Assembly: GCA_016867415.1 (NCBI GenBank)
Contig: VGJO01000002.1
Span: forward strand, 6,835-70,834
Source of the DNA: Candidatus Harrisonbacteria bacterium
GTDB taxonomy: Bacteria > Patescibacteriota > Minisyncoccia > UBA6257 > UBA11618
Length of the DNA stretch: 64,000 nucleotides
Direction: 5' to 3'
In this document: piece after piece, positions 1-64,000 of the stretch
Layout: each line of letters begins with the position of its first letter
Numbering within the stretch: the stretch's first letter is position 1
Notes under the pieces: generated by a model
The model's database searches: none
Told to the model about the DNA's origin: nothing
Seen by the model: the letters and a program-made list of their open reading frames with translations, nothing else
Program-made: the position numbers and the translations under genes

Positions 1-295
1 TTTCAAGCGCGGTGTTTGTGTCAAAGTCGCTACCATGACCCCAAAGAAGCCAAACTCTGCTCTTCGTAAGTTTGCCCGAGTCCGCCTCACCAATGGCACC
101 GAAATCACCGCTTACATTCCCGGCGAGGGCCATAATCTCCAAGAGCACTCCGTCGTCATGATCCGCGGTGGTCGTGTAAAGGATCTTCCTGGTGTCCGCT
201 ATCACATCGTCCGCGGTCGCCTTGATACCTCGGGAGTAAACGATCGCAAACAGCAGCGCTCCAAGTACGGCGCTAAAGTTGGTAAAAAGAAATAA
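1..295 (+). CDS. rpsL: 30S ribosomal protein S12, 5'-truncated by the window edge (frame continues from position 2: [23 protein letters not shown]...)
   Basis: Translation matches the S12 C-terminal region ([28 protein letters not shown]); followed by S7 and EF-G as in the str operon. Confidence 0.9.
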
Positions 296-313
296 AGATA
301 AAAACTATTAATC

Positions 314-799
314 ATGAGACGAGCTAGAAAATATCGCAAATATCACAAACCAGATGCTAAGTACCAGAGCACCGTTGTCACCCGATTTGTCAATTACTTA
401 ATGGAAAGTGGCAAAAAAAGTGTCGCTCAAGGTGTCATCTATGATGCCTTCGATATAATAAAAGAAAAAGCTAAAGAAGAGCCTCTTCCTATTTTTGAGC
501 GCGCCTTGGAAAATGCTGCTCCTCAGCTCGAAGTAGTCACGACAAGAGTCGGTGGCGCCAACTACCAAGTCCCTCGAGAAGTCCGCGATGACCGCCGCTT
601 CATCCTTGCTGCTCGCTGGATGATTGAGGCCGCCCGTAGTGTGAAGGGTAAGCCGATGGCCGTAAAAATCGCCGAGGAAATCATGGCCGCCGCCAAAAAC
701 GAAGGGAATGCCGTCAAGAAAAAGATCAACACCCACCGTATGGCTGAAGCCAACCGCGCCTTCGCTCACTTTGCCCGTTCCTCCGCCCCTCGCCACTAA
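314..799 (+). CDS. rpsG: 30S ribosomal protein S7
   Basis: 161 aa; S7-like sequence and str-operon position between S12 and EF-G. Confidence 0.93.
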   Translation: MRRARKYRKYHKPDAKYQSTVVTRFVNYLMESGKKSVAQGVIYDAFDIIKEKAKEEPLPIFERALENAAPQLEVVTTRVGGANYQVPREVRDDRRFILAARWMIEAARSVKGKPMAVKIAEEIMAAAKNEGNAVKKKINTHRMAEANRAFAHFARSSAPRH

Positions 800-881
800 T
801 TTTTCCCCGCCCGACTTTGAGTAGTTTATATTTTTTTAGTCCTACTATAAATAACAATATATTGTAAAATACATCACCATT

Positions 882-2993
882 ATGGCCCGAGAATATCCTA
901 TAGAAAGAGTTCGCGATATTGGTATCGTCGCTCACATCGACGCTGGCAAGACTACCGTCTCCGAGCGTATTCTTTTTTATACCGGCGTTTCCCATAAGAT
1001 CGGAGAGGTACATGAGGGCGACACCGTAATGGACTGGATGGAGCAGGAGCGCGAGCGTGGTATCACTATTACCGCCGCCGCCACGACCTGTTTTTGGACC
1101 CCGACCTATGCAAAGGATAATAAGGGTCAGGATTACCGAATTAATCTCATCGACACTCCAGGCCACATCGACTTTACCGTTGAGGTGAAACGCTCCATGC
1201 GTGTCTTAGATGGTGCTTGTGTCGTCTTTGATGGCGTAGCTGGCGTGGAAGCGCAATCCGAGACTAATTGGCGCTATGCCGACGAATACATGGTGCCCCG
1301 CATCTGCTTTATTAATAAGCTCGATCGCACGGGCGCGAGTTTTGATAATAGCTTCAAGTCTATTTTGGATAAATTAAATCCCAACGCCATCCAAATGCAG
1401 ATTCCGATTGGCATGGAAGGAAATTTTGAGGGTCTCATCGATCTTCTGTCTGGTAAAGTCTACCGCTTTGAAGGTGTAAAAGGTGAAAAAATAATCGAAA
1501 GCAGTGATATTCCTGAGGACTACAAAGAACAGTATAAAGAAAAGCGGGGGAAGCTCATTGAACGCATCGTCGAGCATGACGATACCGCTATGGGAAGCTA
1601 TCTTGAAGGCGAGGAAGTCTCTGTTGCGGATCTAAAGCGCATTCTCCGCAAAGCTACTTTAGAAATCAAGCTTATCCCAGTCTTCACCGGCTCCGCTTTA
1701 AAAAATAAAGGTGTCCAGCTCATGCTTGATGGCATCATCGACTATCTTCCTTCTCCTGCCGATGTTCTCCCGGCCAAAGGCACAGATCCGGATTCCGGCG
1801 CCGAGATCACTCGTCTTGCCACTGATGATGAAAAATTCTCCGCGCTTGCTTTCAAAATTGCCGCTGATCCTTTTGTTGGTTCCCTCACCTTTTTTCGAGT
1901 CTATTCGGGCGTCCTTCGTACCGGCAGTTACGTCTTTAATACCAATAAGGGAATCAAGGAGCGCGTTGGCCGCATTCTCCGGATGCACGCCAATCACCGT
2001 GAAGATGTAGAGGAAATCCATGCTGGTGACCTTGGCGCCTTAGTCGGTATGAAAGATACCACAACTGGCGACACCCTAGCCGATCCCGAAAATCCAATCA
2101 TTCTCGAAAAAATTATCTTCCCCGAACCGGTTATCAGTATGCGTATCGAGCCCAAGACCAAAGTCGACCAGGAAAAAATGGGTATTGCCCTCCGTCGTCT
2201 TGCTGAAGAAGATCCAACTTTCCGCGTAGGTGGCGACGCCGAAACCGGGGAAACTATTATCAGTGGCATGGGTGAGCTCCAGCTTGAGATCATCGTCGAC
2301 CGCATGAAGCGCGAGTTTAAGGTAGAGGCCAACGTCGGCCGTCCGCAAGTCGCCTATCGAGAAACCATCCAAGGGAGCGCCGAAGCCGAAGGAAAATACA
2401 TCCGTCAGTCTGGTGGTCGCGGTCAGTATGGTCATTGCTGGCTCAAAGTGGAAGCCAATGAAAAAGGTGCGGGTTTTGAATTCATAGATGCTATCAAGGG
2501 TGGTGTCATTCCCCGTGAGTACATCCCAGCAGTAGAAAAAGGTGTCAAAGAAGCCGTTGAGAGGGGAGTCCTCGCCGGCTACCCGATAGTAGACGTCAAA
2601 GTCACTCTTTTTGATGGCAGTTTCCATGAAGTTGACTCCTCCGAAGCCGCTTTTAAGATCGCTGGTTCTATTGCTTTCCAGGATGGCGTTAAGCAAAGCA
2701 AGCCCGTCCTTCTTGAGCCGATCATGAAAGTACAGGTCATCACCCCAGCCGATTTTATGGGTGATGTCACTGGTGATATTAGCTCCAAGCGCGGCCGAAT
2801 CGAATCCATGGACGACCGCATGGGCGTAAAGGTAATTGAGGCTCTAATTCCTCTCTCTGAAATGTTCGGCTATGCGACTAAACTTCGCTCGATTACTCAA
2901 GGCCGTGGATCCTTCTCGATGGAATTCAGCAACTACGAGCCAATGCCAAACAATGTTGCTCAAGGCATCATCGAAGGCAAAGCCCAAAAGTAA
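882..2993 (+). CDS. fusA: Elongation factor G
   Basis: 703 aa; G-domain motifs [21 protein letters not shown]; EF-G domains IV/V. Confidence 0.95.
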
Positions 2994-3024
2994 ACTGTGC
3001 CTGTCATAGTCTACTGCAATTTAT

Positions 3025-3074
3025 AAAAAACACTGTCGTAAAATATAATAAATATTTTACGACAGTGTTTTTTA
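3025..3074. terminator. Bidirectional intrinsic terminator after fusA
   Basis: Near-perfect 21-bp stem AAAAAACACTGTCGTAAAATA / TATTTTACGACAGTGTTTTTT with 7-nt loop; A-run on one side and T-run on the other. Confidence 0.8.
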
Positions 3075-3135
3075 TCCCCAGTTTGACAAATAAGAAAATT
3101 TAAGTATACTAAATATTGTCAAATAGTGAGTTTTT

Positions 3136-3489
3136 TTGCACCTTAAATTTCCTCTAGAAACAAAAAGGATCCTTCCTATGCATGAACATTTAAACTTCCG
3201 ATCCATCACGACTAAAGAGGTATTTAAAATCCTCTTTGATGTGAACAGCGAGGCCTTCGAAGCCAACTTTTTTGCTTTTATCGGAGAACATTTTTCCGAA
3301 AGGATCAAAGAAGAACTCTTCCGACGCTACGATCATTACCAACGCGGCGGCAGAAATGATATCTTCGACGACAACTTCTGGAATTCGTATCTGAGTGGTC
3401 TCAATCTGATGCCCGAATCAAAAGCTCATCTTGGAGAGGAGCTCGCCGAGCTTTTGACGTCTTTCCGAGCCGCCATCGCTCTTTGCTAA
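3136..3489 (+). CDS. Hypothetical small protein (likely real start MHEHLNF at 3178); inserted between fusA and tuf
   Basis: 117-aa ORF with plausible RBS (aaaggat) before the internal Met; no recognisable family. Confidence 0.4.
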   Translation: MHLKFPLETKRILPMHEHLNFRSITTKEVFKILFDVNSEAFEANFFAFIGEHFSERIKEELFRRYDHYQRGGRNDIFDDNFWNSYLSGLNLMPESKAHLGEELAELLTSFRAAIALC

Positions 3490-3535
3490 CATCCTTTCTC
3501 GAATCATCCCTCGCTCTTCGCAAAGGAAGTTATTC

Positions 3536-3817
3536 ATGACCTTGGACGAAACCAGTCAATTTGGTGACGTGATCAGATTTCTAAATTCTGATCAAGGGAA
3601 GTCAAAGCGTCTCGCCGCCCTCCGTCGCATCCGCAAAGACCAGTTGTCAAAACTTACGCAAGCCGACCCGGTGCTCTACCTGCTCTTCATCCGTGCTTGC
3701 CGAAATAAGGGTAAGCATACTGATCTTGAAAAAAACTTCTTTCGGCTGGTCAATGATTTTTCAAGCGACCCTGCCGCCCTTCGTCAAGATCTTTCCACAC
3801 TTCTCAAAGCCGCCTAA
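3536..3817 (+). CDS. Hypothetical small helical protein
   Basis: 93-aa ORF followed by its own intrinsic terminator. Confidence 0.45.
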   Translation: MTLDETSQFGDVIRFLNSDQGKSKRLAALRRIRKDQLSKLTQADPVLYLLFIRACRNKGKHTDLEKNFFRLVNDFSSDPAALRQDLSTLLKAA

Positions 3818-3842
3818 CAGTTTGTCTCTGAAACCCCCTTAT

Positions 3843-3871
3843 CCCTGCACTCTAGAGTGCAGGTTTTTTTC
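3843..3871 (+). terminator. Intrinsic terminator
   Basis: Hairpin CCTGCACTC TA GAGTGCAGG followed by TTTTTTT. Confidence 0.8.
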
Positions 3872-3893
3872 ATAAAATGATATAATAAAAACA

Positions 3894-4619
3894 ATGCCTC
3901 TTTTCATAAAAATCCTTTCTCTGGGGATTATCGCCCTTGGCGGCTACTATTATTTTTTCAGTTCTCCTATCCTTATTAAAAAAGTTTCTTTTAAAAGCGA
4001 AGATGGCGTTCGCCTAATAGGCAATTATTACCGAAAAAAAGATGCTGTGCAAGAAAAAGCTGTCATCCTCGTTCCCGGCCTGCCCGCAACAAGAAAAAGC
4101 CTCCGAGAGCTCGCCACTCGTCTAGTGAAAGAAGGTTTTTTTGTCCTCACTCTTGATCTCCGTGGTTCCGGTGATTCCACAAAAGGCATTCATCCGCCTA
4201 CTAACTTTAACGAAAAAAAATATAAAGCCTCCAAGCTCGACCTCGAGGCCGCCCACACCTGGCTCTTTAATCAGGGCTTTCGTGATCCGGCTATCTACAT
4301 GGGCGGTGTGGGAATTGGCGCTAATCTTGTTCTGGAGTATGCCAGCCTCCATCCAAAGACTCCCGCTCTTTTTGCCCTTTCCCCGACTCCTGAAAGTTTT
4401 GGGATCCGGCCGATGGATTTCATTGGCAATATCAATCCCTCTATTCGCATTCTTTTCCTCACTTCCACCTCCGAGCTCGAAAATCGCCAAGCTATAGATA
4501 TTTTCTCTTCATTCTTGCCAAATTCTTCTACTCAAATCTATAAAGTAGGCGGTCACGGATCTTCGCTCCTTTTACAATATCCCAAAGCCGCTATCGATAT
4601 CATTAATTTTTTCCAGTAA
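3894..4619 (+). CDS. Membrane-anchored alpha/beta-hydrolase-fold protein (nucleophile elbow reads GGVGIG, serine apparently absent)
   Basis: N-terminal TM helix; VILVPGL...LDLRGSGDS oxyanion/HGG-like region typical of alpha/beta hydrolases; GxSxG replaced by G-G-V-G-I-G. Confidence 0.5.
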   Translation: MPLFIKILSLGIIALGGYYYFFSSPILIKKVSFKSEDGVRLIGNYYRKKDAVQEKAVILVPGLPATRKSLRELATRLVKEGFFVLTLDLRGSGDSTKGIHPPTNFNEKKYKASKLDLEAAHTWLFNQGFRDPAIYMGGVGIGANLVLEYASLHPKTPALFALSPTPESFGIRPMDFIGNINPSIRILFLTSTSELENRQAIDIFSSFLPNSSTQIYKVGGHGSSLLLQYPKAAIDIINFFQ

Positions 4620-4622
4620 GGA

Positions 4623-4651
4623 TTGACAAAAGAAAAAGGGAAATATACAAT
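4623..4651 (+). promoter_or_regulatory. Consensus sigma70 promoter for tuf (-35 TTGACA 4623-4628, 17-bp spacer, -10 TACAAT 4646-4651)
   Basis: Exact TTGACA, 17-bp spacer, TACAAT about 50 nt upstream of tuf ATG. Confidence 0.7.
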
Positions 4652-4700
4652 AAACTTTACAGAAAAAATTAATTATTAAGTAAATAAGTAAAGTAAAAAA

Positions 4701-5900
4701 ATGGCTGAAAAGGCAAAATTTGAAAGAAACAAACCGCACGTAAACGTCGGTACTATTGGTCACGTTGACCACGGCAAGTCTACAACCACTGCCGCTATCA
4801 CCCACGTCCTTCACTTGAAGGGACTCATCGCAAAAGAAGTCGGAGTTGATGACCTCGATAAAGCTCCGGAAGAAAAGGCGCGTGGAATAACGATCTCCAT
4901 TCACCACTCCGAGTACGAGACCGAGAATCGTCACTATGCTCACATTGACGCCCCTGGTCACGCAGATTACATCAAAAACATGATCACTGGTGCCGCTCAA
5001 ATGGATGGCGCCATCCTCGTAGTTTCCGCCGCTGACGGCCCAATGCCGCAAACTCGCGAGCACATCCTTCTCGCTCGCCAAGTCGGCGTACCTTCGATTA
5101 TTGTCTTCTTAAACAAGTGCGATATGGTGGATGACCCTGAGCTTATCGATCTCGTCGAGCAGGAAGTTCGTGAACTTTTGAAAAAGTATGAATACCCTGG
5201 AGACACGACTCCAGTAGTCCGCGGTTCCTCTTTGAAGGCTTTAAATGCTACGAGTGTTGATGATCCGGCCATAAAGCCGATTCTTGACCTTGCTGCCGCT
5301 TTAGATTCTTACATTCCTCAGCCTGTTCGAGATACTGACAAGCCCTTCCTTATGCCGATCGAAGACATCTTCTCAATTGAAGGTCGCGGTACCGTCGTCA
5401 CTGGCCGTATTGAGCGCGGTATTATGAAGGTTAACGACGAGTGCGAAATAATCGGTCTTAAAGACACCCAAAAGTCCGTTATTACCGGTATTGAAATGTT
5501 CAATAAACTCCTCGACGAAGGTCGGGCTGGAGACAACGTCGGCGTCCTTCTCCGCGGTTTGAAGAAAGAAGATGTGGAGCGCGGCCAAGTAATCGCGAAG
5601 GGCGGTTCGGTCAACCCACACACTGATTTCGAAGCGGAAGTTTATATCTTAAGCAAAGAAGAAGGTGGTCGTCACACCCCATTCTTCAAGGGTTATAAAC
5701 CGCAGTTCTATATCCGCACCACTGACGTCACCGGCGAAGTAATGCTTCCTGAAGGTGTTGAGATGGTTATGCCCGGCGACACGATTAAATTCAATGTTAA
5801 GTTGATCGCTCCAGTCGCTTTGGAAGAAAAGCAGCGCTTCGCTATCCGCGAGGGTGGCAAGACTGTTGGTGCCGGCGTGGTCACTAAGATTAATAAGTAA
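4701..5900 (+). CDS. tuf: Elongation factor Tu
   Basis: 399 aa; [21 protein letters not shown] motifs; full EF-Tu length. Confidence 0.97.
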
Positions 5901-5917
5901 TATTTATCTCAAGCTCT

Positions 5918-6253
5918 TTGAAGATTATGGCTACTAAAACAGATCAAAAAGACAAATTACGCTTACGCATCAAAGCCTATGACAATAAGCTCATCGACAA
6001 TTCCTGTCGGCAGATTGTCCAGGTTGCCAAGCGTCACGATGCGGAAATTATTGGCCCTATTCCGCTTCCTACTGAGACCAGAAAGTACACTGTTAATCGA
6101 TCTACTTTCGTCCATAAGAACTCTCGGGAACAGTTTGAGCTGCGGGTTCATAAGCGCCTCATTGATATTTTGAATCCTAATGTGGCAATCATCGAATCCC
6201 TTTCCAGCCTTAATCTTCCGTCGGGTATTGATATTGAGATAAAAATGGTGTAA
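5918..6253 (+). CDS. rpsJ: 30S ribosomal protein S10 (alternative start at 5927)
   Basis: S10 sequence (RLRIKAYDNKLIDNSCRQIVQVAKRHDAEIIGPIPLPT) at the head of the S10 operon. Confidence 0.93.
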   Translation: MKIMATKTDQKDKLRLRIKAYDNKLIDNSCRQIVQVAKRHDAEIIGPIPLPTETRKYTVNRSTFVHKNSREQFELRVHKRLIDILNPNVAIIESLSSLNLPSGIDIEIKMV

Positions 6254-6326
6254 ACTACCTGAGTTAATTGATTCCTAAACCTCTGACCCAATGCGTCAAG
6301 TTTAAAATGTGGTAGCTTGATGGACA

Positions 6327-6360
6327 TAAAAAACGTCCGGATCGCTCCGGGCGTTTTTTA
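6327..6360 (+). terminator. Intrinsic terminator/attenuator hairpin between rpsJ and rplC
   Basis: AAAACGUCCGG ... CCGGGCGUUUU stem (one G-U) followed by U-run. Confidence 0.6.
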
Positions 6361-6394
6361 TCGGCAAAAGAGGAAGGAGATCTAAGCCAAAATC

Positions 6395-6823
6395 ATGAAA
6401 AAAATCATCGGCGAAAAACTGAAAATGACCCAGGTTTGGAAAAACGATATTGTCGTCCCAGTTTCCATCATTCGGATTAAGGAAGATTCTGATTTTTCCG
6501 ACTTAAAAGAAGGTGTCCTCGTCAAAGTAAGCGGTCTTAACAAGGGGCATGGTTTTCAGGGTACGGTAAAGCGGCATGGTTTTGGTGGTGGTCCTAAGAC
6601 GCATGGTCAGAAAAATCGTTTCCGTGCCCCGGGTTCTATCGGTCACACCGCACCTCAAAGAGTTATTAAGGGAAAGCGTATGGCCGGCCGAATGGGCCAA
6701 GAAAGAATCACCGTCAAAAATCTCAAAGTAGTCGAAGTCATCGCTGATACTCGTGAGCTTTTTCTCCGTGGCGCTGTCCCTGGTAGTAAAGGTGGCAAAA
6801 TTGAAGTCTACTATGAAAACTAA
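6395..6823 (+). CDS. rplC: 50S ribosomal protein L3, compact form (142 aa; central region of canonical L3 absent)
   Basis: N-terminal KMTQVW and C-terminal GKRMAGRMG...V.G.VPG motifs of L3; about 60 aa shorter than E. coli L3. Confidence 0.85.
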   Translation: MKKIIGEKLKMTQVWKNDIVVPVSIIRIKEDSDFSDLKEGVLVKVSGLNKGHGFQGTVKRHGFGGGPKTHGQKNRFRAPGSIGHTAPQRVIKGKRMAGRMGQERITVKNLKVVEVIADTRELFLRGAVPGSKGGKIEVYYEN

Positions 6824-7421
6824 TCTCTACAATTTGGATAATAAAGTAATCGGCGAGATTGACTTGAGCGACGCTATTTTCGGCCGCGCTTGGAATCCTG
6901 ATCTCGTTCATCAGGTAGTAGTAGCAATGGATGCTAACGCTCGTTTGCCATGGGCGCATACCAAAACTCGTGGAGAAGTTCGTGGTGGTGGCAAAAAACC
7001 TTGGAAGCAAAAGGGGACTGGCCGTGCTCGTCATGGCTCTACTCGTTCTCCTATCTGGGTTGGTGGTGGTATTACTTTTGGTCCGAGAAACGACCGCAAT
7101 TATTCCCAAAAAGTAAACAAGAAAATGCTCCGCGCCGCCTTGCACAGTGTTTTGGCCAAAAAGTTTCAGGAAGGAGAGGTGAAGATTGTTTCTGATTTTA
7201 CTTCTGCTAATTGGAAGACAAAATCCGCCACTGCTATTTTGAAAAAACTCGGCATCGAAAACGCCTCTATTATTCCTTCTCTTGAGGATAAGAATTTAAA
7301 AATCGCTACTCGCAACTTGAAAAAAATTTCCTGTCTCTCCGCCACTAATTTAAATATCTCAGATATCATTCGGCACAAATCCGTCGTCATTTCCGCTGAT
7401 AGCGTAACTGCGATCCGATAA
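6813..7421 (+). CDS. rplD: 50S ribosomal protein L4 (likely start MKTNLYNL at 6813, overlapping rplC stop; in-frame ORF extends to 6753)
   Basis: L4 family sequence (GGGKKPWKQKGTGRARHGS); operon order. Confidence 0.9.
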   Translation: MKTNLYNLDNKVIGEIDLSDAIFGRAWNPDLVHQVVVAMDANARLPWAHTKTRGEVRGGGKKPWKQKGTGRARHGSTRSPIWVGGGITFGPRNDRNYSQKVNKKMLRAALHSVLAKKFQEGEVKIVSDFTSANWKTKSATAILKKLGIENASIIPSLEDKNLKIATRNLKKISCLSATNLNISDIIRHKSVVISADSVTAIR

Positions 7422-7425
7422 ATCT

Positions 7426-7701
7426 ATGAACAAGTTTTTATTAAAAAAACCGATCGTTACCGAAAAATCCTCCAAGGCCTCCGAGACTGGAAAATACACC
7501 TTTATGGTTAAGGATGAGGCAAATAAAGTAGAACTCAAAAAAATTCTTGAGAAGACCTACAAAGTAAAGATTATTGGTATCAATATTTTGAATACGCAAA
7601 AGAAGCAGAAGCGAGTCGGACGCTTTATCGGCTTCAAGCCGGGTTATAAAAAGGCTATTGTCACCTTAAAGGCTGGAGAAAAAATAACAAATATCGGTTA
7701 A
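7426..7701 (+). CDS. rplW: 50S ribosomal protein L23
   Basis: 91 aa, L23-like; position between L4 and L2. Confidence 0.9.
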   Translation: MNKFLLKKPIVTEKSSKASETGKYTFMVKDEANKVELKKILEKTYKVKIIGINILNTQKKQKRVGRFIGFKPGYKKAIVTLKAGEKITNIG

Positions 7702-7711
7702 TCCCACTCTT

Positions 7712-8551
7712 ATGAAAAAATACAAACCGACAACTAAATCTCTCCGCGGTACTACTGTAGTAGACTACAGCTCTTTTGTGACGACCAAAAAGCCATTTAA
7801 GCGTCTCACTGAGAGAATTAAACAAAGCGCTGGTCGCAATCATCATGGTCGCATCACCATGAGGCACCAAGGCGGTGGCAATAAAAAGACCTATCGGACC
7901 ATTGATTTCAAACAGGATCGTTTTAATATTCCCGCCCGAGTGGAAACTATCGAATATAGCCCCTATCACAGCGCCTTTATTGCTCTTGTAGTTTACAAGG
8001 ATGGTCTCCGCTCTTACATTCTCGCTACCAAAGACGTAAAAGTAGGGGACATTCTCACGACCTCCGAAGATGCTAAGCTCACTCCTGGCAATCGCCTTCC
8101 TTTGAAAAAAATCCCCGTTGGTTATAGCGTAAACAATGTTGAGCTCACTCGCGGTACTGGTGGCAAAATTGCCCGTTCCGCCGGCACCTCCGTCGAAATA
8201 TTGGCACACGACGCCGGCTATACCGACTTAAAGCTTGGTTCCCGGGCAGTCCGTAAAGTCTCCTCCGAAAGCTTGGCGACTATCGGCCAGATATCCAATA
8301 TCGAATGGTCACTAGTAAAGATTGGTAAGGCCGGTCGCAATCGCTGGCTCGGTGTTCGTCCAACCGTCCGTGGTACTGCTATGAATCCAGTTGATCACCC
8401 TTATGGTGGTGGAGAACAGAAACAACCTCGTGGCACTAAACGCCCGAAGGACATTTGGGGTAATATCACTGGTGGCAGAAAGACCCGAAAGCGCAAGAAG
8501 TGGTCTGATCACCTCATTGTTTCACGCCGTATCAATAAAGTAAGAAAATAA
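7712..8551 (+). CDS. rplB: 50S ribosomal protein L2
   Basis: 279 aa; conserved L2 C-terminal [15 protein letters not shown]... motif. Confidence 0.95.
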
Positions 8552-8555
8552 ACCT

Positions 8556-8891
8556 ATGAGCAGAAGTTCTAAAAAAGGTCCATACGTCGACCAGAAATTA
8601 ATTAAAAAGCTTTCAAAGATCAGTCCGTCTGATAAGACCGTGATTAATACTTGGGCTCGCGCCTCAGAAATTTCTCCAGAAATGGTTGGCTTCACTTTAG
8701 GAATTCACAATGGCCGAAAGCACATTCCAGTCAAAATCCGCGAAGAAATGGTTGGTCACCGACTTGGTGAATTTTCTCCTACCCGCACCTTCAGTAAGCA
8801 CGGCGGTAAAATTCAAAAAGAACTCGAGCAAAAAGCTGCCTTAGCCGCTAAGACCGCCTCTCAGGCCGCTAAGACCGAAGGTAAGAAATAA
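8556..8891 (+). CDS. rpsS: 30S ribosomal protein S19 with Lys/Ala-rich C-terminal extension
   Basis: SKKGPYVD ... HNGRKHIPV motif of S19. Confidence 0.93.
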
Positions 8892-8899
8892 ATATTTCT

Positions 8900-9406
8900 A
8901 TGAAAGAAACTACTGTAAAACTTCGATACTTGAAGATGGCGCCTCGTAAGGTTCGCTTAGTTGCTCATTCGGTTAAAGGTCTTCATACCACTGAAGCCGA
9001 AGCTCAACTCATGCTTCGTGCCAAGCGCGCCACTACTCCAGTCATTAAGCTCATCCGAGCTGGGATTGCGAGCGCCCGAGAAAAAGGTATGAACCCAAAT
9101 GCCCTAGTAATTAAGACTTTTCAAGTGGACCAAGGGCCAATGCTAAAGCGTGTTCTTCCGGCCGCTATGGGTCGCGCCAACACCATGCAGAAAAAAATGA
9201 GCCATCTCACCTTAGTTCTTGCCGAAGGTAAAGCTATTCTTCCTCCTTTTAATATTGTTCGAAAAAAACCAAAAACCGCCAAAGAAACCGTAAAGCCCAT
9301 CAAAAAAACCGAACGCACAGAAAAAAATAAAGAAAAAAATAAGGTCGTTGTCGAGGATAAAAATACCGGCATCATGAAAAAAATATTCCGTCGGAAAAGC
9401 GTCTAA
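8900..9406 (+). CDS. rplV: 50S ribosomal protein L22 with long lysine-rich C-terminal extension
   Basis: L22 core (APRKVRLVAHSVKG...) plus roughly 55-aa K-rich tail. Confidence 0.9.
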   Translation: MKETTVKLRYLKMAPRKVRLVAHSVKGLHTTEAEAQLMLRAKRATTPVIKLIRAGIASAREKGMNPNALVIKTFQVDQGPMLKRVLPAAMGRANTMQKKMSHLTLVLAEGKAILPPFNIVRKKPKTAKETVKPIKKTERTEKNKEKNKVVVEDKNTGIMKKIFRRKSV

Positions 9407-9450
9407 TTAGACAAAAAAGACACTAATAATTATAATTAGGCACTAAAAGT

Positions 9451-10164
9451 ATGGGACAAAAGATTAGACCAGATTCGCTTCGGCTCGGCATTGTTAATGA
9501 TTGGCACGCCCGTTGGTTTGCTAAGAAGTCTTTCCGCACCTATCTGCAAGAAGATGTGGTTATTCGCGCCGCTGTCATGAAACGCATCGCCACCGCCGGC
9601 GTGGTAAACATTAAAATAGAGAGAAACAGCAGTAATGACTGTCGCGTCACTATAAAAGCCGCTCGCCCAGGTCTCATTATTGGTCGGGGAGGAAAGGGGA
9701 TTGAAGAACTCACCGCTTTTATCGAAAAAGCCTTGACCACAATGCGCAAGAAAAATAATCTTGCAAAAGGTCCTCACTCCAAGCTTAAAATCTCCATTGA
9801 AGACTTAAAAGCGCAAGACATTTTCTCTGCCGTCATCGCCCAAAATATCGCTCTTGATCTTGAAAAGCGTATGCCTTTCCGTCGCCTCTTAAAGAAAGCA
9901 ATCGATACCGCCATGCAAAACAGAGATGTGAAAGGCATAAAAGTCCGGGTCTCCGGTCGCTTAAACGGCTCCGAAATTGCCCGTAGTGAATCTCTATCAA
10001 AAGGCAGTCTTCCCCTCCAGACTCTCCGCGCGCTTATTGACTATGCGGAAGCCACTGCTTTTACTACCTATGGCACAATCGGCGTCAAAGTTTGGCTTTA
10101 CAAAGGCCAGGTTTTTGAAGATAATAAACCCTCAAAAGAAAAATCCGGCGATTCAGAAAAATAA
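9451..10164 (+). CDS. rpsC: 30S ribosomal protein S3
   Basis: MGQKIRPDSLRLGI... KH domain GRGGKGIEEL. Confidence 0.95.
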   Translation: MGQKIRPDSLRLGIVNDWHARWFAKKSFRTYLQEDVVIRAAVMKRIATAGVVNIKIERNSSNDCRVTIKAARPGLIIGRGGKGIEELTAFIEKALTTMRKKNNLAKGPHSKLKISIEDLKAQDIFSAVIAQNIALDLEKRMPFRRLLKKAIDTAMQNRDVKGIKVRVSGRLNGSEIARSESLSKGSLPLQTLRALIDYAEATAFTTYGTIGVKVWLYKGQVFEDNKPSKEKSGDSEK

Positions 10165-10173
10165 ACCAAAAGT

Positions 10174-10584
10174 ATGTTACTTCCTAAAAAGGTCAAACAT
10201 CGAAAGTGGCAAAAAGGCCGGTCCCGCAAGCGGACCATTGAGACTCGGGGCACCAAGCTTTCCTACGGAAGCTTCGGCTTGAAGGCCGAATCCGCCGCCT
10301 GGATTACAAGTAAGCAGATCGAAGCCGCCCGCCGCACGATCACCAACTTTTTAAAGCGAGAAGGCACCGTCTATATCCGCATTTTTCCAGATAAGCCAGT
10401 CACCATGCGTCCGCCAGAAGTTACTATGGGTGGTGGCAAGGGTGCCGTTGATCACTATGTCTTTGCTGTCCGTCCCGGTCGCGTCCTCTTTGAAGTCGAT
10501 GGAGTAGATCAAAAGAAAGCCGATCGAGCCTTGAGCCTTGCAGGCTACAAGCTTCCGGTGAAGACCCGCGTCATCGGTAAATAA
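10174..10584 (+). CDS. rplP: 50S ribosomal protein L16
   Basis: MLLPKKVKHRKWQKGR start typical of L16. Confidence 0.95.
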   Translation: MLLPKKVKHRKWQKGRSRKRTIETRGTKLSYGSFGLKAESAAWITSKQIEAARRTITNFLKREGTVYIRIFPDKPVTMRPPEVTMGGGKGAVDHYVFAVRPGRVLFEVDGVDQKKADRALSLAGYKLPVKTRVIGK

Positions 10585-10589
10585 TTTTT

Positions 10590-10808
10590 ATGAAAAAAGA
10601 TGAGCTGAAAATCCTCCGATCTAAATCTGTTTCGGAACTCAAAAAATCAATCTCTGAGGCTAAGGACCGCCTCTGGAATTTTCGCAATGAATTATTAAGT
10701 GGTAAAGCTAAAAACGCCAAGAAATTGAAGGCCGAAAAAAAGCTTATCGCTCGTCTCAATACCTTTGCAAAAGAACAAGAACTTAACTCTGGAAAGACAG
10801 CCAAATAA
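10590..10808 (+). CDS. rpmC: 50S ribosomal protein L29
   Basis: 72 aa, L29-like; position. Confidence 0.88.
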   Translation: MKKDELKILRSKSVSELKKSISEAKDRLWNFRNELLSGKAKNAKKLKAEKKLIARLNTFAKEQELNSGKTAK

Positions 10809-10817
10809 ACCAAAGCT

Positions 10818-11072
10818 ATGAAATCTATAGATAAAAAAATCATCAAGCGGACTCTGCAAGGAGTAGTTGTCTCCGACAAAATGCAGAAGACGGCTATCGT
10901 CGAGGTCGAGACCGTCAAAAAACATCCTCGCTATGAAAAGCACTATAAGGTCAATAAGCGCTACAAAGCCCATAATGAAGACAATCAGTATAAAGTTGGT
11001 GATGTAGTAGTGATGGAAGAAACTCGTCCATTGTCAAAAGATAAAAGATGGGTTATAATTAAAAAATCCTAA
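10818..11072 (+). CDS. rpsQ: 30S ribosomal protein S17
   Basis: 84 aa, S17 OB-fold sequence GVVVSDKMQKTAIV. Confidence 0.9.
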   Translation: MKSIDKKIIKRTLQGVVVSDKMQKTAIVEVETVKKHPRYEKHYKVNKRYKAHNEDNQYKVGDVVVMEETRPLSKDKRWVIIKKS

Positions 11073-11076
11073 ATCT

Positions 11077-11442
11077 ATGTTGCAGTTACGGTCATTAGTA
11101 AAAGTCGCTGATAACACTGGCGCCAAAATAATCAATGTCTTCCGCATCCTAGGTGGCAGCCGCAAACGCTATGCTCGCTTGGGTGAGATTTTGATCGCTT
11201 CCGTGCGAGAAGCCGAACCCCGCAAGCAAGTCAAGAAAAAAGACATAGTCCGTTGCGTCGTGGTCCGTACTGCCAATCCCATCCGCCGTCCTGATGGTTC
11301 CTATCTCCGCTTTGATGAAAATGCTGTCGTGATTATCAATGAAAAAAATGAACCTCGCGGTACCCGTCTTTTTGGTCCCGTTCCTCGCGAGCTCAAAGAA
11401 AAATACGAAAAAATTTTTTCTTTAGCGGAAGATATTGTCTAA
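11077..11442 (+). CDS. rplN: 50S ribosomal protein L14
   Basis: MLQLRSLVKVADNTGAK typical L14 start. Confidence 0.95.
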   Translation: MLQLRSLVKVADNTGAKIINVFRILGGSRKRYARLGEILIASVREAEPRKQVKKKDIVRCVVVRTANPIRRPDGSYLRFDENAVVIINEKNEPRGTRLFGPVPRELKEKYEKIFSLAEDIV

Positions 11443-11761
11443 AACTATGGCTATCAAAATAAAAAAAGGAGATATGGTCCAAGTGTTAACCGGTAAAGAT
11501 GCGGGCAAATCCGGCAAGGTTCTTGAGATCGACAAAAAGACTAGCCGTCTCCGTGTAGACGGTATCAATGTTTTCAAGAAATTCGTAAAGAGTCAGACTA
11601 AGTCCGACAAAGGCAGCGAAGCGGTCACTATGAACCGTTCTCTTTCAATAAGCAATGTTTTGATTCTCTGCAAGAACTGCGGCAAAGCGTCTCGGATCGG
11701 TTATAAGATCGAGGGTGACAAGAAATTCCGCATTTGCAAGAAGTGTAAAGCGGTAATCTAA
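11435..11761 (+). CDS. rplX: 50S ribosomal protein L24 (KOW) with C-terminal CxxC-x17-CxxC zinc ribbon (possible start 11447)
   Basis: KKGDMVQVLTGKDAGKSGKV KOW motif; C-terminal CKNCGK...CKKCK. Confidence 0.88.
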   Translation: MSKTMAIKIKKGDMVQVLTGKDAGKSGKVLEIDKKTSRLRVDGINVFKKFVKSQTKSDKGSEAVTMNRSLSISNVLILCKNCGKASRIGYKIEGDKKFRICKKCKAVI

Positions 11762-11765
11762 ACCT

Positions 11766-12266
11766 ATGAAAAAGACTGGAGAAAAAAACTACAGAAACGA
11801 ATTCGAAAAAGTGGTAGTCAACAGCGGTATCGGCCGCTTGTCGATCAACACCCCCGGCTTCGAAGACAAGCTTCTTCCTGAAATCATGAAGGAGTTTACC
11901 GCTATCACCGCCCAAAAAGGAATGACGAGACCAGCTAAGAAGTCCATTGCCGGCTTCAAGACCCGAGAAGGCAATATCGTTGGAATCAAAGCCACTCTTC
12001 GCGGCAAGCGAATGGTTGATTTTCTCAATCGAATCATCAAGATCATTCTTCCTCGTCTCCGTGACTTCCGCGGCATTGATATCAATAATGTTGATACCCA
12101 TGGCAATCTTTCCATTGGTCTTCGCGATCACGTCGTTTTTCCAGAAATCAACCAAGAAAATAGTCGCGCCGCCTTCGGTGTCGAGATTACCATTGTTCCC
12201 AGAGTTAGGAATCGCGACATGGCTATCGAGACCTATCGTGAACTTGGCATCCCGTTTCAAAGATAA
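11766..12266 (+). CDS. rplE: 50S ribosomal protein L5
   Basis: 166 aa L5 family; position in spc operon. Confidence 0.93.
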   Translation: MKKTGEKNYRNEFEKVVVNSGIGRLSINTPGFEDKLLPEIMKEFTAITAQKGMTRPAKKSIAGFKTREGNIVGIKATLRGKRMVDFLNRIIKIILPRLRDFRGIDINNVDTHGNLSIGLRDHVVFPEINQENSRAAFGVEITIVPRVRNRDMAIETYRELGIPFQR

Positions 12267-12311
12267 AGTTGCAATTAAGCTCTAAACAAGTTACATTCAC
12301 TAGACAAAAAT

Positions 12312-12497
12312 ATGGCCAAGACTTCCGTAATCGCTCGCTCGCAAAAACCGCCAAAGTTTTCTACTCGGATTGTCCGACGTTGTTTTCGCTGTGGTCGTAA
12401 GCATGGCTATATGCGCGATTTCGGCATCTGCCGCATTTGCTTTAGAGAAATGGCCAGCAAGGGCGAAATTCCTGGAGTTCATAAATCTAGCTGGTAA
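12312..12497 (+). CDS. rpsZ: 30S ribosomal protein S14 type Z (zinc-binding)
   Basis: 61 aa with [20 protein letters not shown] zinc motif. Confidence 0.93.
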
Positions 12498-12506
12498 ACA
12501 AAAGAT

Positions 12507-12893
12507 ATGTACGGACAAATTCTCACTCGCTTAAAAAACGCTACTATGGCTCGCCATGACGCTTTCCGTGTCCCGCACACAAAGCGCAGCTTAATCATCG
12601 CTGAAATCCTAGAAAAAAATGGTTATATAAAAGGCATTGCCAAAAAAGGCCGCACTGAAACCAGTCGCTTTTTAGAGCTTAAGATTAGCTACGACGAAAA
12701 TGGTCGTCCCGTATTCAGCGATTTCAAGCTCGTCAGCAAGCCTTCTCGCCGTCTCTACGCTGGCTATAAAGATTTCAAGCCGGTAAAAAGCGGTTATGGC
12801 CACCTTGTAGTCAGCACCCCGCAAGGGATTATGACTAGCAAAGAAGCCCGCAAGCAAAAAGCCGGCGGCGAACTCCTCTTTGAAATCTGGTAA
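12507..12893 (+). CDS. rpsH: 30S ribosomal protein S8
   Basis: 128 aa S8 family; C-terminal GGELLFEIW. Confidence 0.93.
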   Translation: MYGQILTRLKNATMARHDAFRVPHTKRSLIIAEILEKNGYIKGIAKKGRTETSRFLELKISYDENGRPVFSDFKLVSKPSRRLYAGYKDFKPVKSGYGHLVVSTPQGIMTSKEARKQKAGGELLFEIW

Positions 12894-12895
12894 CC

Positions 12896-12921
12896 AAAAA
12901 ACCGCAAACGCGGTTTTTTTT
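12896..12921 (+). terminator. Intrinsic terminator immediately after rpsH (inside the spc operon)
   Basis: AAAAAACCGC AAAC GCGGUUUUUUUU. Confidence 0.7.
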
Positions 12922-13068
12922 CTGGTATTGTCATTCTGAACTCCTAGAAGCGATTAAGCGCTCTCTAGAGAACGGCAAGAAACATAGCCGCTCAATAATG
13001 GACGATCCTAAGGGAGAGATCATTCAGAAGGCATAATCTTCTTCAAATATCTAAATTTCACCCACTTA

Positions 13069-13095
13069 CCCCGCATCTTGCGGGGCTTTTCTTTT
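13069..13095 (+). terminator. Second intrinsic terminator before the rplF promoter
   Basis: CCCCGC AUCUU GCGGGG followed by CUUUUCUUUU. Confidence 0.65.
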
Positions 13096-13111
13096 AAAAA
13101 TACAAACCATC

Positions 13112-13140
13112 TTGCAAAACAAAACGCAATTTGCTAGACT
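13112..13140 (+). promoter_or_regulatory. Internal promoter for rplF-rplR-rpsE-rplO-secY (-35 TTGCAA 13112-13117, 17-bp spacer, -10 TAGACT 13135-13140)
   Basis: Good -35/-10 match with 17-bp spacing about 20 nt upstream of rplF ATG. Confidence 0.5.
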
Positions 13141-13160
13141 TACGCTACTTTTCTAAATAC

Positions 13161-13706
13161 ATGAGCCGCTTAGGAAAAAAGCCAATTGAGATCCCTGAAG
13201 GGATCGAAGTCACCACTTCTGACTCTATCATCACCGTTAAAGGCAAGATGGGTACCTTGACCGTACCCATCCTCCCTTTCATCAAGGCTGAAGCCAAGGA
13301 TAAAGCTATGACCTTTGAAGTCTTGGGCGACAATCACCAGGGCTTAATCAATCTAGGTACCATCGCCTCTCTTTTTAAAAATGCCTTAGTCGGTCTCGAG
13401 ACTGGCTATGCTAAATCATTAAAGATCGAAGGTGTCGGCTATAAAGTCGCCGTTGAAGGTAAAAATCTTTCTTTCAATGTCGGCTTCAGTCATCCGGTAA
13501 AGTTTATCGTTCCCGAAGGCATTAAAGCAGAGGTGGATAAAAATACCATTAAGATCAGTGGTATCGACAAATATCTCGTTGGCCAGACCGCGGCCAATAT
13601 CCGCAAGATCAAAAAGCCCGAGCCCTACAAAGGCAAGGGGATTCGCTACGAAAACGAAGTCGTTCGCCGCAAGGCCGGCAAGAAAGTCGGTGCCTCCGCC
13701 GCCTAA
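13161..13706 (+). CDS. rplF: 50S ribosomal protein L6 (start MSRLGKKPIEIP; in-frame ORF extends upstream to 13131)
   Basis: L6 family; canonical MSRxGKxPI start. Confidence 0.93.
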   Translation: MSRLGKKPIEIPEGIEVTTSDSIITVKGKMGTLTVPILPFIKAEAKDKAMTFEVLGDNHQGLINLGTIASLFKNALVGLETGYAKSLKIEGVGYKVAVEGKNLSFNVGFSHPVKFIVPEGIKAEVDKNTIKISGIDKYLVGQTAANIRKIKKPEPYKGKGIRYENEVVRRKAGKKVGASAA

Positions 13707-13718
13707 ACCATCACGACC

Positions 13719-14063
13719 ATGAAAAAAATTCTTATCAACAAAAGAAAGCAAGCTCGTGCCAAGCGCATCCGCGCCAAGATTTTTGGTGTTGCGGCAAAAC
13801 CCCGCCTTTCCGTCTTCCGTAGCAACAAATACACTTATGCTCAGCTAATCGATGATAGCAAGGGAATAACTCTTATCTCGGGCAATACAAAAACTGAAAA
13901 AGGAAAAAAATCCGAACGCGCTCTTACCCTTGGCAAGAATCTCGCCGAAAAAGCTAAAAAGTCCGGCATTGAAGCCGTCATCTTTGATAAAGGTTCCTAT
14001 AAATATCACGGTCGGATAAAATCGATTGCCGATGGCGCTCGAGAAGGTGGACTCAAATTTTAA
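13719..14063 (+). CDS. rplR: 50S ribosomal protein L18
   Basis: 114 aa L18 family (RLSVFRSNKYTYAQLIDD). Confidence 0.92.
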   Translation: MKKILINKRKQARAKRIRAKIFGVAAKPRLSVFRSNKYTYAQLIDDSKGITLISGNTKTEKGKKSERALTLGKNLAEKAKKSGIEAVIFDKGSYKYHGRIKSIADGAREGGLKF

Positions 14064-14072
14064 TACATAATT

Positions 14073-14708
14073 ATGGAAAACACTCCAAACAAAAATATAA
14101 GTGCTCCTCGCTCCAGTAATCAGCGCAGCTACTCCTCCGATCGTGGTCCTTCTCGCGATGGCGCTCGCGGTCCTCGCCGTTTTGGTGACAAGAAGCCCGC
14201 TCCATTTATAAAAACTGATGGTTTTAAAGAAAAAGTGATCGACATGCGCCGCGTCACCCGCGTGGTCGCTGGTGGTAAGCGCTTTCGCTTCCGGGCCACA
14301 ATCATCATTGGCGATGAAAAAGGCCAGGTCGGTGTCGGTATTGCAAAAGGCGCTGATGTCGCCCAGGCCGTTGATAAGGCTAAAACCGCCGCCAAAAAAG
14401 CCTTGATCCGCGTAGGCACTAAAGGCACCACTATTATTCATGAAGTAAGCGCCAAGTTCGGCGCCGCAAGAGTGATGATCAAACCTGCTCCGGTAGGTCA
14501 TGGTCTCCGGGCTGGTGGTTCTTCCCGCGTCGTGCTTGCTATGGCCGGCATAAAAGACGCGATCGGCAAGACCTTAGGCTCGACTACCAATAAGCTCACC
14601 AATGCGATCGCCACCATCCACGCCTTGGAAAAAATCAAGGTAAAGCCCGCCGCCCCGAAGGAAAAAGTCGCATTAGAAACCTCTGCCCCCGCGGCCGAAA
14701 CGAAATAA
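14073..14708 (+). CDS. rpsE: 30S ribosomal protein S5 with N-terminal R/S-rich extension
   Basis: S5 dsRBD and C-terminal domain (RVVAGGKRFRFRA, GIKDAIGK). Confidence 0.93.
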   Translation: MENTPNKNISAPRSSNQRSYSSDRGPSRDGARGPRRFGDKKPAPFIKTDGFKEKVIDMRRVTRVVAGGKRFRFRATIIIGDEKGQVGVGIAKGADVAQAVDKAKTAAKKALIRVGTKGTTIIHEVSAKFGAARVMIKPAPVGHGLRAGGSSRVVLAMAGIKDAIGKTLGSTTNKLTNAIATIHALEKIKVKPAAPKEKVALETSAPAAETK

Positions 14709-14712
14709 ATCT

Positions 14713-15174
14713 ATGCAACTTCACGATTTACGTCCTCATCACTTAAAAGAAAAGAAAAAAACCCGCGTCGGCCGTGGCGGCAAACGGGGCACTTACTCTG
14801 GTCGCGGTAGCAACGGTCAGAAACAACATGCCGGTCGCCGCATCAAGCCCGCTATTTCCAATCTCATTATTCGTCTTCCAAAACTCCGGGGTTTCAAAAA
14901 TAAGCCCAAGAGTCCCAAGGCGATTATTATAAACATTAAAGATCTTGCAAAGCTCAAAAGCGACATTGTCTCTCCCGTCACTCTTCTTGAGGCTGGCTTT
15001 ATTGTAAAGCGAGACTTAGGGAGCAAGATCAAGCTCTTAAGTGATGGAGAAGCTATGAAGGCCTATACAGTGAGCCCCGAAATCATCACCTCCGTTCTTG
15101 CAAGGAATAAGATTGAAAAAGCCGGCGGTAAAGTCTCTGCCGACGTTTCTTCTGAAACAAATAAGGTACAATAA
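14713..15174 (+). CDS. rplO: 50S ribosomal protein L15 (directly after S5; no L30 gene)
   Basis: GRGGKRGTYSGRGSNGQK motif of L15. Confidence 0.93.
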   Translation: MQLHDLRPHHLKEKKKTRVGRGGKRGTYSGRGSNGQKQHAGRRIKPAISNLIIRLPKLRGFKNKPKSPKAIIINIKDLAKLKSDIVSPVTLLEAGFIVKRDLGSKIKLLSDGEAMKAYTVSPEIITSVLARNKIEKAGGKVSADVSSETNKVQ

Positions 15175-15184
15175 AAAGTACAAT

Positions 15185-16462
15185 ATGTTTGAAAAAATAC
15201 TCCGTATTGTGAAAAGCCCCGACCTGTTAGGCCGCATTGGGATTATATCCGGTATACTCATCGCTTTCCGCCTGATGGCCGCTGTCCCGATTCCCGGTAT
15301 CGATTCCACTCGGCTTATCGACCTTTTTAATTCTAATAGTATCCTAGGCTTCTTAAATGTTTTCTCCGGTGGCGCCTTAAGCAGTCTCTCGATCGTCATG
15401 CTTGGCGTTGGTCCCTATATTACTGCGAGCATCGTCCTTCAGCTTCTCACGATGATCTTCCCAAAGCTCAAGGCCCTGTATTATGAAAATGGCAGCCGAG
15501 GCCGAGCTCAGCTAAATCGAATCACTCGTCAGCTCTCCGTCCCGCTTGCCGCCCTTCAGGCATACACATTTTTAAATCTTCTTAATCAGCAAGGTGTCTT
15601 CACTGACTTTACTCCACTTTCCGTGATTACCAATGTGATTGTCGCCACCGCTGGTAGTCTTATCTTGGTCTGGCTAGGAGACATTATCACCGAACAAAAG
15701 CTCGGCAATGGCGTCTCCCTCCTCATCTTTGCCGGTATCGTAAGTGCCATTCCCGAGACTATCCGCAATTCTATCCTTACCTATGATGCCGGTCAGCTTC
15801 CCACCTATATTGCCTATGCGTTGATTGCTATTGCGGTTGTAGGAGGTGTCGTCTTGGTCACCCAAGGTGAGCGAAAGATCAATATTCTTTATGCTCGCCA
15901 AATCCGGGGTATGAGTACCGGTGGCGCCATCAGTAACACCTCCTATCTTCCTATCAAGGTCAATCAAGCTGGCGTCATTCCCATCATCTTTGCTGTCTCA
16001 ATCATTCTTTTCCCGCAATTTCTCTCTCAGATAATCGCTCTCATCTATCCGAGCGTTGGCGCAATCCTTGCAGACTGGAGCAATTACCTTCTCCAAAATC
16101 AGTGGGTCTATAGCATCATCTACTTCGTCCTCGTCTTTGCCTTCACCTTCTTCTATACCTCAATCACCTTTGAGCCCAAAGAAATTGCCCTGAATCTTAA
16201 GCGTTCCGGCGGATCGATCCCTGGTATCCGTCCTGGTGAACCCACCGAAGAACATCTCGGCACTATTTCCAATCGAGTTACCCTCTTTGGCGCGCTCTTC
16301 CTCGGCCTGATTGCCATCTTCCCCAATATCACCCAAGCCATCACCGGCGCTACTAATCTCTCCATCCAAGGCACTTCTCTCTTAATTGTCGTCTCTGTCG
16401 CCCTTGATTCCATCCGCCAACTAAACTCCCAGCTCGCCCTCCGCGAATACGAAATCTCTTAA
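15185..16462 (+). CDS. secY: Preprotein translocase subunit SecY (start MFEKILRI; ORF track extends in-frame to 15098)
   Basis: 10-TM SecY family sequence; conserved position after rplO. Confidence 0.93.
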   Translation: MFEKILRIVKSPDLLGRIGIISGILIAFRLMAAVPIPGIDSTRLIDLFNSNSILGFLNVFSGGALSSLSIVMLGVGPYITASIVLQLLTMIFPKLKALYYENGSRGRAQLNRITRQLSVPLAALQAYTFLNLLNQQGVFTDFTPLSVITNVIVATAGSLILVWLGDIITEQKLGNGVSLLIFAGIVSAIPETIRNSILTYDAGQLPTYIAYALIAIAVVGGVVLVTQGERKINILYARQIRGMSTGGAISNTSYLPIKVNQAGVIPIIFAVSIILFPQFLSQIIALIYPSVGAILADWSNYLLQNQWVYSIIYFVLVFAFTFFYTSITFEPKEIALNLKRSGGSIPGIRPGEPTEEHLGTISNRVTLFGALFLGLIAIFPNITQAITGATNLSIQGTSLLIVVSVALDSIRQLNSQLALREYEIS

Positions 16463-16575
16463 AAAACGCTTAGGTAGGATTAGGATAGTAAGCAGTCTGA
16501 AATGGTCTGAGCCAAAAAATGGCGCAATCTTCTCAAATATCTCTTCTCCTAAAAGAGCCTCAAAAATTTTATCCT

Positions 16576-16606
16576 CACCCCCGTATCAATGGGGGTTTCT
16601 TTTTTA
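16576..16606 (+). terminator. Intrinsic terminator after secY
   Basis: ACCCCC GUAUCAAU GGGGG followed by UUUCUUUUUU. Confidence 0.75.
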
Positions 16607-16687
16607 AATACATTTATCTTACGGCCGTAAGATCGTTATATCTTTAAAATTTCAAAATCTCCCCAAAAATGCTACTCTTTCTTCAAC

Positions 16688-17308
16688 ATGACCTCCTGGA
16701 AATCCCAATCTTTTGTTTTCATCGGCCACTCCGGCTCCGGAAAAAGCCTCCAAAGCCACCTCCTTGAAGAGGCGGTAAAAAAAGACGAGCCTGAAGCCGA
16801 GATAGTAAGTTTCTCCGTCGGCTCCCTCTTTCGCGCCCGCGCCGAAGGCGCCAATTTTTTCGCTCAAAAGATAAAAAATATTTTAATGAATGGCGGCCTC
16901 CCACCAGCCTGGCTCGCCGAGACGCTCTGGATCGAAAAGCTCGCAAATAGCATCCACTCGCAAGACGCCATAATCTTGAGCGAGAGCATGCCCCGCCGCC
17001 TACATGAAGCTGAAGTCTTTGACGACATTCTCCGTTTTCTCGGTAGGCCAAGAGCTATCCCAATATACCTCGACATTCCTAAAGATGAATCTCTCCGCCG
17101 TTTGAAAGAGCGAGCCGAACGCACCTCAGATAAAGACCCGAAAGCTCGCGAAGCCCTTTCCGCCTGGTTTGAGCGAGAAATTCCTGCTATTTTGAATTAC
17201 TATGATTCCCGGCTTATCTCTATTGATGGAGTAGGGGAGATAGAAGCGATTCACGAAAGAATTATGACCCATCTCTCTGAAAGTGGGCCTCTCTTGAAGA
17301 AAAAATAG
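16688..17308 (+). CDS. adk: Adenylate kinase-like NMP kinase (divergent, short form without LID insertion)
   Basis: P-loop GHSGSGKS, NMP-binding and core motifs alignable with Adk; conserved secY-adk-map synteny. Confidence 0.6.
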   Translation: MTSWKSQSFVFIGHSGSGKSLQSHLLEEAVKKDEPEAEIVSFSVGSLFRARAEGANFFAQKIKNILMNGGLPPAWLAETLWIEKLANSIHSQDAIILSESMPRRLHEAEVFDDILRFLGRPRAIPIYLDIPKDESLRRLKERAERTSDKDPKAREALSAWFEREIPAILNYYDSRLISIDGVGEIEAIHERIMTHLSESGPLLKKK

Positions 17309-17329
17309 CAAAGAAAGTAATAGAAAATT

Positions 17330-18091
17330 TTGATTCACATAAAATCTAAAGATGAAATAGCTCTGATGAAAGAGGGTGGGGAAATCCTTCGGCACATCAA
17401 AGAAGAGCTTATTAAAGTCATCCGCGTCGGGACCTCGCTCCGCACCATCGATGACTATGCCTCCTCTCTTTTTGCCCGCTCCGGTGGCAAAGCGGCTTTC
17501 TTAGGCTACCGTCCCCAAGGTGCAAAAAAAGCCTACTCAGCCTCGATCTGCACCTCAATAAATGACATCATAGTCCACGGCCTACCCACCGAATATGCCA
17601 TTAATCCCGGCGACGTAGTCAAACTCGATCTTGGTATGCTCTATAAAGGTTTTTACACTGATACTGCCACCACCATCCTCGTCTCCCCAGTCAAAAAAGA
17701 AGTAAAAAATCTCCTTCTTGCCGCCGAAGTCGCCCTCGCGGAAGCCACCCTCATGTGTTCGCCCGGTCGCTCCATCTTTGATATTTCCAGAGCCATTGAG
17801 CGCACTGCCCGCCAATATGGCGTCTACCCCTGCATAGGTCTCACAGGCCACGGGATCGGCCGCAATCTCCACGAAGACCCCTGGATCCCAAACGATACAA
17901 AGTATGCCTCAAAAAAGATAGAGATAAAACCTGGCATGGTCCTTGCCATTGAGCCCATGTTTGCCTTAGGTACCGCCGAAGTCATCGAGCTCCCCGACGA
18001 AAGCTATGCCACCAAAGACAGCTCCGTCTGCGTCCATGTTGAACACACAATCGCCATTACCGAAACAAGCCGGGAAGTCCTCACCGCCTAA
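17330..18091 (+). CDS. map: Methionine aminopeptidase type I
   Basis: 253 aa; pita-bread fold metal ligands (D..D..H..E..E pattern), conserved synteny. Confidence 0.92.
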   Translation: MIHIKSKDEIALMKEGGEILRHIKEELIKVIRVGTSLRTIDDYASSLFARSGGKAAFLGYRPQGAKKAYSASICTSINDIIVHGLPTEYAINPGDVVKLDLGMLYKGFYTDTATTILVSPVKKEVKNLLLAAEVALAEATLMCSPGRSIFDISRAIERTARQYGVYPCIGLTGHGIGRNLHEDPWIPNDTKYASKKIEIKPGMVLAIEPMFALGTAEVIELPDESYATKDSSVCVHVEHTIAITETSREVLTA

Positions 18092-18782
18092 TCCTAATTA
18101 TCTTCTCTCCTTCCTTGTCTTCATAAGCAATCTTGTCGAGCAAAAAAATCTCAGTCTCTTTATCCTAAAGCTCGACTATCTCCGGTCTCGTTTCAAATCT
18201 CCTATCTCTATTGGCCTTGTCCATTCCAAAAAAGAAACTATTACTGCCAAAGAAATTATTTTCTGCGAAAAAGCTACACGCTTTTTCCCTCACCTCTTCC
18301 TCATTCCTGACCATCCCCAAAAAGAAATCGTCTATAAGCACGCTTTAGAAAAGACCAAAAGCGACTGGCTCTTTTCTCTCTGTCCTCAAAGCTTCGCCGC
18401 TGAAGAAAAAGAAATATTACTCATCCTTAATCAGCTAAACGAAAAAATCGACCTTCTCCTCTTCGAACGAGAAAAAAAGTCTTCATTTTTTCGTTCTCTT
18501 CCCATTTCCTTTCTCTTTTGGATAAGAGGCCTCTTCATCAAAGATCTTCGCAATCCAAATTTTGTCATCCACCGCGCCCTCCTCCACTATATTTTAAATA
18601 TAGAAGAAAAATCCCCTGATTTTTTTATGGAAAATATCATTCTAAAAAGTGATGAGCACGGCGCCCGCATCAAAGTCTTCCCCCTTAAAAATCTAAGCTT
18701 CCTTTCTCCCACCGAAAAACATCCCCCCTCTTTCCTTGACGCTTTCCGCTTTGTATGCAAAAATCTAAAAGCAAAAAAGTAG
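18006..18782 (+). CDS. Hypothetical protein (true start uncertain; the ORF's 5' end overlaps the 3' end of map)
   Basis: 258-aa ORF, no recognisable domain; occupies the position where infA-rpmJ-rpsM-rpsK-rpoA-rplQ usually follow map. Confidence 0.35.
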   Translation: MPPKTAPSASMLNTQSPLPKQAGKSSPPNPNYLLSFLVFISNLVEQKNLSLFILKLDYLRSRFKSPISIGLVHSKKETITAKEIIFCEKATRFFPHLFLIPDHPQKEIVYKHALEKTKSDWLFSLCPQSFAAEEKEILLILNQLNEKIDLLLFEREKKSSFFRSLPISFLFWIRGLFIKDLRNPNFVIHRALLHYILNIEEKSPDFFMENIILKSDEHGARIKVFPLKNLSFLSPTEKHPPSFLDAFRFVCKNLKAKK

Positions 18783-18802
18783 CCTAAATAACTACGAAAA
18801 AG

Positions 18803-18971
18803 TGAGCAAAATTGCAAGCGAAGTAATTTTGAATTGAGTTTTCGATTTCTTTCTGAGGAGAATCCCAGGGTATTCTAAAAGAAGTATATATTTGCCTCGC
18901 TGATGTGTACTCGAGAAAGTGGGAAAAGCCAACGTAGAAAAAAATCGTAAAATCCGCCAAAAGTACGAGCA
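18803..18971 (+). repeat. Dispersed intergenic repeat family, long copy A (3' core CCAAAAGTACGAGCA), ends 11 nt before greA ATG
   Basis: Shares GCGAAGTAATTTTGAATTGAGTTTTCGATTT... and GAAAAAAATCGTAAAATCCGCCAAAAGTACGAG with copies at 23017, 26775, 61885. Confidence 0.8.
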
Positions 18972-18982
18972 TATAAATAATT

Positions 18983-19450
18983 ATGAGCATCAGTGAACAA
19001 CAGTACTTTACAAAAGACCGTCTTGAAGAACTTAAAAAAGAACTCGAAGCCCTAAAGCATGATGGTCGTATTGAAATCTCCGAGCGGCTGAAGCGTGCCA
19101 AAGATCTGGGCGATCTTTCAGAAAATGCCGAATACCAGGAAGCGCGGGAATCCCAAAATATTCTAGAAAAAAGAATCTTCGAACTCGAAGAGATGATGAA
19201 GCATGCCGTCATCATCAAGAAATCCAGCGATCACACCCAAGTACGCATTGGCTCCACGATTATGACAAAGCACGGCAGCAAAGAACTCAAATTTACCATT
19301 GTGGGTGCGAATGAAGCTCGCCCTGAATCCGGTTTTATAAGCAACGAATCTCCTATTGGCAAAGCCTTCCTCGGAAAAAAAGCTGGAGATGAAGTCAAAT
19401 TTAAAGCTCCCAAGGGAGAAATGAGCTATAAAGTAGTCTCAGTAGATTAA
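18983..19450 (+). CDS. greA: Transcription elongation factor GreA
   Basis: 155 aa; N-terminal coiled-coil with DLSENAEY acidic tip motif; C-terminal FKBP-like domain. Confidence 0.92.
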   Translation: MSISEQQYFTKDRLEELKKELEALKHDGRIEISERLKRAKDLGDLSENAEYQEARESQNILEKRIFELEEMMKHAVIIKKSSDHTQVRIGSTIMTKHGSKELKFTIVGANEARPESGFISNESPIGKAFLGKKAGDEVKFKAPKGEMSYKVVSVD

Positions 19451-19460
19451 TCTTCCTCTT

Positions 19461-20918
19461 ATGCTCGAAGATCTCATTGCCGACCGTAAAAAAAAGCTCT
19501 CTCATTTTATCGAAGCGGGAATCAATCCGTATCCCGCTTTTGTTTCTGCCTTCACTCCGATAAATAAAGTAAAAGAATCCTTTACTGTTTGGTCGGAAGA
19601 AAAAAAAGATATCACCATTGTTGGCCGCATCACTGGCATGCGAGGCCAAGGTGGCGTCTTTTTTCTAGATATTTTTGATGGTACGGATAAGCTCCAGATA
19701 GTTGTAAAAAAAGATACTGTAGAAGAGCACTACGCTCTCTATCAAAACAATCTTGACATTGGAGATTTCTTGGAAAGCTCTGGCACTCTTTTTGTGACTG
19801 CAAAAGGTGAGAATAGTCTACTTGCAAAAAATCTCAAGCTTCTTGTAAAATCCCTCCGCCCCCTTCCCAGTAGTTACTATGGATTGGAAAATGAGGAGTT
19901 AAAGCTCCGCGAACGCTATCTCGATATCCTGACTGATCCCTTCGTCCGCGACCTTTTTATCAAGAAAAATATTTTCTTTACCTCTCTTCGCGACCATCTC
20001 AAAAAACATGGATTTCTTGAAGTAGAGACTCCAGTCCTCGAGTCCATCGCCGGTGGCGCCGAAGCCGAGCCTTTTATCACTCATCACAATGCCCTTGATC
20101 GCAATTTTTATCTTCGGATTTCCCTCGAGCTTCCCTTAAAAAAACTCCTTGTCGCCGGCTACCCTAAAGTCTTTGAGCTCGGCCGCGTCTTCCGCAATGA
20201 AGGCATTGATGCTGAGCATCTCCAAGACTACACCCAGTGCGAGTTTTACTGGGCCTACGCCGATTATCACGCGCTCATGGACTTTACCGAAGATTTATAC
20301 AAAAAACTCGTAAAAGATGTCACTGGCGGTCTCACGAACGAAAAAGATGGTCACACGCTTGACTGGAGTAAACCCCTCCCTCGCCTTAATTTTTGCGATC
20401 TTTTTGAAGAAAAATTTGGCCTAGATCCCCGCACCGCAAAGGAAGCTGAACTCACAAAAAAAGCCAAAGAAGAAAATATAAAGCTTGAAGGCCATGAAGA
20501 AGCCGGCCGTCTCATCGATCTCCTTTACAAGAAAAAGATTCGCCCCAATCTCATCCAGCCCTGTATTCTCATGAATCCGCCAGTGGTAATTGAGCCCTTA
20601 GCTAAAAGAACTGAAAAAGATCAAGCAGTTGTCGAACGCTTCCAAATCATTGCCGCCGGAAGTGAGCTCGGCAAAGGCTTTAGTGAACTCAATGATCCAC
20701 TCGACCAACGCACCCGCTTTGAGAGCCAGATGGAGCTCCGCAAGAAAGGGGATAAAGAAGCCCAAGAGCTCGACGAAGACTTCTTGACCGCGCTCGAGTA
20801 TGGCATGCCTCCAGCCGCCGGCTTTGGTCTTTCCGAACGCCTCTTTGCCATCATTATGGATCGACCCGTCCGCGAGACTGTCATCTTCCCCTTAATGAAA
20901 AACAAAGGTACTTTGTAA
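19461..20918 (+). CDS. lysS: Lysyl-tRNA synthetase (class II)
   Basis: 485 aa; class II motifs (FRNEGID, GxGxGxER-like GFGLSERL), OB anticodon-binding N-domain. Confidence 0.9.
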   Translation: MLEDLIADRKKKLSHFIEAGINPYPAFVSAFTPINKVKESFTVWSEEKKDITIVGRITGMRGQGGVFFLDIFDGTDKLQIVVKKDTVEEHYALYQNNLDIGDFLESSGTLFVTAKGENSLLAKNLKLLVKSLRPLPSSYYGLENEELKLRERYLDILTDPFVRDLFIKKNIFFTSLRDHLKKHGFLEVETPVLESIAGGAEAEPFITHHNALDRNFYLRISLELPLKKLLVAGYPKVFELGRVFRNEGIDAEHLQDYTQCEFYWAYADYHALMDFTEDLYKKLVKDVTGGLTNEKDGHTLDWSKPLPRLNFCDLFEEKFGLDPRTAKEAELTKKAKEENIKLEGHEEAGRLIDLLYKKKIRPNLIQPCILMNPPVVIEPLAKRTEKDQAVVERFQIIAAGSELGKGFSELNDPLDQRTRFESQMELRKKGDKEAQELDEDFLTALEYGMPPAAGFGLSERLFAIIMDRPVRETVIFPLMKNKGTL

Positions 20919-21025
20919 TCAAAGTACCGCAAGCACGATAAAACTATTTTAAAATACCCTACAAATAGTAAGGTATTTTCGCTCTAATCACGCAAAGTAA
21001 TGTGGAATATATTTGAGAGTTTGAC

Positions 21026-21080
21026 ATGTGAGCACCGAACGCAAGAAAAAAATCGAAAAAGACCTAAAAGAACGAGCGCC
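21026..21080 (+). repeat. Dispersed repeat family, short copy J (GAAAAAAATCGAAAAAGACCTAAAAGAACGAGCGCC)
   Basis: 3' module with three phased A-tracts plus GAGCGCC core. Confidence 0.65.
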
Positions 21081-21129
21081 TAGTAACCAGTTGTAAAGGA
21101 CCTGTAGAGAAGCATAATATAAAGTACAC

Positions 21130-22254
21130 ATGAATCTCCCTCCCTATAAGGCCTGGATCAATCTTAGTAAGTCCGCCATTGATAAAAATCTCTCTTTTTT
21201 TCGCTCTCTCCTCACTCCCAAAACCAAGCTTTTTGCCGTGATAAAAAGCAACGCCTATGGCCATGGCCTCCTCGACTTTTCCTCTATGATTAGTGAATCA
21301 AGAAAATGCGATGGCATCTGCGTCGACTCCGTGCAAGAGGGAATTGCGCTTAGAAAATATATCAAAAAGAAACCTATCCTTGTCCTCGGCGCCACCCTTC
21401 CCAAACTTTTTCCCTTGGCCAAAAAAAACGACATTATAATCACCTTATCAAACTTTGATGTTCTAAAAGCCTATCTTTCCTTACCTACTACTCATCGTCC
21501 TGACTTTCATCTTAAATTTGATACTGGCCTCCACCGACAGGGCTTTCAAAAAAATGAACTCCTCGAGCTCATTCATCTCTTAAAAAAAGAAAAGCTCCGC
21601 CCGCTAGGCCTCTATGCTCATTTTTCCGGCGCCCGCAAAGAAAGAAAAGAAGAAACAGAAAAAGAATTTATTCAATTCATTTCCATAATTAATCTTTTTC
21701 GGCAGACTGGTTTTAAAAAATTCCTCTCGCACATCAGCGCTACAGGCGGCACCCTCATGAATCCTAAATACCATCTCGATCTTGTTCGCATCGGCATGGG
21801 ACTCTTAGGCTATGAACCGCACGAAGAATATCATAATCTCTCGGTCACCTCCCTCTCTCCTGCTCTTTCTTTTCACTCCTACCTTTCCGAAATAAAAAAA
21901 ATCCCCAAAGGGGAGGGAATAGGCTACGATGGGGTAAAACAGACTAAAAAAGAAATGAAGATTGGCATCGTTCCTATTGGATATTGGCATGGCATCCCTC
22001 GCGCGCTTTCTGATAAGGGTAAAGTTCTTGTCCGAGGCAAAAAAACCTCTATCCTTGGTCGGATTTCCATGGACATGATTACTATTGATCTTTCCCATAT
22101 CTCCGAAGCCTTCTTTGGCGATCCAGTCACGCTGATTGGCACAGATGGCAAAGAATCACTCTCCGCTCTTGATCAAGCCAAAACAATAAATGCCTCCCAC
22201 TACGAATTTTTAACCCGCCTTAATCCGCTCATTAAAAAATACAACATTGAATAA
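21130..22254 (+). CDS. alr: Alanine racemase
   Basis: PLP-binding motif VIKSNAYGHG; 374 aa. Confidence 0.9.
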   Translation: MNLPPYKAWINLSKSAIDKNLSFFRSLLTPKTKLFAVIKSNAYGHGLLDFSSMISESRKCDGICVDSVQEGIALRKYIKKKPILVLGATLPKLFPLAKKNDIIITLSNFDVLKAYLSLPTTHRPDFHLKFDTGLHRQGFQKNELLELIHLLKKEKLRPLGLYAHFSGARKERKEETEKEFIQFISIINLFRQTGFKKFLSHISATGGTLMNPKYHLDLVRIGMGLLGYEPHEEYHNLSVTSLSPALSFHSYLSEIKKIPKGEGIGYDGVKQTKKEMKIGIVPIGYWHGIPRALSDKGKVLVRGKKTSILGRISMDMITIDLSHISEAFFGDPVTLIGTDGKESLSALDQAKTINASHYEFLTRLNPLIKKYNIE

Positions 22255-22260
22255 AACACT

Positions 22261-22971
22261 ATGAAAAAAATATATTTTCTTCTCTTCCTTATTTTTATCC
22301 TCTTTTCAGGCGGCGGCTATATTCTAAATTCCAAAGGTTTTTTTAATGTTCGATCCATCTCCGTAAGCGGCGCGACCACTACCGAGGAAAAAGAGATTAT
22401 TTCTTTCTTTAAACAACATGAAACCCAAACTAATTTTTTCTTAATAAAACAAAATGCTTTCATCCCAAAAGGTGCTCCCGCTATCAAAAAAATCACCATC
22501 ATTAAAGATTTTTTAAAAAGAAACATTAAACTCCAAGTGGAAGAACGGACGGCAATTGGCATTAGTTGTTTCTCCAAAGAAAATATGTGTTTTTATTTTG
22601 ATGATCAGGGCATTCTTTTTGCTGAAGCGCCTCGAATCCAAGGCGGTAAGCTGTTGATTTTCAGCCTTGACGCCGAGAAGCAAAAAAAACTTGGGGATAT
22701 GGTTATCCTATCCCGCTTCCTCCCGGCGCTCATATATTTTGCCACTCATCCGCCTAAAAATATTTTTTTTAATAAAATAATCATCGACGAAGCCAATCAA
22801 GAAATCCGCGGAATAATAAGCCGGAGCAATGGTACTCTTTTTCTCAGTCTCCGCTTCTCTCCTAAAGAACCTCTCCTTGCCCTAGAAAAACTCTTAGAAA
22901 CTAAAAAACCTGATCCACTAAAGCTCTCTACCCTCGACTTCCGCATCGAAAACCGCTTTTATTTCCGGTAA
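22261..22971 (+). CDS. ftsQ: Cell division protein FtsQ/DivIB-like (TM + POTRA)
   Basis: N-terminal TM helix, POTRA-like IKKITIIKDFLKRNIKLQVEERTAIG; context near alr. Confidence 0.55.
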   Translation: MKKIYFLLFLIFILFSGGGYILNSKGFFNVRSISVSGATTTEEKEIISFFKQHETQTNFFLIKQNAFIPKGAPAIKKITIIKDFLKRNIKLQVEERTAIGISCFSKENMCFYFDDQGILFAEAPRIQGGKLLIFSLDAEKQKKLGDMVILSRFLPALIYFATHPPKNIFFNKIIIDEANQEIRGIISRSNGTLFLSLRFSPKEPLLALEKLLETKKPDPLKLSTLDFRIENRFYFR

Positions 22972-23016
22972 AAATAATATAGAATTACAGTTCAAAACTT
23001 TACAAAGTAGATAAGT

Positions 23017-23153
23017 GTGTCAGTTCCGTGAAGTAATTTTGGATGGAGTTTTCGATTTATTTCCGAGGAGCCGCCACAGTGTACTAAGAGCTAGGTACAC
23101 ATGAGGAGGCACCGCAGGAAAAAATCACAAAATCCGCCAAAAGTACGAGCGCC
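23017..23153 (+). repeat. Dispersed repeat family, long copy B; ends 12 nt before ychF ATG
   Basis: About 90% identical to copy D (61885..62019); contains the 6-bp hairpin GTGTAC-TAAGAGCTAG-GTACAC and the 3' core CCGCCAAAAGTACGAGCGCC. Confidence 0.85.
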
Positions 23154-23165
23154 AAAAAAAGAATA

Positions 23166-24176
23166 ATGAAGTTATCAATCGGGATAGTGGGCTTGCCTAA
23201 TGTGGGTAAATCAACCCTCTTTAAATTACTAACAAATCAAAATATTGATATTGCAAATTACCCCTTCTGTACCATCGACCCCAACATCGGCATCGTTTCC
23301 GTCCCCGACACTCGACTCACGGAACTCACAAAAATAAGCAGCTCTAAAAAAACCGTTCCCGCCATTGTTGAATTTTTTGATATCGCCGGCCTCGTGAAGG
23401 GCGCTTCGGAAGGTGCCGGTCTCGGCAATAAATTTCTCTCCCACATACGCGAAGTCTCCGCTATTGTCATGGTCCTTCGCTGTTTCAATAACGACGATAT
23501 TATCCACGTCGAAAACTCCGTTGATCCGCTCCGAGATCTCTCGATCATTAACACCCAGCTCATCTTGAAAGATCTCGAGACAGTCACAAAGCGTTTGCAG
23601 GGCATCGATAAAGAAATAAAAAGCGGAAGCAAAGACGCCGTCCAAGAAAAAACCCTCCTTGAGACTATCAAGGCCAAATTAGAAGCCGGCAAGCTCATCA
23701 CCGAATTTTCTGAAGAGAAAATTATCATAAATCTTGGCCTTCTCTCAAGCAAGAAACGTCTTTATCTCCTGAATGGTCAAGAAGCCGATGTCTCTCCCGC
23801 CCTCAAGGAAACTATTTTAAAAGAGGGGAGTCAGGCCATTATCGCCGATCTAAGTGCCTCCGAAGAGGCCTTTAGACCGGCCTTAGAAGCCCTTATCCGG
23901 GCTTCCTACGAGACTTTGGGGCTTATGAGCTTCTATACCACCGGCGAGGAGGAAAGTCGCGCCTGGACAATTAAAAAAGGAATGACCGGCAAAGAGGCCG
24001 CCGGGGTTATCCACACTGATTTTGAACAAAAATTTATTAAGGCCGAAATTGTCTCCTATGAAGATCTTATTGCCTTGGGCGGCTGGAACCAAGCCAAACA
24101 AAAAGGAAAACTTCGCCTCGAAGGCAAAGACTATATTGTGCGAGACGGCGACGTCATCATCTTCCGCCACGGCTAA
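23166..24176 (+). CDS. ychF: Ribosome-binding ATPase YchF (Obg-family GTPase with TGS domain)
   Basis: GIVGLPNVGKSTLF G1, NxxxFPFCTIDPN, DIAGLVKGAS, C-terminal TGS domain. Confidence 0.9.
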   Translation: MKLSIGIVGLPNVGKSTLFKLLTNQNIDIANYPFCTIDPNIGIVSVPDTRLTELTKISSSKKTVPAIVEFFDIAGLVKGASEGAGLGNKFLSHIREVSAIVMVLRCFNNDDIIHVENSVDPLRDLSIINTQLILKDLETVTKRLQGIDKEIKSGSKDAVQEKTLLETIKAKLEAGKLITEFSEEKIIINLGLLSSKKRLYLLNGQEADVSPALKETILKEGSQAIIADLSASEEAFRPALEALIRASYETLGLMSFYTTGEEESRAWTIKKGMTGKEAAGVIHTDFEQKFIKAEIVSYEDLIALGGWNQAKQKGKLRLEGKDYIVRDGDVIIFRHG

Positions 24177-24207
24177 CATAAAAATCTCCACCTCTAACTG
24201 AGAAGTA

Positions 24208-24441
24208 TCATTTCTCTAAGGTAGCTTTTAGTTCTAGTAATCGCTGCAACTGTTTCTCAAGAGCCGCAATCTCCTGTTCTGGCGTCATATTTACCGAAAG
24301 ACTCCCGCCCGAAGACGTCGCTCGCTTCACCCGAAATAATTCTTGCTTCAGATTATTATTCTGATACCAAAGATATCCCCCGAGGATCGCAAGAAGAATT
24401 ATGGCAAGAATTGACATGAAGTTTTTTGCAAACCCATCCAT
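24208..24441 (-). CDS. Small membrane/coiled-coil protein (FtsB/FtsL-like architecture, speculative)
   Basis: 77 aa: N-terminal TM helix then coiled-coil. Confidence 0.4.
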   Translation of the reverse strand: MDGFAKNFMSILAIILLAILGGYLWYQNNNLKQELFRVKRATSSGGSLSVNMTPEQEIAALEKQLQRLLELKATLEK

Positions 24442-24486
24442 TAATTTTTTTAGTATAGCAAATAGTAAGAAAAATAGCTCTGTGGA

Positions 24487-25401
24487 TTACAGACCAGTCA
24501 TTCCAGACCCTCCCGCACCGCCCGTATTTGAGCCAGCAGCACCCGAGTTTGGGTTAGTCACATTTCTCAATCCTGAAGTCCCACCACTGGTAGTACCCCC
24601 ACCGCCAGTACTCATCCCTGTAGATCCTCCAGTAGTCCCCCCAGTCGTTCCACTCGAACCCGTCCCACCACTGGTAGTACCCCCACCGCCAGTACTCATT
24701 CCTGTAGATCCTCCAGTAGTCCCTGCAGTATCCTCTTTTCTATCTCTTTCCTCCAGCGCTAAATCTATACAAGAGGGGGCATTTTTTTTGTCATTAATAA
24801 GAGCTAGATACAAAGCAAAGCTTCTCTTAATTTTTGCTTCCTCGTCACGAAGATAATTTATATTCTGTTCTAATTCTTTAGTCCTCATTTTTTCTTTTTC
24901 TAATGAGGAAAGCCTTTCTTTAATTTTATTCATCTTGTATCTAAATAAAGCTTCGATTGACTCAGAAACTTGCGATAAGTCTCTTGAGACAGGATCATCG
25001 ATGTATGCTGCGTATGCTTCTTCCAATTCATCAAAATATGTCCTCCCTACATAGAGAGAAAAAGAATCCGTATTCCCACTCCGCGACGGATCAAAAAAAA
25101 TAAAATCAAAGTCCCCCAACGACATGAGACTAACTGGACTGACTGGCACTTCATAAAAACTACGAATTCCACCAAATTTTGATCTGCAATTTAGCGTAGC
25201 AAGTTTTCCTTGGAGTAGAAGTTCCGACTGACTCGCTTTCAACCACTCTCTATTCTGTGACAAATTCGTTACAAAAAGACCCAAACAAATCATAAAAAGA
25301 AGAAAAAGAGCCGTCCGAATCACATACCCCACTCGGATATGCCTATTTGTATCCCGCACCTTCCTTTTCCCCTTACTCTCTATCTTTTTCTTCATAATCA
25401 A
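24487..25401 (-). CDS. Membrane-anchored protein with coiled-coil and C-terminal Gly/Thr/Ser-rich tandem repeats
   Basis: 304 aa; TM near N-terminus; C-terminal 28-aa unit GGSTGMSTGGGGTTSGGT... repeated twice. Confidence 0.6.
   Translation of the reverse strand: MIMKKKIESKGKRKVRDTNRHIRVGYVIRTALFLLFMICLGLFVTNLSQNREWLKASQSELLLQGKLATLNCRSKFGGIRSFYEVPVSPVSLMSLGDFDFIFFDPSRSGNTDSFSLYVGRTYFDELEEAYAAYIDDPVSRDLSQVSESIEALFRYKMNKIKERLSSLEKEKMRTKELEQNINYLRDEEAKIKRSFALYLALINDKKNAPSCIDLALEERDRKEDTAGTTGGSTGMSTGGGGTTSGGTGSSGTTGGTTGGSTGMSTGGGGTTSGGTSGLRNVTNPNSGAAGSNTGGAGGSGMTGL
24582..24749. repeat. Tandem repeat, 2 x 84 nt (encodes the G/T/S-rich units of the 24487..25401 protein)
   Basis: 24582-24641 and 24666-24725 nearly identical (1-2 mismatches). 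Confidence 0.85.
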
Positions 25402-25518
25402 CTCCTCTCAGTTTACCAAAACCCACCTTGTGGACATCTCCTCTTATCCAAACTTACTTCGCTCATTGTCAATTTATTGAAATAAGTGAAGGAATATATG
25501 AGCGTAATAATCTTAAGA

Positions 25519-26295
25519 TTACAGATAACCTATTTTACGCAACCATATTCCATGCTCCCATTCCCATAAAGTCTTTGCCCCTAAAAATGCTTTAAGATCG
25601 GCCTCAAAAGAGGGGAGTTCCTTCATCTCCACAATCCCCCTCATCGGCCTCCATTCATGTTCCCCCTCCCTGCACATGCGAAAATTATACCCCCGCGGGT
25701 ACGGTTCCTTCACCTTTTCCCGTCCGCCTTTTATCCGCATCATCGCTCCACATCGAATGCAGCTCGTCGCTTGATCCACCCGCAAAATAAACCGGGTGCT
25801 AATCCCATGAAAATCATCTTGGAGAGCCTCCATATAAGCCGCGGTCTGAAGGCAATAGTCCCGATAGATAGCCTGCGAGGTTTTGATATCAAGAATCGCA
25901 TACTTACCATCGATGAGCGCCAAGCTATCAATTGTCCCCGAGTAGCGGTGCTCCTGGCTCACAATTCTACGCTCCACATACTCAGGATCGATTTGAATAT
26001 TATGGTGCCGGATAAAGTCCATCGCCGTCTCAATCGCTGGCGCGATAGTAGGGGACACGGTCACTGATTTTCCCAGTAAAAGTCCTTGGAGAGCCTCATG
26101 GACAAGCGTCCCCTCAGTCGCTGATTGCTTCTTGATCTCTTCTCCCTCCTCATAGCTAGAGAGGCTCGCATAGTAGCGATAGAGAGCTGGCTTTGCCTTT
26201 ATCTCAATGATCTTAGTCACACGCGGATACCAAACATCATCTACGAGATACCCAGCCTGACTCTGAAACTCCGCCATATCCTTATACTCATTCAT
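25519..26295 (-). CDS. PD-(D/E)XK superfamily nuclease, Cas4/RecB-nuclease-like, orphan (no cas genes nearby)
   Basis: Motifs ...D...ILDIKTS (D-x-K) and QTAAYMEAL (QxxxY); four Cys (C151, CxxC, C) possibly metal-binding. Confidence 0.65.
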   Translation of the reverse strand: MNEYKDMAEFQSQAGYLVDDVWYPRVTKIIEIKAKPALYRYYASLSSYEEGEEIKKQSATEGTLVHEALQGLLLGKSVTVSPTIAPAIETAMDFIRHHNIQIDPEYVERRIVSQEHRYSGTIDSLALIDGKYAILDIKTSQAIYRDYCLQTAAYMEALQDDFHGISTRFILRVDQATSCIRCGAMMRIKGGREKVKEPYPRGYNFRMCREGEHEWRPMRGIVEMKELPSFEADLKAFLGAKTLWEWEHGIWLRKIGYL

Positions 26296-26774
26296 AGACG
26301 CCCTATTATATCAAAGATCTCTTACAAAGACTTATAAATATTGGGGGAATCAAGTTTAATACTGTCGCACAATATATCTTTTGCGACAATGTATTAGTTT
26401 TATTAAACTTATAAAAAAGGTTCTATGCATCAGCTTTAAAAAATATTTCCTTTTCTAAACTAAAATTATTCTTCTCTTAAATTACTATTTATAAAATACT
26501 AACTACTCCCTGATCCTTTCTCTAAACTGCTAAATTCCAATTACTATTTTCTCCTTTGACCACTCCCCTCTTTTTTTTAAATTTTAGTAGGGGAGTCCCT
26601 AAAAGTTATCCACAACTCCTTGACATATTTGTCACCTCAGTTCCAAAAGAAAATTTTTTCTCTATTCAAATAATTATTTGAATACACTCTCTCTCAAATT
26701 ATTTACCTTCTAATTACAAATTACCCCCTTCCCTCTCCCCCATCATCTTCATCTCACAACAAAAGCAAATAATC

Positions 26775-26897
26775 GTGTCAGCTACGCGAAGTAATTTTGA
26801 ATGGAGTTTGCTATTTATTTCCGAGGAGCCAAGGGAGCACTACTAAGAGCTGGGTAACAGGAAAAAAATCGCAAACTCCGCCAAAAGTATGAGCGCC
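26775..26897 (+). repeat. Dispersed repeat family, long copy C; abuts the stop codon of the minus-strand M23 peptidase gene
   Basis: GTGTCAGCTACGCGAAGTAATTTTGAATGGAGTTTGCTATTTATTTCCGAGGAGCC...CCGCCAAAAGTATGAGCGCC. Confidence 0.85.
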
Positions 26898-26903
26898 CTA
26901 AAA

Positions 26904-28172
26904 CTACAAATATTGGAGAGGATTTAGATCTCCTCCAGACGGCATCGGCCCACACGACCTGCTCGCGCCTATACTAAAAGTCTTTGAATCATATACCGTA
27001 AAATGCAAATGTGATCCTGTCGAATACCCTGTACTCCCAACATACCCAATAAGCTCTCCCCTTTTTACCTCCTTGCCAGCGGTAATCCCCATTCCGATCT
27101 TTGATAAGTGTCCAAAAAGAGTCGTAAGGTTATTGTTATGCCGAATCACAATAAACTTGCCGTAAGCTCCTTTCCGGCAATATTTGTCTTGGTCTCCCGT
27201 CGCTGCTACCACTCCATCCTCCGGAGAAACGATCTCCGTGCCTGTTGGTACTCCAATGTCGATTCCGTTATGCCACTTACCTCGATATCCATTCTTAGCA
27301 AAAGCCGTCGCTCCATACCCCTGTGTCGTCTTTCCAGAAACCGGCCAGCCTAAGACTCCTCTTCGGGCTTTCGGAATCTCATCGGGATTAATGTCTTTTC
27401 GAAGCTTCGCTTCCTCCGCTTCAATCTCTTCTGCAATCTTTAATTGCTGTTCATAAAGCTGTTGTAGAATATTCTGATAATTCTTTTCTTTATTTTTTGT
27501 TATCGATAAAAGCTCATCCCGGGATGCTTTTTCCTGTTTAGCAATCTCTCTTCTTGCCTTGGCCTTTTCCGTCTCTGTCTGCACGCTTTGTTTCTTCTCA
27601 TCAATCTCCTCCATTCGCTCCAAAAGTTCTGCCTCATATTGATTCAAATCCTTCACGTCATTCTCCACTCCTGCTCGCGCCTGCCGGATTATCTCAATCT
27701 CGGACAAAAAATCCGATAAACTCCCATTCCTAAGAAGTGGGATTACTATATCATCCGATTCTGTCTGATCAAGATCTCGTAAAAGCTTGCGCACCACCTC
27801 CTGCTTATATGCGATCTTCTGCCGCAATTCTTCCGTCTTTATTTCCAGCGAATCAATTTCCAGACCATATTTCTCGATTGCTACCTGATTAGCTTTCACC
27901 GAATAATCAAGCTGCTTAATGGTCTGCTCCACCTTCTTTACTTGCTGGCTCAAAGTCTGTTTCTGTGAACTTACTTGATCCAAACCCACCTGCGTTTCAT
28001 TAATCTTTTTTTGTAAATCTGTAAGCTCCTGATTTTTCTTGGCAATCGCTTCTTTAGCCCGTAATTCCACCAAAGATTGCTGATCTGTCTGCTGTGCCAA
28101 TACGGTGAAAAATATTCCCAGAGAAAGTGCTATAAAGAAAATAAAAAAACTAATTTTTGTGTACAAATACAT
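26904..28172 (-). CDS. M23-family metallopeptidase with long N-terminal coiled-coil (EnvC/NlpD-like peptidoglycan hydrolase or activator)
   Basis: LytM motifs HxxxD (HNGIDIG) and HLHF; about 250-aa coiled-coil; signal/TM at N-terminus. Confidence 0.85.
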   Translation of the reverse strand: MYLYTKISFFIFFIALSLGIFFTVLAQQTDQQSLVELRAKEAIAKKNQELTDLQKKINETQVGLDQVSSQKQTLSQQVKKVEQTIKQLDYSVKANQVAIEKYGLEIDSLEIKTEELRQKIAYKQEVVRKLLRDLDQTESDDIVIPLLRNGSLSDFLSEIEIIRQARAGVENDVKDLNQYEAELLERMEEIDEKKQSVQTETEKAKARREIAKQEKASRDELLSITKNKEKNYQNILQQLYEQQLKIAEEIEAEEAKLRKDINPDEIPKARRGVLGWPVSGKTTQGYGATAFAKNGYRGKWHNGIDIGVPTGTEIVSPEDGVVAATGDQDKYCRKGAYGKFIVIRHNNNLTTLFGHLSKIGMGITAGKEVKRGELIGYVGSTGYSTGSHLHFTVYDSKTFSIGASRSCGPMPSGGDLNPLQYL

Positions 28173-28243
28173 CGTCGTAATTTATCCTTTTAAACTCCAA
28201 AAGACATCTACTTATTATAGCACTTTTAAATAAAAAAGCCCAT

Positions 28244-29644
28244 CTAAAAGCCTAGGTTTTTCAAGGCTTTTTTCACTCTTTCTTGGCTTTCAGCGAGCCC
28301 TAAAACCTCCATGATTTCAATTGGTCCTGGTGAAGCCTCTTTCCCTGAAAGAGCTACACGCAAAGGCCACAAGACTTCTCCCCTCCCCTCTTCCTCCGCA
28401 TAAGTCTCGATGGCCATTTTTGCTTGACTAAAATTATTATTTGTATTAAATATTTCTGAGATTTTTAGAAGATTTTTCCCCGTAGTTTCCTTGTCTGATT
28501 TTTTCCAAATAAGCCGCTCCGCTGGATACTCGGGAAGAGCATCAAAGAAATCAGTAAGAATAGAGAATTGAGAGAGTGTATCCATTCGCTCCTTCACCGC
28601 CGCAATTTTCTTACAATTTTGTTCTGTTACCTCTATTTCTAACAATCCTGCAAGCTCTACATCGCTTTTACTCCGCAAATAATGAGCATTCAAAAATCGA
28701 AGTTTCTTTCCATCAAAAATCGCTCCACCCTTTTGGATTCGTTCCAAAGTAAACTCTGCCGCGATTTCTTCCAAAGTAAATATTTCTTTATCATCTACCG
28801 GATGCCACCCGAGAAGGGTAAGAAAGTTTCTCATCGCCTCCGGTAAATAACCCTCTTTCCGATAATCAGAGAGGGCTGTGGCTGCAAATCGCTTAGAAAG
28901 CTTTGCTCGTTTCTCATCAAGAATAAGGGGTAAATGAGCGTACTCCGGTCGCGGTAAGTCTAAAGCTTCTTGGATAAGAATCTGCTTAGGCGTATTCGCC
29001 AAATGATCTTCTCCTCTAATGACAAGAGTAATGTTCGTCTCATAATCATCTATAACCACGGCCAAGTGATATAGAGCTTCAAGTGTTTTCCCATCAGCAT
29101 TCTTCGCGATCGCAAAGTCCCCGATATATTGCGTATCAAATTTCACTTCACCCCGGATTGCATCCGAAAAAGTGATTTCCATAAGCGGCGTCATAATCCG
29201 CACTACCGCTCGCTCTCCTTTAGCAAATTTCTCTTCTATCTCGCCTTCTGAAAGATTTCGACACCGGCCGCTGTATACCTGAGGCATTTTTTTTGCCATC
29301 TGCTCCTCTCGCTCCTTATCCAAAAGTTCCTTTGAGCAAAAGCAATAGTATGCCTTCTTCGCTTCCAAAAGCTTTCTTACATACTTTCCATATATCTCTC
29401 CTCGCTCACTCTGCCGCAACACCTCCGGCTCGTAGGTAAATCCGAGCCATTTCATCCCTTCCAGAATATCCTCCTCATACTTTTTCTCCGATCGCTCCTT
29501 ATCAGTATCCTCAATCCGCAAATAAAATTTTCCTCCCGTCTTTAAGGCGTAAAGATAATTAAACAAAGCCGTTCTCGCCGTTCCAATATGAAAATACCCC
29601 GTCGGCGACGGCGCAATCCTCACCCGCACCTCTCCCTGTTTCAT
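28244..29644 (-). CDS. gltX: Glutamyl-tRNA synthetase
   Basis: HIGT (HIGH) and KLSKR (KMSKS) class I motifs; 466 aa. Confidence 0.92.
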   Translation of the reverse strand: MKQGEVRVRIAPSPTGYFHIGTARTALFNYLYALKTGGKFYLRIEDTDKERSEKKYEEDILEGMKWLGFTYEPEVLRQSERGEIYGKYVRKLLEAKKAYYCFCSKELLDKEREEQMAKKMPQVYSGRCRNLSEGEIEEKFAKGERAVVRIMTPLMEITFSDAIRGEVKFDTQYIGDFAIAKNADGKTLEALYHLAVVIDDYETNITLVIRGEDHLANTPKQILIQEALDLPRPEYAHLPLILDEKRAKLSKRFAATALSDYRKEGYLPEAMRNFLTLLGWHPVDDKEIFTLEEIAAEFTLERIQKGGAIFDGKKLRFLNAHYLRSKSDVELAGLLEIEVTEQNCKKIAAVKERMDTLSQFSILTDFFDALPEYPAERLIWKKSDKETTGKNLLKISEIFNTNNNFSQAKMAIETYAEEEGRGEVLWPLRVALSGKEASPGPIEIMEVLGLAESQERVKKALKNLGF

Positions 29645-30092
29645 CTCGCTATTCTAGCAAAAATTTCGAAAAAATCTATTTTTAGACTCCGATTTTACTT
29701 CACTTGCTTCTTGCTCTTTCATCTATATCTTTTATTCTTTTTTCTACTGCTGGCATAAATAAACCTGCCGCTTTTAGTTTATTAACTTCCTCCATGCATT
29801 CTACAGGCGCATTATTACAAGCATCTTTTGCCACATTTTAAATATTAATTGACTAATATTGAATAAACTTTATTTTCTAGAGATCTATTTTTTTCATCAA
29901 TATAATGCAAATCTCTCTTTTTTAAAAAGAATTTAAGCAAAAATTCTCTTCATTAAAAATAGATTTTTTAGGGGTGTCAATAAGAAATATTTCCAATTCC
30001 TAGCTAAGATATTTTAGGCAACAATAAAATAATTTAAAGAAATTAATACAAAAAACCCAAAAAAGCTTCACCTCCTAAGCATAGCAAAAAAA

Positions 30093-31070
30093 CTACAAAA
30101 GCACCGCTAGCAATTTATCCACTATATATTCCTCTTCCGTAAATACTGTCACGCCGGGAAACATCTTCTTCGCCTCCGCCGCGTTCCTACTCTGATGATC
30201 ATTCGCCGCCTCTGGCAAAGGCACGAGAATCATCGGTTTTTTATACGCCGCGATTTCAAATAAGCTCGATCCCGCCCGAGAGAGGACCACATCCGCCGCC
30301 TGGTACGCCACTCCCATCTCCTCAATAAACTTCATTGGTTTATAAAAATCCGCCTTCATTCTCTTCGCTTCAAGCCAATCAGTCTCACCTACCTGATGCA
30401 AGATCTGCCACCCTTTTTCTCCGAGAGTCATAAGCGCTTGAAAAACCACTTTATTAATCCGAGTTGAAGCCATTGACCCCCCCACCACTACCAATAATTT
30501 CTTTTTTGGATCAAACCCTAGACGTTCTTTGGCCTCTTTTTGCGACAAAGATAATCCGGAAAGCGCCTGCTGTCGGATTGGGTGCTCTACTACCACCACT
30601 TTCTTTGGGTTTGAAAAATATTTTTTTGCATAAGAAAAACTCACCTCAATTCTCGTCGCAAATCGTGCTGATATGCGATTAGTTAGTCCCGGAATAGTAT
30701 CCGATTCATGAATAGTCACAGGTACCTGAAAGAGCCACCCGATGACGACGACCGGTAACGCTCCCGGCCCTCCTTTACTATAAATCTCATCTGGCCACAC
30801 TCGGAAAATCACATAAATCGCCTGTAAAAAACTAAAAAAGAAAAGAAAAAAATCCAGAATATTTTTTAGTGAAAAATACCGTCTGAGCTTCGCCCCGTAC
30901 ACCGTAAAACATATCACTCCTATTTGTTCCAAATAATTCCGATATCGATCATCCGGCCCTGCGTAATAAAACTCCGCCTGTCCATCCATCGCCTCCACCT
31001 TAGCGACTAAAGGAAAAATATGTCCTCCACTCCCCCCACCACACAAAAGAATCCTTCTTGGTTTTTTCAT
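30093..31070 (-). CDS. murG: UDP-N-acetylglucosamine--N-acetylmuramyl-(pentapeptide)-pyrophosphoryl-undecaprenol N-acetylglucosamine transferase MurG (with an unusual hydrophobic insert)
   Basis: GGGSGGHIFP glycine-rich N-terminal motif; C-terminal UDP-GlcNAc-binding region; cell-wall gene context. Confidence 0.85.
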   Translation of the reverse strand: MKKPRRILLCGGGSGGHIFPLVAKVEAMDGQAEFYYAGPDDRYRNYLEQIGVICFTVYGAKLRRYFSLKNILDFFLFFFSFLQAIYVIFRVWPDEIYSKGGPGALPVVVIGWLFQVPVTIHESDTIPGLTNRISARFATRIEVSFSYAKKYFSNPKKVVVVEHPIRQQALSGLSLSQKEAKERLGFDPKKKLLVVVGGSMASTRINKVVFQALMTLGEKGWQILHQVGETDWLEAKRMKADFYKPMKFIEEMGVAYQAADVVLSRAGSSLFEIAAYKKPMILVPLPEAANDHQSRNAAEAKKMFPGVTVFTEEEYIVDKLLAVLL

Positions 31071-31072
31071 AG

Positions 31073-32323
31073 TTATTTTTGCAACTGAGAAAGTAAATTT
31101 TCTCTTCCCGAAAGAAGAATTCCTTTATTACCTTCTTTAAATATCTTAGTAAAAACTCTCATCACCTCCTCGTAAGAAAGATGGGAAAGAAAATCAAAGT
31201 ATTTTTCAATTGTATCTATTTCCTCATGGCGAGTCCAAACCCCAAAATAAAAATTAAGAACATTATCCTGCTCAGCATACCAAAGCCTTAGAGAAGCAAT
31301 CATTTGATCTCGAATTTCATTAAAAAATTTTTGAGTGAAAACCTCTGGAAAATGATTAAGGCAATCAAGAAGTTTTTTATTCGCTTCCAAAGGTTTAGTT
31401 GTTTGAAGAGAAATATCCTCAAACAAAAGATTAGGAAAATAAGAAAATTGAGCCGAAACCGAATAAGTAAAAGCATTTTTTACACGCAGTTCTTCATATA
31501 AATAAGAGCTTATTCCATAAGTAAGAAAATGATTGATTAATCCCAAAGCAATCCTCTCCTTCTCTGAAATATCTGCAAACCAAAAACTCAACACTAATCG
31601 ATATGATTCTGAATCCTCAAAAACATAAACATTATTTTCTGTAACAGCTTCTCGAGATAATAAAAATTCCTCTACTTTTTCACTTTCAGTCCAATCAGAA
31701 AAGAATTCCTGCAACAGATCTTTTATTTTTTCTACCTGCAAACCCCCATATATGACAAGCGCCGCATTGTTAGGAACTAAAAATTTTTTCTGATATTGTT
31801 GCAAATCAGAAAGGGTTATTTTTTCCAAAGTTTCTTTATATCCTAATACTCGATGAGCAATTTTATTTCCTGCAAACATCTTCAGATCTGCTTCAAACCA
31901 TAAGCGCCGCATTGGATCAGCCTCCGCCCGAGCAATCTCTTGTAAAACTATCGCTCTTTCTTCCTCTAGATTTTCTTGGGAGAAAAACGGCTTACAAACA
32001 ATCTCATGCAGAATTTCAAATATCTCCCTCGCTTTCTCTTTTGAAAAAGAAAAAATGACTCGTAAACTATATTTCGAGGTCCGAGCATTAGAGTAAGCGC
32101 CCGTCCGATCCTTCACTCGCGCAAAAACAAACTTATCCGGCCACTTTTGCGTCGCCTTTAAGATAAGATGTTCATAGAGGTGCGCCAAGCCATGCAACTC
32201 CTGATTTTCATACAAAGACCCCGCTTCAAATATCAAATCCAAATATATCGCCTCACAGTCATCATCATGAATTGATATGAGACGCAATCCATTCTCCAAA
32301 GTCCCCTGCGTCAGTTTCTTCAT
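31073..32323 (-). CDS. M16 (pitrilysin/insulinase-family) zinc peptidase
   Basis: Inverted zinc motif HLYEH (HxxEH) near N-terminus; 416 aa. Confidence 0.7.
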   Translation of the reverse strand: MKKLTQGTLENGLRLISIHDDDCEAIYLDLIFEAGSLYENQELHGLAHLYEHLILKATQKWPDKFVFARVKDRTGAYSNARTSKYSLRVIFSFSKEKAREIFEILHEIVCKPFFSQENLEEERAIVLQEIARAEADPMRRLWFEADLKMFAGNKIAHRVLGYKETLEKITLSDLQQYQKKFLVPNNAALVIYGGLQVEKIKDLLQEFFSDWTESEKVEEFLLSREAVTENNVYVFEDSESYRLVLSFWFADISEKERIALGLINHFLTYGISSYLYEELRVKNAFTYSVSAQFSYFPNLLFEDISLQTTKPLEANKKLLDCLNHFPEVFTQKFFNEIRDQMIASLRLWYAEQDNVLNFYFGVWTRHEEIDTIEKYFDFLSHLSYEEVMRVFTKIFKEGNKGILLSGRENLLSQLQK

Positions 32324-32553
32324 AAGAAAAAGAAATAAGTAACCCTAAGTAAACCACAAAAAACCTCTAAAATCCATGTTTTTCTTTCTTCTCGTCCACT
32401 AAGCAAAACCTTGCGACACAAAAGTAATTTCCAAAGATTTTTTTCCAAAGACAAGGAGCGAGTGAGCAATACTCGCGAGGCATACGTAAGAAAGTGTATG
32501 TCGAGTGAGGAAGCGGAGCGAGCAACGCGGTATTTGGGAAGAAAGACCAAAAA

Positions 32554-33684
32554 TTACACTTTACGCATCAAACCCGCAAGAATCCCAGAGATCGTGAGAT
32601 TCACAACTAGCGCCGTTCCCCCATAACTCACAAAAGGAAGTGGCGCCCCCGTAAGCGGTATCACCCCCGAGATCGCCGCAATGTTTACAAATGCCTGAAA
32701 GCCAATGAGCCACCCATACCCCGCAAAAAGCAATCGGAAAAATTGATCCGTCTCCCGATAGGCAAAATAAAAACACATGAGCAAGATAAGCAAGTAGGCA
32801 AAAATAATCACCGCTACTCCAAGAAAACCAAACTCCTCCGCAAGAATTGCAAAGATCGAATCTCCCATCGGTTCCGGTAAATATTTGAGCTTCGTTGTCG
32901 ATTGCCCATATCCCACACCAAAAAATTGTCCGGAAGAAACTGCCTTAATCGTCTGATTAATATGGAAACTTGAAGAGCTCTGATTTTGCGCCGGATTCAA
33001 ATATGTCTCAAATCGCTTCCATTTATAAGGGGTAAGGTATATTGTCCCAGCAAGCACCGTTACTCCCAAACCACCTAAGACAAGAATATATCGCATTTTT
33101 GCTCCAGAAATAAAATACATCAAGAGTGCGGTCGAAAGAAGAATCACTGCCGTCGAAGTCGCCGGCTGCAAAAGAAGCATTCCTCCCACGAAAGACAAGA
33201 TTAAAATAAACGGCACAAATCCCTTAAAAAAATCCTCCTCCCGCTTCCGTAGAGCCGAAGAAAGCCATGCTGCAACATAAAGAACGAGAGAAATCTTCAA
33301 AAGCTCCGAGGGCTGGAAGGAAAAAAATTGCAAATTCACCCACCGCTCTGCTCCGCCTGCATTAATTCCCAGCGGTGTAAAAACTAAAACCAAAAATCCT
33401 ACCGAAAGAAGAAAGATTGGAAATGCCGCTTTCTTAAGCCATTCCCCAGCTAAAAAATACATGAAGAAAAAACCAAATAACCCCATAGGCAGGCCAGACA
33501 AAGCCTGGTGCTTCAAGTAATACCAACTATCATTAAATCTCGCTTCTCCTAAAGATAATGATGCCGAAGAAAGCATTATAAATCCGAAAAAGGTCAGGAG
33601 GAAAATAAGCAAGCCAAAAAAAATCCCCGCGTTGCTGGTATTAATCTTCAAAAAACTTTTCCTCGTCTTCCTAAATCCAAACAT
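32554..33684 (-). CDS. ftsW: SEDS-family peptidoglycan glycosyltransferase FtsW/RodA
   Basis: 10-TM SEDS topology; adjacent to murG and mraY. Confidence 0.85.
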   Translation of the reverse strand: MFGFRKTRKSFLKINTSNAGIFFGLLIFLLTFFGFIMLSSASLSLGEARFNDSWYYLKHQALSGLPMGLFGFFFMYFLAGEWLKKAAFPIFLLSVGFLVLVFTPLGINAGGAERWVNLQFFSFQPSELLKISLVLYVAAWLSSALRKREEDFFKGFVPFILILSFVGGMLLLQPATSTAVILLSTALLMYFISGAKMRYILVLGGLGVTVLAGTIYLTPYKWKRFETYLNPAQNQSSSSFHINQTIKAVSSGQFFGVGYGQSTTKLKYLPEPMGDSIFAILAEEFGFLGVAVIIFAYLLILLMCFYFAYRETDQFFRLLFAGYGWLIGFQAFVNIAAISGVIPLTGAPLPFVSYGGTALVVNLTISGILAGLMRKV

Positions 33685-33779
33685 CTCTCGTAATTATACT
33701 CATAAAAATTTTACCAGTGTAGAAAAATATAACCACCAAGACTCGTAGCGAAGCGAAGACCGCGTGAGCGTACTCACTT

Positions 33780-35237
33780 TTACGCGGCCTTCCTAATTAA
33801 AACCCTCCCCCTATTCCCTTTTGCCTCCCGCGCCATCTTTCCATCATACATCTCCTCTCCATTCACCCACACCCGCTCTACCCGTTCTTGATTATACAGC
33901 ACTAAATCCGCATATTTCCCCTCGGCGATCTCCCCCCGCTCTTTGATCTTCAGCCGATCTGCCACCTCTCCAGTAATCTTGCTCACTGCCTTGGAAAAAG
34001 ATTCTGGCTCCTTGCTCGCCTCTTGAAGATATGAAAGAAAGCCTGTCTCCAGAGAAAAAAGTCTAGGGTCAGAAGAAACCGGAATCACCTTTTCCTCTCC
34101 TAAAAATTCTTGCAAGGTCTTCATATCAATGCCTTCTTCCATCACAAAAGCTCTGAGGCCCGCTATTTCCATAATCGATAAAAGTTCCGCCTTGCTCTTA
34201 ATCAATCGAGGCTTAAGATAGGGCAAATGGGGCGTAAACGCCAAAAATAATTTCCTCTTTTTATTCCACTCAATCTCTTTTTCTATAAGCCGTCTCGATT
34301 GTTTCTCTTGGAAGGCCTGACGCATCTCCTCGACCGTCCCCCGCCTCGCCCACAAAGGTAATAAATAATAAAGAGGAAAAAGCAAGTATCGGCTAAGCAT
34401 AAGCTCCACGTACACTTCCATATAATCAGTACTCTTATGAAGAAGTTTTATAACTTCCTGGTTTTCCCGATTATCTCCTAGCTTCGGTTCAAAGTTGCGC
34501 AAAATCATTCTTCCTCCTGCTTGAAAATATGCCTTTAGTGCAAGCGAGGTCTCTTCATAAAGAGTCCTTTCTTGTCGTCGCAAAGTCACTGATAAAAGAC
34601 CTTTCTCCTCCTGAGTAATTCGTAGCCAATCCGCAATCGCATTTTCATTAAAAATTCCACCTTGAGTTCCTTCCCGAGACAAAGATAGACCAAAAGCCCC
34701 ATCCCTTAAAGCCTGTCTCGCCGTCTCCTCAAACACCTTTTTCTCTTTCTCCGTAAGATCAAGCTTCACTTTGGGAAAAAGCCCCCGATAAAGACCATTC
34801 AACCCCGCAAAACTTCCCACATTTATGGGTAATGACAGCTTCGACAAAGTCTTCAAAAAATCCTGGAAAGAAAACCAATCAACGTTCACTCCCCTTGCAT
34901 GCGTATGTTTATGAAATACCGAAAAATCTCCTCCCGGCAAAGGCGCAAGCGAATATCCATCCTGACCAAGAATTACACTTGTCACCCCCTGCCTTAGATA
35001 ACCCGAAAAGTCCGTCGATGAAATAGGCAAGAGCGTCCGATCCGCCAAAGCGCCCGCGTCAATAATCCCAGGCAATAAATACGCCCCCCGTCCCTCAACT
35101 ACCTGACTCGCTTTTTTGTGGGGGAATTTTCCAATCGCCACCACTCGATCGCGATTCACCAAGACATCCGCCTCCTTCACCTGCCCCCCTCTCCCATCCA
35201 CCACTCTCACCCCTTTTATAAGCAGCATATTCCTCAT
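33780..35237 (-). CDS. Amidohydrolase-superfamily protein, D-aminoacylase-like; canonical HxH metal motif replaced (PGIIDAGAL)
   Basis: N-terminal LLIKGVRVVDGRGG...YLLPGIID pattern of D-aminoacylase family, but the first metal-binding HxH is A-G-A. Confidence 0.55.
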   Translation of the reverse strand: MRNMLLIKGVRVVDGRGGQVKEADVLVNRDRVVAIGKFPHKKASQVVEGRGAYLLPGIIDAGALADRTLLPISSTDFSGYLRQGVTSVILGQDGYSLAPLPGGDFSVFHKHTHARGVNVDWFSFQDFLKTLSKLSLPINVGSFAGLNGLYRGLFPKVKLDLTEKEKKVFEETARQALRDGAFGLSLSREGTQGGIFNENAIADWLRITQEEKGLLSVTLRRQERTLYEETSLALKAYFQAGGRMILRNFEPKLGDNRENQEVIKLLHKSTDYMEVYVELMLSRYLLFPLYYLLPLWARRGTVEEMRQAFQEKQSRRLIEKEIEWNKKRKLFLAFTPHLPYLKPRLIKSKAELLSIMEIAGLRAFVMEEGIDMKTLQEFLGEEKVIPVSSDPRLFSLETGFLSYLQEASKEPESFSKAVSKITGEVADRLKIKERGEIAEGKYADLVLYNQERVERVWVNGEEMYDGKMAREAKGNRGRVLIRKAA

Positions 35238-35407
35238 TATACCACTTCACCCCTCTTATCCCTTAATAGCAAAAAATAAATTGTGCAGCATTCTTATTAG
35301 TCTGGATGCATTCCGCCGACTTTCCAAATTTTCGCGGGAAAATTTTTTTGATTTTTCCTGTCTGGTGTATTTATACAACCATCACAAAACTTTTCGGCTT
35401 TTTGATA

Positions 35408-35483
35408 TGGTGCGCCCCGCAGGACTCGAACCTGCAACCCCTTGGTTCGAAGCCAAGTACTCTATCCTTTGAGCTAGGGGCGC
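35408..35483 (-). tRNA. tRNA-Arg (anticodon TCG), CCA encoded
   Basis: Reverse complement GCGCCCCTAGCTCAAAGGATAGAGTACTTGGCTTCGAACCAAGGGGTTGCAGGTTCGAGTCCTGCGGGGCGCACCA folds as a cloverleaf with anticodon loop CTTCGAA. Confidence 0.9.
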
Positions 35484-35606
35484 TATTTTATCAATATAAT
35501 ACAGTAAATTACCCCTTTAAGCAAAGACATTTTCAATCGCCGAAGGCTAAAAAGTGGAGCGCAGGATTTTTAAGAAGAGTTTAGATTTTCTCTCTGAGTA
35601 TGGGAC

Positions 35607-35680
35607 GGAGCATTCTGCGGGAAGTATGTGAGTACTAAACGGAAGAAAAAAATTCAAAATCTTCCAAAAATACCAGCGAT
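35607..35680 (+). repeat. Dispersed repeat family, short (74-nt) copy G, degenerate 3' core; abuts the mraY stop codon
   Basis: GGAGCATTCTGCGGGAAGTATGTGAG...GAAGAAAAAAATTCAAAATCTTCCAAAAATACCAGCGAT aligns along its length with copy F (50930..51003). Confidence 0.7.
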
Positions 35681-35685
35681 AAAGG

Positions 35686-36738
35686 TTATAAAAGCCTATC
35701 TATGAAAAATATAATGAGACCTAATATGGTCATGATGGCCGATACTATCCAAAACCTCATCGTAATCTGACTCTCCTCCCAACCCAACGCCTCAAAGTGA
35801 TGATGGATCGGAGATGAATGAAAAATCTTTTTTCCTCCTCGTAATTTCTTGGAAGTCAATTGAATAATCACCGATATCGTCTCCATCATCGGAATAAAAG
35901 CAAAAAATGGCAGAAGCAATACGGTATTTGTTAAAAGCGCGATCGTCCCCAGTGTGATCCCGAGCGCCATCGAGCCCGTATCCCCCATGAAAAACTTTGC
36001 TGGGTGCACATTAAACCACAGAAAAGCGAGTAGTGCTCCCACAACCGCTCCGGAGAATACTGCCAAGTCATACCGCCCGAGCAAAAATGCCACCGCCGTG
36101 AGCGCAAAGAAAGCAAACATTAAGACACCGCCCGCTAAGCCATCAAGTCCATCGGTAATATTTGTCGAGTGAGCCGTCGCCGAAATGATAAGCATGAAAA
36201 AAGGAATATACCACCACCCAATATCATAATTTCCAAAAAAGGGAATATGAATGACATGCCACTCGAGCCGATGGTAAAACCAATACGCCCCGATCCCTGA
36301 AATCAAAAGATAAAGAAAAAGCTTATACTGCACCGACAGCCCTCCCCCAAAAGGCCCAATCTTCCTCACTCCCATATAGTCATCCAAAAGCCCCACAAGA
36401 GCCGCCGCTGCAAGTGTCCCAAGAGGCAAATATGTCTCCGCCCTATTTAAAAACGAAAGATACGAAAACCATCCGGGAAATACATCTGCAATCAGAAAAA
36501 AAATAATTGCAAGCGCCAAGACCGAAAACCAAATCACTATTCCTCCTCCCGTTGGTGTTCCTTCTTTCTCTTTATGAAGCTTGGAAAAGACCGGCGCTGA
36601 GGACGACAGCCGGATCTGTTTCCGAAACCCATTTTGAATCAAAAAACCATAAACAAATGGTGTGAGTAAAAATGCTGACAAAAAACCAGAAAACGAGACC
36701 AAGAGCACTCGCACTAATTGTAGAATTTGGAAATCCAT
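35686..36738 (-). CDS. mraY: Phospho-N-acetylmuramoyl-pentapeptide transferase MraY
   Basis: 10-TM MraY family; conserved DD and HHH-containing loops. Confidence 0.9.
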   Translation of the reverse strand: MDFQILQLVRVLLVSFSGFLSAFLLTPFVYGFLIQNGFRKQIRLSSSAPVFSKLHKEKEGTPTGGGIVIWFSVLALAIIFFLIADVFPGWFSYLSFLNRAETYLPLGTLAAAALVGLLDDYMGVRKIGPFGGGLSVQYKLFLYLLISGIGAYWFYHRLEWHVIHIPFFGNYDIGWWYIPFFMLIISATAHSTNITDGLDGLAGGVLMFAFFALTAVAFLLGRYDLAVFSGAVVGALLAFLWFNVHPAKFFMGDTGSMALGITLGTIALLTNTVLLLPFFAFIPMMETISVIIQLTSKKLRGGKKIFHSSPIHHHFEALGWEESQITMRFWIVSAIMTILGLIIFFIDRLL

Positions 36739-37580
36739 TCAAATAAAATATTAGTTTGATAAAAACGCGCCGCCTTGCTCTCCGTCCCCAGGACAATAAT
36801 CAAGATCGGCTGACCATGATATTCAAAAAGAGACAAAAGATTTCCGCTCGCTTCATTGGTATACCCTGTCTTACCGCCTAAAAAGTCTTTTCTTCCGACA
36901 AAATCATTATTACTTTCTATTATCTTATCATCAATCACTACATTTGTCTCGCGACTAAGTTGGAATATCTTGGGGTGTTTTTGGAGCGTATAGTGCGCAA
37001 GCCGTACAAGATCATTGATAGTCGATTGATTGTTTGGGGAAAGCCCGGACACATCGTCAATACTCGTGTTCTTCATCTGAAGCTTCAAAGTTTTCCTCCG
37101 CATCAATGAAAGGAATTCCTCTTTTCCATACAGAGATGCAAGCTTCTCCGCCGCTTCGTTTGACGACACAACCATCATTTGCTTTACCAAAAGATCTCGC
37201 TCCTCCGATGAAGGCAAATGTTCAAAAGCGACAATAGCCGTGAGAATCTTAGTAAGCGAGGCAAGAGGCCACGCTTTTTTTGGCTGCACCTCAAGGTAGG
37301 TATAATCTGTCTGAAGATTAATGACTACCGCTGACTGTAAGGCAAGATGATCTGGTGGCGCCGGATACTGCTTGATAAGCTCGTTAGTTGCGATAGTAGA
37401 AAAGAATTGGAAAGATTTTTCTTTTTGTAATAAATCTTCTTTCTCCGAAAAGAGCCAAAAATAACCGCCCACAAAAAAAGCCGCCAAAAGCAAAAATTCT
37501 CTATTTCTACTCTTCATTCTGGAGAGTAATTTTGGTAGCCAATTTCTTATATTCCTCATATTTCGGCAACGCTGAGACAT
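36714..37580 (-). CDS. dacA: D-alanyl-D-alanine carboxypeptidase (S11 serine peptidase, PBP5/6-like); probable start later (MKSRNREF about 37517)
   Basis: SxxK (ASLTK), SxN (SSN), KTG (KTGYT) motifs. Confidence 0.8.
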   Translation of the reverse strand: MSQRCRNMRNIRNWLPKLLSRMKSRNREFLLLAAFFVGGYFWLFSEKEDLLQKEKSFQFFSTIATNELIKQYPAPPDHLALQSAVVINLQTDYTYLEVQPKKAWPLASLTKILTAIVAFEHLPSSEERDLLVKQMMVVSSNEAAEKLASLYGKEEFLSLMRRKTLKLQMKNTSIDDVSGLSPNNQSTINDLVRLAHYTLQKHPKIFQLSRETNVVIDDKIIESNNDFVGRKDFLGGKTGYTNEASGNLLSLFEYHGQPILIIVLGTESKAARFYQTNILFEWISKFYN

Positions 37581-38049
37581 TTGAGATTCCGAGCTGTCTC
37601 AATGCCGCGGACGTCAGTTGATACAAATCACTCTTTTCTCCACTAAGTAATATTTCAATCAATCCTCGCCGCAAAAGCGTCCGCACCGACTGCGCCGATG
37701 CCACTCCACGGATAATCTCAATAGCCGAAAGAGTAATTGGCTGATTGTAGGCAATTATCGTCATTATCTCAATCTGAGTCGGCGTAAGTTCCCCTTTGGT
37801 TTCCTCCCGCAAAAATTCCGCCATCCAATCTGCGGTCTCTGGAGCTGTTGTAAGCGCCACTCTATCGCCCTGCCTCTGAAGAGAAAGCCCGCTTTTCCTC
37901 TCCGTTAATTTTTGCTGCAACTCCTCAAGTCCCTTGTCCACTTCTTCCTCACTGATCTGGAGCGCCTTCGCAAGTTCTTTTATGCTCACTTCCTCTCCCC
38001 GAAAAAAAAGGTATGCTTCTAATTTTTGTTCCACTCCTAATTCCTGCAT
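37507..38049 (-). CDS. scpB: Segregation and condensation protein B
   Basis: Tandem winged-helix ScpB sequence; adjacent to scpA. Confidence 0.85.
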   Translation of the reverse strand: MQELGVEQKLEAYLFFRGEEVSIKELAKALQISEEEVDKGLEELQQKLTERKSGLSLQRQGDRVALTTAPETADWMAEFLREETKGELTPTQIEIMTIIAYNQPITLSAIEIIRGVASAQSVRTLLRRGLIEILLSGEKSDLYQLTSAALRQLGISNVSALPKYEEYKKLATKITLQNEE

Positions 38050-38077
38050 TACATTATGAAAAGTAATCTAAAGTATA

Positions 38078-38761
38078 TTATGCAAGACGCTCGACAACAA
38101 TCTGTGAAAAACTTTCTTTCTGCATAAGTCTCGCCTGCCCCTCATTTTGCAAAAGTAAACACGCCATAAAAGTCGCCACTTTTTCCGCTCGACTAACCTC
38201 TAAAATAAGCTCATCAAACCGCACCTTTGCCTCAAGAGAGAGCCGATCCCGCACCTTCCCGATAAAAAGTTCCAAAGGCACCACCTCTTCTTGCATCACT
38301 TCCCGTACTCGCGCCTCAGGCCGCTCCCGGAGCAAAATATCTTGCATTGCAATGTGAAGATTATCTACTACAAGATTTTTTGCAATATACTCGCCTTCAT
38401 TTTTCTTAATTTTTATTTCCCCCTCTCCCCGCAAAAAAAGCCAACACTTGCTCTCCCATCTCCCCTGAAAAATTTTCAAAAAAACTTTGAGCTCTTTATA
38501 CCGTCTCACTCGCTCTTCAAACTGCTTCACCTCTCGTTCTTCTTCCTCTTCGTGATCGCTCGGCACATGCAAAAGCACCCGCGACTTGATAAGCAGGAGT
38601 CGCGCCGCCACCTCGAGAAAATCCGCAATCTCTCCTGGTGCAAGGGAGCTCCGCCTTGCCTCTACATACGAGAGAAAATCATCAGTAATAAGCGCCAAGC
38701 TAAAAAGACTCACATCCATCCGCCTCCCCTCTACAAGCTCCAAAATCTTCTCATATGGCAT
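38078..38761 (-). CDS. scpA: Segregation and condensation protein A (kleisin)
   Basis: ScpA family N- and C-terminal kleisin motifs. Confidence 0.85.
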   Translation of the reverse strand: MPYEKILELVEGRRMDVSLFSLALITDDFLSYVEARRSSLAPGEIADFLEVAARLLLIKSRVLLHVPSDHEEEEEREVKQFEERVRRYKELKVFLKIFQGRWESKCWLFLRGEGEIKIKKNEGEYIAKNLVVDNLHIAMQDILLRERPEARVREVMQEEVVPLELFIGKVRDRLSLEAKVRFDELILEVSRAEKVATFMACLLLQNEGQARLMQKESFSQIVVERLA

Positions 38762-38879
38762 ATATATTTGTCATTCCAGACAACAATCTGAAATCTATTT
38801 AAAATAAGTATACCAAAGAAGCTCCGTAGCGCAGACTTTTTCTAATAATTTGATATAAATTGCATTATATTTCCATATA

Positions 38880-38908
38880 TTGACAAATCTTAATTTATTT
38901 GCTATAAT
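38880..38908 (+). promoter_or_regulatory. Perfect consensus sigma70 promoter (TTGACA-17-TATAAT)
   Basis: TTGACA 38880-38885, 17-bp spacer, TATAAT 38903-38908; drives the 38979..39185 small ORF. Confidence 0.75.
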
Positions 38909-38978
38909 ATAATAACAAACGATTGAGAAGAAATTTTCTCTCTCAATTCCCCAAAAGCCCTTTGAAAGCGAGGAAAAC

Positions 38979-39185
38979 ATGATTTCGTTTCTGGCCATTG
39001 TTAATGTTGTTTTTTTTCTGGGGTTAATCTCTCAGATCGGTCGAGTGACGACCATGGAAAAATACCTCGACCGCCTCTTCGAGATCTTGGTAAATCTCGA
39101 AAATCGAGCTTCCAAGCTTGAGGACGAAGAAGCCTCCGCTCTCGAATTCGAAGCGACAAACCTCGAAGTCAGCTTCGGTGACTGA
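38979..39185 (+). CDS. Small membrane-anchored acidic protein (68 aa), hypothetical
   Basis: SD-like GAGGAAA 5 nt upstream; TM helix then acidic helical tail; own promoter and terminator. Confidence 0.5.
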   Translation: MISFLAIVNVVFFLGLISQIGRVTTMEKYLDRLFEILVNLENRASKLEDEEASALEFEATNLEVSFGD

Positions 39186-39234
39186 GAGGAAATAACTTAG
39201 ATTACCTCACAGAGCCCCGCTCTCCAGCGAAAGC

Positions 39235-39264
39235 CCCCGAGTAAAAATACTCGGGGATTTTTTT
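39235..39264 (+). terminator. Intrinsic terminator
   Basis: CCCCGAGUA AAAA UACUCGGGG followed by AUUUUUUU. Confidence 0.85.
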
Positions 39265-39417
39265 ACCCAAAATTTCAAACCTACTTTTTCTTCTATAAAA
39301 AGGCCCAAGCGAAGCGTTGGGCTACCAAAGGGGTGAGTCTCTGTTTAAAAAACAGAGAATAGAAATATCGATTGTACTCAATCAATATTTGTATAAAAAG
39401 ATTAAAAATCTTTTATT

Positions 39418-39579
39418 CACCCCTCCCTCTTTTGTGACCTTCTGCAGAAAAGAAGCGCGGCTTTTTTATAGCCTTATTTTTTCTTCTTACTCCCCAAAAA
39501 TAAGGCTATAAAAAATTCTTTTCGAAGCCTGAATGAAAACTCGCAGGAGCTTTCAAGTGTCACAAAAGAGGGAGGGGTG
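39418..39579. repeat. 162-nt long-hairpin inverted-repeat element (21-bp perfect outer IR, 20-bp perfect inner IR, 8-bp middle stem) upstream of dnaX
   Basis: CACCCCTCCCTCTTTTGTGAC (39418-39438) is the exact reverse complement of 39559-39579; TTTTTTATAGCCTTATTTTT (39462-39481) reverse complement at 39496-39515. Confidence 0.8.
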
Positions 39580-39654
39580 GTTTCAACCAGCTAAACAATC
39601 AAGTTAAAAAACGGTTTTCCTAATCCCTCCTAATATAGTATCCTTTCCTCACTT

Positions 39655-40746
39655 ATGTCCGCCCTCTACCGCAAATACCGTCCGCAAAAATTCTCCGACC
39701 TCCTCGGCCAGTCTGATCTTGTGACTGTAATGATAAACACGACTAAATTAGACCGCTTCGCTCACGCCTATATCTTCTATGGCACCCGTGGCACAGGCAA
39801 GACCTCCGTCGCCCGCCTCGTGGCCAAAACCGCCAATTGCACCGACCTCGAGTATAAGAAAAAGCACGGCGAAGCCTGTGATGCCTGTGATGCCTGCATG
39901 AAAATCAATCAAGGTGTCACCCTCGACATCTTCGAGATCGATGGCGCGAGCAACCGCGGCATCGATGAGATCCGCGAACTAAAGGAAAAAATCCGCGTCT
40001 CCCCTGCCTTCCTCCGCTACAAGATCTTCATTATTGATGAAGCCCACATGCTCACGACCCCCGCCTGGAACGCCCTCCTCAAAGTCTTTGAAGAGCCGCC
40101 CGCCCACGCGATCTTCATCCTCGCCACTACTGAGTTTGAAAAAATCCCCAAGACCATCCTCTCCCGCGCCCAACGCTACTTCTTCAAGCCACAAGGTATC
40201 AAAGAAATCTCCGAAAAGCTCCTTACAATCACAAAAGAAGAAAAAATCAACGCCGATAAAGACGCCTTGGAGCTCATCGCCACTTTTGCCGATGGCAGCT
40301 TCCGCGACGCCGAGTCTCTCCTCGATCAGCTCCGCTCCCTTGCCCCCACCCTTACCAAAGATGTGATCGAGGAAGCCCTCGGCCGCCTCGGCCCTGCAAG
40401 CATCCGCGAGCTCGCCCTCGCTATCTGTAAAAACGATCTGAAAAATTCCCTCGCTCTCGTCAAGAAATATGCCAGGGATGGCGTGAACTTCCCCGATCTC
40501 ATCCGCGAGCTTATTGAGCTTCTCCGCCTCGCTCTCACCCTCCATCTCGCCCCCGCACTCGAAAGCGATCTTATCGTCGATTTTGGTGAGACGGAAAGCG
40601 CAATTATCAAAGAATTAGCCACTCTCTGCCTTCCCGAAAAAATTTCTCCACTTCTAAAAGGTCTCATCGCGGCCTACGAAGAAAGTGGTACCACCCCTTT
40701 TCCCCAGCTTTCCCTTGAACTCGCCCTCATCGAAAACATAAAATAA
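39655..40746 (+). CDS. dnaX: DNA polymerase III subunit gamma/tau, short (363 aa, domains I-III only)
   Basis: Walker A GTRGTGKTS, zinc module CDACDAC, DEAH box IIDEAHML, SRAQ sensor. Confidence 0.9.
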   Translation: MSALYRKYRPQKFSDLLGQSDLVTVMINTTKLDRFAHAYIFYGTRGTGKTSVARLVAKTANCTDLEYKKKHGEACDACDACMKINQGVTLDIFEIDGASNRGIDEIRELKEKIRVSPAFLRYKIFIIDEAHMLTTPAWNALLKVFEEPPAHAIFILATTEFEKIPKTILSRAQRYFFKPQGIKEISEKLLTITKEEKINADKDALELIATFADGSFRDAESLLDQLRSLAPTLTKDVIEEALGRLGPASIRELALAICKNDLKNSLALVKKYARDGVNFPDLIRELIELLRLALTLHLAPALESDLIVDFGETESAIIKELATLCLPEKISPLLKGLIAAYEESGTTPFPQLSLELALIENIK

Positions 40747-40823
40747 ATATTCGTTATAAATATATAAAAAGAAAGAAAAAAAACCAGCCACACTAGCCGG
40801 TTTTTGTTTTTTTGAAGAGTTTC

Positions 40824-41240
40824 TCACACTCGCCCAAAATCATCTTCCTTTCGCTCAATATCCTCCTCACTCAAAACCTTTCCCCAAGCATACTCGATGA
40901 CAATAAGTGGTTGATAGGAAGAAGTATTGATGAGGCGATGCCAGATCTTGGGACGAACATAAAAACCATCCTCGCTCTGTCCGTGGAAAGCAAATTTATG
41001 GCCATCAATAAAAGCCACACCTTCCCCAGAAGCCGGAATCCAGAATTCACTTCGGAAGTGATGTCTCTGGAGGGAAAGCCTTTTTTGTGGATTTACTTCC
41101 AGGGTCTTAATCCAGTACTGTCTCCCAAAAAATGAAAAATCCCAAATAGAAAAAGACCCCCACAGCGTCAAAACCTTTCTATCCGGCGGCCGTCCGATCG
41201 GAAATATTAGTTGCAAAATTTCCTCCAGAGTTTGAGACAT
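40824..41240 (-). CDS. Cupin-domain protein (mannose-6-phosphate isomerase type II C-terminal-like)
   Basis: Cupin motifs G(x)5HxH...E...G (QRHHFRSEFWIPASGEG) and GxxxxxPxxxxHxxxN-like second motif. Confidence 0.55.
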   Translation of the reverse strand: MSQTLEEILQLIFPIGRPPDRKVLTLWGSFSIWDFSFFGRQYWIKTLEVNPQKRLSLQRHHFRSEFWIPASGEGVAFIDGHKFAFHGQSEDGFYVRPKIWHRLINTSSYQPLIVIEYAWGKVLSEEDIERKEDDFGRV

Positions 41241-41436
41241 GGGAAAATTCTCCTTATGTTTTCAATTTGCCTGATTAGTAAATCCGTTCACTAAAAACAA
41301 ATTAATAATAGTCGAGATAGGTATTTTTTTCAATTTTATTCTAAATATTAGCTTATCCACAAGTACATATTGTATATAAATACACCTATAATTAAGATAT
41401 ATGTATTATATTCTTAATAAGACAAAGTAAATAAAC

Positions 41437-42117
41437 ATGAAAAGACTCCTCCTCACCAAAAATCAAAAGCAAATTCTCCATTTTATCAAGAGCCAGATCC
41501 AGCTCAAAGGCTCCGCTCCGACGATCGCCGAAATGCGAAGTAAATTTGGCTATGCCTCTCCACGAAGCGTCACTCAATACCTCATCTCCCTTGAAAAAAA
41601 AGGTCTTATTAAGCGCGGCCGCTATGCCATACGAGGCATCGAAGTAGTAGCCCCGATCGAGTATGCCGGAGAATCAGTCGAGATCCCGGTGATCGCCTCC
41701 GCCGGTTGCGACAATATGAGCGTCTTTGCCGAGCAGGGCTTTGGTGACTATATCTGTGTTCCCAAGTCTCTCCTTCACGGTTTCCGCCAAGAAAACATTG
41801 TCTGCCTCCGGGCCATGGGTGACTCCATGGATGAAGCCGGGATCAACGACAGCGACTGTGTCTTGACTGAGATGACGAGCGAAGTTGCAAACGGCGACAT
41901 TGTGGTCGCCGTCGTTGATGGATTTGGCGTGATCAAAAGAATTGAGATGGCCAACAACGCCATCATCCTCCACCCCGTCTCAAAAAATCCCACCTACCGC
42001 CCCATCATCGTCAACAAAAATATCAAGATCTTCGGCCGAGTGATTGATGTCCTCCGTGAACCCCGCCAGGGTGGCTCAGAAATAGAAATTGTCCCCCTCT
42101 ATCCCGCTTTAGATTAA
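41437..42117 (+). CDS. lexA: LexA repressor (S24 peptidase)
   Basis: N-terminal wHTH; Ala-Gly cleavage region; catalytic Ser in AMGDSM and Lys in VIKR. Confidence 0.88.
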   Translation: MKRLLLTKNQKQILHFIKSQIQLKGSAPTIAEMRSKFGYASPRSVTQYLISLEKKGLIKRGRYAIRGIEVVAPIEYAGESVEIPVIASAGCDNMSVFAEQGFGDYICVPKSLLHGFRQENIVCLRAMGDSMDEAGINDSDCVLTEMTSEVANGDIVVAVVDGFGVIKRIEMANNAIILHPVSKNPTYRPIIVNKNIKIFGRVIDVLREPRQGGSEIEIVPLYPALD

Positions 42118-42395
42118 TAAAATTTCTAATCTTCATAAATATTTTATCAAAAAGATAATTATGTCAGTCCCGCGCAGGATTTTTTTCCCTTTGATGAGCC
42201 TCCGCTATTACTAGACATACCTAGTTAATATATATTGCAAAAAGTGAGCACTCTCTCTGCCATAGGTTTCGAGTTCTCGAGGGATAAGATGAGTAAACGG
42301 ATCAGCGACATACGACAAACGCCAAAAGAATAAAAAAGACTCTAACAGATTTTTTAAATCTATTAGAGTCTCGAGAAACCCAGGCCTCCACCCTC

Positions 42396-42824
42396 TCAAG
42401 CCACTCTTATGGTCGGATCTTGAGGCAAGGTCACCGTTTCCTCCTGACTCGGCTGGGATTGAGCCATAGAAACAGATAGGCTAGGGTTGTCCTTTAGCTC
42501 TGTTCGTAGAATGATTACTGTTTTCGGGGCTTTTATTCCGAGCTTAGCAAACCCGAATCCGATCTTAACGACCGTCGCTTCTACGTTCCCACCAATAATG
42601 ATTTTCTCTTTGAGCTTCCTTGTTAATATTATTTGAGATGATCCCTCTCCACCCGAAGTGGATCTTCCATTGCCCGGAGCAACGAGCTCTCCTCGAAGGA
42701 TTGAGACAGAGAGCGGCGCTTCTATGAGAAGCACCACCCGGCGTCCTTTGACTGCGTTGACCTTTATGAAGATATCGTTTCCAATCTTTATCTTTTCACC
42801 AATCTTCCTTGATAGTACAAGCAC
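42396..42824 (-). CDS. csrA: Tandem-duplicated (single-chain pseudo-dimeric) carbon storage regulator CsrA; GTG start
   Basis: Two consecutive CsrA domains (MLVLSRKIGEKIKIGNDIFIKVNAVKGRRVVLLIEAPLSVSILRGEL and IILTRKLKEKIIIGGNVEATVVKIGFGFAKLGIKAPKTVIILRTEL) joined by a Gly/Ser linker; RBS GGGAGG 6 nt upstream of the GTG. Confidence 0.8.
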   Translation of the reverse strand: MLVLSRKIGEKIKIGNDIFIKVNAVKGRRVVLLIEAPLSVSILRGELVAPGNGRSTSGGEGSSQIILTRKLKEKIIIGGNVEATVVKIGFGFAKLGIKAPKTVIILRTELKDNPSLSVSMAQSQPSQEETVTLPQDPTIRVA

Positions 42825-42901
42825 GTTTCCTCCCTATGAGAAAAAAGAGTATTGCTAATTCAGTTTTTAAAGCAACGACGAAGCTACAAGCTTCATATAA
42901 G

Positions 42902-42930
42902 AGTATAGCATGCTACGTATTCAATGTCAA
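42902..42930 (-). promoter_or_regulatory. Near-consensus sigma70 promoter for csrA (minus strand: TTGACA-17-TATACT)
   Basis: Reverse complement reads TTGACATTGAATACGTAGCATGCTATACT. Confidence 0.65.
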
Positions 42931-42985
42931 ATTGAAAAGACCAAAAAAAGATTATAAAATAGGTTTTTCCACTCGTTTTCTACAG

Positions 42986-43459
42986 CTACCCCTTGACAAG
43001 CGTCTTGATGAAAGAAACCACCTCGCCGACATGCGTCGCCGGTGTCACCTTCTCCCACTTCTTCACCACCTTCCCTTTTTGGTCAATGAGAAAGGTGTTG
43101 CGGGAGGTCCCCATATACTTTTGTCCCATCATTGTCTTCTCTCCCCACGAATCCATTTTTTCAATAAGAATATGCTCCGGATCCGAGAGGAGGGTGAATG
43201 GTAATTTCTTCTCCTCGCAAAATTTCGCGTGTGACTTCACGCTATCCTTTGATACTCCTACTACTCTCACTCCAAGCTTTTTTAGTTCCGTGACCGAATC
43301 CCGAAATCCTTCCGCCTCCACCGTACATCCCGGCGTATTATCCTTTGGATAAAAATACAGCACTAAAAACTCCTGACTCAAAAGGTCTTGAAGCTTCACC
43401 TCCCGTCCCTGCTCATCCTGCAAACTAACATTTTTTGGCAATACCTCTCCTTCTTTCAT
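42986..43459 (-). CDS. bcp: Peroxiredoxin, Bcp/PrxQ type (thiol peroxidase)
   Basis: FYPKDNTPGCT peroxidatic Cys motif; 157 aa. Confidence 0.9.
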   Translation of the reverse strand: MKEGEVLPKNVSLQDEQGREVKLQDLLSQEFLVLYFYPKDNTPGCTVEAEGFRDSVTELKKLGVRVVGVSKDSVKSHAKFCEEKKLPFTLLSDPEHILIEKMDSWGEKTMMGQKYMGTSRNTFLIDQKGKVVKKWEKVTPATHVGEVVSFIKTLVKG

Positions 43460-43649
43460 AATTCATTATATGTTCGATTTTTAATTAAAACAGTATTAAG
43501 GAAAATTTACTCCTCAAATTTATCAAATTTTATTCGCATATTTATAGCAGGACAATTAAATTTCTAAAGTCACATAAGGTACTTCGTGTAGTGACATGAA
43601 GCGCTTGAGACTTCTAATTTTGTGGTAACGAAAAAGAAGCTCTAAGCGG

Positions 43650-43720
43650 CTGCCGGACTTGGATTCGAACCAAGATACTCGCCTCCAAAGGGCGATGTCC
43701 TGCCGTTAGACGATCCGGCA
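43650..43720 (-). tRNA. tRNA-Gln (anticodon TTG)
   Basis: Reverse complement TGCCGGATCGTCTAACGGCAGGACATCGCCCTTTGGAGGCGAGTATCTTGGTTCGAATCCAAGTCCGGCAG; U1-A72 and G73 as in bacterial tRNA-Gln; anticodon loop CTTTGGA. Confidence 0.85.
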
Positions 43721-43791
43721 AAAAAATAACAAAAAACCATAAAAATTGTACGATTTTTTGACCAAAAAAGCAAAGCTACCAAAATATTATG

Positions 43792-44093
43792 AGACAATCC
43801 GTTGCTGCTATTTTAATCAGTACTGAAGGTGAAATTATTCTCCAAGAACGGGATAATAAGCCTGGCATCGCCCAACCCGGTAAAGTCAACAACTTGGGGG
43901 TGGTATGGAAGCTGGCGAAGAACCACTCTACTCAATCGTCCGAGAAATAAAAGAAGAATTAAGCATTCAGCTCCCGAAAGACCGTTTCACCTTCCTTGGA
44001 TCCTATATCATGAAAAGCTCTCTCGATAAAAAAGGGAAAAGTCAACAAAAAACCCGTTACTCGAAAAAAGTAACGGGTTTATTTTTTATCTGA
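43792..44093 (+). pseudogene. NUDIX hydrolase interrupted by a frameshift in a G5 run (about 43880-43888); the C-terminal reading frame runs through the terminator hairpin
   Basis: N-terminal frame MRQSVAAILISTEGEIILQERDNKPGIAQPGKVNNL then +1 frame GGGMEAGEEPLYSIVREIKEELSI (NUDIX box GGG-x5-E-x7-REVKEE-like). Confidence 0.5.
44050..44087. terminator. Bidirectional intrinsic terminator
   Basis: AACCCGUUACU CGAAAAAA AGUAACGGGUU followed by UAUUUUUU; A-run upstream. Confidence 0.8.
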
Positions 44094-44102
44094 AAGGAAA
44101 AA

Positions 44103-44879
44103 TCACGAAGTCTTCCCATCATTTCGCCCGGAGACCTTGTTGCTCAGACCTCCCAAAATATCAGAAAGTCGAGCAATGTAAGGCATCATAGGACAAAAAA
44201 TTTCTTTCGAATCCAGATGTTCATCCGGGGTTGCTATTATGTCTCGAATAACATTAATAATCCGAGACATCATTTCTTTGTATACCTCAAAATCAACCCG
44301 ATTTATTTCTCCAAAGCATGAGGGTAATTCTGACATCTCGTATGCAAAGAAAGAGTCAATCGCCTGCGAACCAACTAAAAACATCGGTCGGGGATTTTTC
44401 GAATCAAATTGGATGAGATCAAGAGGTGAGTAAGAGACCTCCGGATCTCTGGCGCCAGACATGATGACTCCTGATTGGGTTTCAAGCACCAATCTTCTTT
44501 CATGAGAAATGAGATAAAGCGGTGGAAGAGCCAAGAAAGAAAAGTGAATCTTTTGAAGCCTTTCCCTCATCCTTCTCCGCAAGGTGATGATTGGCAGAAA
44601 CGGCAGTTCCATGCTCCTCTTATGGCCCATTTCCTCAATGTGAGAAAGAAAGAGAAAATCCTCAAATGTTGGCGCCTTATCTGCCACTTTAGCGCAGTGA
44701 AGATAGGGTGCCAACATCCTTTTCTCAAAGCAGCCGCTCCCTCCCATATAGGAAGAGATATCCACATTCGGAATATGAAGCATTCCCCACCATTCATTCT
44801 GCTCTTCTCGAAGAACTTTCTGTTTTCTGCAAAAACTAGCAAATGCATGAGCTTCCGCCGTAAAAGTCGTCGGTTTCAT
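44103..44879 (-). CDS. Hypothetical protein
   Basis: 258-aa ORF, no recognisable motifs. Confidence 0.4.
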   Translation of the reverse strand: MKPTTFTAEAHAFASFCRKQKVLREEQNEWWGMLHIPNVDISSYMGGSGCFEKRMLAPYLHCAKVADKAPTFEDFLFLSHIEEMGHKRSMELPFLPIITLRRRMRERLQKIHFSFLALPPLYLISHERRLVLETQSGVIMSGARDPEVSYSPLDLIQFDSKNPRPMFLVGSQAIDSFFAYEMSELPSCFGEINRVDFEVYKEMMSRIINVIRDIIATPDEHLDSKEIFCPMMPYIARLSDILGGLSNKVSGRNDGKTS

Positions 44880-45085
44880 GAGAATCTCCTATGGGAAAGG
44901 TTAAAGAACATCAATAAACTCACAGGCACATAAAAAATAATATAAAAGCAGATTTTTGTAAAGTGAATGAAAAAATTAACTAATCGGCGGCCGTCGATTG
45001 GATAAGTAAAAAGAAAAAGAGAGGGAAAGAGGATCAAACTGTCATAGCTAACACTAAAATATATTTACAAAATATATATCTTTCA

Positions 45086-45472
45086 AAAGGGAAGCCGATA
45101 AGCCGGATTCTGTCATAATCTAATAAAAGATTATGGGATGGCAATTTGTCTATGCGGCACTCCCAGCATCACTTTTTATTCCTCATGAGGAATAAAAAGT
45201 GATGCTGGGCACGGCCTTGCACTCAGGTAAGGGTTTAGCCGTTTCATCAGAGAAATATGAGACTTCTTTCTCTGCTGGAGGCAAGATCTCTCCTCCGCGA
45301 TTTCTTTTCAAAAACCACCGTCTCTGTTCGCACCTCGAGCTTAGGAGGTTGCCCTCCCTATACCGACAGGCTTACACCTGCTACCCATTACTACAAAGAT
45401 TACTCCTCATAGTGAGTGTCCGGACTTTCCTCAGCAAAGCTTACGCTCTGCCGTAACCATCAAGCTTCCCAA
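45086..45472 (-). ncRNA. rnpB: RNase P RNA (bacterial type A), about 385 nt
   Basis: Minus-strand sequence contains the conserved P4 5' strand GAGGAAAGUCCGGAC, the GUGCGAACAGAGACGG region (cf. E. coli GUGCAACAGAGAG) and the P4 3' strand ACAGAAUCCGGCUUAUCGG; P1 formed by GGGAAGCU/GGCUUCCC at the ends; contains a 23-bp perfect helix (45160-45210). Confidence 0.85.
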
Positions 45473-45518
45473 TTTTTAATATATCACATTTAAAGAATAT
45501 AGTCTATAGATAAAATTT

Positions 45519-45540
45519 GGGGGTGGCGTATGCCACCCCC
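45519..45540 (-). terminator. GC-rich hairpin terminator downstream of rnhA (minus strand)
   Basis: GGGGGUGGC GUAU GCCACCCCC perfect 9-bp stem followed on the minus strand by AAAUUUUAUCUAU. Confidence 0.55.
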
Positions 45541-45616
45541 AGGAAAAAGAGTTCGCGACCTCAAGAGAAAAATCTCAAAGAAGTTAATGCCCTCACCCTC
45601 CTCCCTTATAGAAACA

Positions 45617-46018
45617 TTATAAGGCATCGAGCACTTCGTTTACGAGCTTATCTGCCACCTTATTTTGCTCTCTCCTCACATGAGTAAACGTCACCACTTT
45701 AAACTTCGCCCGCAAAGCCTGGATCTCATCCCAAAAGACCTTAAGATGAGCCTGCTTCACTTTGTATTCCCGATTTAGTTGCTTCACCACGAGCTCCGAA
45801 TCTAAAAAAAATTGAAGTCCATACTCATCCTTCTTTTCTTTCACTATTTTCCCCGCCTCGGTCAAAGCAAAAATAACCGCCCGATACTCCGCCTCATTAT
45901 TTGTCGTCTCACCAATATATTCCTTATAATGCCGATCATCAATCGTGACCCCGATCGCCGCCGGACCTGGATTCCCCCGCGCGCCCCCATCAGTATAAAT
46001 AACTAATTTCTTTTGCAT
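45617..46018 (-). CDS. rnhA: Ribonuclease HI
   Basis: 133 aa; catalytic DEDD residues (YTDGG..., NNEAEY, D..). Confidence 0.9.
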   Translation of the reverse strand: MQKKLVIYTDGGARGNPGPAAIGVTIDDRHYKEYIGETTNNEAEYRAVIFALTEAGKIVKEKKDEYGLQFFLDSELVVKQLNREYKVKQAHLKVFWDEIQALRAKFKVVTFTHVRREQNKVADKLVNEVLDAL

Positions 46019-46126
46019 ATAATAAAGTTCTTATAAATAATTAATTCTTTTTAAGAGTAACAGTACAAGCTAAAAAAGTAGAACACAGGATTTTTGAACT
46101 TCTTTTTGTTCTTCTTTCCTAAAAAG

Positions 46127-46278
46127 GTACTAAGAGCTACCTGCGGGAAGTTTATGAGAAACATCCTTAGAAAAAAAGATGGGCCTCCACTACTTCTAGA
46201 TTAAAAAAAGAAGAAAGAGAAGCATCAGCTAAGATGGGGTCGGCTACACAAGCAAAAGAAGGCAAAAGTATGAGCGTC
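46127..46278 (+). repeat. Dispersed repeat family, copy H (rearranged: GTACTAAGAGCTAC loop motif + CTGCGGGAAGTTTATGAG + GCAAAAGTATGAGCGTC); abuts the nrnA stop
   Basis: Contains modules shared with copies B/D (CTAAGAGCTA) and F/G (CGGGAAGT.TGAG). Confidence 0.7.
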
Positions 46279-46285
46279 AAATAAT

Positions 46286-47158
46286 TTAAAGATGCTTCCA
46301 GGGAAGAGGCCGTCCCCTAAGTAACCGAAAGCCCGCAGCCGCCGGATGTCCACCACCATTATACTTTTCCGCAATCTTTGCCACATCTATCTTTCCATCC
46401 GCCTTTGCTCTAAGTGACACCCCAATCTGATCCTTAAAATCAAAATAAATAATCGCTATTCCCCCATATTTTTCATAGAGCCGCTCCCCCAAACGCGAAG
46501 CAAAAAAGTGCGGCGCGTTCACCGCCCATCCTTTCACTCCCTCAAAGCTTATGGGATATGCTTCAAGCAAAAGATCATCCAAAATTTTTTCCTGAAAGCC
46601 ATATAGGTACTTCCCCTGCGCCACAATCTTTTTCCTCCCCTCCGCTCGCTCATACTGCCGAGCAATCTTGTCCCAAGTCGCAAAATCCCATTTCTGTGTT
46701 TTGAGATAAAAATGAAGAAATTTTGCCTCCTCCACATATTTCCCTTTCCAAAGATCTCCGTCCTGGACCACCTTCACAAACCGCGGAACAGTTTTCTTTG
46801 GATGAAAATATGGGAAAGCCAGCCCCGCTCCTGAGTGAGTTAAATCAAACACATTTTCCGTAAAAAAATCCTTATACTTTTCTGCCGACACGTGGTGATC
46901 AATAAAGATTACCTTGATCCCGCTATCTCGAAGCCATTCCATCCGCTCTTTGATAAACGAGTAATCAATGAGATACACTTCGTTGTATTTCCTCTCCGTC
47001 ACTTCTTTGGGAATCTCTTCCCGATTGAAACAAGCAAAATACTCCGCCCTCTTCCCAAACTTCTTCCAGGCCGCAAAAGCCCCTGTCATCCCATCTTCAC
47101 ATCCCCCGTGATAGAGTACTGCGGGCTTCTTCACCTTCTTATCTTCTGTCCGCTTCAT
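46286..47158 (-). CDS. nrnA: DHH/DHHA1-family phosphoesterase (NrnA-like oligoribonuclease/pAp phosphatase)
   Basis: DHH motif (IFIDHH) and DHHA1 GGGH motif (GGGHPAAAGF). Confidence 0.8.
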   Translation of the reverse strand: MKRTEDKKVKKPAVLYHGGCEDGMTGAFAAWKKFGKRAEYFACFNREEIPKEVTERKYNEVYLIDYSFIKERMEWLRDSGIKVIFIDHHVSAEKYKDFFTENVFDLTHSGAGLAFPYFHPKKTVPRFVKVVQDGDLWKGKYVEEAKFLHFYLKTQKWDFATWDKIARQYERAEGRKKIVAQGKYLYGFQEKILDDLLLEAYPISFEGVKGWAVNAPHFFASRLGERLYEKYGGIAIIYFDFKDQIGVSLRAKADGKIDVAKIAEKYNGGGHPAAAGFRLLRGRPLPWKHL

Positions 47159-47165
47159 ATCAAAT

Positions 47166-47441
47166 CTATCTTCCTAAAAATCTTTTCTCCAATATCTCTA
47201 TTCTATCTTTTAAAGCTTCATACTCATGCCGATAAATAATATTCTGAAGATTTTTACGAATAGCAATAATTTCCATTTCTAAAGAATCCACTTTTATTTC
47301 GAGAGAATCAATTTTTTTCTCTAATTTTTCTTCCATATTATCCATTCTTTCATTCTCATTAAAAAAACCCTCCTGTGTCATCTGCGCGAGAGTATGCATT
47401 ATCTCTCCCAAGCCTCCTAAAGTCATTTTTTCCGAAGCCAT
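47166..47441 (-). CDS. Small coiled-coil protein, hypothetical
   Basis: 91-aa ORF, heptad-rich. Confidence 0.4.
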   Translation of the reverse strand: MASEKMTLGGLGEIMHTLAQMTQEGFFNENERMDNMEEKLEKKIDSLEIKVDSLEMEIIAIRKNLQNIIYRHEYEALKDRIEILEKRFLGR

Positions 47442-47479
47442 ATTCTACACAATATACACCAAATCCATATAAAAAAGAA

Positions 47480-47804
47480 AAAACCCCCACGCTGTTAGCA
47501 TGGGGGAATCTGATTGACCACTCTTGCTCTTCAAATTGAGGGGAATGAAAGAACCGAAGAGCGAGAGAGTGTTAGGTTTTGTTCAAGATCGCTTGAACAG
47601 TGGCTTATACTTCCGAAAAGTGGAAGGAGAGACCGCCACACCTGTCATTTAAGAAAGATCTCAGTCATGTCTTCTAGTCTTTAAAAACATAACCGGCGTC
47701 CCAAATTCTCTTGCGAGAGGGGCACGACTTTCGATACCTGCTATTTCAAAAGATTAAAGAGTGGAGTTTTAATATTTCTCTCTTATATACTCTTCACCTT
47801 TTCT
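47480..47804 (-). ncRNA. Candidate novel structured ncRNA (about 320 nt), class unknown; own consensus promoter and intrinsic terminator
   Basis: Minus-strand TTGACA (47839-47834) / 17-bp spacer / TATAAT (47816-47811); no ORF >=60 aa; terminator CCCCCAUGCUAACAGCGUGGGGG + U-run at 47516-47480; internal 12-bp stem CUCUUGCUCUUC/GAAGAGCGAGAG and GUUCAAG-AUCG-CUUGAAC hairpin. Confidence 0.5.
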
Positions 47805-47810
47805 AATATA

Positions 47811-47839
47811 ATTATAGCAAACCATAATAAACTTGTCAA
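47811..47839 (-). promoter_or_regulatory. Perfect consensus sigma70 promoter (minus strand TTGACA-17-TATAAT) for the candidate ncRNA
   Basis: Reverse complement of 47811-47839 = TTGACAAGTTTATTATGGTTTGCTATAAT. Confidence 0.7.
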
Positions 47840-47861
47840 TACAAATCTGCTAAAATCACCA

Positions 47862-47895
47862 AAAAAGCCCTTAAAATTGGCTTTTTTGGTAGTTT
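47862..47895. terminator. Bidirectional terminator downstream of rpmA
   Basis: AAAAAAGCC CUUAAAAUU GGCUUUUUU. Confidence 0.6.
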
Positions 47896-47912
47896 TTATA
47901 TCGATTTTTTAA

Positions 47913-48185
47913 TTATAAAACCGACACTTCCTTAAGATTCCGGGTCCGGCCATCAAACCTGGTCTTTTTTCTATCCTTAAAAGACACTACCCCCGCCTTT
48001 CCGGCATAAAGTGTGTCATCTCCACCCCTTTTTACACCAATTCCCTCTATGTAATGACTTCCTCGCTGCCGAAGGATGATCTGGCCGGGTTCTACTACCT
48101 GTCCATGATTAATTTTGACTCCAAGGCGCTTAGCTCGTGAATCTCTGCCATTTTTAGTACTACCGCCCGATTTAGTTTGTGCCAT
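47913..48185 (-). CDS. rpmA: 50S ribosomal protein L27 (no adjacent rplU)
   Basis: MAQTKSGGSTKNGRDSRAKRLGVK typical L27 start. Confidence 0.93.
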   Translation of the reverse strand: MAQTKSGGSTKNGRDSRAKRLGVKINHGQVVEPGQIILRQRGSHYIEGIGVKRGGDDTLYAGKAGVVSFKDRKKTRFDGRTRNLKEVSVL

Positions 48186-48405
48186 ACCTCTTATATATAC
48201 GCCTTACTTTTTCGATTAATTTCTACTTTTTTCTTGAGCGGAATCCTCATTTACTCAGCTCTGGTATGCTGCAGCTCCTGCTCAGAAAAAAAGTAGAAAT
48301 TTCCTCGAAAAATTCTATGCTTAGTTGATTGCTTAGTCCCAAAATTACCTCATTAAAGTAATCTGAGCTTGTTTTTATTGTAGGTTTTATTATATTACAG
48401 AAGAT

Positions 48406-48549
48406 ATGGAAATGTCAAAGGGTCAGATAATAGTTTTCTTTTTGTTTTTCATTCTCGCCTTTATTGGTGGATTTTTTCTCGGCGCTCGTTATGAAGGTAA
48501 AAAAGACCGCGCCCCCATCATTATTGAAAAAGCCACAATAAATCAATAA
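48406..48549 (+). CDS. Possible small membrane protein (47 aa)
   Basis: ATG ORF MEMSKGQIIVFFLFFILAFIGGFFLGARYEGKKDRAPIIIEKATINQ immediately upstream of pgk; single TM helix. Confidence 0.3.
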   Translation: MEMSKGQIIVFFLFFILAFIGGFFLGARYEGKKDRAPIIIEKATINQ

Positions 48550-48558
48550 TATAAATAC

Positions 48559-49524
48559 ATGAAATTATTAAGCGACCTTTCCCAAGAAAGTCTCTTGGGA
48601 AAGAGAGTGCTTACGAGAATTAATCTCGATATCAAGCAAGCCGGCGACGCCTACCGCCTAGAAGCCGCCCTCCCGACTCTCCGCTATATTCTAGAAGCCG
48701 GCGGAAAGCCCGTCCTCCTCTCCCACCGCGGCCGCCCTCTAAAGAAAGACAAAAAATTATCCCTAGAGCCATTCATTGGCGAGCTTCAGACTAAACTTGG
48801 TGAATCTATAGATTGGCTAGAAAACCTTCGCTTTGACGAACGAGAGATGACGGGTGACTTAGAATACGCCGAGAGTCTTGCCAGTCGCGGCGACCTTTAT
48901 GTAAATGATGATTTTGCCACCAGTCATCGTGCCCATGCTTCGATCGTCGGCATCACCAATTTTCTTCCCTCCTATGCTGGTCTCCATCTTGCCGAAGAAG
49001 TTCGCATCCTCTCCGAAGCCCGCGACAATCCCAAGACTCCCCTCGTAGTCATCCTCGGTGGTATTAAAGTTGAGGACAAAGTCGGTGTCATCGAACATCT
49101 CCTCCCTAAAGCCAAAGCCATCCTTATGGGCAGCGCCTATCATAAAGCCGATCATCCCGCTCTTCTCCATGATTCGGTCCTTCTTCCTCTCGATGAAGTA
49201 AGAAACAATGATGGTGAATCCCGAGACATTGGCAAAAAAACTATCGCCCTCTATAAAAAAGCGCTTGAAGGTGCTGCAACCATTATCTGGGCCGGACCGC
49301 TAGGCGAAGTAGAGAAAAAAAAATTTGCCACAGGCTCCCGTGAAATCATGGCCGCCATCGTGGAAAGCGACGCCTTCAGTATTGTTGGTGGCGGCGACAC
49401 CACCGCCTTCCTAATGAAAGAAAATACCTTAAAAAAATTCAGCTTCGTCTCCACAGGCGGCGGTGCCATGCTCGCCTTCATGGCCGGCGCCGAGCTCCCC
49501 GGCCTCAAAGCTCTCCAAAAATAA
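48559..49524 (+). CDS. pgk: Phosphoglycerate kinase, compact (321 aa)
   Basis: LSHRGRP, NDDFATSHRAHAS, STGGGA motifs of PGK. Confidence 0.85.
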   Translation: MKLLSDLSQESLLGKRVLTRINLDIKQAGDAYRLEAALPTLRYILEAGGKPVLLSHRGRPLKKDKKLSLEPFIGELQTKLGESIDWLENLRFDEREMTGDLEYAESLASRGDLYVNDDFATSHRAHASIVGITNFLPSYAGLHLAEEVRILSEARDNPKTPLVVILGGIKVEDKVGVIEHLLPKAKAILMGSAYHKADHPALLHDSVLLPLDEVRNNDGESRDIGKKTIALYKKALEGAATIIWAGPLGEVEKKKFATGSREIMAAIVESDAFSIVGGGDTTAFLMKENTLKKFSFVSTGGGAMLAFMAGAELPGLKALQK

Positions 49525-49543
49525 TCCTCTAACAAGTCAATTT

Positions 49544-49594
49544 GAGTGAAGGACTTACTGAAAAAAGGGAAAAATCGCCAAAAGTATGAGTGTC
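49544..49594 (+). repeat. Dispersed repeat family, short copy I between convergent pgk and rplI
   Basis: GGGAAAAATCGCCAAAAGTATGAGTGTC. Confidence 0.65.
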
Positions 49595-50020
49595 CTACTT
49601 CCTAACTATCTTTAATTTCACTTTTCCCCCCACCCCCATTGGCCATCTTACCTCAATCTCTTCCTCTCCTAGCTTCTTAATTGTTTGTTTCAGTAAGACC
49701 TTCTCCTCTTTCACTCCTTTTTGTTCTAATTCTTTCTCTATCCTCTCTCGATTCACTCCTTCAAACACCTGGCCCCTATCCCCTGCAGAAACAGCAATCT
49801 CTATCCCCTCCGACTTTATTTTTTCGTATTCCTTTTCATATCGCGCTTTGCGCGCCTCCTCCTCCCGCTCCGCCTCCTTTTTCATACCTATCGCCCGCTC
49901 ATCCGAAAAAATCCCCAATCCTTTTTTAATAAGAAAATTCCTCCCATACCCCTCCGCCACATCTACTACTTGATTTCGCCGCCCCACTCCCTTCACGTCC
50001 TTTATAAGTAAGACTCTCAT
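49595..50020 (-). CDS. rplI: 50S ribosomal protein L9 (start MRVLLIKD)
   Basis: N-terminal L9 motif VILLKDVKGVG... FLIKKGLG. Confidence 0.88.
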   Translation of the reverse strand: MRVLLIKDVKGVGRRNQVVDVAEGYGRNFLIKKGLGIFSDERAIGMKKEAEREEEARKARYEKEYEKIKSEGIEIAVSAGDRGQVFEGVNRERIEKELEQKGVKEEKVLLKQTIKKLGEEEIEVRWPMGVGGKVKLKIVRK

Positions 50021-50097
50021 ACAGCAGAAAAATATCAAATTTTCTCAATCTTGTCATTATTGTTTTCTCATCCCCTTCTCTAATATAATAAAGACCT

Positions 50098-50790
50098 ATG
50101 AAAATATTTTTTTCAATTCTCGCCCTCATCATTATCCTTGGCACCAGCGCTTATTTTTTTCTGAAAGATCCTGCCTCCAATGACAATACTCCTCCCGCAA
50201 TCGCAACAAGTACCCAAAGCACCTCGACTCAAGCCATCACTCCCGCCGAGATACTCGTTGTCGTTCCTGAAAAATCTACCCTCACTTGGACAGGTAACAA
50301 AATCATCCTGAAAAACTGGATCGACCAAGGTACCATCAAAATAAAAAGTGGCGAGCTTAGCCTCTCTGAAGCTGGTGATCCCATATCTAGCACCTTTGTC
50401 GTCGACATGACTTCAATCAAAGTCGAAAAGACTGGCATGGGCGCGAAAGGCATCCCGATTCTTACCAAAGTTTTGACCTCCCCTGAGTGGTTTAATAGTG
50501 CCACCTTCACCGCCTCCACTTTCGTGGCAAAAAATGTGGTAAAGAATTCCGACGGCACCTACGCCTTGAAAGGCGACCTCACAATCAAAGACAAGACGAA
50601 TCCTCAGGAAATCTCCGGCAAGCTCGAAAAGTCCGGCGACATCTATACCTTCGTAGGCAAGGCTGAAGTCGATCGCACTCTCTATGAAATTCGCTTTGGT
50701 TCCACTAAATTCTTCGATAATCTTGGGGATGGAATCGTCGCCGACAATTTTACTCTCGACTTCAAAATTACCTTCGCATCTGTGAAGTAA
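50098..50790 (+). CDS. YceI-family periplasmic (polyisoprenoid-binding) protein
   Basis: Signal/TM N-terminus; YceI-like 8-strand barrel signature (STLTWTG.K, FFD, RTLYEIRFG). Confidence 0.7.
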   Translation: MKIFFSILALIIILGTSAYFFLKDPASNDNTPPAIATSTQSTSTQAITPAEILVVVPEKSTLTWTGNKIILKNWIDQGTIKIKSGELSLSEAGDPISSTFVVDMTSIKVEKTGMGAKGIPILTKVLTSPEWFNSATFTASTFVAKNVVKNSDGTYALKGDLTIKDKTNPQEISGKLEKSGDIYTFVGKAEVDRTLYEIRFGSTKFFDNLGDGIVADNFTLDFKITFASVK

Positions 50791-50929
50791 TCTAGGAATA
50801 CTTTGCATTCAAAGCATTCGCTAATCGCATGAAGAAATCCCTTCAATACAATATTATATTGAAGGGATTTCTTTTTACGCAGATTCCTATTAAATTTGAC
50901 ACTAATAAAATAGAAAAGATGAACGCAAA

Positions 50930-51003
50930 GGAGCATACTGTGAGAAGTATGTGAGAAACCATTACAGAAAAAAAATCAAAAAAGACCAAAAAGTACGAGT
51001 GCC
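50930..51003 (+). repeat. Dispersed repeat family, short (74-nt) copy F; ends 15 nt before the ctpA stop
   Basis: GGAGCATACTGTGAGAAGTATGTGAGAAACC...GAAAAAAAATCAAAAAAGACCAAAAAGTACGAGTGCC. Confidence 0.8.
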
Positions 51004-51018
51004 AAGAAGACTTCTGGT

Positions 51019-52302
51019 TTATTTTATAAGACTCCGAAGTATCTCTTCAGCCTTCAAATATTGAGTATCTTTTTTATTTTTAAAGTCTTCTTCACTCAAC
51101 TTCACCTCATAATCCGGCTTAATCCCATTCCCATCAATAACAAACCCCTTCGGCATCACCCAATGGGCAATCGTAAGTTTCACTGACGACCCATCTGGCA
51201 AATTTTTTAGTTCCTGAATCGTCCCCTTTCCAAACGATGTCTCCCCGATAATCGGCGTCCCTTTCTGATCCCGCAAAGCCCCCGCAAGAATCTCCGATGC
51301 GGAAGCCGATCCTTTATTTAACAAAACCACAATGGGAAAGTCCTTAAGCTCCGCATTCCCATGAGCAAGGAACTCCTGCTTCCTCCCATTTCGTCCCTCT
51401 TCATAGACCACTATCTTTCCCCTCTCTATAAAGATTCCGGCAATATCCACCGATACCTCAAGATACCCTCCTGGATTATTCCGAATATCAAGCACTATCC
51501 CCCGAGCCCCATCTCTAAGAGCTTCATTGATTTTATCTACAAAAAGCTGCCCGGAATTCTGATTGAAATTAAAAAGCTGAATATGTGCTATTCCTCCGTC
51601 TTTTTTAGTATAGGCCACCGATGGCAATTTTATTTCCTCGCGCACAATCGTCACTTCTTTTGACTTCTCATCATTTCCTTGAAGCAAAGTTAAAATCACC
51701 TTCGTACCAATCTCCCCGCGGATCATTTTCACCGTTTTTTCCAGCGCCATATTAGTCGTAGAAGAGCCATTAATCGCAAGAATTTTATCGCCTGGTTTCA
51801 GTCCTGCTCGCTCCGCCGGTGAGTCTTTCAAAGGTGCAATCACCACTGTAAAGTTCCCCTTCACTCCAATCTCTGCTCCAATTCCACCAAACTCTCCCTT
51901 GATATCATCCGCAAACCTTTTTGACTCCTCCGGTGGAAAAAATACGGAATATGGATCAGAAAGAGCGTCTACTAGTCCTAAAGCACTCCCCTGCACCATC
52001 TTCTCATTACTTATTTTATCCACTAGTAAATAATCCTTATTAATAAGATCCCAAGTCAGCCAAAAGGTATTAAAATCAGCGTTCCGTATCTCTGCTCCCT
52101 GCAGATTATCCACTCCTTTCACGATCACCGTCTTCGGACTCATCCGACCGATAAAGTAGCCATTAACTCCCGAAGCAATCACAAGTCCAATACCTAAAAG
52201 TATCCAAATGAACTTAAATCCAAATGCTGTTTTTTGCTTTGGCGCCGCAAGCAAAAACTCTTTTCCCTCTGGTATCATTTTTTCTGTCTCCATATTCATC
52301 AT
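51019..52302 (-). CDS. ctpA: Carboxy-terminal processing protease (S41) with PDZ domain
   Basis: PDZ (GLKPGDKILAING), catalytic Ser in GSASASE, Lys in DIRNNPGG region. Confidence 0.88.
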   Translation of the reverse strand: MMNMETEKMIPEGKEFLLAAPKQKTAFGFKFIWILLGIGLVIASGVNGYFIGRMSPKTVIVKGVDNLQGAEIRNADFNTFWLTWDLINKDYLLVDKISNEKMVQGSALGLVDALSDPYSVFFPPEESKRFADDIKGEFGGIGAEIGVKGNFTVVIAPLKDSPAERAGLKPGDKILAINGSSTTNMALEKTVKMIRGEIGTKVILTLLQGNDEKSKEVTIVREEIKLPSVAYTKKDGGIAHIQLFNFNQNSGQLFVDKINEALRDGARGIVLDIRNNPGGYLEVSVDIAGIFIERGKIVVYEEGRNGRKQEFLAHGNAELKDFPIVVLLNKGSASASEILAGALRDQKGTPIIGETSFGKGTIQELKNLPDGSSVKLTIAHWVMPKGFVIDGNGIKPDYEVKLSEEDFKNKKDTQYLKAEEILRSLIK

Positions 52303-52467
52303 TCAAGATCAACTATGAAATCTATATTTAATAAAAAAATTTCTTTAAAATTCAACCCATCTATTATATCCCACCTCCTCTTTTTTTCCTATAAGGATTA
52401 TTCCCCTAGTGGTATACTAAAAGGAAAGACAGTTGATATTGCCAATAAATATTTTTTATAGTAATAT

Positions 52468-52809
52468 ATGAATCTCTTTGGAAATATCTCTTTGGAAAAA
52501 TATCGGAAAACTCTCGGGGAACGCAAAAAAATAACTCGCGTTCATCATGATTTTCAGCTTCTCGGCATCGAGCTTTCTCAAATTCTTTGCGATACAAAAC
52601 ATAAAACTCTCTATATCAAACTCGCCAAATTTGGCGGCAAAGACAAAGATTATCTTCTCCGCCTCGCCAAGTGCGTCGCCGAAAAAAAAGATATTACAAA
52701 CAAAGGCGCTTACTTTATGCGAGTCCTAAAAATAAAAAACGATGACTATCATCACCGTACACAACAAAAAACAAGAACAAATCCTCCGTACCAAAACGGA
52801 CCCTTCTGA
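52468..52809 (+). CDS. Hypothetical protein (its 3' end overlaps the 5' end of def in another frame)
   Basis: 113-aa ORF, no motifs. Confidence 0.3.
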   Translation: MNLFGNISLEKYRKTLGERKKITRVHHDFQLLGIELSQILCDTKHKTLYIKLAKFGGKDKDYLLRLAKCVAEKKDITNKGAYFMRVLKIKNDDYHHRTQQKTRTNPPYQNGPF

Positions 52810-53230
52810 TCTTACAAAAATTTCAGAGAAAGACCGCAGAGCTCTAGCCTATGAGATGCGCCGCATAATGAAGGCTCACGATGGCGTCGGCCTCTCGGCC
52901 AACCAACTCGGCCTCTCACACCGCTTCTTCATCGCCGAAAACAATCGCAAATTCTACGCCATCTGGAATCCAGAGATTTCCAAAATCTCTAATAAAAGCG
53001 CTACTGAAGAAGAAGGTTGCCTCTCGATTCCTGGCGTCTTTGGCCAAGTCTCCCGTTCCATCGCCGTCACTCTTACTGGCCTCGATCTCCGTGGTAAAAA
53101 AGTCTCTCACAAAGCAACTGGTTTCTTAGCCCGCATCTTCCAGCATGAGCTCGACCATCTTGATGGTATTCTCTTCACCGACAAAGCCACTAATATCCGC
53201 GAAGAATCCCTGCCCGTTTCTATACAATAA
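52742..53230 (+). CDS. def: Peptide deformylase
   Basis: GVGLSANQLG, EGCLSIPG, HELDHL motifs. Confidence 0.92.
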   Translation: MTIITVHNKKQEQILRTKTDPSDLTKISEKDRRALAYEMRRIMKAHDGVGLSANQLGLSHRFFIAENNRKFYAIWNPEISKISNKSATEEEGCLSIPGVFGQVSRSIAVTLTGLDLRGKKVSHKATGFLARIFQHELDHLDGILFTDKATNIREESLPVSIQ

Positions 53231-53260
53231 AAAATCACTACAATGTAGTGATTTTTTATT
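53229..53260. terminator. Bidirectional intrinsic terminator between def and the DEAD-box helicase gene
   Basis: AAAAAAUCACUA CAAUG UAGUGAUUUUUU. Confidence 0.85.
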
Positions 53261-53270
53261 GTATAGATTC

Positions 53271-54704
53271 TTAGCGTCGGCCATCATAGCCTCCACTCCG
53301 AAAAGGTTTTCTTCCTGTCTGCCTAGGACCTCTCCTATATCCCGATCGAGAATTACCTCCCCTAAGCGAAGTAAATCCTCCTTCCCTTCGAGAACTAGAT
53401 CCATAATCTCGCGATCCGAATCCTGCGCTCGTACGTCGAGAAAAACCTCCTCTTTCAGCCCCATCTCTCGATCGAAAAGGCCGAGAAGAAAATCCACTGG
53501 TTCTTCGGGGTGAAAACGGTCTTCGAGAATTCGACTCACTGTAGCCTCGGGCGTAGGTGGATCTCTCATGCGATTCCTGAGCCGCCGCCGGTGGCAAGCC
53601 ACTCGCCCGAGATACCTTCACTGCTTTTTTGATCAATCGCTCAATCATCCGAATCTCCCGCTCCTCTTTTGGTAGAGCAAATGAGATAGCCTTTCCCTCC
53701 GCGCCCGCTCGCGCCGTCCGGCCGATGCGATGCACATAGTCCTCGGTCTTGCTTGGCAAATCATAATTTACGACAAGCGATATCCCTTTCACGTCAATTC
53801 CTCGCGCAGCAATATCAGTTGCCACAAGACAGCGATATTCACCCGACTGAAATCCAGAAAGCGCTCTCTTCCGCTGATTAAGCGATCGATTTGAATGAAT
53901 CTCCTCCGCCGTATACCCAGCCCGTTTCAAAGCTACAGTAATATGCTTCGCTCCATGTTTTGTCTTAGAAAAGACTAAAGTCATTCCCTGCGTTTCCTGC
54001 AAAATTTTAAGGAGCAAAGGAATTTTATCTTCCTTCCGCGCAATGAAAAATTCCTGCTCGATCTTATCTACTGTCTTTCCTGGTGGTGACACCTCGATCC
54101 GAAGCGGTGTCTTCATAAACGTCCGGGCGATATCCATCACCGAATCCTCTAGAGTTGCCGAAAAAAGCATCGTCTGCCGTTCCTTGGGCAAGACCTGCAA
54201 GATCTTCCGGATCTGAGGCTCAAAACCCATATCGAGCATCCGATCAGCTTCATCAAGCGCCAAAACACCGACATGAGAGAGGCTCACCGTCCGTTGCTGT
54301 AAGTGATCGATCAGCCGCCCTGGCGTCGCAATGATAATCTGGGGATTACTGCGAAGCGCTCTCACTTGCGGCCCCATTGGCATTCCTCCGATCAAAACTG
54401 CGGTTTTTAGCCCTAAACCTCGACCTACTTTGAGAAGCTCTCGTTCCACCTGTAGCGCCAGTTCCCGTGTCGGTAAAAGTACTAGACCCATCACCCCTTT
54501 CGTCTGCATGAGCGATTGGATCATTGGAATACCAAAAGCCAAGGTCTTTCCCGTCCCCGTCTCCGCGATTCCAATAAGATCCTTGCCTTCTAAAGCAATC
54601 GAGATTGACTTACCCTGGATCGGGGTTGGTGTCTCATAACCAATATTTTTTAATATATTCAAAATCCCCGGGGCAATCCCGAGGTCAGTAAATTGCGTCT
54701 GCAT
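53271..54704 (-). CDS. DEAD-box ATP-dependent RNA helicase with C-terminal Arg/Ser/Gly-rich tail
   Basis: Q-motif, Walker A AETGTGKT, DEAD, SAT, HRIGRTAR motifs. Confidence 0.92.
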   Translation of the reverse strand: MQTQFTDLGIAPGILNILKNIGYETPTPIQGKSISIALEGKDLIGIAETGTGKTLAFGIPMIQSLMQTKGVMGLVLLPTRELALQVERELLKVGRGLGLKTAVLIGGMPMGPQVRALRSNPQIIIATPGRLIDHLQQRTVSLSHVGVLALDEADRMLDMGFEPQIRKILQVLPKERQTMLFSATLEDSVMDIARTFMKTPLRIEVSPPGKTVDKIEQEFFIARKEDKIPLLLKILQETQGMTLVFSKTKHGAKHITVALKRAGYTAEEIHSNRSLNQRKRALSGFQSGEYRCLVATDIAARGIDVKGISLVVNYDLPSKTEDYVHRIGRTARAGAEGKAISFALPKEEREIRMIERLIKKAVKVSRASGLPPAAAQESHERSTYARGYSESNSRRPFSPRRTSGFSSRPFRSRDGAERGGFSRRTSAGFGSRDYGSSSRREGGFTSLRGGNSRSGYRRGPRQTGRKPFRSGGYDGRR

Positions 54705-54904
54705 ATTTGCTAATAATCTGTAATTTTTTATCTAGATCTGCAGTTCGAGGCCGCAGCAGTATCTCCTCATGCCTGAAATCTAGATAAATCACTCAAAGTC
54801 ACCTACCCGTAAAAAATCTAAATTTCCCAAAAGCTTTTGCCACCATATCCAAATCTTGTACTTCTCTTCTGCCCAAGCTTTTCTATGTGAATAATACTGC
54901 CTAT

Positions 54905-54934
54905 ATTATACACTTTAACTATTGAATAAGTCAA
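54905..54934 (-). promoter_or_regulatory. Strong promoter for the helicase gene (minus strand TTGACT-18-TGTATAAT extended -10), giving an about 190-nt structured 5' UTR
   Basis: Reverse complement TTGACTTATTCAATAGTTAAAGTGTATAAT; 5' UTR contains the 11-bp perfect IR TTTATCTAGAT...ATCTAGATAAA (54729-54790). Confidence 0.6.
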
Positions 54935-55570
54935 TAGGTTGTTATTCCAGGCTTGCCTTGCCTCGCCATAGGGTTAGTGAAGGAGGGGGTCGAAATCCAG
55001 TGCATATATTTCTGCCACCATAGGCGGCATTTATAAATTTTCTCCGTTTTTTCGTATTCTTTAATTAATAAATACTAATTTCTAAATACTTATTTCTCTC
55101 CCTATCTACTCAGCCACAATTTACTATTTTCCCATTCCCTGCTATAAAAATTTCGGACCTTTAAAATTTCATGGCAAGAAAATGGAATGGCTAAATAAAT
55201 CAGGTTCTCCTCTTACCCTCCTTTCCCGACACGGAAAATGAAACATCTAGAAGATTTTGTGCTTCTTTCGTGTGCCCCTCTTCAAGAGTCAGGATTGCCT
55301 TTCCTGCAAAGAATCCCTCATCCTTATCTCTTCCCTTATTTCGAGACAGAAGGAAAGAACCCTTCAAAATGGACACGTTCTTCTGTCTCTCCTCTTTTCA
55401 CCAGAGAGAAAAAGCTGATAAAAAAAAGAATGTAAATTTTCTCTGACCTTCATCTTTAATTAGAGAAAACAGCCCGTTTAGTAAAGCCCGCAACTTATCT
55501 CCAATCCCTTCTTCCCTGTTAAAAAACGGGGATTTTTTATCTATAAAAAATCACTCTTGCAGTTTTCATT

Positions 55571-56113
55571 TCACTTAGATAATAGCTTTCCAAACCGTTC
55601 CTTAACTTTTTCAAGCTTTGGGTTTATAACTATTTCGCAGTAAGAATTATCCGGATTCTTTGCAAAATAATCTTTATGGTAATCCTCCGCTTCATAGAAA
55701 TTTGTCAGTGGCTCTACCTCCGTCACTATAGGCTCGCCTAAAGTATGCGAATTATTTATTTCTTCTATAAATTGCTTGACTTGCTCTTTTTGGGCCTGAG
55801 TCGTATAAAAAACTACCGACCGATATTGCGTTCCCACATCATTTCCCTGTCTATTTTTTGTTGTTGGGTCATGACTACCAAAAAATACTGTAAGCAAATC
55901 AGGAAAACGTACCACGTCCGGATTATACTCCACCCGTACCACCTCCGCGTGCCCTGTTCCACCCATAGACACTGATTCATATGTTGGATTGAACGTCGTC
56001 CCTCCCGCATACCCTGGCATGACCGAGATTACACCCGCAAGCATCCGAAAGACTGCTTCCGTGCACCAGAAGCACCCGCCACCAAAAACAATAACCTCTG
56101 TTTTTGTTTTCAT
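55571..56113 (-). CDS. msrA: Peptide methionine sulfoxide reductase MsrA
   Basis: GCFWC active-site motif; 180 aa. Confidence 0.92.
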   Translation of the reverse strand: MKTKTEVIVFGGGCFWCTEAVFRMLAGVISVMPGYAGGTTFNPTYESVSMGGTGHAEVVRVEYNPDVVRFPDLLTVFFGSHDPTTKNRQGNDVGTQYRSVVFYTTQAQKEQVKQFIEEINNSHTLGEPIVTEVEPLTNFYEAEDYHKDYFAKNPDNSYCEIVINPKLEKVKERFGKLLSK

Positions 56114-56132
56114 ATATCCCTATAATAACAAA

Positions 56133-56157
56133 AACCCTCTTCTAAGAAAGAGGGTTT
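56133..56157. terminator. Bidirectional intrinsic terminator
   Basis: AAACCCUCUU CUAAGAA AGAGGGUUUUU. Confidence 0.75.
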
Positions 56158-56178
56158 TTGTGACTACTCTCAAACCCT

Positions 56179-56376
56179 TTACTCGTTGAACGCAGTGACT
56201 AGCATATAGATCGCAGAGAGGCCTACAAGGCCAAAAACTACCCGCGAAGCTAGCGACATGGTGCCAAAGATGCTGGTCACCAAGTTAAAATCGAATGCTC
56301 CGACAAGACCCCAGTTTAAACCGCCAACAATGACGAGAATAAATGCAATCCATCCTAATGCACCCATATTTTTCAT
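56179..56376 (-). CDS. DUF378-family small membrane protein
   Basis: 65 aa; GGLNWGLVGAFDFNLV motif typical of DUF378. Confidence 0.7.
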   Translation of the reverse strand: MKNMGALGWIAFILVIVGGLNWGLVGAFDFNLVTSIFGTMSLASRVVFGLVGLSAIYMLVTAFNE

Positions 56377-57019
56377 AAATGTAGTTATGATTATTGAGTA
56401 ATAGACGACCCTTTGTTTAAGTATACCATTTTCCCTTTTTATCTAAAAATTTTCCGCTAAAAGCGTATGCACAAATGACCTCGTCCGCTCGTAAGAGCCA
56501 ATTTGGTTCTGGCGAAATTATGTCCGAACTTTTTTCTAACAAACACAGCAAACGTACATGCTCTTCGAAATTTTCGAAATCGAAAGATGCCTAAGTTTGC
56601 TGGGGGAAGCTAACATTTTTATTTCAGAAGATATTAAGTTTAAATTTAGTTTAGCCAATATCGTTACGGTTAAAGAATCACATATTTGCTAATTTTTTCC
56701 ATTTTTCATCTGTGAAATTGTAGCCTTGTTCTACAAGAGTCTCCAAAACCTTATTTAGAACAATTGAAGATAATTCTATCAAACCTTAGAGTAGAAAATA
56801 GAAATGTTTGCTACAAAACGGTAAAACCATTTGATTCAATTCTGATCTCTGCAAATAGTCAATCCTGGCTGGGGATTTAAATTCTACAAACTTTTGAAAT
56901 CATCTTGCCGAACTTGATTCACAAATACAAGAAACGAAATATAAACTGACGGAATGGCCCGCCCCGCCAGCTGGCTGGGCGAACTAAACTCGTCGTCGGG
57001 AAATTTTGAGTTATCCTTG

Positions 57020-57093
57020 TTGGCTGCGGGACCTGGATTCGAACCAAGATTACCTGATCCAGAGTCAGGCGTCCTGCCTTTAGACGATCCCGC
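57020..57093 (-). tRNA. tRNA-Gln (anticodon CTG), CCA encoded
   Basis: Reverse complement TGCGGGATCGTCTAAAGGCAGGACGCCTGACTCTGGATCAGGTAATCTTGGTTCGAATCCAGGTCCCGCAGCCA; anticodon loop CTCTGGA. Confidence 0.88.
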
Positions 57094-57106
57094 AATACTG
57101 TGATGT

Positions 57107-57135
57107 GATTACACGTTTTTAGATTCTAGTTTATA
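57107..57135 (-). promoter_or_regulatory. Putative promoter for tRNA-Gln(CTG) (minus strand TTATAA-17-TGTAAT)
   Basis: Reverse complement of 57107-57135; -10 lies 13 nt upstream of the tRNA 5' end. Confidence 0.35.
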
Positions 57136-57235
57136 ATAAGAAAGCCATCTGAAGACCTGGATCCTGAATTAATTTTAGGATGACATTCATTTATCTCTCT
57201 AATAAAATCGATAAATCCAGTAAAATATACTACAA

Positions 57236-57832
57236 ATGAACTACTTTGAAAAGAGTCTTTCTTACATTTTCCTCGTTTCCTTCATCACTTTTGGAACCCC
57301 CTCCTTCGCCCACAAAGAAATTAAGAAAGAGGCCATCTCAAACGCTTCCGCATGCGAAAACGTTGACGATGAATTTAATATTTTCTTCGACGGGTTATCG
57401 ACCGAGTTTGAAGATCATGGAGTACACTGCATTAAAGGCCACGAGGATCTCTCTCTCCACATCCACGCATACATAAAAATCTATGTAGACGGTGTCGAGG
57501 ACCCTATCCCCGCAGGGATTGGCCTTACGGACACCTGCTTGGCCGAGATTCACACCCATAAAGAGACCGGCAAGATCCATATTGAATCCTCGGATGCCAC
57601 TCGTTCCTTCTCCTACCAAACTTTTTTTGACATATGGGAAAGAAACATTGACCGCCCTGGCTACACCCTAAAAATCACCCTCAATAAAAAATCCATCTCA
57701 CCCACCGACTTCCTGCAAAGCACCATCACCCCAAATGACCAAGTCCGACTCGACTACAAAGAGACTATTTTCCACCATCTACGTTCGCTCGTCGGTCAAT
57801 TCTTCTTTTTTTTCACAAAGAAGGAAGCATAA
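57236..57832 (+). CDS. Secreted/lipoprotein-like His-rich hypothetical protein
   Basis: Signal peptide; multiple HxH/HxxH clusters (HGVHCIKGHEDLSLHIHAY, EIHTHKETGKIHIE) suggesting metal binding. Confidence 0.45.
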   Translation: MNYFEKSLSYIFLVSFITFGTPSFAHKEIKKEAISNASACENVDDEFNIFFDGLSTEFEDHGVHCIKGHEDLSLHIHAYIKIYVDGVEDPIPAGIGLTDTCLAEIHTHKETGKIHIESSDATRSFSYQTFFDIWERNIDRPGYTLKITLNKKSISPTDFLQSTITPNDQVRLDYKETIFHHLRSLVGQFFFFFTKKEA

Positions 57833-57857
57833 ATCTCGGACCCTTCTCTTAAAAAAA

Positions 57858-58271
57858 TTACTCATGCATCTCCTCCGCCTTATGTGCGAGGTAATGAGAC
57901 CCTTCATAAAAAACAAGGAAGGTATAGTAAATGGCTACGGTTGCCATCCCCGTAATCATCCAGGAAACAAAAAATTGCAAAATCGTGAAAGCTGTCCCGC
58001 TCACCGCATAAAAGATAGGTGGCACCCATCCGCCAATCGGCAAAAAAGCAAAATTGAAAAAGAAACTAAGCCAAAAAGTGAAGCATACCCCGCAGGTAAG
58101 CAATTTGCGCATGAAGTAGGGTAAAGCCTCAATCCGAGATTTAACAAAGCTCTCACGGCTAAAAATTCGCCACAAAGTGACGATCGCCGAAAGAAAGAGA
58201 GTAGACAAAAAAAGATTAGTAAACATAAGAAATATAAAAATGGTGAGCGCCGTAAAAAAACGGACGCCCAC
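57858..58271 (-). CDS. Integral membrane protein, hypothetical (4 TM)
   Basis: 137 aa, hydrophobic; CGVCF motif in a TM helix. Confidence 0.45.
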   Translation of the reverse strand: MGVRFFTALTIFIFLMFTNLFLSTLFLSAIVTLWRIFSRESFVKSRIEALPYFMRKLLTCGVCFTFWLSFFFNFAFLPIGGWVPPIFYAVSGTAFTILQFFVSWMITGMATVAIYYTFLVFYEGSHYLAHKAEEMHE

Positions 58272-58288
58272 CGGTAGTGATCAGCTTT

Positions 58289-59035
58289 TCAAGCCTTTTC
58301 GTTTGCGAGTCCAAGAGGCTGCAAAGACATCACTTGAAGGGACTCCATAGCCTCCGGATTCATCACAAAGGGATACCCCTCTACCGTGATGAGGATCATT
58401 TGCCCCAAAAAGTGGTCAAGAAAGTCCTTAGCCGCTTTAAGCCGCTTTTCAGGTGGGATCTCATAGTCAAAGACTATTTTCTCCATACCCGCAAGCTGGT
58501 GATCACACCCGCACGAGTGAAAAAGCACATGACCCTCGTTTCGTCGGGCAAGGTAGCTCTGTACATGGAAGAAGAAGGGATAGTTAATCCCAAAGGCGTG
58601 CAGAGCCGCGTCGCAGATGTACCAGGGGTGGAGTAACCACGGCTGGATATTGAGGATACTATCCTCCTGCGTCGGATCTGGCCGCACACCCACCGAAGCA
58701 AGTGTGTCCCAAAAGATGGCGGGAATAATATTTCCCCACTGAGCCGCAAGCTCCGACACTGCCGAGAGATGTCGGGTCTGAATCCCTCGGATGAAAGAAT
58801 TATCTTTCGGAATTTCAAATCGACTTGCCTGAAAAGCTCCAGGCAAATAACTCCGTCCGAGAGTTTTGAGAAACTCCCAGGCTTGCTCCCCACGCCCTTG
58901 CCGCTCCTCATTAATGGCAAACCGCCGCACTCGCTCAAAGATGAGTGGGGGAAATTCCGATTGCTCAAGATACTGCCAAGGGTCAGGAAGAGTGACACTT
59001 TGTCGCGGATCGACCGACGTCCACTGAAGATTCAT
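58289..59035 (-). CDS. Hypothetical protein (conserved His/Glu/Cys-rich; possible metalloenzyme)
   Basis: 248-aa ORF; HSCGCDH cluster; immediately upstream (same strand) of the membrane protein gene. Confidence 0.4.
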   Translation of the reverse strand: MNLQWTSVDPRQSVTLPDPWQYLEQSEFPPLIFERVRRFAINEERQGRGEQAWEFLKTLGRSYLPGAFQASRFEIPKDNSFIRGIQTRHLSAVSELAAQWGNIIPAIFWDTLASVGVRPDPTQEDSILNIQPWLLHPWYICDAALHAFGINYPFFFHVQSYLARRNEGHVLFHSCGCDHQLAGMEKIVFDYEIPPEKRLKAAKDFLDHFLGQMILITVEGYPFVMNPEAMESLQVMSLQPLGLANEKA

Positions 59036-59672
59036 GAGATCTTTTCCTTAAAAGAACTGTCTTGAAAGTAACGCGGGTTTCCCCGCACTAACACACCAGC
59101 CATAAGAATAGCAAATCATAATAATTATTGCAAGTCACTTGCATTTGTAGTCGACTCCCTTCATGTACCGCACATCACACATTCTCCCCTATCCGGCTAA
59201 AAGTCCGCCGCACCCGCGGCCGGCAAGCCCTCCTTGCAATAATGAAATCCACCAAAAAACCATCTTAGAAAGAGAGCCCAGCTCTCATCACCATCAATCG
59301 GCCATATTCATATCTCCCCCTCTAGGACTTTCTTCATCAAGGTATAATTAACAAGATTGTAGCGAGTAAAAAATAAAGTCCTCTACTAGCTCATCTCGGA
59401 AAGTTATCTCCACCATCACATGATCTGCAAGAATTATGGCCTGATCAAACAGATAAAAAACTGAGCCTCCACCGCGCTCGACAAAAACACTCTAAAAACA
59501 AAAGATTTTTCCACCATCCGACATCACTCTCTTGAATTTTTCGGCCTCTGCCGCAAGTGCGCCCGTAATTAATCACCTAATCCAGCTTGACTTCTTTCTT
59601 TTCCGTAATCTCCTAAATTCACTTCTCTATGTTTTTTAATTTATCTCTTTATAGAAATTATCCTCAGTAAAA

Positions 59673-60548
59673 TTATAAAATTAAATTACTTCCTTCCTTC
59701 ACTTTCTCCCCCGCTTTTTGGATTTTTGTAAGCACTAATTTCCCGCTTTCATCGAGCCGTGAACCGAGGAGTTTCACCCGCTCATCACTCTCATTCACTG
59801 TGAAAGCCCCGGGCTCGAGGTGCAGGGCCCGAATTATATTATGAATCTTATTCGCCTTTTCTCCCCCGTTTTCGATCGCATCCCGCACATCATAGATGAG
59901 AATGAAGCCGTCCTCCGTCTGAATCTTTTTGGTAAGCGTCGCCCTCTCCTCGCTCTGTCTATGCGGCGCGATCCCCCCGGCCCTATATAGAGGCAGTGCC
60001 TCAACAAGGGCCTCCAACGAGGCCTGAGCAAGCTTTTGCTCCAGACTTTCATAAGTATCGCTCTTAGCTATCTCTACTCGTCTCTGGGCCAAAATACCCC
60101 CAGTATCCACGCCAGCATTAAGCACAAAGACCGATGTCCCCGTCTCTGTCTCCCCATTCATAATCGCGGTCTGGATCGGCGTCGCCCCCCGATATTTAGG
60201 AAGCATAGACGGATGCACCCCCACTACACCCTTCGGCGGCAACTCCACGAGCCACTGTGGCAATATCCGCCCATAGGCCGCAAGCACAAAACACTCCGCC
60301 TGGAGGCTCTCAAGCTCCTGCGAAAAACTCGCATCAAACTCCATCGGGGTAAAAATCTTGATCCCTACCCCCAGCTTCTCATTCATCTCCAAGGCCGCCT
60401 GCTTCACAAGAGATGGGGTAAGCACTTTCTTCTTCCCCTTCAAAGCATCCGGCGCAGTCACTATAGCCTGTGGCACCAGCCCCTTGCTAATCAGCCCCCG
60501 AAAAATCACCTCCGCAAACCTCGGCGTCCCAAAAAACACATACTTCAT
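59673..60548 (-). CDS. fmt: Methionyl-tRNA formyltransferase (start MKYVFFGTP; ORF extends in-frame to 60557)
   Basis: Formyltransferase SLLP motif HPSMLPKYRG, N-terminal FFGTP...; C-terminal FMT domain. Confidence 0.88.
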   Translation of the reverse strand: MKYVFFGTPRFAEVIFRGLISKGLVPQAIVTAPDALKGKKKVLTPSLVKQAALEMNEKLGVGIKIFTPMEFDASFSQELESLQAECFVLAAYGRILPQWLVELPPKGVVGVHPSMLPKYRGATPIQTAIMNGETETGTSVFVLNAGVDTGGILAQRRVEIAKSDTYESLEQKLAQASLEALVEALPLYRAGGIAPHRQSEERATLTKKIQTEDGFILIYDVRDAIENGGEKANKIHNIIRALHLEPGAFTVNESDERVKLLGSRLDESGKLVLTKIQKAGEKVKEGSNLIL

Positions 60549-60824
60549 CCCCTCCATACTACTTTCCCTTCAAAAAATTATCAAAATAGTGCTGCCATAA
60601 ACAACAAAACAAAAGAGCTGGATTCCGGCTCGGGGTCCGGAATGATAACCTCTCATATTTTCATCCACTAAGAAAAATTTCAAAAAACAGAGAAGTTTTG
60701 GAGGATTTTTTTTCGAAGGGCTAGACGCCTCCGAGTACCGCGACCAAGATGCACATAAGGGAAATACTTCGCGGGAGCGGACGGAGGAGGCAACAACGCC
60801 ATTCGGAAAAAAGACCTAAAAATC

Positions 60825-61805
60825 CTAGAATCGAGCTTTAATATATGTGCCTGCTTCGGAGACAGTTAACGCCGTCGTTGAATTCCCCGTCCTGATATAA
60901 AAATATTCCTCCCCATTATACTGCAAATACGCCGGTTGATCCGACAGCCCCACCTTGATAAGACAGAGTTCCTTATCCTCCGCCTTTAAGAAATAAAATT
61001 TTACAAACCGACGAAACTCTGCCCCAATCGTCTCCCGAAAAAGAATCGTAAAGTAATTTTCAAAGCCGTCCGAATTTTTTTTCTTCAGACTTTCATAGTC
61101 CTGCAAGAGTCCCAAGACCTCCCCTTGATCCGTGACCCCGATGAGTACCTGACCGCCATGCGTGTTTAAAAACGCCGCCACCGTTTTAAGAACTGAGTAC
61201 TCCAAAGCACTATTCACCTTCCCGAGCTTCATATCCCACCGAAATGTTGATTTGAATTCCAGATCCTCCCGCTCTCTTTCATGCAAGAGCTTCCCTAAAT
61301 CAATTTCTTTTTTCTCCTCTCGTTTATTTTCGATATTCAGCCGATGCGCAATAAGCTTTGCAGTATACTTCGGACTCTGGATATACCCCATTGCCACCGT
61401 CTGCTTATCATCTTTATCTTGTATCACCACCGTTCCATAGCGAAACATCCCGCCAAAATACTGGGCATGATGATAGGTCTTAATCGGCGGCTCAAATTTA
61501 TAAATATCTCTCTTCTTAAAAAAAACTCCCCGCTCATGAATAATAAGCCGCGGATAAACAGCATAAGTCTCCGAAAGCCACCGGAACACCGCAAACAAGA
61601 AAAGAAACGCTTCAAAGAGGATAATCCCCGTTATTTTGAGGATATCGTAAGAAATGTAGTCGTATAGATTAAAAGTCTGAAAAAGCTCGTTATAATTTGC
61701 CAAAAAACCAAGAAAAAAATACCCAAGAATCGCCAAAAGCTGATATAAGACAAGGTCCCGAATAATGACTATTGGATTCTTCTTCACGAGCAGTGGCCTA
61801 GTCAT
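60825..61805 (-). CDS. Membrane-anchored fusion of a bacterial PH (bPH_2/YdbT-like) domain and an AlbA_2 (Schlafen-like) domain
   Basis: Two N-terminal TM helices plus PH-like segment (YPRLIIHERGVFFKKRDIYKFEPPIKTYHHAQYFGGMFRYGTVVIQ); C-terminal EREDLEFKSTF...LKTVAAFLNTHGGQVLIGVTDQGEVLG is the classic AlbA_2 signature. Confidence 0.6.
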   Translation of the reverse strand: MTRPLLVKKNPIVIIRDLVLYQLLAILGYFFLGFLANYNELFQTFNLYDYISYDILKITGIILFEAFLFLFAVFRWLSETYAVYPRLIIHERGVFFKKRDIYKFEPPIKTYHHAQYFGGMFRYGTVVIQDKDDKQTVAMGYIQSPKYTAKLIAHRLNIENKREEKKEIDLGKLLHEREREDLEFKSTFRWDMKLGKVNSALEYSVLKTVAAFLNTHGGQVLIGVTDQGEVLGLLQDYESLKKKNSDGFENYFTILFRETIGAEFRRFVKFYFLKAEDKELCLIKVGLSDQPAYLQYNGEEYFYIRTGNSTTALTVSEAGTYIKARF

Positions 61806-61884
61806 GCAAAAACAATATCAGAAACCTATCCGAAGATAAAGATGCATAGAAACTCTCCTAAAAATATTACAAAGCTCATAAGGC

Positions 61885-62019
61885 GTGTCAGTTACGCGAA
61901 GTATTTTTGGATGGAGTTTGCGATTTATTTCCGAGGAGCCACCGCAGTGTACTAAGAGCTAGGTACATGAGGAGGTACCATAGGAAAAAATCGAAAAATC
62001 CGCCAAAAGTACGAGTGCC
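61885..62019 (+). repeat. Dispersed repeat family, long copy D; ends 8 nt before the stop of the LTD gene
   Basis: About 90% identical to copy B. Confidence 0.85.
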
Positions 62020-62027
62020 CTTACATA

Positions 62028-62798
62028 CTACCTATGCCACAGCTGATCCTTTTCGAGAGTAGAGTAAGAAACCTCATCTATCAGTACCCCCTCCGCATTA
62101 TAAAGAAGCACCGAATTATCTTTATATGCCAGAGCGCTCGATTTATTACTATATCTGAGATCCGCCTTCCCCGCATACTCGCTATGCGCTACGATAAAAT
62201 ACCCTCTCGGCCCAATATCTCCACTGAAAGCTTCCTTAGCCACGAGATTACTCATAATCCCACTCTTTGTTTTCTTTTTTAAAGCAAATCCCTTAAGACT
62301 GACCACTTCGTTGCTATCATTAAAAAACCGCACATACTCCGCATCCGCATTCGTCTCCGATCCAGCCATAAGTTCAAGTATTCTTATTGAGGAAGAACTA
62401 ATGACGTTTGAAGTGCTACTAGTACTCACAGTACTCGTCGGACTCGTACTCGCATAATCCGTCACTTTATAAGAAATTATGGGCAGTGCCGAGGCCTGCA
62501 CTCCCGTCCCAAACTCCGCCATGTTTTTTTGACTAGCTGGAGCAATGTCAGTGGACCGAGGCTCTGCCTTAGCTACCAACACCTGAGCCTCTTCCTCTCT
62601 TTTTAGATTCACTACTACCTTCTCTTCTTTCTTATCCTGATCCTTTTCTCCCAATATCTGCGACAATTTCTCCTCCCCTTCTCGCTTTGAAAGCATCTCT
62701 GTCTGTGCGATAAGCCACTCTCTAAAACCCGGCATAAAAAAGACCACTCCCACCTCAACCAAAACCAGCGCCCCTAAAATACCAACAAAAAACTTCAT
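62028..62798 (-). CDS. Secreted/membrane-anchored lamin-tail-domain (LTD) protein, ComEC-associated type
   Basis: N-terminal TM; Ser/Thr-rich linker; C-terminal LTD-like beta domain (ILELMAGSE...EYVRFFN...GYFIVAHSEY...LLYNAEGVLIDEVSY). Confidence 0.55.
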   Translation of the reverse strand: MKFFVGILGALVLVEVGVVFFMPGFREWLIAQTEMLSKREGEEKLSQILGEKDQDKKEEKVVVNLKREEEAQVLVAKAEPRSTDIAPASQKNMAEFGTGVQASALPIISYKVTDYASTSPTSTVSTSSTSNVISSSSIRILELMAGSETNADAEYVRFFNDSNEVVSLKGFALKKKTKSGIMSNLVAKEAFSGDIGPRGYFIVAHSEYAGKADLRYSNKSSALAYKDNSVLLYNAEGVLIDEVSYSTLEKDQLWHR

Positions 62799-62839
62799 AC
62801 AATTATCAGATTTATATTTAAAAACGAATAAGTAGATTT

Positions 62840-62960
62840 AAGTAAAGTAATTTTGGAGAATTTTTCGATTTTCTTTTCGAGCAGCGAGCGGAGCATACTC
62901 CAGAAAGTCTGTGAGCACACAGCGCAGAAAAAAAATCAAAAAGACCCAAAAGTACGAGTT
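62840..62960 (+). repeat. Dispersed repeat family, copy E; directly abuts the stop codon of the ComEC-MBL gene
   Basis: AAGTAATTTTGGAGAATTTTTCGATTTTCTTTTCGAGCAGCG...CAGAAAAAAAATCAAAAAGACCCAAAAGTACGAGTTTC. Confidence 0.8.
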
Positions 62961-63818
62961 TCATGGCTTAATATCTAACACTATTCTTTTAGTCTTGTGA
63001 AGATCTGTTCTATAGATAAGAGCATCACTACTCGCCAAAAGCTCCAAGACCTCCGACGTTGGATGTCCATAATTATTCTTACCCACCTCGATCACTGCTA
63101 CCTTGGGCGCAACTTTTTTTACAAATACTTCCGCCGAAGAATTCCGCGAGCCATGATGTGCCACCTTTAATATGTCCACAGTAAGATCTGGGTACTTCTC
63201 TATAATCCGTTTTTCCGTCTCTTTCCCGATATCCGCGGTAAAAAGCACTCGCCGCCCCGTCCCCGAGGTATAAAGCATCACTATCCCCGCTTCATTCGTC
63301 CCCTTCGCGCGTAAAGCCTGTATATCTGGCATAAGAATATCAATCCGTTCCTCCCGATAGCGAATCTTATCTCCCGCCCGTAAGCTAATCGATTGCTTCG
63401 CCTTTTTCTCTGCAGTGGCAAGAAGTTTCTTATATGTTGATTTCTCGACCATCACCCCATTTCCCGCAAACACTCCCGCTTCGTAGACATCAAAAAGCGG
63501 CAAAAGCCCGCCATAATGATCATAATCCGGATGCGTCGCTATCACTACATCGATGTATGGGGTAGGAATAGTCTGTTCACTCAAGCGATCAATAATCTTC
63601 CGATCCCGTCCGCCATCAATCAGTATCCTGACAAATCCTCCCTCACCATCCGGCATCTCAATCATCTCCGCGTCTCCCTGGCCCACATCAAAAAAGACTA
63701 CTCGCGGCAAACCATCCGAAAAAATCTGCGGCGAGAAAAAAGACACTCCTAAAAAAAGATCGAGGAAAAAAAGACCGCTCAAAATTACAGCCACCTGTCT
63801 TTTTTCAAGTCTAATCAT
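62961..63818 (-). CDS. ComEC/Rec2-type metallo-beta-lactamase-fold domain protein (standalone C-terminal ComEC domain with N-terminal TM)
   Basis: MBL motifs ATHPDYDHYGG (HxHxDH), KVAHHGS, YGHP; next to the LTD protein. Confidence 0.75.
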   Translation of the reverse strand: MIRLEKRQVAVILSGLFFLDLFLGVSFFSPQIFSDGLPRVVFFDVGQGDAEMIEMPDGEGGFVRILIDGGRDRKIIDRLSEQTIPTPYIDVVIATHPDYDHYGGLLPLFDVYEAGVFAGNGVMVEKSTYKKLLATAEKKAKQSISLRAGDKIRYREERIDILMPDIQALRAKGTNEAGIVMLYTSGTGRRVLFTADIGKETEKRIIEKYPDLTVDILKVAHHGSRNSSAEVFVKKVAPKVAVIEVGKNNYGHPTSEVLELLASSDALIYRTDLHKTKRIVLDIKP

Positions 63819-64000
63819 ATTTTTATTCTATTGGTCTGGTGCCCAAAACCCAATCTTTCTTTATAAAAAATATCGCCAGTAAAAGATAATAAAGAACAAA
63901 GATCGGAAATGGCAATGGTATATCTAAAGAAAAACTATGCGCACTGAAAAAATCCGCCAAGAGAAAAAAGAATCGGAAAGGCAATTCCAAAAGAAGCCAT

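Follow-up and report, generated by a model that had tools for sequence, protein, structure and literature searches.

Which kind of element recurs between the genes of a 64-kb stretch of a Candidatus Harrisonbacteria genome (64 000 nt, the whole DNA analysed, below 'the window'), nearly always on the same strand and close to gene ends whatever the direction of the gene? The first-pass annotation listed ten copies here, all on the plus strand, and recognised no described family. We observed that the repeat family is real: in ∼125 kb of one MAG (two contigs), searches that included a covariance model (cmsearch) and nhmmer gave 24 copies, all of them intergenic, or roughly one every 5 kb. The window contains 12 copies, 11 on the plus strand and one on the minus strand (Table 1). 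All ten listed copies were found at or near the places given for them; two copies, K and M, had been missed, as had the main feature of the family, a hairpin. The shared 3′ module was upheld: its core AAAAGTAYGAGYGYC had 11 matches in the window with at most two mismatches (0.89 expected; none of 100 shuffles reached 11), nine of them good and on the plus strand, and a longer 3′ pattern had six matches with 0 expected.

Table 1. Copies of the repeat in the 64-kb window, with search scores and adjoining genes
Copy	Position	Strand	Form	Score	Context and folds
A	18814..18976	+	full hairpin, apical insert of ∼35 nt; terminal core changed to ...GAGCATATAAAT (−10-like box)	cmsearch 107 bits, E 5e-23	3′ end 6 nt before greA ATG; RNA fold, top −37 vs bottom −29 kcal/mol
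I	20988..21083	+	internal deletion	cmsearch 22 bits, E 0.006; nhmmer E 5e-6	flanked by lysS terminator hairpin and alr promoter (TTGTAA-16-CATAAT, 21091-21118)
B	23024..23156	+	full length; subfamily-specific 5′ extension from about 23000 (TTACAAAG..ATAAGTGTGTCAG)	cmsearch 138 bits	3′ end 9 nt before ychF ATG
C	26782..26900	+	complete arms, shortened apex	cmsearch 102.5 bits	3′ end 3 nt from stop of minus-strand M23 peptidase gene; 5′-side slack 486 nt
F	35555..35683	+	full length	cmsearch 113 bits	3′ end 2 nt from mraY-type gene stop; 5′ end 71 nt from tRNA-Arg
H	46079..46281	+	interrupted by ∼75 nt of a second repeat, also on the other contig (blastn to L129/L179)	cmsearch 28.5 bits, E 2e-4	3′ end 4 nt from nrnA-like stop
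K	48195..48324	−	sole opposite-strand copy; compensatory changes in arms, CTAC/GTAG replacing CGAT/ATCG	cmsearch 69.6 bits, E 4e-14; nhmmer E 1e-11	3′ end 9 nt upstream of ATG of minus-strand rpmA (L27; Pfam Ribosomal_L27, 47913-48185)
J	49528..49597	+	remnant, 3′ arm and core only	exact core match; nhmmer E 0.01	occupies whole 70-nt gap from pgk stop to rplI stop
G	50921..51006	+	truncated: apex and 3′ arm	nhmmer E 4e-8, sequence and fold	12 nt from ctpA stop, downstream of separate yceI terminator hairpin
M	60694..60826	+	divergent; arms AGTTTTGGAGGATTTTTTTTCGAA / TTCGGAAAAAAGACCTAAAAATCCT recognisable	cmsearch 15.8 bits, E 0.2 (weak)	3′ end touches SLFN/AlbA_2 gene stop; MFE −49 kcal/mol
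D	61892..62022	+	best-scoring full copy	cmsearch 143 bits	3′ end 5 nt from LTD stop; folds, top vs bottom: RNA −48.6 vs −35.9, DNA −23.9 vs −18.5
E	62838..62965	+	full length	cmsearch 121 bits	stop codon of MBL-fold gene (62961-62963) inside last bases of element

Long copies had been described as a 5′ module added to a 3′ module whose A-tracts, phased at 10–11 nt, would make the DNA intrinsically bent. In fact, the two modules are reverse complements of each other and make up the arms of one ∼55-bp imperfect hairpin, and thus each long copy, a unit of ∼120–135 nt, forms a single long hairpin. The A-tracts, spaced ∼8.5 and 10.5 nt apart in copy D, belong to an A-rich 3′ arm that pairs with the T-tracts of a T-rich 5′ arm, so that a hairpin with covariation takes the place of the bend. 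The apex between the arms is purine-rich and conserved, with the sequence ...YGAG..GGAGCAUAC-loop-GUAUGUGAG...; the 6-bp apical hairpin GTGTAC...GTACAC of the first-pass annotation was found in copies B and D.

Compensatory changes maintain the hairpin. The covariance-model alignment, a check for conserved structure proposed along with the original observation, gave 31 conserved pairs with 92% of cells paired (80% in shuffles, 44–58% in slid control alignments); 14 of these pairs had compensatory changes on both sides, and none of 500 shuffles matched the observed values. In copy N2 the foot helix was wholly replaced (GCAUG/CAUGC).

The copies are 65–93% alike, yet their structure and purine-rich apex persist in the face of a mutation bias that works strongly the other way. 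Copies B and D, located in unrelated contexts, are 93% identical over 83 nt. Many copies are degenerate or truncated: G, I and J belong to this class, and truncated, duplicated or interrupted forms also include L164c and H. Nested copies occur as well, and a fragment adjoins copy N1. Copy F, taken earlier for a short copy (35607-35680), is full length, while G is indeed truncated; copy H, described as shuffled, is a copy with an insert of another repeat.

We observed that the orientation of copies follows strand composition, not gene direction, as had been proposed. The GC3 skew of the window's plus strand was negative (∼−0.5) in 47 of 47 genes of both directions, a pattern with which the second contig and the extensions agree. 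As the skew stays at this value whatever the gene direction, copy orientation tracks a replication-type strand asymmetry rather than transcription. For 23 of 24 copies, the C-rich DNA strand is the one that carries the top strand of the element (binomial p = 2e-5 already at 20 of 21). Of the 21 placed copies, seven adjoin a co-directional gene at its start and 14 a convergent gene at its stop. The strand rule is unusually strict; still, it is not the absolute rule first described, since 11 of the 12 window copies obey it and copy K does not.

The purine-rich top strand is also the better-folding one. As RNA it was more stable than the bottom strand in 15 of 16 copies, by 7 kcal/mol on average, and with DNA parameters in eight of eight. 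It carries 22 G.U against 6 A.C and 19 purine-purine against 2 pyrimidine-pyrimidine mismatches, and its GC skew is +0.08 to +0.35, while neutral sites on the same DNA strand have ∼−0.5. If the GC skew has its usual sign (G-rich leading strand), the better-folding strand would lie on the leading-strand template, a leading/lagging assignment made only from the skew sign; the C-rich strand carries the ribosomal-protein, tuf/fusA and groESL operons, which one would not expect of a lagging strand.

At gene ends the 3′ end of the element is flush: its median distance to a gene start or stop is 5 nt, compared with 80 nt for the 5′ end. The range of 0–47 nt reported earlier holds for every copy, and the names given to the neighbouring genes (greA, alr, ychF, M23, mraY-type GT4, DHHA1/nrnA, L9, S41/ctpA, LTD, MBL) were right. 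At convergent genes 14 copies begin 0–20 nt past the stop codon, and in E and N3 the stop codon falls inside the element end. The co-directional downstream genes include rpsL, greA, ychF, ftsX, rpmA and mnmA; at gene starts the 3′ end was flush in five cases (5–10 nt), and for five copies in sense orientation the foot of the hairpin ended 9–14 nt before the AUG. Shine-Dalgarno sequences are rare in the genome (8 of 52 genes), and its starts are of leaderless type.

The copies are not promoters or terminators of the usual kind for the genes beside them, a point on which we concur with the first-pass annotation. Promoter-like and terminator-like sites around copies were no more frequent in the scan than by chance, no conserved −35/−10 pair stood at a fixed distance, and genuine hairpin and T-run terminators are separate from the element, next to G and I. 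The copy in front of rpsL is immediately preceded by a sigma-70-like promoter (TTGCTA..CATAAA), and an ATAAG/ATAAT box is present 7–17 nt upstream of many copies. We rejected an intrinsic terminator, a GC-rich stem with a U-tract right behind it on the transcribed strand, as a candidate: no T-run follows the top-strand hairpin, and one (CTTTTT) follows the bottom-strand hairpin only in A, F and H. Of the earlier interpretation, the polarity and the exclusion of promoters and terminators were supported, and bent DNA and an absolute orientation rule were not.

Most probably, these repeats form a new family of small elements of mobile type. More specifically, with a probability of about one half, we characterize them as a lineage-specific, non-autonomous REPIN/MITE-like family of hairpin repeats polarised via a single-stranded DNA stage. 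Such a unit would have spread within the lineage by being copied, and the form recognised would be the top-strand hairpin in single-stranded DNA. Signs of mobility in the sequence, namely the B/D identity in unrelated contexts, the damaged copies, the stop codons within element ends and the absence from relatives and islands, point in this direction: in syntenic relatives (YchF 64–65% identical) the intergenic gaps are 35–83 nt with no copy, and two zero-skew, recently acquired islands have none. The strand rule could arise by two routes, either insertion coupled to replication, as in HUH/Y1-type single-strand transposition, or preferential loss of copies with the stronger hairpin on the lagging-strand template. 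On the usual reading of the GC skew the stronger hairpin is on the leading-strand template, and so the second route fits better. The flush 3′ end might in part come about because, in a leaderless, Shine-Dalgarno-poor genome, the promoter of the neighbouring gene needs space 5′ of the element.

Several observations count against mobility. Maintenance of structure and apex against mutation bias could equally mean a host function, and neutral insertion would not favour positions 5–10 nt from gene starts of leaderless type. The proteins of ∼125 kb that were scanned or already annotated included no Y1/HUH transposase, RAYT or TnpB; no direct repeat indicating target-site duplication flanked any of 21 copies, nor was there a conserved flanking tetranucleotide. 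We saw no presence/absence polymorphism, contigs of several samples being 99.5–100% identical over the copies.

REPINs and REP-BIMEs with their RAYT (TnpA-REP) are believed to function in the form of single-stranded DNA (PMC3116915, PMC6006769), and the present family shares with REPINs the extragenic, high-copy and species-specific occurrence and the ∼100-nt unit with two inverted arms folding into a long imperfect hairpin, along with subfamilies within one genome and the lack of target-site duplication. The REP/REPIN hallmark, a GTAG or GTGG tetranucleotide 0–2 nt 5′ of the hairpin foot (PMC6006769), is, however, absent here: the foot is GAAGTA.../...GTACGAG, or even GCATG/CATGC (N2), and the foot region has the top-strand sequence (A/C)GCGAAGTA and the bottom-strand sequence GGCGCTCGTAC, with GTAG only in the rpsL copy. 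Also, the arms are rich in A/T tracts, whereas REPIN arms are GC-rich; no RAYT gene (Y1 HUH), of which REPINs have a single cognate one, usually with repeats on either side, was seen in ∼125 kb; and the 23:1 strand polarity with flush 3′ end is not described for REPINs. IS200/IS605 elements transpose as single strands from the lagging-strand template, with functional imperfect hairpins on one strand only (PMC6006769). The likeness lies in an orientation that seems tied to replication direction, hairpins on one strand and insertion without target-site duplication. Those elements, however, have separate left and right subterminal hairpins and insert 3′ of a fixed tetranucleotide, whereas here one hairpin runs from end to end between unconserved flanks; we found no Y1 transposase or TnpB, and the active-looking strand is, on the usual skew reading, on the leading-strand template, opposite to the IS608 paradigm. 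The IS200/IS605-type MITE suggested by the first-pass annotation is not borne out in the ∼125 kb.

ERIC sequences of enterobacteria and Correia elements of Neisseria are MITE-like imperfect palindromes of 100–155 bp at gene borders; both orientations occur, and Correia elements duplicate a TA target. The present family resembles them in size, in the whole-element hairpin, in short intergenic sites next to or overlapping gene ends, and in the presence of full and internally deleted forms, but differs in its nearly fixed orientation relative to strand composition, in the lack of duplication and in having no sequence similarity to either. A classical (DDE-transposase) MITE was considered and rejected: inverted arms are present, but no target-site duplication flanks the 21 copies. 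The sequence seen contained no parent IS with matching ends, and plasmids, phages and viral contigs gave no match.

A somewhat unlikely alternative is that the top strand acts as a structured RNA. Co-directional genes would have it as an extended 5′ leader or as a hairpin between cistrons; at convergent ones it would form the 5′ part of antisense transcripts, or a protein-binding RNA, for instance one that titrates an RNA-binding regulator. The top-strand-specific stability, the G.U pairs, the purine-rich internal loops and the conserved apex with covariation are all consistent with RNA, as are the foot 9–14 nt before AUG in a Shine-Dalgarno-poor genome, the promoter by the rpsL copy, the ATAAG/ATAAT boxes, and a two-domain CsrA gene in the window together with several GGA motifs on the top strand. 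On the other hand, 14 of the 21 placed copies run antisense to all that surrounds them and have the same top-strand bias, many copies are damaged, and relatives retaining the same genes lack the family. The chance-level promoter-like sites, with no −35/−10 at fixed distance and no top-strand U-tract, also speak against RNA; with no conserved promoter or terminator, the sRNA family suggested earlier is not supported. Rfam at gathering threshold gave only three tRNAs in the window, and when E values as high as 10 were admitted, nothing but generic long-hairpin models came up (13–22 bits); phages, plasmids and viral contigs had no match to the element, in agreement with the view that it belongs to no described family.

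It is improbable that the copies are a polar signal of the host at DNA level, i.e. strand-oriented hairpins or protein-binding sites for replication, segregation or nucleoid organisation, with a logic like that of KOPS, Chi, Ter or single-strand initiation sites but far longer. One could cite for it the near-absolute polarity tracking GC skew and not transcription, the roughly regular occurrence in native DNA (∼1 per 5 kb) with absence from recent islands, the fold favoured with DNA parameters too, and the conservation against mutation bias. Still, the polar signals known from chromosomes are oligomers of a few bases and not hairpins of 130 nt; the spacing is irregular (no copy in the 18-kb ribosomal operon or in 10 kb of L187), many copies are degenerate, relatives lack the element, and no candidate binding protein was found.

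More improbable still is that the bottom-strand RNA forms hairpins at the 3′ ends of mRNAs from the G-rich strand and terminates or stabilises these transcripts, as REP and ERIC do at ends of transcription units. The 14 copies just past convergent stops, the CTTTTT run in F, H and A and the lack of another terminator-like site downstream of M23 fit this idea; but the bottom strand folds worse in exactly such copies (D, N1, N2, N3, L129a), most copies have no U-tract after the bottom-strand hairpin, N3 lies inside a probable MFP-ABC-permease operon, seven copies stand upstream of genes in the other sense, and the genome has separate canonical hairpin and T-run terminators.

The chance that these are integron attC-type sites, recombined as folded single strands, is close to nil: the likeness to Vibrio cholerae repeats (∼120–130-nt imperfect palindromes in one orientation by gene ends, one strand folding preferentially) is superficial, since RYYYAAC / GTTRRRY core sites are absent (the ends are ...GCGAAGTA and GTACGAGCGCC), nothing is organised as cassettes, the flanking genes have core housekeeping roles, run both ways and keep their synteny in relatives, and no integron integrase occurs in the sequence seen. 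The sole recombinase in the ∼125 kb is a large serine recombinase, located in an island.

The 3′ core of the repeat (AAAAGTAYGAGYGYC) matched the window 11 times with at most two mismatches, against 0.89 matches expected, and a 31-nt pattern for the 3′ module matched six times with none expected. All ten copies listed in the first-pass annotation were recovered by repeat finding and alignment; seven long copies served to build a profile and a covariance model (R1), with which the census was revised. Copy F, at an mraY-type gene, had been called short and is in fact full length. The copies at ctpA (G), alr (I) and rplI (J) are truncated remnants, and copy H, at an nrnA-like gene, is split by a ∼75-nt piece of another repeat. 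With the two copies that had been overlooked the window holds 12, of which 11 lie on the plus strand, the orientation stated earlier for every copy listed, and one, copy K at rpmA, lies on the minus strand.

The window belongs to a contig of 209 580 bp (proteins including MBM3281370.1 and MBM3281410.1; locus tags FJY91_). A second contig (35 kb; stretches L129, L179, L186 and L187) has the same protein accession series (MBM3281649.1) and the same unusual strand composition. Together, the window and the fetched flanks cover ∼125 kb of the MAG on two contigs. In this sequence R1 and nhmmer found 12 further copies outside the window, and the element makes up roughly 2.5% of the sequence covered.

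Table. Element copies added or revised in the census, and other features of the sequence covered. L-numbers denote fetched DNA stretches beyond the window.
Feature	Sequence	Position	Strand	Context
Copy F, full length	window	35555-35683	+	mraY-type gene
Copy K	window	48195-48324	-	found with profile/covariance model
Divergent copy	window	60694-60826	+	found with profile/covariance model
Copy	outside window			before rpsL
Copy	outside window			between ftsE and ftsX
Copy	outside window			adjoining tRNA-Gly
Copy O	outside window			beside an island
Copy	outside window			after efp
Copy	outside window			at mnmA
Five of six copies	second contig			abut stops of convergent genes: DUF4015, MacB-type permease, MFP gene, DUF4383-like gene, saccharopine dehydrogenase
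Copy L129b, the sixth	second contig			124 nt upstream of co-directional gene
5′-arm fragment (CGTGAAGTAATTTTGGAG)	L179	~1790-1842		directly upstream of copy N1
Second palindromic element	window	39417-39579		upstream of dnaX
Its 80%-identical copy	L179, second contig	18016-18159		upstream of rmuC
Third short repeat	window	46180-46265		inserted in copy H
Third short repeat	L179	16306-16356		in H-like copy adjoining saccharopine dehydrogenase gene
Serine recombinase island	L182	12455-15660		~12-15 kb past right end of window
Zero-skew region	L186, second contig	12500-19000
Tandem CsrA gene	window	42396-42824	-
24-bp palindromes	window	3023-3075; 45162-45209; 53219-53267		after fusA; between convergent genes
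Gene-free stretch	window	47442-47912
ORF without Pfam match	window	24487-25401	-
Two direct repeats	window	24578-24729		within the preceding ORF

The modules distinguished in the first-pass annotation are present, but they are not separate units: the 5′ module (GAAGTAATTTTGGATGGAGTTTGCGATTTATTTCC) and the 3′ module (GGAAAAAAATCGCAAACTCCGCCAAAAGTAC) are reverse complements of each other, so that every long copy folds as a single rod-like hairpin of ∼55 pairs. The three A-tracts, read at first as a sign of intrinsically bent DNA, pair with T-tracts of the opposite arm (in copy D, at an LTD gene, their centres are ∼8.5 and 10.5 nt apart), which makes bending unnecessary as an explanation. In a model-based alignment of 11 distinct copies, standard pairs filled 92% of cells, as compared with 79.6% after column shuffles and 44–58% with slid partners, and 14 of the 31 pairs had changed on both sides. 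The check for conserved structure proposed earlier, a covariance model of the long copies, thus yielded a covarying hairpin whose pairing values were matched by none of 500 shuffles. Compensatory changes include GCG/CGC versus GGG/CCC and, in copy K, CTAC/GTAG versus CGAT/ATCG; in copy N2, outside the window, the entire foot helix is swapped for GCAUG/CAUGC. The apex extends the rod by covarying short helices (GCC/GGU, GCG/CGC, CGC/GCG, GGC/GUC) and carries the conserved purine-rich motifs YGAG, GGAGCAUAC and GUAUGUGAG.

The two strands of the hairpin are not equivalent. On the top strand, which has the A-rich 3′ arm, paired columns contain 22 G·U against 6 A·C, and 19 purine–purine mismatches against 2 pyrimidine–pyrimidine ones. 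Of 16 copies folded with RNA parameters, 15 are stabler as the top strand than as its complement (by a mean of 7 kcal/mol; Wilcoxon p 0.002), as are all eight folded with DNA parameters. Given this asymmetry in pairs, mismatches and stability, the conserved form is the single-stranded top strand, either as RNA or as DNA.

GC skew at third codon positions (GC3 skew, given on the plus strand of the window) is negative in 47 of 47 window genes, on either strand (−0.13 to −0.78; means −0.45 and −0.53), so the whole window is one replichore with extreme strand bias. Values near −0.5 continue in the extensions and in the second contig (L179, L182, L188); the nearest relatives, at ∼0 to 0.15, have almost no strand bias. 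Of 24 copies, on two contigs that are each uniform in skew, 23 have the top strand of the element on the C-rich strand (binomial p for orientation bias 2e-5, at 20 of 21 copies). That orientation does not depend on gene direction, as had been claimed, was borne out by the placed copies, seven of which face a co-directional start and 14 a convergent stop. A recent inversion behind copy K was not supported, as rpmA still has GC3 skew of the local sign. The top strand of the element is G-rich (GC skew +0.08 to +0.35), against a strong C-richness at neutral sites of the same DNA strand. Simple decay under local mutation bias therefore does not account for the copies: such bias would yield A·C mismatches on the top strand and not G·U. 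With GC skew read in the usual way, the C-rich strand would be the leading-strand template. This strand codes for the ribosomal-protein cluster, for rpsL-fusA-tuf and for groESL, which would be unexpected if it were the lagging one.

Copies tend to end at gene boundaries in the enlarged set too. The median distance to the neighbouring gene boundary is 5 nt for the 3′ end and 80 nt for the 5′ end, 20 of 21 copies have a 3′ gap smaller than their 5′ gap, and uniform intergenic placement is rejected (Fisher p 7e-10). The neighbour of copy N1 is tRNA-Asn; in copies E, at an MBL-fold gene, and N3 the stop codon of the neighbour lies inside the element. We rejected the idea that the element supplies a TAG stop, TAG being common in all genes of the G-rich strand.

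The difference between 5′ and 3′ gaps follows in part from leaderless-type gene build. Among all window gene starts a loose Shine-Dalgarno-like motif was seen in 8 of 52 genes; many window genes have a TATAAT-like −10 box 6–10 nt before the ATG, which suggests leaderless mRNAs, and genes inside operons are coupled in a TAA-N3-4-ATG pattern. With such starts the 5′ side of a copy in antisense context must keep ∼40–90 nt for the promoter of the next gene, e.g. the tRNA-Arg promoter adjoining copy F. Promoter room does not explain the five sense-context copies that end 5–10 nt before the ATG (rpsL, greA, ychF, ftsX and rpmA).

The explanation that we favour, with a probability of about one half, is a non-autonomous REPIN/MITE-like hairpin repeat that has multiplied within this lineage. 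It is suggested by nearly identical copies at unrelated sites (93% identity between B and D), by the existence of subfamilies and of truncated, duplicated, nested and interrupted copies, by overlap with gene ends, by empty sites in relatives and by the lack of copies in recently acquired islands. Recognition would act on the conserved top-strand hairpin as single-stranded DNA. The strand rule could have arisen by insertion coupled to replication, or by preferential loss of copies with the stronger hairpin on the lagging-strand template; given the usual skew sign, preferential loss fits better.

The closest relatives, reached via YchF homologues, are only 64–65% identical; they keep the order greA-lysS-(serS)-alr...ychF...M23-gltX with intergenic gaps of 35–83 nt and no element, and thus supply empty sites and no cross-species covariation. 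The view that this is not a described element was upheld by Rfam (no similar family at gathering thresholds or at permissive E-values), by BLAST against phage and plasmid collections and by a scan of viral contigs, none of which gave a match. Across genome contigs the 17-nt core had chance matches only among the matches listed, none with the extended motif. A 31-nt gapped pattern hit at least 41 stretches of metagenome contigs, two of them genuine (L129 and L135, identical in sequence), in a scan that was not exhaustive, as JGI contigs with known matching copies (L165) were not returned. The overlapping contigs, all 99.5–100% identical, gave no presence/absence polymorphism. As far as these data reach, the family is lineage-specific.

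A structured RNA of the top strand, acting as leader or antisense, is possible though unlikely. The conserved strand could be RNA as well as DNA. Promoter and terminator scans were at chance level, in line with the earlier argument that the copies are not promoters or terminators of the flanking genes; canonical hairpin-plus-T terminators and a good alr promoter adjoin copies G and I, and no U-tract follows the top-strand hairpin. An upstream ATAAG/ATAAT box was unconvincing as a −10 element, with G often at position 6 and no −35.

It is rather doubtful that the hairpins are a host-maintained, strand-polar structured element and not a selfish repeat. Such an element may be a single-stranded-DNA signal that is read, in a minimal CPR cell, by the machinery for replication or segregation, or a top-strand RNA module that takes the place of absent Shine-Dalgarno or leader signals, with control over sense and antisense neighbours; in either form selection would hold it on one replication strand. 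A linked possibility, raised by the ribosomal and chaperone operons on the C-rich strand, is that the replication strand bias of this lineage is unusual, perhaps inverted, and very strong. A polar DNA signal of the host, considered by itself, is improbable: near-fixed orientation is its attraction, and the relatives have the same gene order with empty sites. Bottom-strand 3′ hairpins, serving as 3′-UTR stabilisers where copies abut stops, are distinctly improbable, as the bottom strand is weaker precisely in the stop-abutting copies; a T-run follows the bottom-strand hairpin only in copies A, F and H. Integron attC sites have a negligible chance, with no core sites at the ends, no integrase in the ∼125 kb covered and syntenic core genes as neighbours.

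Canonical REPs have GT[AG]G at the hairpin foot (PMC6006769), which this element lacks. The IS200/IS605-type MITE put forward in the first-pass annotation differs in anatomy from the single hairpin without fixed flank seen here, and a DDE-type MITE was rejected by the target-duplication test. No transposase was found in the ∼125 kb covered, where the sole recombinase is a large serine recombinase within a zero-skew island. The family fails the defining tests of every named class that could be tested.

Genomes of Patescibacteria (CPR) are held to be streamlined and repeat-poor, and in the literature searched we found no papers linking CPR with REP- or MITE-type repeats. Hairpin-forming interspersed repeats as such are known; this family combines a near-fixed orientation with a structure specific to one strand and with flush 3′ ends, in a CPR genome. 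To our knowledge, the strand rule is among the strictest for bacterial interspersed repeats. Should the polarity stem from the insertion mechanism, it would point to a single-strand mobilisation system in CPR; should it stem from selective loss, it would be a natural case of orientation-dependent hairpin instability at replication forks. If functional, the element would represent either a dispersed RNA regulator or a polar genome signal of a new kind, in an organism without classical translation-initiation signals. In practice, the covariance model could serve in this lineage as a marker with which to assign strand and replichore and to bin contigs.

Several other repeats and loci were observed. 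The 5′-arm fragment beside copy N1, which comes from another copy, points to nested or tandem insertion. The palindrome upstream of dnaX has a perfect 21-bp closing stem (CACCCCTCCCTCTTTTGTGAC / GTCACAAAAGAGGGAGGGGTG); it was rejected as SRP RNA, since Rfam gives neither SRP nor another family. The third short repeat contains GATGGGCCTCCACTACTTCTAGATTAAAAAAAGAAGAAAGAGAAGCATCAGC. The ∼3.2-kb island in L182 has zero GC3 skew, encodes a 572-aa large serine recombinase, is flanked by 26-nt direct repeats (GCCAAAKAAATCTTTGGCTCGAACCT) and has inverted repeats of 137–154 nt inside; its start coincides exactly with the 3′ end of an element copy, and it ends adjoining tRNA-Thr. The zero-skew region of L186 encodes an HTH protein, an endonuclease VII and a LexA-like/methyltransferase fusion. 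It has probably been acquired recently, as a mobile or phage-like segment, and is free of element copies.

The three perfect 24-bp palindromes, with A-run and T-run flanks, are likely bidirectional intrinsic terminators. The 471-nt gene-free stretch, possibly an RNA gene that has escaped recognition, has GC-rich stems (e.g. CCCCCACGCTGTTAGCATGGGGG) and is without a match in Rfam. The top strand of the element has several GGA motifs, GGA being the recognition core of CsrA, and the window encodes a 142-aa protein with two Pfam CsrA matches, a tandem CsrA. The direct repeats in the 304-aa ORF without Pfam match are 68 nt long, 96% identical and 84 nt apart, and its product looks like a repetitive Thr/Gly/Pro-type surface protein.

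Follow-up and report, generated by a model that had tools for sequence, protein, structure and literature searches.

The small SRP RNA (4.5S; RF00169) is often located directly upstream of dnaX in Firmicutes. Inverted repeats also occur in DNA-level elements. In invertons of the fimS type and the Bacteroides type, they flank a segment next to a promoter. Several bacterial MITEs with hairpin transcripts, namely Correia/CREE, ERIC, RUP and the Rickettsia palindromic elements, are intergenic, measure 100-200 bp, form a long hairpin and carry terminal inverted repeats of 20-26 bp. All of these properties are shared by the hairpin described here, whose terminal repeats are 21 bp long.

To our knowledge, almost nothing is known of regulatory RNAs in CPR bacteria (Patescibacteria), which have tiny genomes. 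Diverged RNase P RNAs have been described from CPR that score under the Rfam thresholds, carry P15 helices of extended length and are without the UGG motif (Lui et al. 2021, PMC8172020). Standard covariance models miss even this RNA.

In this study, we analyzed a 64,000-nucleotide stretch of Candidatus Harrisonbacteria contig VGJO01000002.1 (hereafter, the window), in which a long nested hairpin lies upstream of dnaX. The genes around it are mraY-like, D-Ala-D-Ala carboxypeptidase, scpB, scpA, a 68-aa membrane ORFan, dnaX, cupin, lexA, csrA and ahpC. The ORFan gene (38979-39185, plus strand) has a perfect promoter, TTGACA-17-TATAAT, and the only homologue of its product is its own 99% variant. 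It is followed by a plus-strand terminator (39235-39264), in which a 9-bp stem with 6 GC pairs (39235-39256) precedes 7 T. On the other side, dnaX starts at 39655, 75 nt beyond the end of the hairpin, and encodes 363 aa with a canonical N-terminus. Both flanks, the terminator with its T run and the 75-nt gap before dnaX, are as the initial annotation had given them.

A nested hairpin and the block that contains it

In a repeat search, 39418-39579 gave three inverted repeats, of 21, 8 and 20 bp, all 100% complementary. The search exactly reproduced the three perfect repeats, and the 14-nt loop, that had been read from the sequence before. The outer arms are CACCCCTCCCTCTTTTGTGAC (39418-39438; 21 nt, the 3' side of the closing stem in a minus-strand reading) and its partner GTCACAAAAGAGGGAGGGGTG (39559-39579), with 120 nt between them. 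Inside lies an apical arm of 28 bp (39447-39523). It consists of an 8-bp stem (39447-39454/39516-39523; 100% complementary), a one-sided bulge of 7 nt (39455-39461; GCGCGGC), a perfect inner stem of 20 bp (39462-39481/39496-39515; 100% complementary) and the 14-nt apical loop (39482-39495; UCUUCUUACUCCCC / GGGGAGUAAGAAGA). Between the closing stem and the apical arm is a central internal loop. On the minus strand its long strand has 35 nt (39524-39558), includes a 9-bp side hairpin (39534-39555) and is opposite a strand of only 8 nt (39439-39446). The main axis of the rod thus contains 49 perfectly paired bp, interrupted by the 7-nt bulge and this very asymmetric 35/8-nt loop.

When 39410-39590 was folded as RNA, the plus strand gave -75.7 kcal/mol (z -9.2) and the minus strand -80.7 kcal/mol (z -9.0); on neither strand was any of 200 dinucleotide shuffles as good. 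Folded as ssDNA, the hairpin has a z of -11. No segment of the 64-kb window is more stable, on either strand, in a sliding 180-nt fold of its whole length. The 21-mer arm has only its two matches in the window; shuffles lead one to expect 0.00 further matches for it and 0.03 for the 20-mer arm, and neither arm sequence was found elsewhere in the window with up to three mismatches allowed. By our estimate, the probability that 64 kb contain, by chance, a perfect inverted repeat of 21 nt within 400 nt is ~6e-6. The nested hairpin is far beyond chance. It is also not an assembly artefact, since it is present, in one orientation and with SNPs as the only differences, in 10 of the 10 other distinct conspecific assemblies that span the locus, which come from different sequencing runs.

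The hairpin is the largest of five consecutive hairpins that occupy ~39295-39580, i.e., ~290 nt of an intergenic region of ~470 nt. On the minus strand, it is followed by an 8-bp hairpin composed of A/U only (39396-39414), a 12-bp hairpin (39363-39390), a perfect 9-bp hairpin with a 3-nt loop (39338-39358) and a GC-rich hairpin (39303-39322). The last of these is part of a site that resembles an intrinsic terminator (39293-39322), with a stem at 39322-39303 followed by CTTTTTATAG, and that is the proposed 3' end of an RNA. The left-hand 128 nt (39290-39417), where four of the five hairpins are located, are structured as well, with a z of ~-6 on both strands. Small ORFs in the region (21-64 aa) were rejected as coding genes, as their sequences are dictated by the palindrome and they are without ribosome-binding sites. 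A replication origin or terminus was also rejected, because cumulative GC skew is monotonic across the window.

Variation, relatives and strand signals

Over the 469-nt intergenic region, all but one of the first six conspecific contigs match the window without a difference. The exception, L006 (ERR14789951), has three substitutions here, each within the inner hairpin: A>G at 39470, T>A at 39491 (in the loop) and T>C at 39507. L096 (ERR14789947), which comes from an independent sample, shows all three changes again. As 39470 pairs with 39507, this second haplotype turns an A-T pair into G-C. Between L096 and the window, 34 of ~6200 positions differ, most of them third positions of codons, and at this divergence ~0.2 substitutions would be expected in the 54-nt inner hairpin, where three are seen.

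The third haplotype, that of L090 (SRR16108675), departs from the window by a single change in 1623 nt, 39507 T>C. It is not a chimera of the other two, as it carries no other SNP of the second haplotype, including that at 39491, only 16 nt away. The L090 state of the 39470/39507 pair amounts to an A.C mismatch if the plus strand is folded and to a G.U wobble if the minus strand is. The three haplotypes thus have A-U, G.U and G-C here when the minus strand is read. All pair cells of the three haplotypes on this strand (174/174) are standard pairs; in a shuffle control 350 of 500 do as well, three sequences being too few for significance. The series is one well-documented event at one pair, not statistical covariation. 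Base-pair-preserving variation of the kind found in sRNA genes is seen at this one pair only, and the series offers a rare within-species view of a compensatory substitution under way. Compensatory changes in palindromes can also arise without selection, via template-switch correction of quasi-palindromes.

Beyond the species, a search of 5.8 billion proteins gave no DnaX more similar than 52-53% identity, and those of the nearest GTDB species representatives are ~50% identical. In 19 related CPR loci, the regions upstream of dnaX measure 20-180 nt, are not syntenic and contain neither a comparable hairpin nor an SRP RNA. Searches of 86 loci of relatives with nhmmer, blastn and a covariance model detected no homologous element. 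As no homologue was found and the next DnaX is this distant, phylogenetic covariation is not available. The comparison of orthologous loci proposed in the initial annotation showed the hairpin in conspecifics and not before dnaX in relatives, whose DnaX is at most 53% identical.

Several signals bear on the strand. The L090 state is not the only one to differ between strands: both other imperfect pairs of the block form a G.U wobble on the minus strand, where the plus strand has A.C (39539/39550, side hairpin) or C.A (39369/39384, third hairpin). By our estimate, G.U rather than A.C at all three positions has a p of ~0.04-0.07 under a transition-biased null. The best promoter-like site of the intergenic region is on the minus strand (39661-39632; CGGACA-18-TATATT, 9/12), with a predicted start at ~39625; in our reading of the sequence, TATATT also occurs ~7 nt upstream of the RNase P RNA gene of this genome. 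At the other end, the terminator-like site at 39322-39303 has a 6-bp stem and a run of 5 T, and only on the minus strand does CTTTTT follow the stem. It has no protein gene of that strand upstream and faces the plus-strand terminator of the 68-aa gene, as two convergent units would. The region contains four terminator-like sites, against 1.0 expected.

The minus-strand promoter-like and terminator-like sites bracket the block, both as consensus matches only. Each strand signal is weak alone, yet they agree with one another. From them we infer a minus-strand RNA of ~330 nt, extending from ~39625 to ~39295, of which the transcription, strand, ends and function are all predictions. The terminator at 39235-39264 would be the left limit of the corresponding transcription unit.

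The relationship of the hairpin to dnaX itself appears to be looser than its position suggests. Only 7 of 46 well-defined genes in the window have a Shine-Dalgarno-like sequence (39 are without one). A TATAAT-like box ends 5-11 nt before the start codon in 12 of the 46 genes, and in six it is a perfect TATAAT. These features point to a genome with mostly leaderless or short-leader mRNAs. The -10 box of dnaX, TATAGT (39635-39640, plus strand), ends 15 nt before the ATG. The hairpin is therefore upstream of the likely dnaX promoter, and is probably not in the dnaX leader. More generally, the link between the hairpin and dnaX is weakened by -10 boxes located 5-15 nt before start codons and by the scarcity of Shine-Dalgarno sequences. 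The -10 boxes of the two putative promoters overlap (39637-39632 on the minus strand and 39635-39640 on the plus strand), and we speculate that the promoters of the RNA and of dnaX may compete.

Interpretation of the block

The initial annotation had left three options, i.e., a MITE, a cruciform site bound by protein and a structured RNA. The last is now the best supported, on account of the compensatory change from A-T to G-C with its G.U intermediate, the pair of promoter-like and terminator-like sites and the four additional hairpins, and the tests for a MITE were negative. Tentatively, and with somewhat less than even confidence, we read the hairpin as the main domain of an orphan, lineage-specific and highly structured minus-strand sRNA of ~330 nt, divergent from dnaX. 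Five consecutive hairpins in an intergenic region of ~470 nt, in an otherwise compact genome, speak for this sRNA. A single-copy block of 330 nt with five hairpins, in a compact and largely leaderless genome, is a good lineage-specific RNA candidate. As a local and orphan finding, it resolves no long-standing question by itself.

Such an RNA would start at a sigma-70-like promoter placed back-to-back with that of dnaX, with overlapping -10 boxes. It would pass through the 21-bp closing stem, the asymmetric internal loop with its side hairpin and the 28-bp apical arm, continue through three short hairpins and end at an intrinsic terminator facing that of the 68-aa gene. Selection would act on the fold of the RNA and not on its sequence. 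Our best guess is that it binds protein or acts as a decoy, the target being, for example, RNA polymerase or an enzyme that binds double-stranded RNA. Its transcription would possibly compete with that of dnaX. An extended version of this proposal, which we consider improbable, would place the block in a yet unrecognized class of rod-shaped CPR regulatory RNAs, where it could be a functional 6S analogue that mimics promoters as a decoy of RNA polymerase. Its promoter and that of dnaX would interlock and thereby couple its synthesis reciprocally to clamp-loader expression, and its perfect helices would be kept by palindrome-correcting replication, which would have shaped the RNase P RNA as well.

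Several points count against the sRNA. Forty-nine bp without mismatch or wobble are unusual for an old RNA gene and fit a recent origin at the DNA level. Compensatory change in a palindrome is possible without selection. The promoter matches at 9/12 only and the terminator is a 6-bp stem with a 5-T run, among four such sites where 1.0 is expected. A comparison within the window bears on the first of these points. The RNase P RNA, on the minus strand at 45083-45472, came to light in the second most stable region of the window. It scores 64 bits (E 4e-19) where the gathering score is 100, so that a default scan misses it. Its P15-P17 arm is a perfect 48-nt palindrome (45162-45209; 24-bp arm), and P18 is absent. 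Perfect long helices thus occur in bona fide RNAs of this genome, and are no argument against an RNA. The RNase P palindrome offers no calibration of palindrome variation, as the second haplotype is identical to the window at this site.

True palindromes with centers of 0-1 nt were seen at 45162-45209, 50832-50873 and 53219-53267. Such centers are not demanded by selection on an RNA, which points to a process at the DNA level that forms or corrects palindromes. The same process could also yield the 'compensatory' pair 39470/39507 without selection, and this keeps a DNA-level explanation alive.

That explanation, selfish or accidental palindromic DNA without RNA function, is the main rival to the sRNA, and we judge it unlikely, though to be taken seriously. 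It would be a low-copy or solo MITE-like insertion, or a foldback or template-switch palindrome in a tolerant genome. The body plan of a MITE is matched by 162 bp with perfect 21-bp terminal inverted repeats and a nested hairpin, and the 49 perfectly paired bp suggest an origin that is recent or lies at the DNA level. The other palindromes with 0-1 nt centers and the absence of the hairpin before dnaX in all relatives examined fit as well, and the three SNPs clustered in the inner hairpin, where ~0.2 are expected, could mark a mutational hot spot with arm-to-arm correction. In contrast to the known MITEs, however, the element is a single copy in the 64-kb window and 12.5 kb of flanks taken from longer contigs (76.5 kb, ~1/10 of the likely genome), when searched by matching with up to 3 mismatches, by blastn-short, by nhmmer and with a covariance model of the fold (R1). 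A single copy in ~1/10 of the genome is compatible with a MITE of low copy number. The flanks (TTTTATT|...|GTTTCAA) contain no target-site duplication, as ...TCTTTTATT on the left and GTTTCAACC... on the right have no 2-9-bp direct repeat in common, whatever the register. No related copies were found, and neither the window nor any of the 10 other spanning conspecific assemblies has an empty site, i.e., the element is fixed in all conspecific contigs, without presence/absence polymorphism. The 21-mer and the gapped two-arm pattern had no exact match in JGI metagenome contigs or IMG/VR; the JGI scan did not return the locus itself, despite conspecific JGI contigs (L091, L098-L100), and is thus uninformative on further copies in this genome. 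Phage and plasmid collections gave no blastn match, and a phage or plasmid origin was rejected. The checks proposed earlier for a MITE, further copies of the terminal repeat and target-site duplications, therefore turned out negative, in 76.5 kb and at the flanks, respectively. Palindromic DNA would also leave the four extra hairpins, the minus-strand terminator and the one-strand G.U pairs unexplained. If replication errors that form palindromes nonetheless produced the hairpin, it shows, together with the RNase P palindrome, that this lineage tolerates or generates long perfect palindromes to an unusual degree.

Two further explanations were weighed against the minus-strand sRNA. The block could be an RNA element of the plus strand, made by read-through from the promoter of the 68-aa gene into dnaX and serving as an RNase III site, an insulator or stabilizer, or a dnaX leader; this we regard as having little likelihood. 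The perfect TTGACA-17-TATAAT promoter of the 68-aa gene could supply such a transcript, the plus strand folds nearly as well (-75.7 kcal/mol, z -9.2), and a G-rich 3' arm could, in our reading of the sequence, pair with CCUUUCCUC just before the dnaX AUG. Perfect helices of 20-21 bp are ideal substrates of RNase III, and the helices of this hairpin would suit the enzyme. Yet a strong terminator separates the 68-aa gene from the block, no credible plus-strand promoter is present inside the region, the genome is largely leaderless, with a -10 box belonging to dnaX itself 15 nt ahead of its ATG, and relatives have just 20-180 nt before dnaX. The L090 state and both imperfect pairs are, moreover, mismatches on this strand. 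More improbable still is a site acting as DNA, either an invertible, phase-variable segment or a cruciform or dimeric protein-binding site at the back-to-back promoters. Repeats of 21 bp around an asymmetric 120-bp segment by a promoter region do resemble an inverton, and the ssDNA fold has a z of -11. Against this, the window and the 10 other spanning assemblies show one orientation and never the inverted one (at the level of assemblies), and no recombinase is encoded within +/-5 kb of the hairpin. Essential dnaX is, in addition, an unlikely target of phase variation, and an inverton would have no use for the 20-bp inner palindrome or the extra hairpins. Other candidates were rejected in passing: a retron or DGR, as no reverse transcriptase is nearby, and an integron attC, as no integrase is nearby and no core sites were seen in the sequence.

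Comparison with known RNAs

Covariance scans placed the block in no described family. Rfam gave no SRP, 6S, tmRNA, riboswitch or ribozyme match at the gathering score, or at E<=0.1 over the whole window. With lax filters and E<=10, scans of 1 kb and 356 nt returned only generic hairpins (e.g., miRNA precursors), far below cut-offs. In this lineage, a negative Rfam scan is weak evidence. The RNase P RNA of the window can be recognized by its conserved catalytic core, whereas the hairpin upstream of dnaX has no recognizable core or family.

Two further RNA functions were considered on the basis of neighboring genes, and both were rejected. A gene for a tandem-domain CsrA is located 3 kb away, and the block could have been a CsrA sponge RNA. 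With 7 occurrences in 361 nt, where the minus-strand mean is 9.3, GGA is not enriched in it, and most of these motifs are at or upstream of the predicted RNA start. The other candidate was a type I toxin-antitoxin system with the 68-aa membrane protein. Complementarity does not exceed that of shuffles, PADLOC and Pfam gave no support, and the transcripts would not overlap.

With the 4.5S SRP RNA, the hairpin has in common the position before dnaX and a long hairpin, but not the GNRA tetraloop or the helix-8 loops. SRP RNA (RF00169/RF01854) was rejected, as no match was obtained at E<=10, the 14-nt apical loop is not GNRA and the helix-8 loops are absent. The doubt that the initial annotation had expressed about SRP was thus justified.

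The likeness to 6S RNA (ssrS; RF00013 and related) is one of architecture. Unlike those of 6S RNA, the helices are perfect, without small bulges, the strands of the internal loop measure 35 vs 8 nt, and no 6S model matched at E<=10. A 6S-like side hairpin on the 3' side of the bubble would need the plus strand, whereas the G.U evidence favors the minus strand. In general shape the hairpin resembles 6S RNA, as a rod of ~160 nt with a closing stem of ~21 bp, an asymmetric central loop and an apical arm of ~28 bp. Like 6S RNA, the block also appears to be a stand-alone non-coding locus with promoter-like and terminator-like signals of its own.

Sequence context of the hairpin upstream of dnaX

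Two further sequence matches involve the 162-nt nested hairpin at 39418-39579, upstream of dnaX. An 8-nt segment, AGGGGTGA (39329-39336), which lies between a neighboring hairpin at 39338-39358 (hairpin 4) and a minus-strand terminator-like site (39322-39303), is complementary to TCACCCCT (39417-39424) at the start of the outer arm, and pairing between the two might occur at the expense of the closing stem. The apical loop of haplotype 2, a variant found in two conspecific contigs, changes to GGGGUG on the minus strand and so repeats the sequence that ends the 3' arm. Chance may account for both matches. A conspecific contig from JGI 3300020084 (L091) ends at window position 39463, barely into the inner arm, and the inverted repeat may have caused the assembly to break there.

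An ORFan gene for a 68-residue protein (38979-39185) is driven by a promoter that matches the consensus perfectly (TTGACA-17-TATAAT, preceded by TG; 38880-38908). The gene combines a long leader with a Shine-Dalgarno sequence, as few genes in the window do. Its product has a single N-terminal hydrophobic helix and an acidic, coiled-coil-like tail, and a homologue search over 5.8 billion proteins returned nothing beyond its own 99% variant.

Gene expression signals and a CsrA homologue

Across the whole window, a Shine-Dalgarno-like sequence was present in only 7 of 46 genes, and 12 genes had a TATAAT-like box ending 5-11 nt upstream of the start codon. Examples are found at 3894 and 50098 and, on the minus strand, at 25519-26295, 32554-33684, and 42986-43459. 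This pattern suggests that leaderless mRNAs, or mRNAs with very short leaders, are widespread in this organism. CsrA proteins are usually 60-75 amino acids long. The homologue encoded on the minus strand at 42396-42824 has 141-142 residues with two matched CsrA stretches, an arrangement that resembles a tandem "single-chain dimer" of the protein.

Variation, skew, and other palindromes

In scpB, haplotype 2 carries 12 densely clustered SNPs adjoining a site where 42 nt stand in place of 9 nt (window 37858-37918 versus L096 2425-2490), and the product is 186 residues long, versus 180 in the window; the cluster and replacement together look like a short recombination tract. Structural variation occurs just past the right end of the window, where a conspecific JGI contig (L099 1-3531) has a gene for an ABC-type ATPase between ftsX and a competence gene, whereas two others (L097 and L098) have two small ORFs in this interval. 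Plus-strand GC skew is uniformly and strongly negative (-0.15 to -0.28 beyond 16 kb) regardless of gene orientation; the cumulative skew is monotonic across the window, and therefore neither origin nor terminus lies inside it.

Three further perfect or near-perfect palindromes, with arms of 21-24 nt and centers of 0-5 nt, occur just past the EF-G gene (3023-3075) and between convergent genes (50832-50873 and 53219-53267). Their A-run/stem/T-run layout is that of bidirectional terminators.

A diverged RNase P RNA

The minus strand at 45083-45472 carries a bacterial RNase P RNA of type A (64 bits, E 4e-19); this RNA was missed by the default Rfam scan because its score is below the gathering score of 100. 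Its P15-P17 arm is a perfect 48-nt palindrome with no spacer (45162-45209). Four Logan contigs end inside this palindrome, three of them at 45180 (L101, L106, and L108) and the other at 45191 (L001). Another contig, L107, breaks off at 45171, 15 nt short of the center; these ends look like k-mer assembly breaks on a perfect palindrome. Since RNA folding does not need a palindromic center, the repeat hints at a DNA-level origin. The RNA lacks P18, and its P12-P14 region is strongly altered. It agrees with the diverged RNase P RNAs on record for CPR bacteria (PMC8172020).

Follow-up and report, generated by a model that had tools for sequence, protein, structure and literature searches.

Does the ORF-free interval on the minus strand between rpmA and the gene for a 91-aa protein constitute an RNA gene of its own, and if so, is the RNA of a known kind? 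The interval lies in the 64-kb stretch of Candidatus Harrisonbacteria DNA that we analysed as a whole (the window), and a first-pass annotation had proposed it as a unit running from promoter to terminator and encoding a novel non-coding RNA. Judging from its sequence signals, the unit probably does make a non-coding RNA. Much of the earlier proposal has stood, as the unit appears non-coding, is insulated, matches no known family and has a promoter that is probably strong; as a functional novel RNA it is a candidate. The features of the unit and of its surroundings are collected in Table 1.

Table 1. Positions in the window of the predicted signals, RNA hairpins (H) and neighbouring genes discussed in the text.
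Feature	Position	Strand	Details
Sigma-70 promoter	47839-47811	minus	score 12/12 plus TG extension
-35 element TTGACA	47839-47834	minus	followed by a 17-nt spacer ending in TGC
-10 element TATAAT	47816-47811	minus	extended form TGC-TATAAT, 47819-47811
Predicted transcription start (A)	47804	minus	7 nt past the -10 element, from whose position it is inferred
H1	47755..47796	minus	8-bp stem UGAAGAGU/ACUCUUUA, A/U-rich apical part; mean pair probability 0.86
H2	47728..47752	minus	7-bp stem CUUUUGA/UCGAAAG; mean pair probability 0.76
H3	47696..47725	minus	interrupted stem, cap UCUC-GCAA-GAGA (GNRA tetraloop); apical stem pair probability 0.90
H4	47662..47695	minus	13-bp stem CGGUUAUGUUUUU/GAAGACAUGACUG, loop AAAGACUA; pair probability 0.98
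H6	47600..47639	minus	outer stem GUGGC/GCCAC, inner stem CUUCC/GGAAG; pair probabilities 0.99 and 0.94
H7	47580..47599	minus	perfect 8-bp hairpin UGUUCAAG-CGAU-CUUGAACA; pair probability 0.97
H8	47519..47571	minus	longest helix, 6 + 9 bp; pair probabilities 0.94 and 0.95
Intrinsic terminator of the unit	47471-47506	minus	10-bp stem with 7 G-C pairs, 3-nt loop; pair probability 0.98
rpmA intrinsic terminator	47858..47890	minus	ACCAAAAAAGCC ... GGGCUUUUUUGGU; read from the sequence, with weak terminator-type cmscan alignments
91-aa coiled-coil protein gene	47166..47441	minus	conserved unannotated family, NVIYRHEFE motif
DHH/DHHA1 phosphoesterase gene	47158-46286		after the 91-aa gene
RNase HI gene	46018-45617		after the DHH/DHHA1 gene
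RNase P RNA, class A	45083-45472	minus	64 bits against a gathering score of 100; E = 3.6e-17

The sigma-70 promoter had been called a textbook one, and our scoring fully agrees. Perfect sites of the form TTGACA-N16-18-TATAAT occur three times in the 64-kb window, against 0.01 expected from shuffled sequences; the remaining two lie at 38880 (plus strand) ahead of a small-protein gene and at 48418 (minus strand) ahead of rpmA. Perfect promoters had earlier been assigned to the small-protein gene, correctly, and to tuf, whose promoter scores only 11/12; the third perfect site is that of rpmA. At the other end of the unit, the intrinsic terminator is the best of the neighbourhood. Its stem CCCCCAUGCU/AGCGUGGGGG occupies 47506-47497 / 47493-47484 and has directly 3' of it a U6CU6 tract, UUUUUUCUUUUUU, at 47483-47471; the first-pass annotation had recognised this strong hairpin and placed it about 10 nt too high. 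Promoter and terminator stand some 320-330 nt apart, and the RNA would measure about 325-330 nt if it started at the predicted A. Upstream, we found the hairpin of the rpmA terminator, which shields the unit from transcription coming from that side, as had been claimed. We also looked for an antiterminator, and the 5' arm of the unit's own terminator has just one alternative pairing in the nascent RNA. Because this sole rival pairing is weak (5 + 4 bp), termination looks constitutive.

The interval holds no ORF of at least 60 aa on either strand, in keeping with the earlier description; the longest is 43 aa on the minus strand and 56 aa on the plus strand. Genetic codes 4 and 25, in which UGA is read as sense, opened no frame in the unit, and its six-frame translations matched no Pfam family. 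A tblastn search of the gap with relatives' proteins encoded next to rpmA, pgk and the small gene gave no coding or pseudogene remnant. With a promoter of its own, an intrinsic terminator of its own and no evident ORF, the unit has the sequence signals of an independent sRNA gene.

We then asked whether the RNA belongs to a known family. At gathering score, Rfam 15 reported only three tRNAs over the whole window and nothing at the unit; over the whole window at E <= 1 there was again nothing at the unit, and with lax filters and E <= 10 the region 47300-48000 returned only terminator-type chance matches, far below gathering scores. The first-pass annotation had suggested such a cmscan comparison and had itself argued against tmRNA, SRP RNA and RNase P RNA. 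No known family was matched even at E <= 10, ARAGORN was negative as well, and these three exclusions hold. A tmRNA combines a reading frame for the tag with ends that resemble the acceptor and T arms of a tRNA; ARAGORN detected none in the window, and the 3' end of the unit is a plain terminator hairpin, with no tRNA-like ends. SRP RNA is marked by the conserved helix 8 (domain IV) motif, and neither the small nor the large SRP models matched at E <= 10. RNase P RNA is defined by the P4 helix and the conserved regions CR-I to CR-V, and has one gene per genome. The unit is similar in length to a class A RNase P RNA and contains the short string GAAAGUC, but it lacks the complementary strand that would form P4 and has no cmscan match; the genuine gene lies elsewhere in the window, as had been noted (Table 1).

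In 6S RNA, usually about 185 nt long, the 5' half pairs with the 3' half to give an extended rod that is opened by a large bubble at its centre. Like 6S RNA, the product of the unit would be an abundant ncRNA transcribed from a consensus promoter, and the two differ less than twofold in size. Unlike it, the unit is 330 nt long, matches no 6S model at E <= 10 and, in both the minimum free energy (MFE) and the centroid structure, folds into local hairpins rather than a rod with a central bubble; the only pairing between its two ends is that of the A-rich 5' end with the U-tail. Prompted by a published report (PMC13011429), we also considered a tRNA gene interrupted by a group I intron, and found neither tRNA halves nor an intron match. 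No riboswitch, T-box or other leader family was detected at E <= 10. In the Patescibacteria ncRNA literature, we found nothing relevant to the unit.

The predicted fold is that of a string of about eight local hairpins, with most pair probabilities at or above 0.9 (Table 1). Its MFE of -102 to -104 kcal/mol corresponds to z = -4.6 against dinucleotide shuffles. In a separate shuffle test, the transcribed strand reached z = -4.0 from the start to the terminator and -2.6 for the body without the terminator, whereas the complementary strand reached only -2.0 for the whole unit and -0.7 for the body, so that the folding excess is specific to the transcribed sense. The folding of the unit is unusual but not extreme: the body shows a moderate excess, and some other loci of the window fold far better. 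By composition-corrected folding energy, the unit ranks 22nd among 1554 windows and about seventh among the distinct loci of the 64-kb window, where the RNase P RNA and a stretch at 39.2-39.7 kb outrank it. Low composition-corrected energies, with z of about -3 to -3.6, were also seen at 53055-53546 (minus strand), 43953-44362 (minus strand) and 2871-3280, the first of which falls within coding sequence.

Among the exposed segments, the 19-nt C/U-rich loop of H8, UUCUUUCAUUCCCCUCAAU (47553-47535), is the most accessible of the whole RNA, with an unpaired probability of 0.96. The C-rich motif GCCCCUCUC is carried by H3, while H6 exposes GGUCUCUC and ACUUUUC with unpaired probabilities of 0.93 and 0.99. 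The stable helices announced by the first-pass annotation are therefore present, except that the 12-bp stem it quoted had been read from plus-strand letters; on the RNA strand this helix contains one C-A mismatch and has 6 + 9 pairs.

How widely is the locus conserved? The flanking proteins are 100% identical to those of a Candidatus Harrisonbacteria MAG (locus tags FJY91_), whereas identity falls to 72% for the next-best L27 and to 45% for the next-best DHH protein, which makes the lineage an isolated one in the collections searched. Twelve contigs of the same population, coming from several samples, diverge by 0.1-0.2% over 4.6 kb and carry an identical transcript; the only SNP of the locus among the strain variants, 47807 A>G, falls between the -10 element and the predicted start. 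The absence of SNPs from the 330 nt says nothing on selection, because only about 0.9 would be expected at a population divergence of 0.2-0.3%.

Outside this population, we did not find the RNA in any of the places searched. Neither nhmmer nor blastn gave a match among 71 rpmA loci (GTDB species) and 16 further loci, and R1, a covariance model of the 3' domain, matched only itself when run over 542 kb of relatives' DNA. Synteny walks from rpmA, the DHH gene and the 91-aa gene in relatives met the RNA at none of these places. The unit has no paralogue within the 64-kb window, and searches of viral, phage and plasmid sequences with it gave no match. A metagenome scan with three C-rich anchors returned one match, a chance one in a CT-rich stretch; as a negative result it is weak, because the source species was not returned though the pattern matches the window.

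In relatives, the genes on the two sides of the unit have other neighbours. There pgk runs into the DHH gene, by overlap or with one short ORF between, followed by the RNase HI gene and later by rnpB, and rpmA is followed after 22-70 nt by the convergent rplI-ctpB. In the closest relative, a gene for an SMC-like ATPase is followed after 42 nt by the homologue of the 91-aa gene, and this in turn by rpsP-khpA. The equivalent junctions of relatives are 22-70 nt long or overlapping, against about 370 nt from promoter to terminator here. Because the flanking genes sit in other tight contexts in relatives, without the RNA, the locus appears to be lineage-specific and to lie at a rearrangement junction.

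The region next to the unit has further peculiarities. The gene order of 47913-49524 is rearranged with respect to the nearest relatives, and pgk (48559-49524, plus strand), which in them stands ahead of the DHH operon, here has the opposite orientation to that operon. It is also short, with 321 aa against 366-378 aa in relatives, and has both ends intact. The rpmA gene (48185-47913) is monocistronic, without rplU beside it, and its perfect promoter (48418-48389) leaves a leader of about 200 nt.

Downstream of the unit, the 91-aa ORF is, to judge from its homologues, a real gene. An exhaustive HMMER search at E <= 0.001 placed it in a family of 39 small coiled-coil proteins of about 90 aa, whose aligned members share MT.E.LA.M..GF at the N-terminus and NVIYRHEFE..LKDR at the C-terminus; no relatives of the protein were found in viral contigs. 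The 43 nt that separate its start codon from the U-tract contain no recognisable promoter-like site.

A terminator (45541-45518) and then a promoter of its own (45506-45478) precede the RNase P RNA gene further along. With a score below the gathering score, the gene would escape standard annotation. The copies of three relatives (L081, 88.6 bits; L079, 34.4 bits; L090, 100 bits) are at or below this threshold as well. Judging from the E-value of the gene, RNAs of this lineage that have diverged nevertheless receive strong E-values. In L090, three tandem ORFs of about 65-76 aa (7900-8550, minus strand) with paired cysteine motifs of zinc-ribbon-like type fill most of an apparent 850-nt gap beside rnpB.

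Our preferred reading, which we hold tentatively and at slightly less than an even chance, is that the unit is an independent one and gives rise to an abundant, structured and lineage-specific RNA of about 325-330 nt, while read-through feeds the downstream operon. The RNA would start near 47804, end in the U-tract and act in trans. Its contact surface may be the C/U-rich loop of H8 together with two further C-rich segments, and its partner either a protein or a purine-rich RNA. Polymerases that escape termination would transcribe the genes for the small coiled-coil protein, the DHH phosphoesterase and RNase HI; we infer this supply because the operon lacks a promoter of its own and its counterparts in relatives are transcribed from upstream genes. 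A stand-alone RNA is favoured because a streamlined genome keeps some 370 nt where its relatives keep 0-70 nt, and because there is no credible antiterminator and no match to an aptamer or leader family. A more ambitious version sees in the unit a highly expressed, structured RNA gene of some 330 nt, unique to one Harrisonbacteria lineage and of a new class, that arose or was acquired recently, lies at a rearrangement junction and also drives an RNA-metabolism operon; taken as a whole, we consider this version rather unlikely.

We also considered a more specific role, that of an sRNA of RNAIII or RsaE-like type directing C-rich loops at Shine-Dalgarno sequences. The loops are exposed, but the test of complementarity to start regions was negative. 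Over the 79 start regions of the window, loop complementarity was not enriched and duplex energies were weaker than those with coding interiors. A Shine-Dalgarno-like 4-mer lies upstream in 14 of the 79 crude start calls, and the test is a rough one, with uncurated start codons and about 6% of the genome covered (genome size estimated).

The main competitor of the stand-alone RNA is a long attenuating 5' leader that also donates its promoter to the operon of the small-protein, DHH and RNase HI genes, the short RNA being a by-product. In this scenario, the rearrangement cost the operon its ancestral promoter, and attenuation would be constitutive or responsive to a factor. This role stays in consideration because the unit ends 43 nt before a real gene on the same strand that has no recognisable promoter. 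It is also in keeping with the operon-internal position of the DHH and 91-aa counterparts in relatives, behind pgk and behind the SMC-like gene respectively, and with the RNase P RNA, which has its own promoter and hence needs none from here. We nonetheless regard it as unlikely on balance: the terminator is strong and faces no convincing competing antiterminator, the Rfam search yielded no riboswitch, T-box or leader family, and nothing of the kind precedes the orthologous genes of relatives. Promoter donation alone, moreover, needs no structured spacer of 330 nt in a streamlined genome. That the interval is instead non-functional DNA left at the junction, with fortuitous or relic signals and an incidental fold, seems improbable to us. 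Its lineage-specific position exactly at a junction missing in relatives would suit this idea, as would the strain SNPs, which give no sign of selection, the folding excess of only z = -2.6 in the body and the presence of further gaps of 450-860 nt in the window. Against this, a 12/12 promoter with TG extension is expected only 0.01 times per window, this one is correctly oriented and spaced to the best terminator of the neighbourhood, the folding excess is specific to the transcribed strand, and no pseudogene remnant is detectable.

Two further readings concern the nature of the product, and we hold both to be very improbable. The RNA might be a highly diverged housekeeping RNA (6S, SRP, tmRNA or similar) that lies beyond the reach of the Rfam models. 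A perfect promoter is typical of such RNAs, and RNase P RNA, here and in relatives, falls well short of the gathering score of 100 bits (64, 88.6 and 34.4 bits), which points to a reduced sensitivity of the models. However, the diverged RNase P RNA still reaches E = 3.6e-17, whereas 6S, SRP and tmRNA gave nothing at E <= 10 with lax filters. ARAGORN and the missing tRNA-like ends argue the same way, and the 5' and 3' parts of the RNA are both purine-rich and do not form a 6S rod with a central bubble. A housekeeping RNA should also be detectable in relatives, where R1 finds nothing in the limited DNA searched. Least probable of all is that the transcript serves as an mRNA and encodes at least one very small protein. 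The transcribed strand does contain short ORFs, one of 21 aa (ATG, 47648), one of 36 aa (GTG, 47641) and ATG ORFs of 7-9 aa, but they have neither a Shine-Dalgarno-like sequence nor a recognisable domain and lie mostly within stable helices, and, as the 91-aa neighbour shows, homologues can be detected for the real small genes here.

Returning to the stand-alone RNA, which known systems does it resemble? In Staphylococcus, regulatory sRNAs such as RNAIII and those of the RsaE/RoxS type stand alone, fold into several hairpins and expose C-rich loops. The unit is like them in its strong promoter, its intrinsic terminator, its several independent hairpins and its exposed pyrimidine- or C-rich segments UUCAUUCCCCUCAAU (an apical loop), GCCCCUCUC and AUUCCCCCAU. 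It is unlike them in that it has no sequence or Rfam relationship to them and no embedded ORF such as hld, its complementarity to ribosome-binding regions is not enriched, and it is conserved in one population only. We know of no RNA chaperones or trans-acting sRNAs in the phylum of the unit. With 5' leaders that contain a terminator, the unit shares the succession of a promoter, a long structured RNA, a terminator and then a same-strand operon without a promoter, and some leaders of this kind are also released as trans-acting RNAs. In contrast to the leaders of the riboswitch, T-box and attenuator types, it has no aptamer match and no convincing terminator/antiterminator switch, and it is missing before the orthologues of relatives. 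The unit is best filed as an orphan, independent bacterial RNA gene of small or medium size, and on its sequence signals the reading as a novel ncRNA is plausible.

Bacteria of the Candidate Phyla Radiation have tiny genomes. To our knowledge, almost nothing has been described of their ncRNAs beyond the universal ones, and essentially no regulatory RNAs. A strongly expressed, lineage-specific RNA, if true, would indicate that reduced genomes still invent RNA genes. At present, the unit is of value as a well-delimited orphan candidate from a single population, and not as a discovery.

The most structured locus of the window lies elsewhere, at 39186-39660 (plus strand). This ORF-free stretch of 475 nt is located behind the 68-aa small-protein gene (38980-39185), whose perfect promoter spans 38880-38908. 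Its MFE is -157.5 kcal/mol (z = -10.8; it ranks first on both strands), and it had no Rfam match. It contains nested long inverted repeats, among them a 21-bp pair, CACCCCTCCCTCTTTTGTGAC / GTCACAAAAGAGGGAGGGGTG, that encloses an A/T-rich hairpin of 20 bp; an ncRNA, a palindromic mobile element and a signal at the DNA level are all conceivable.
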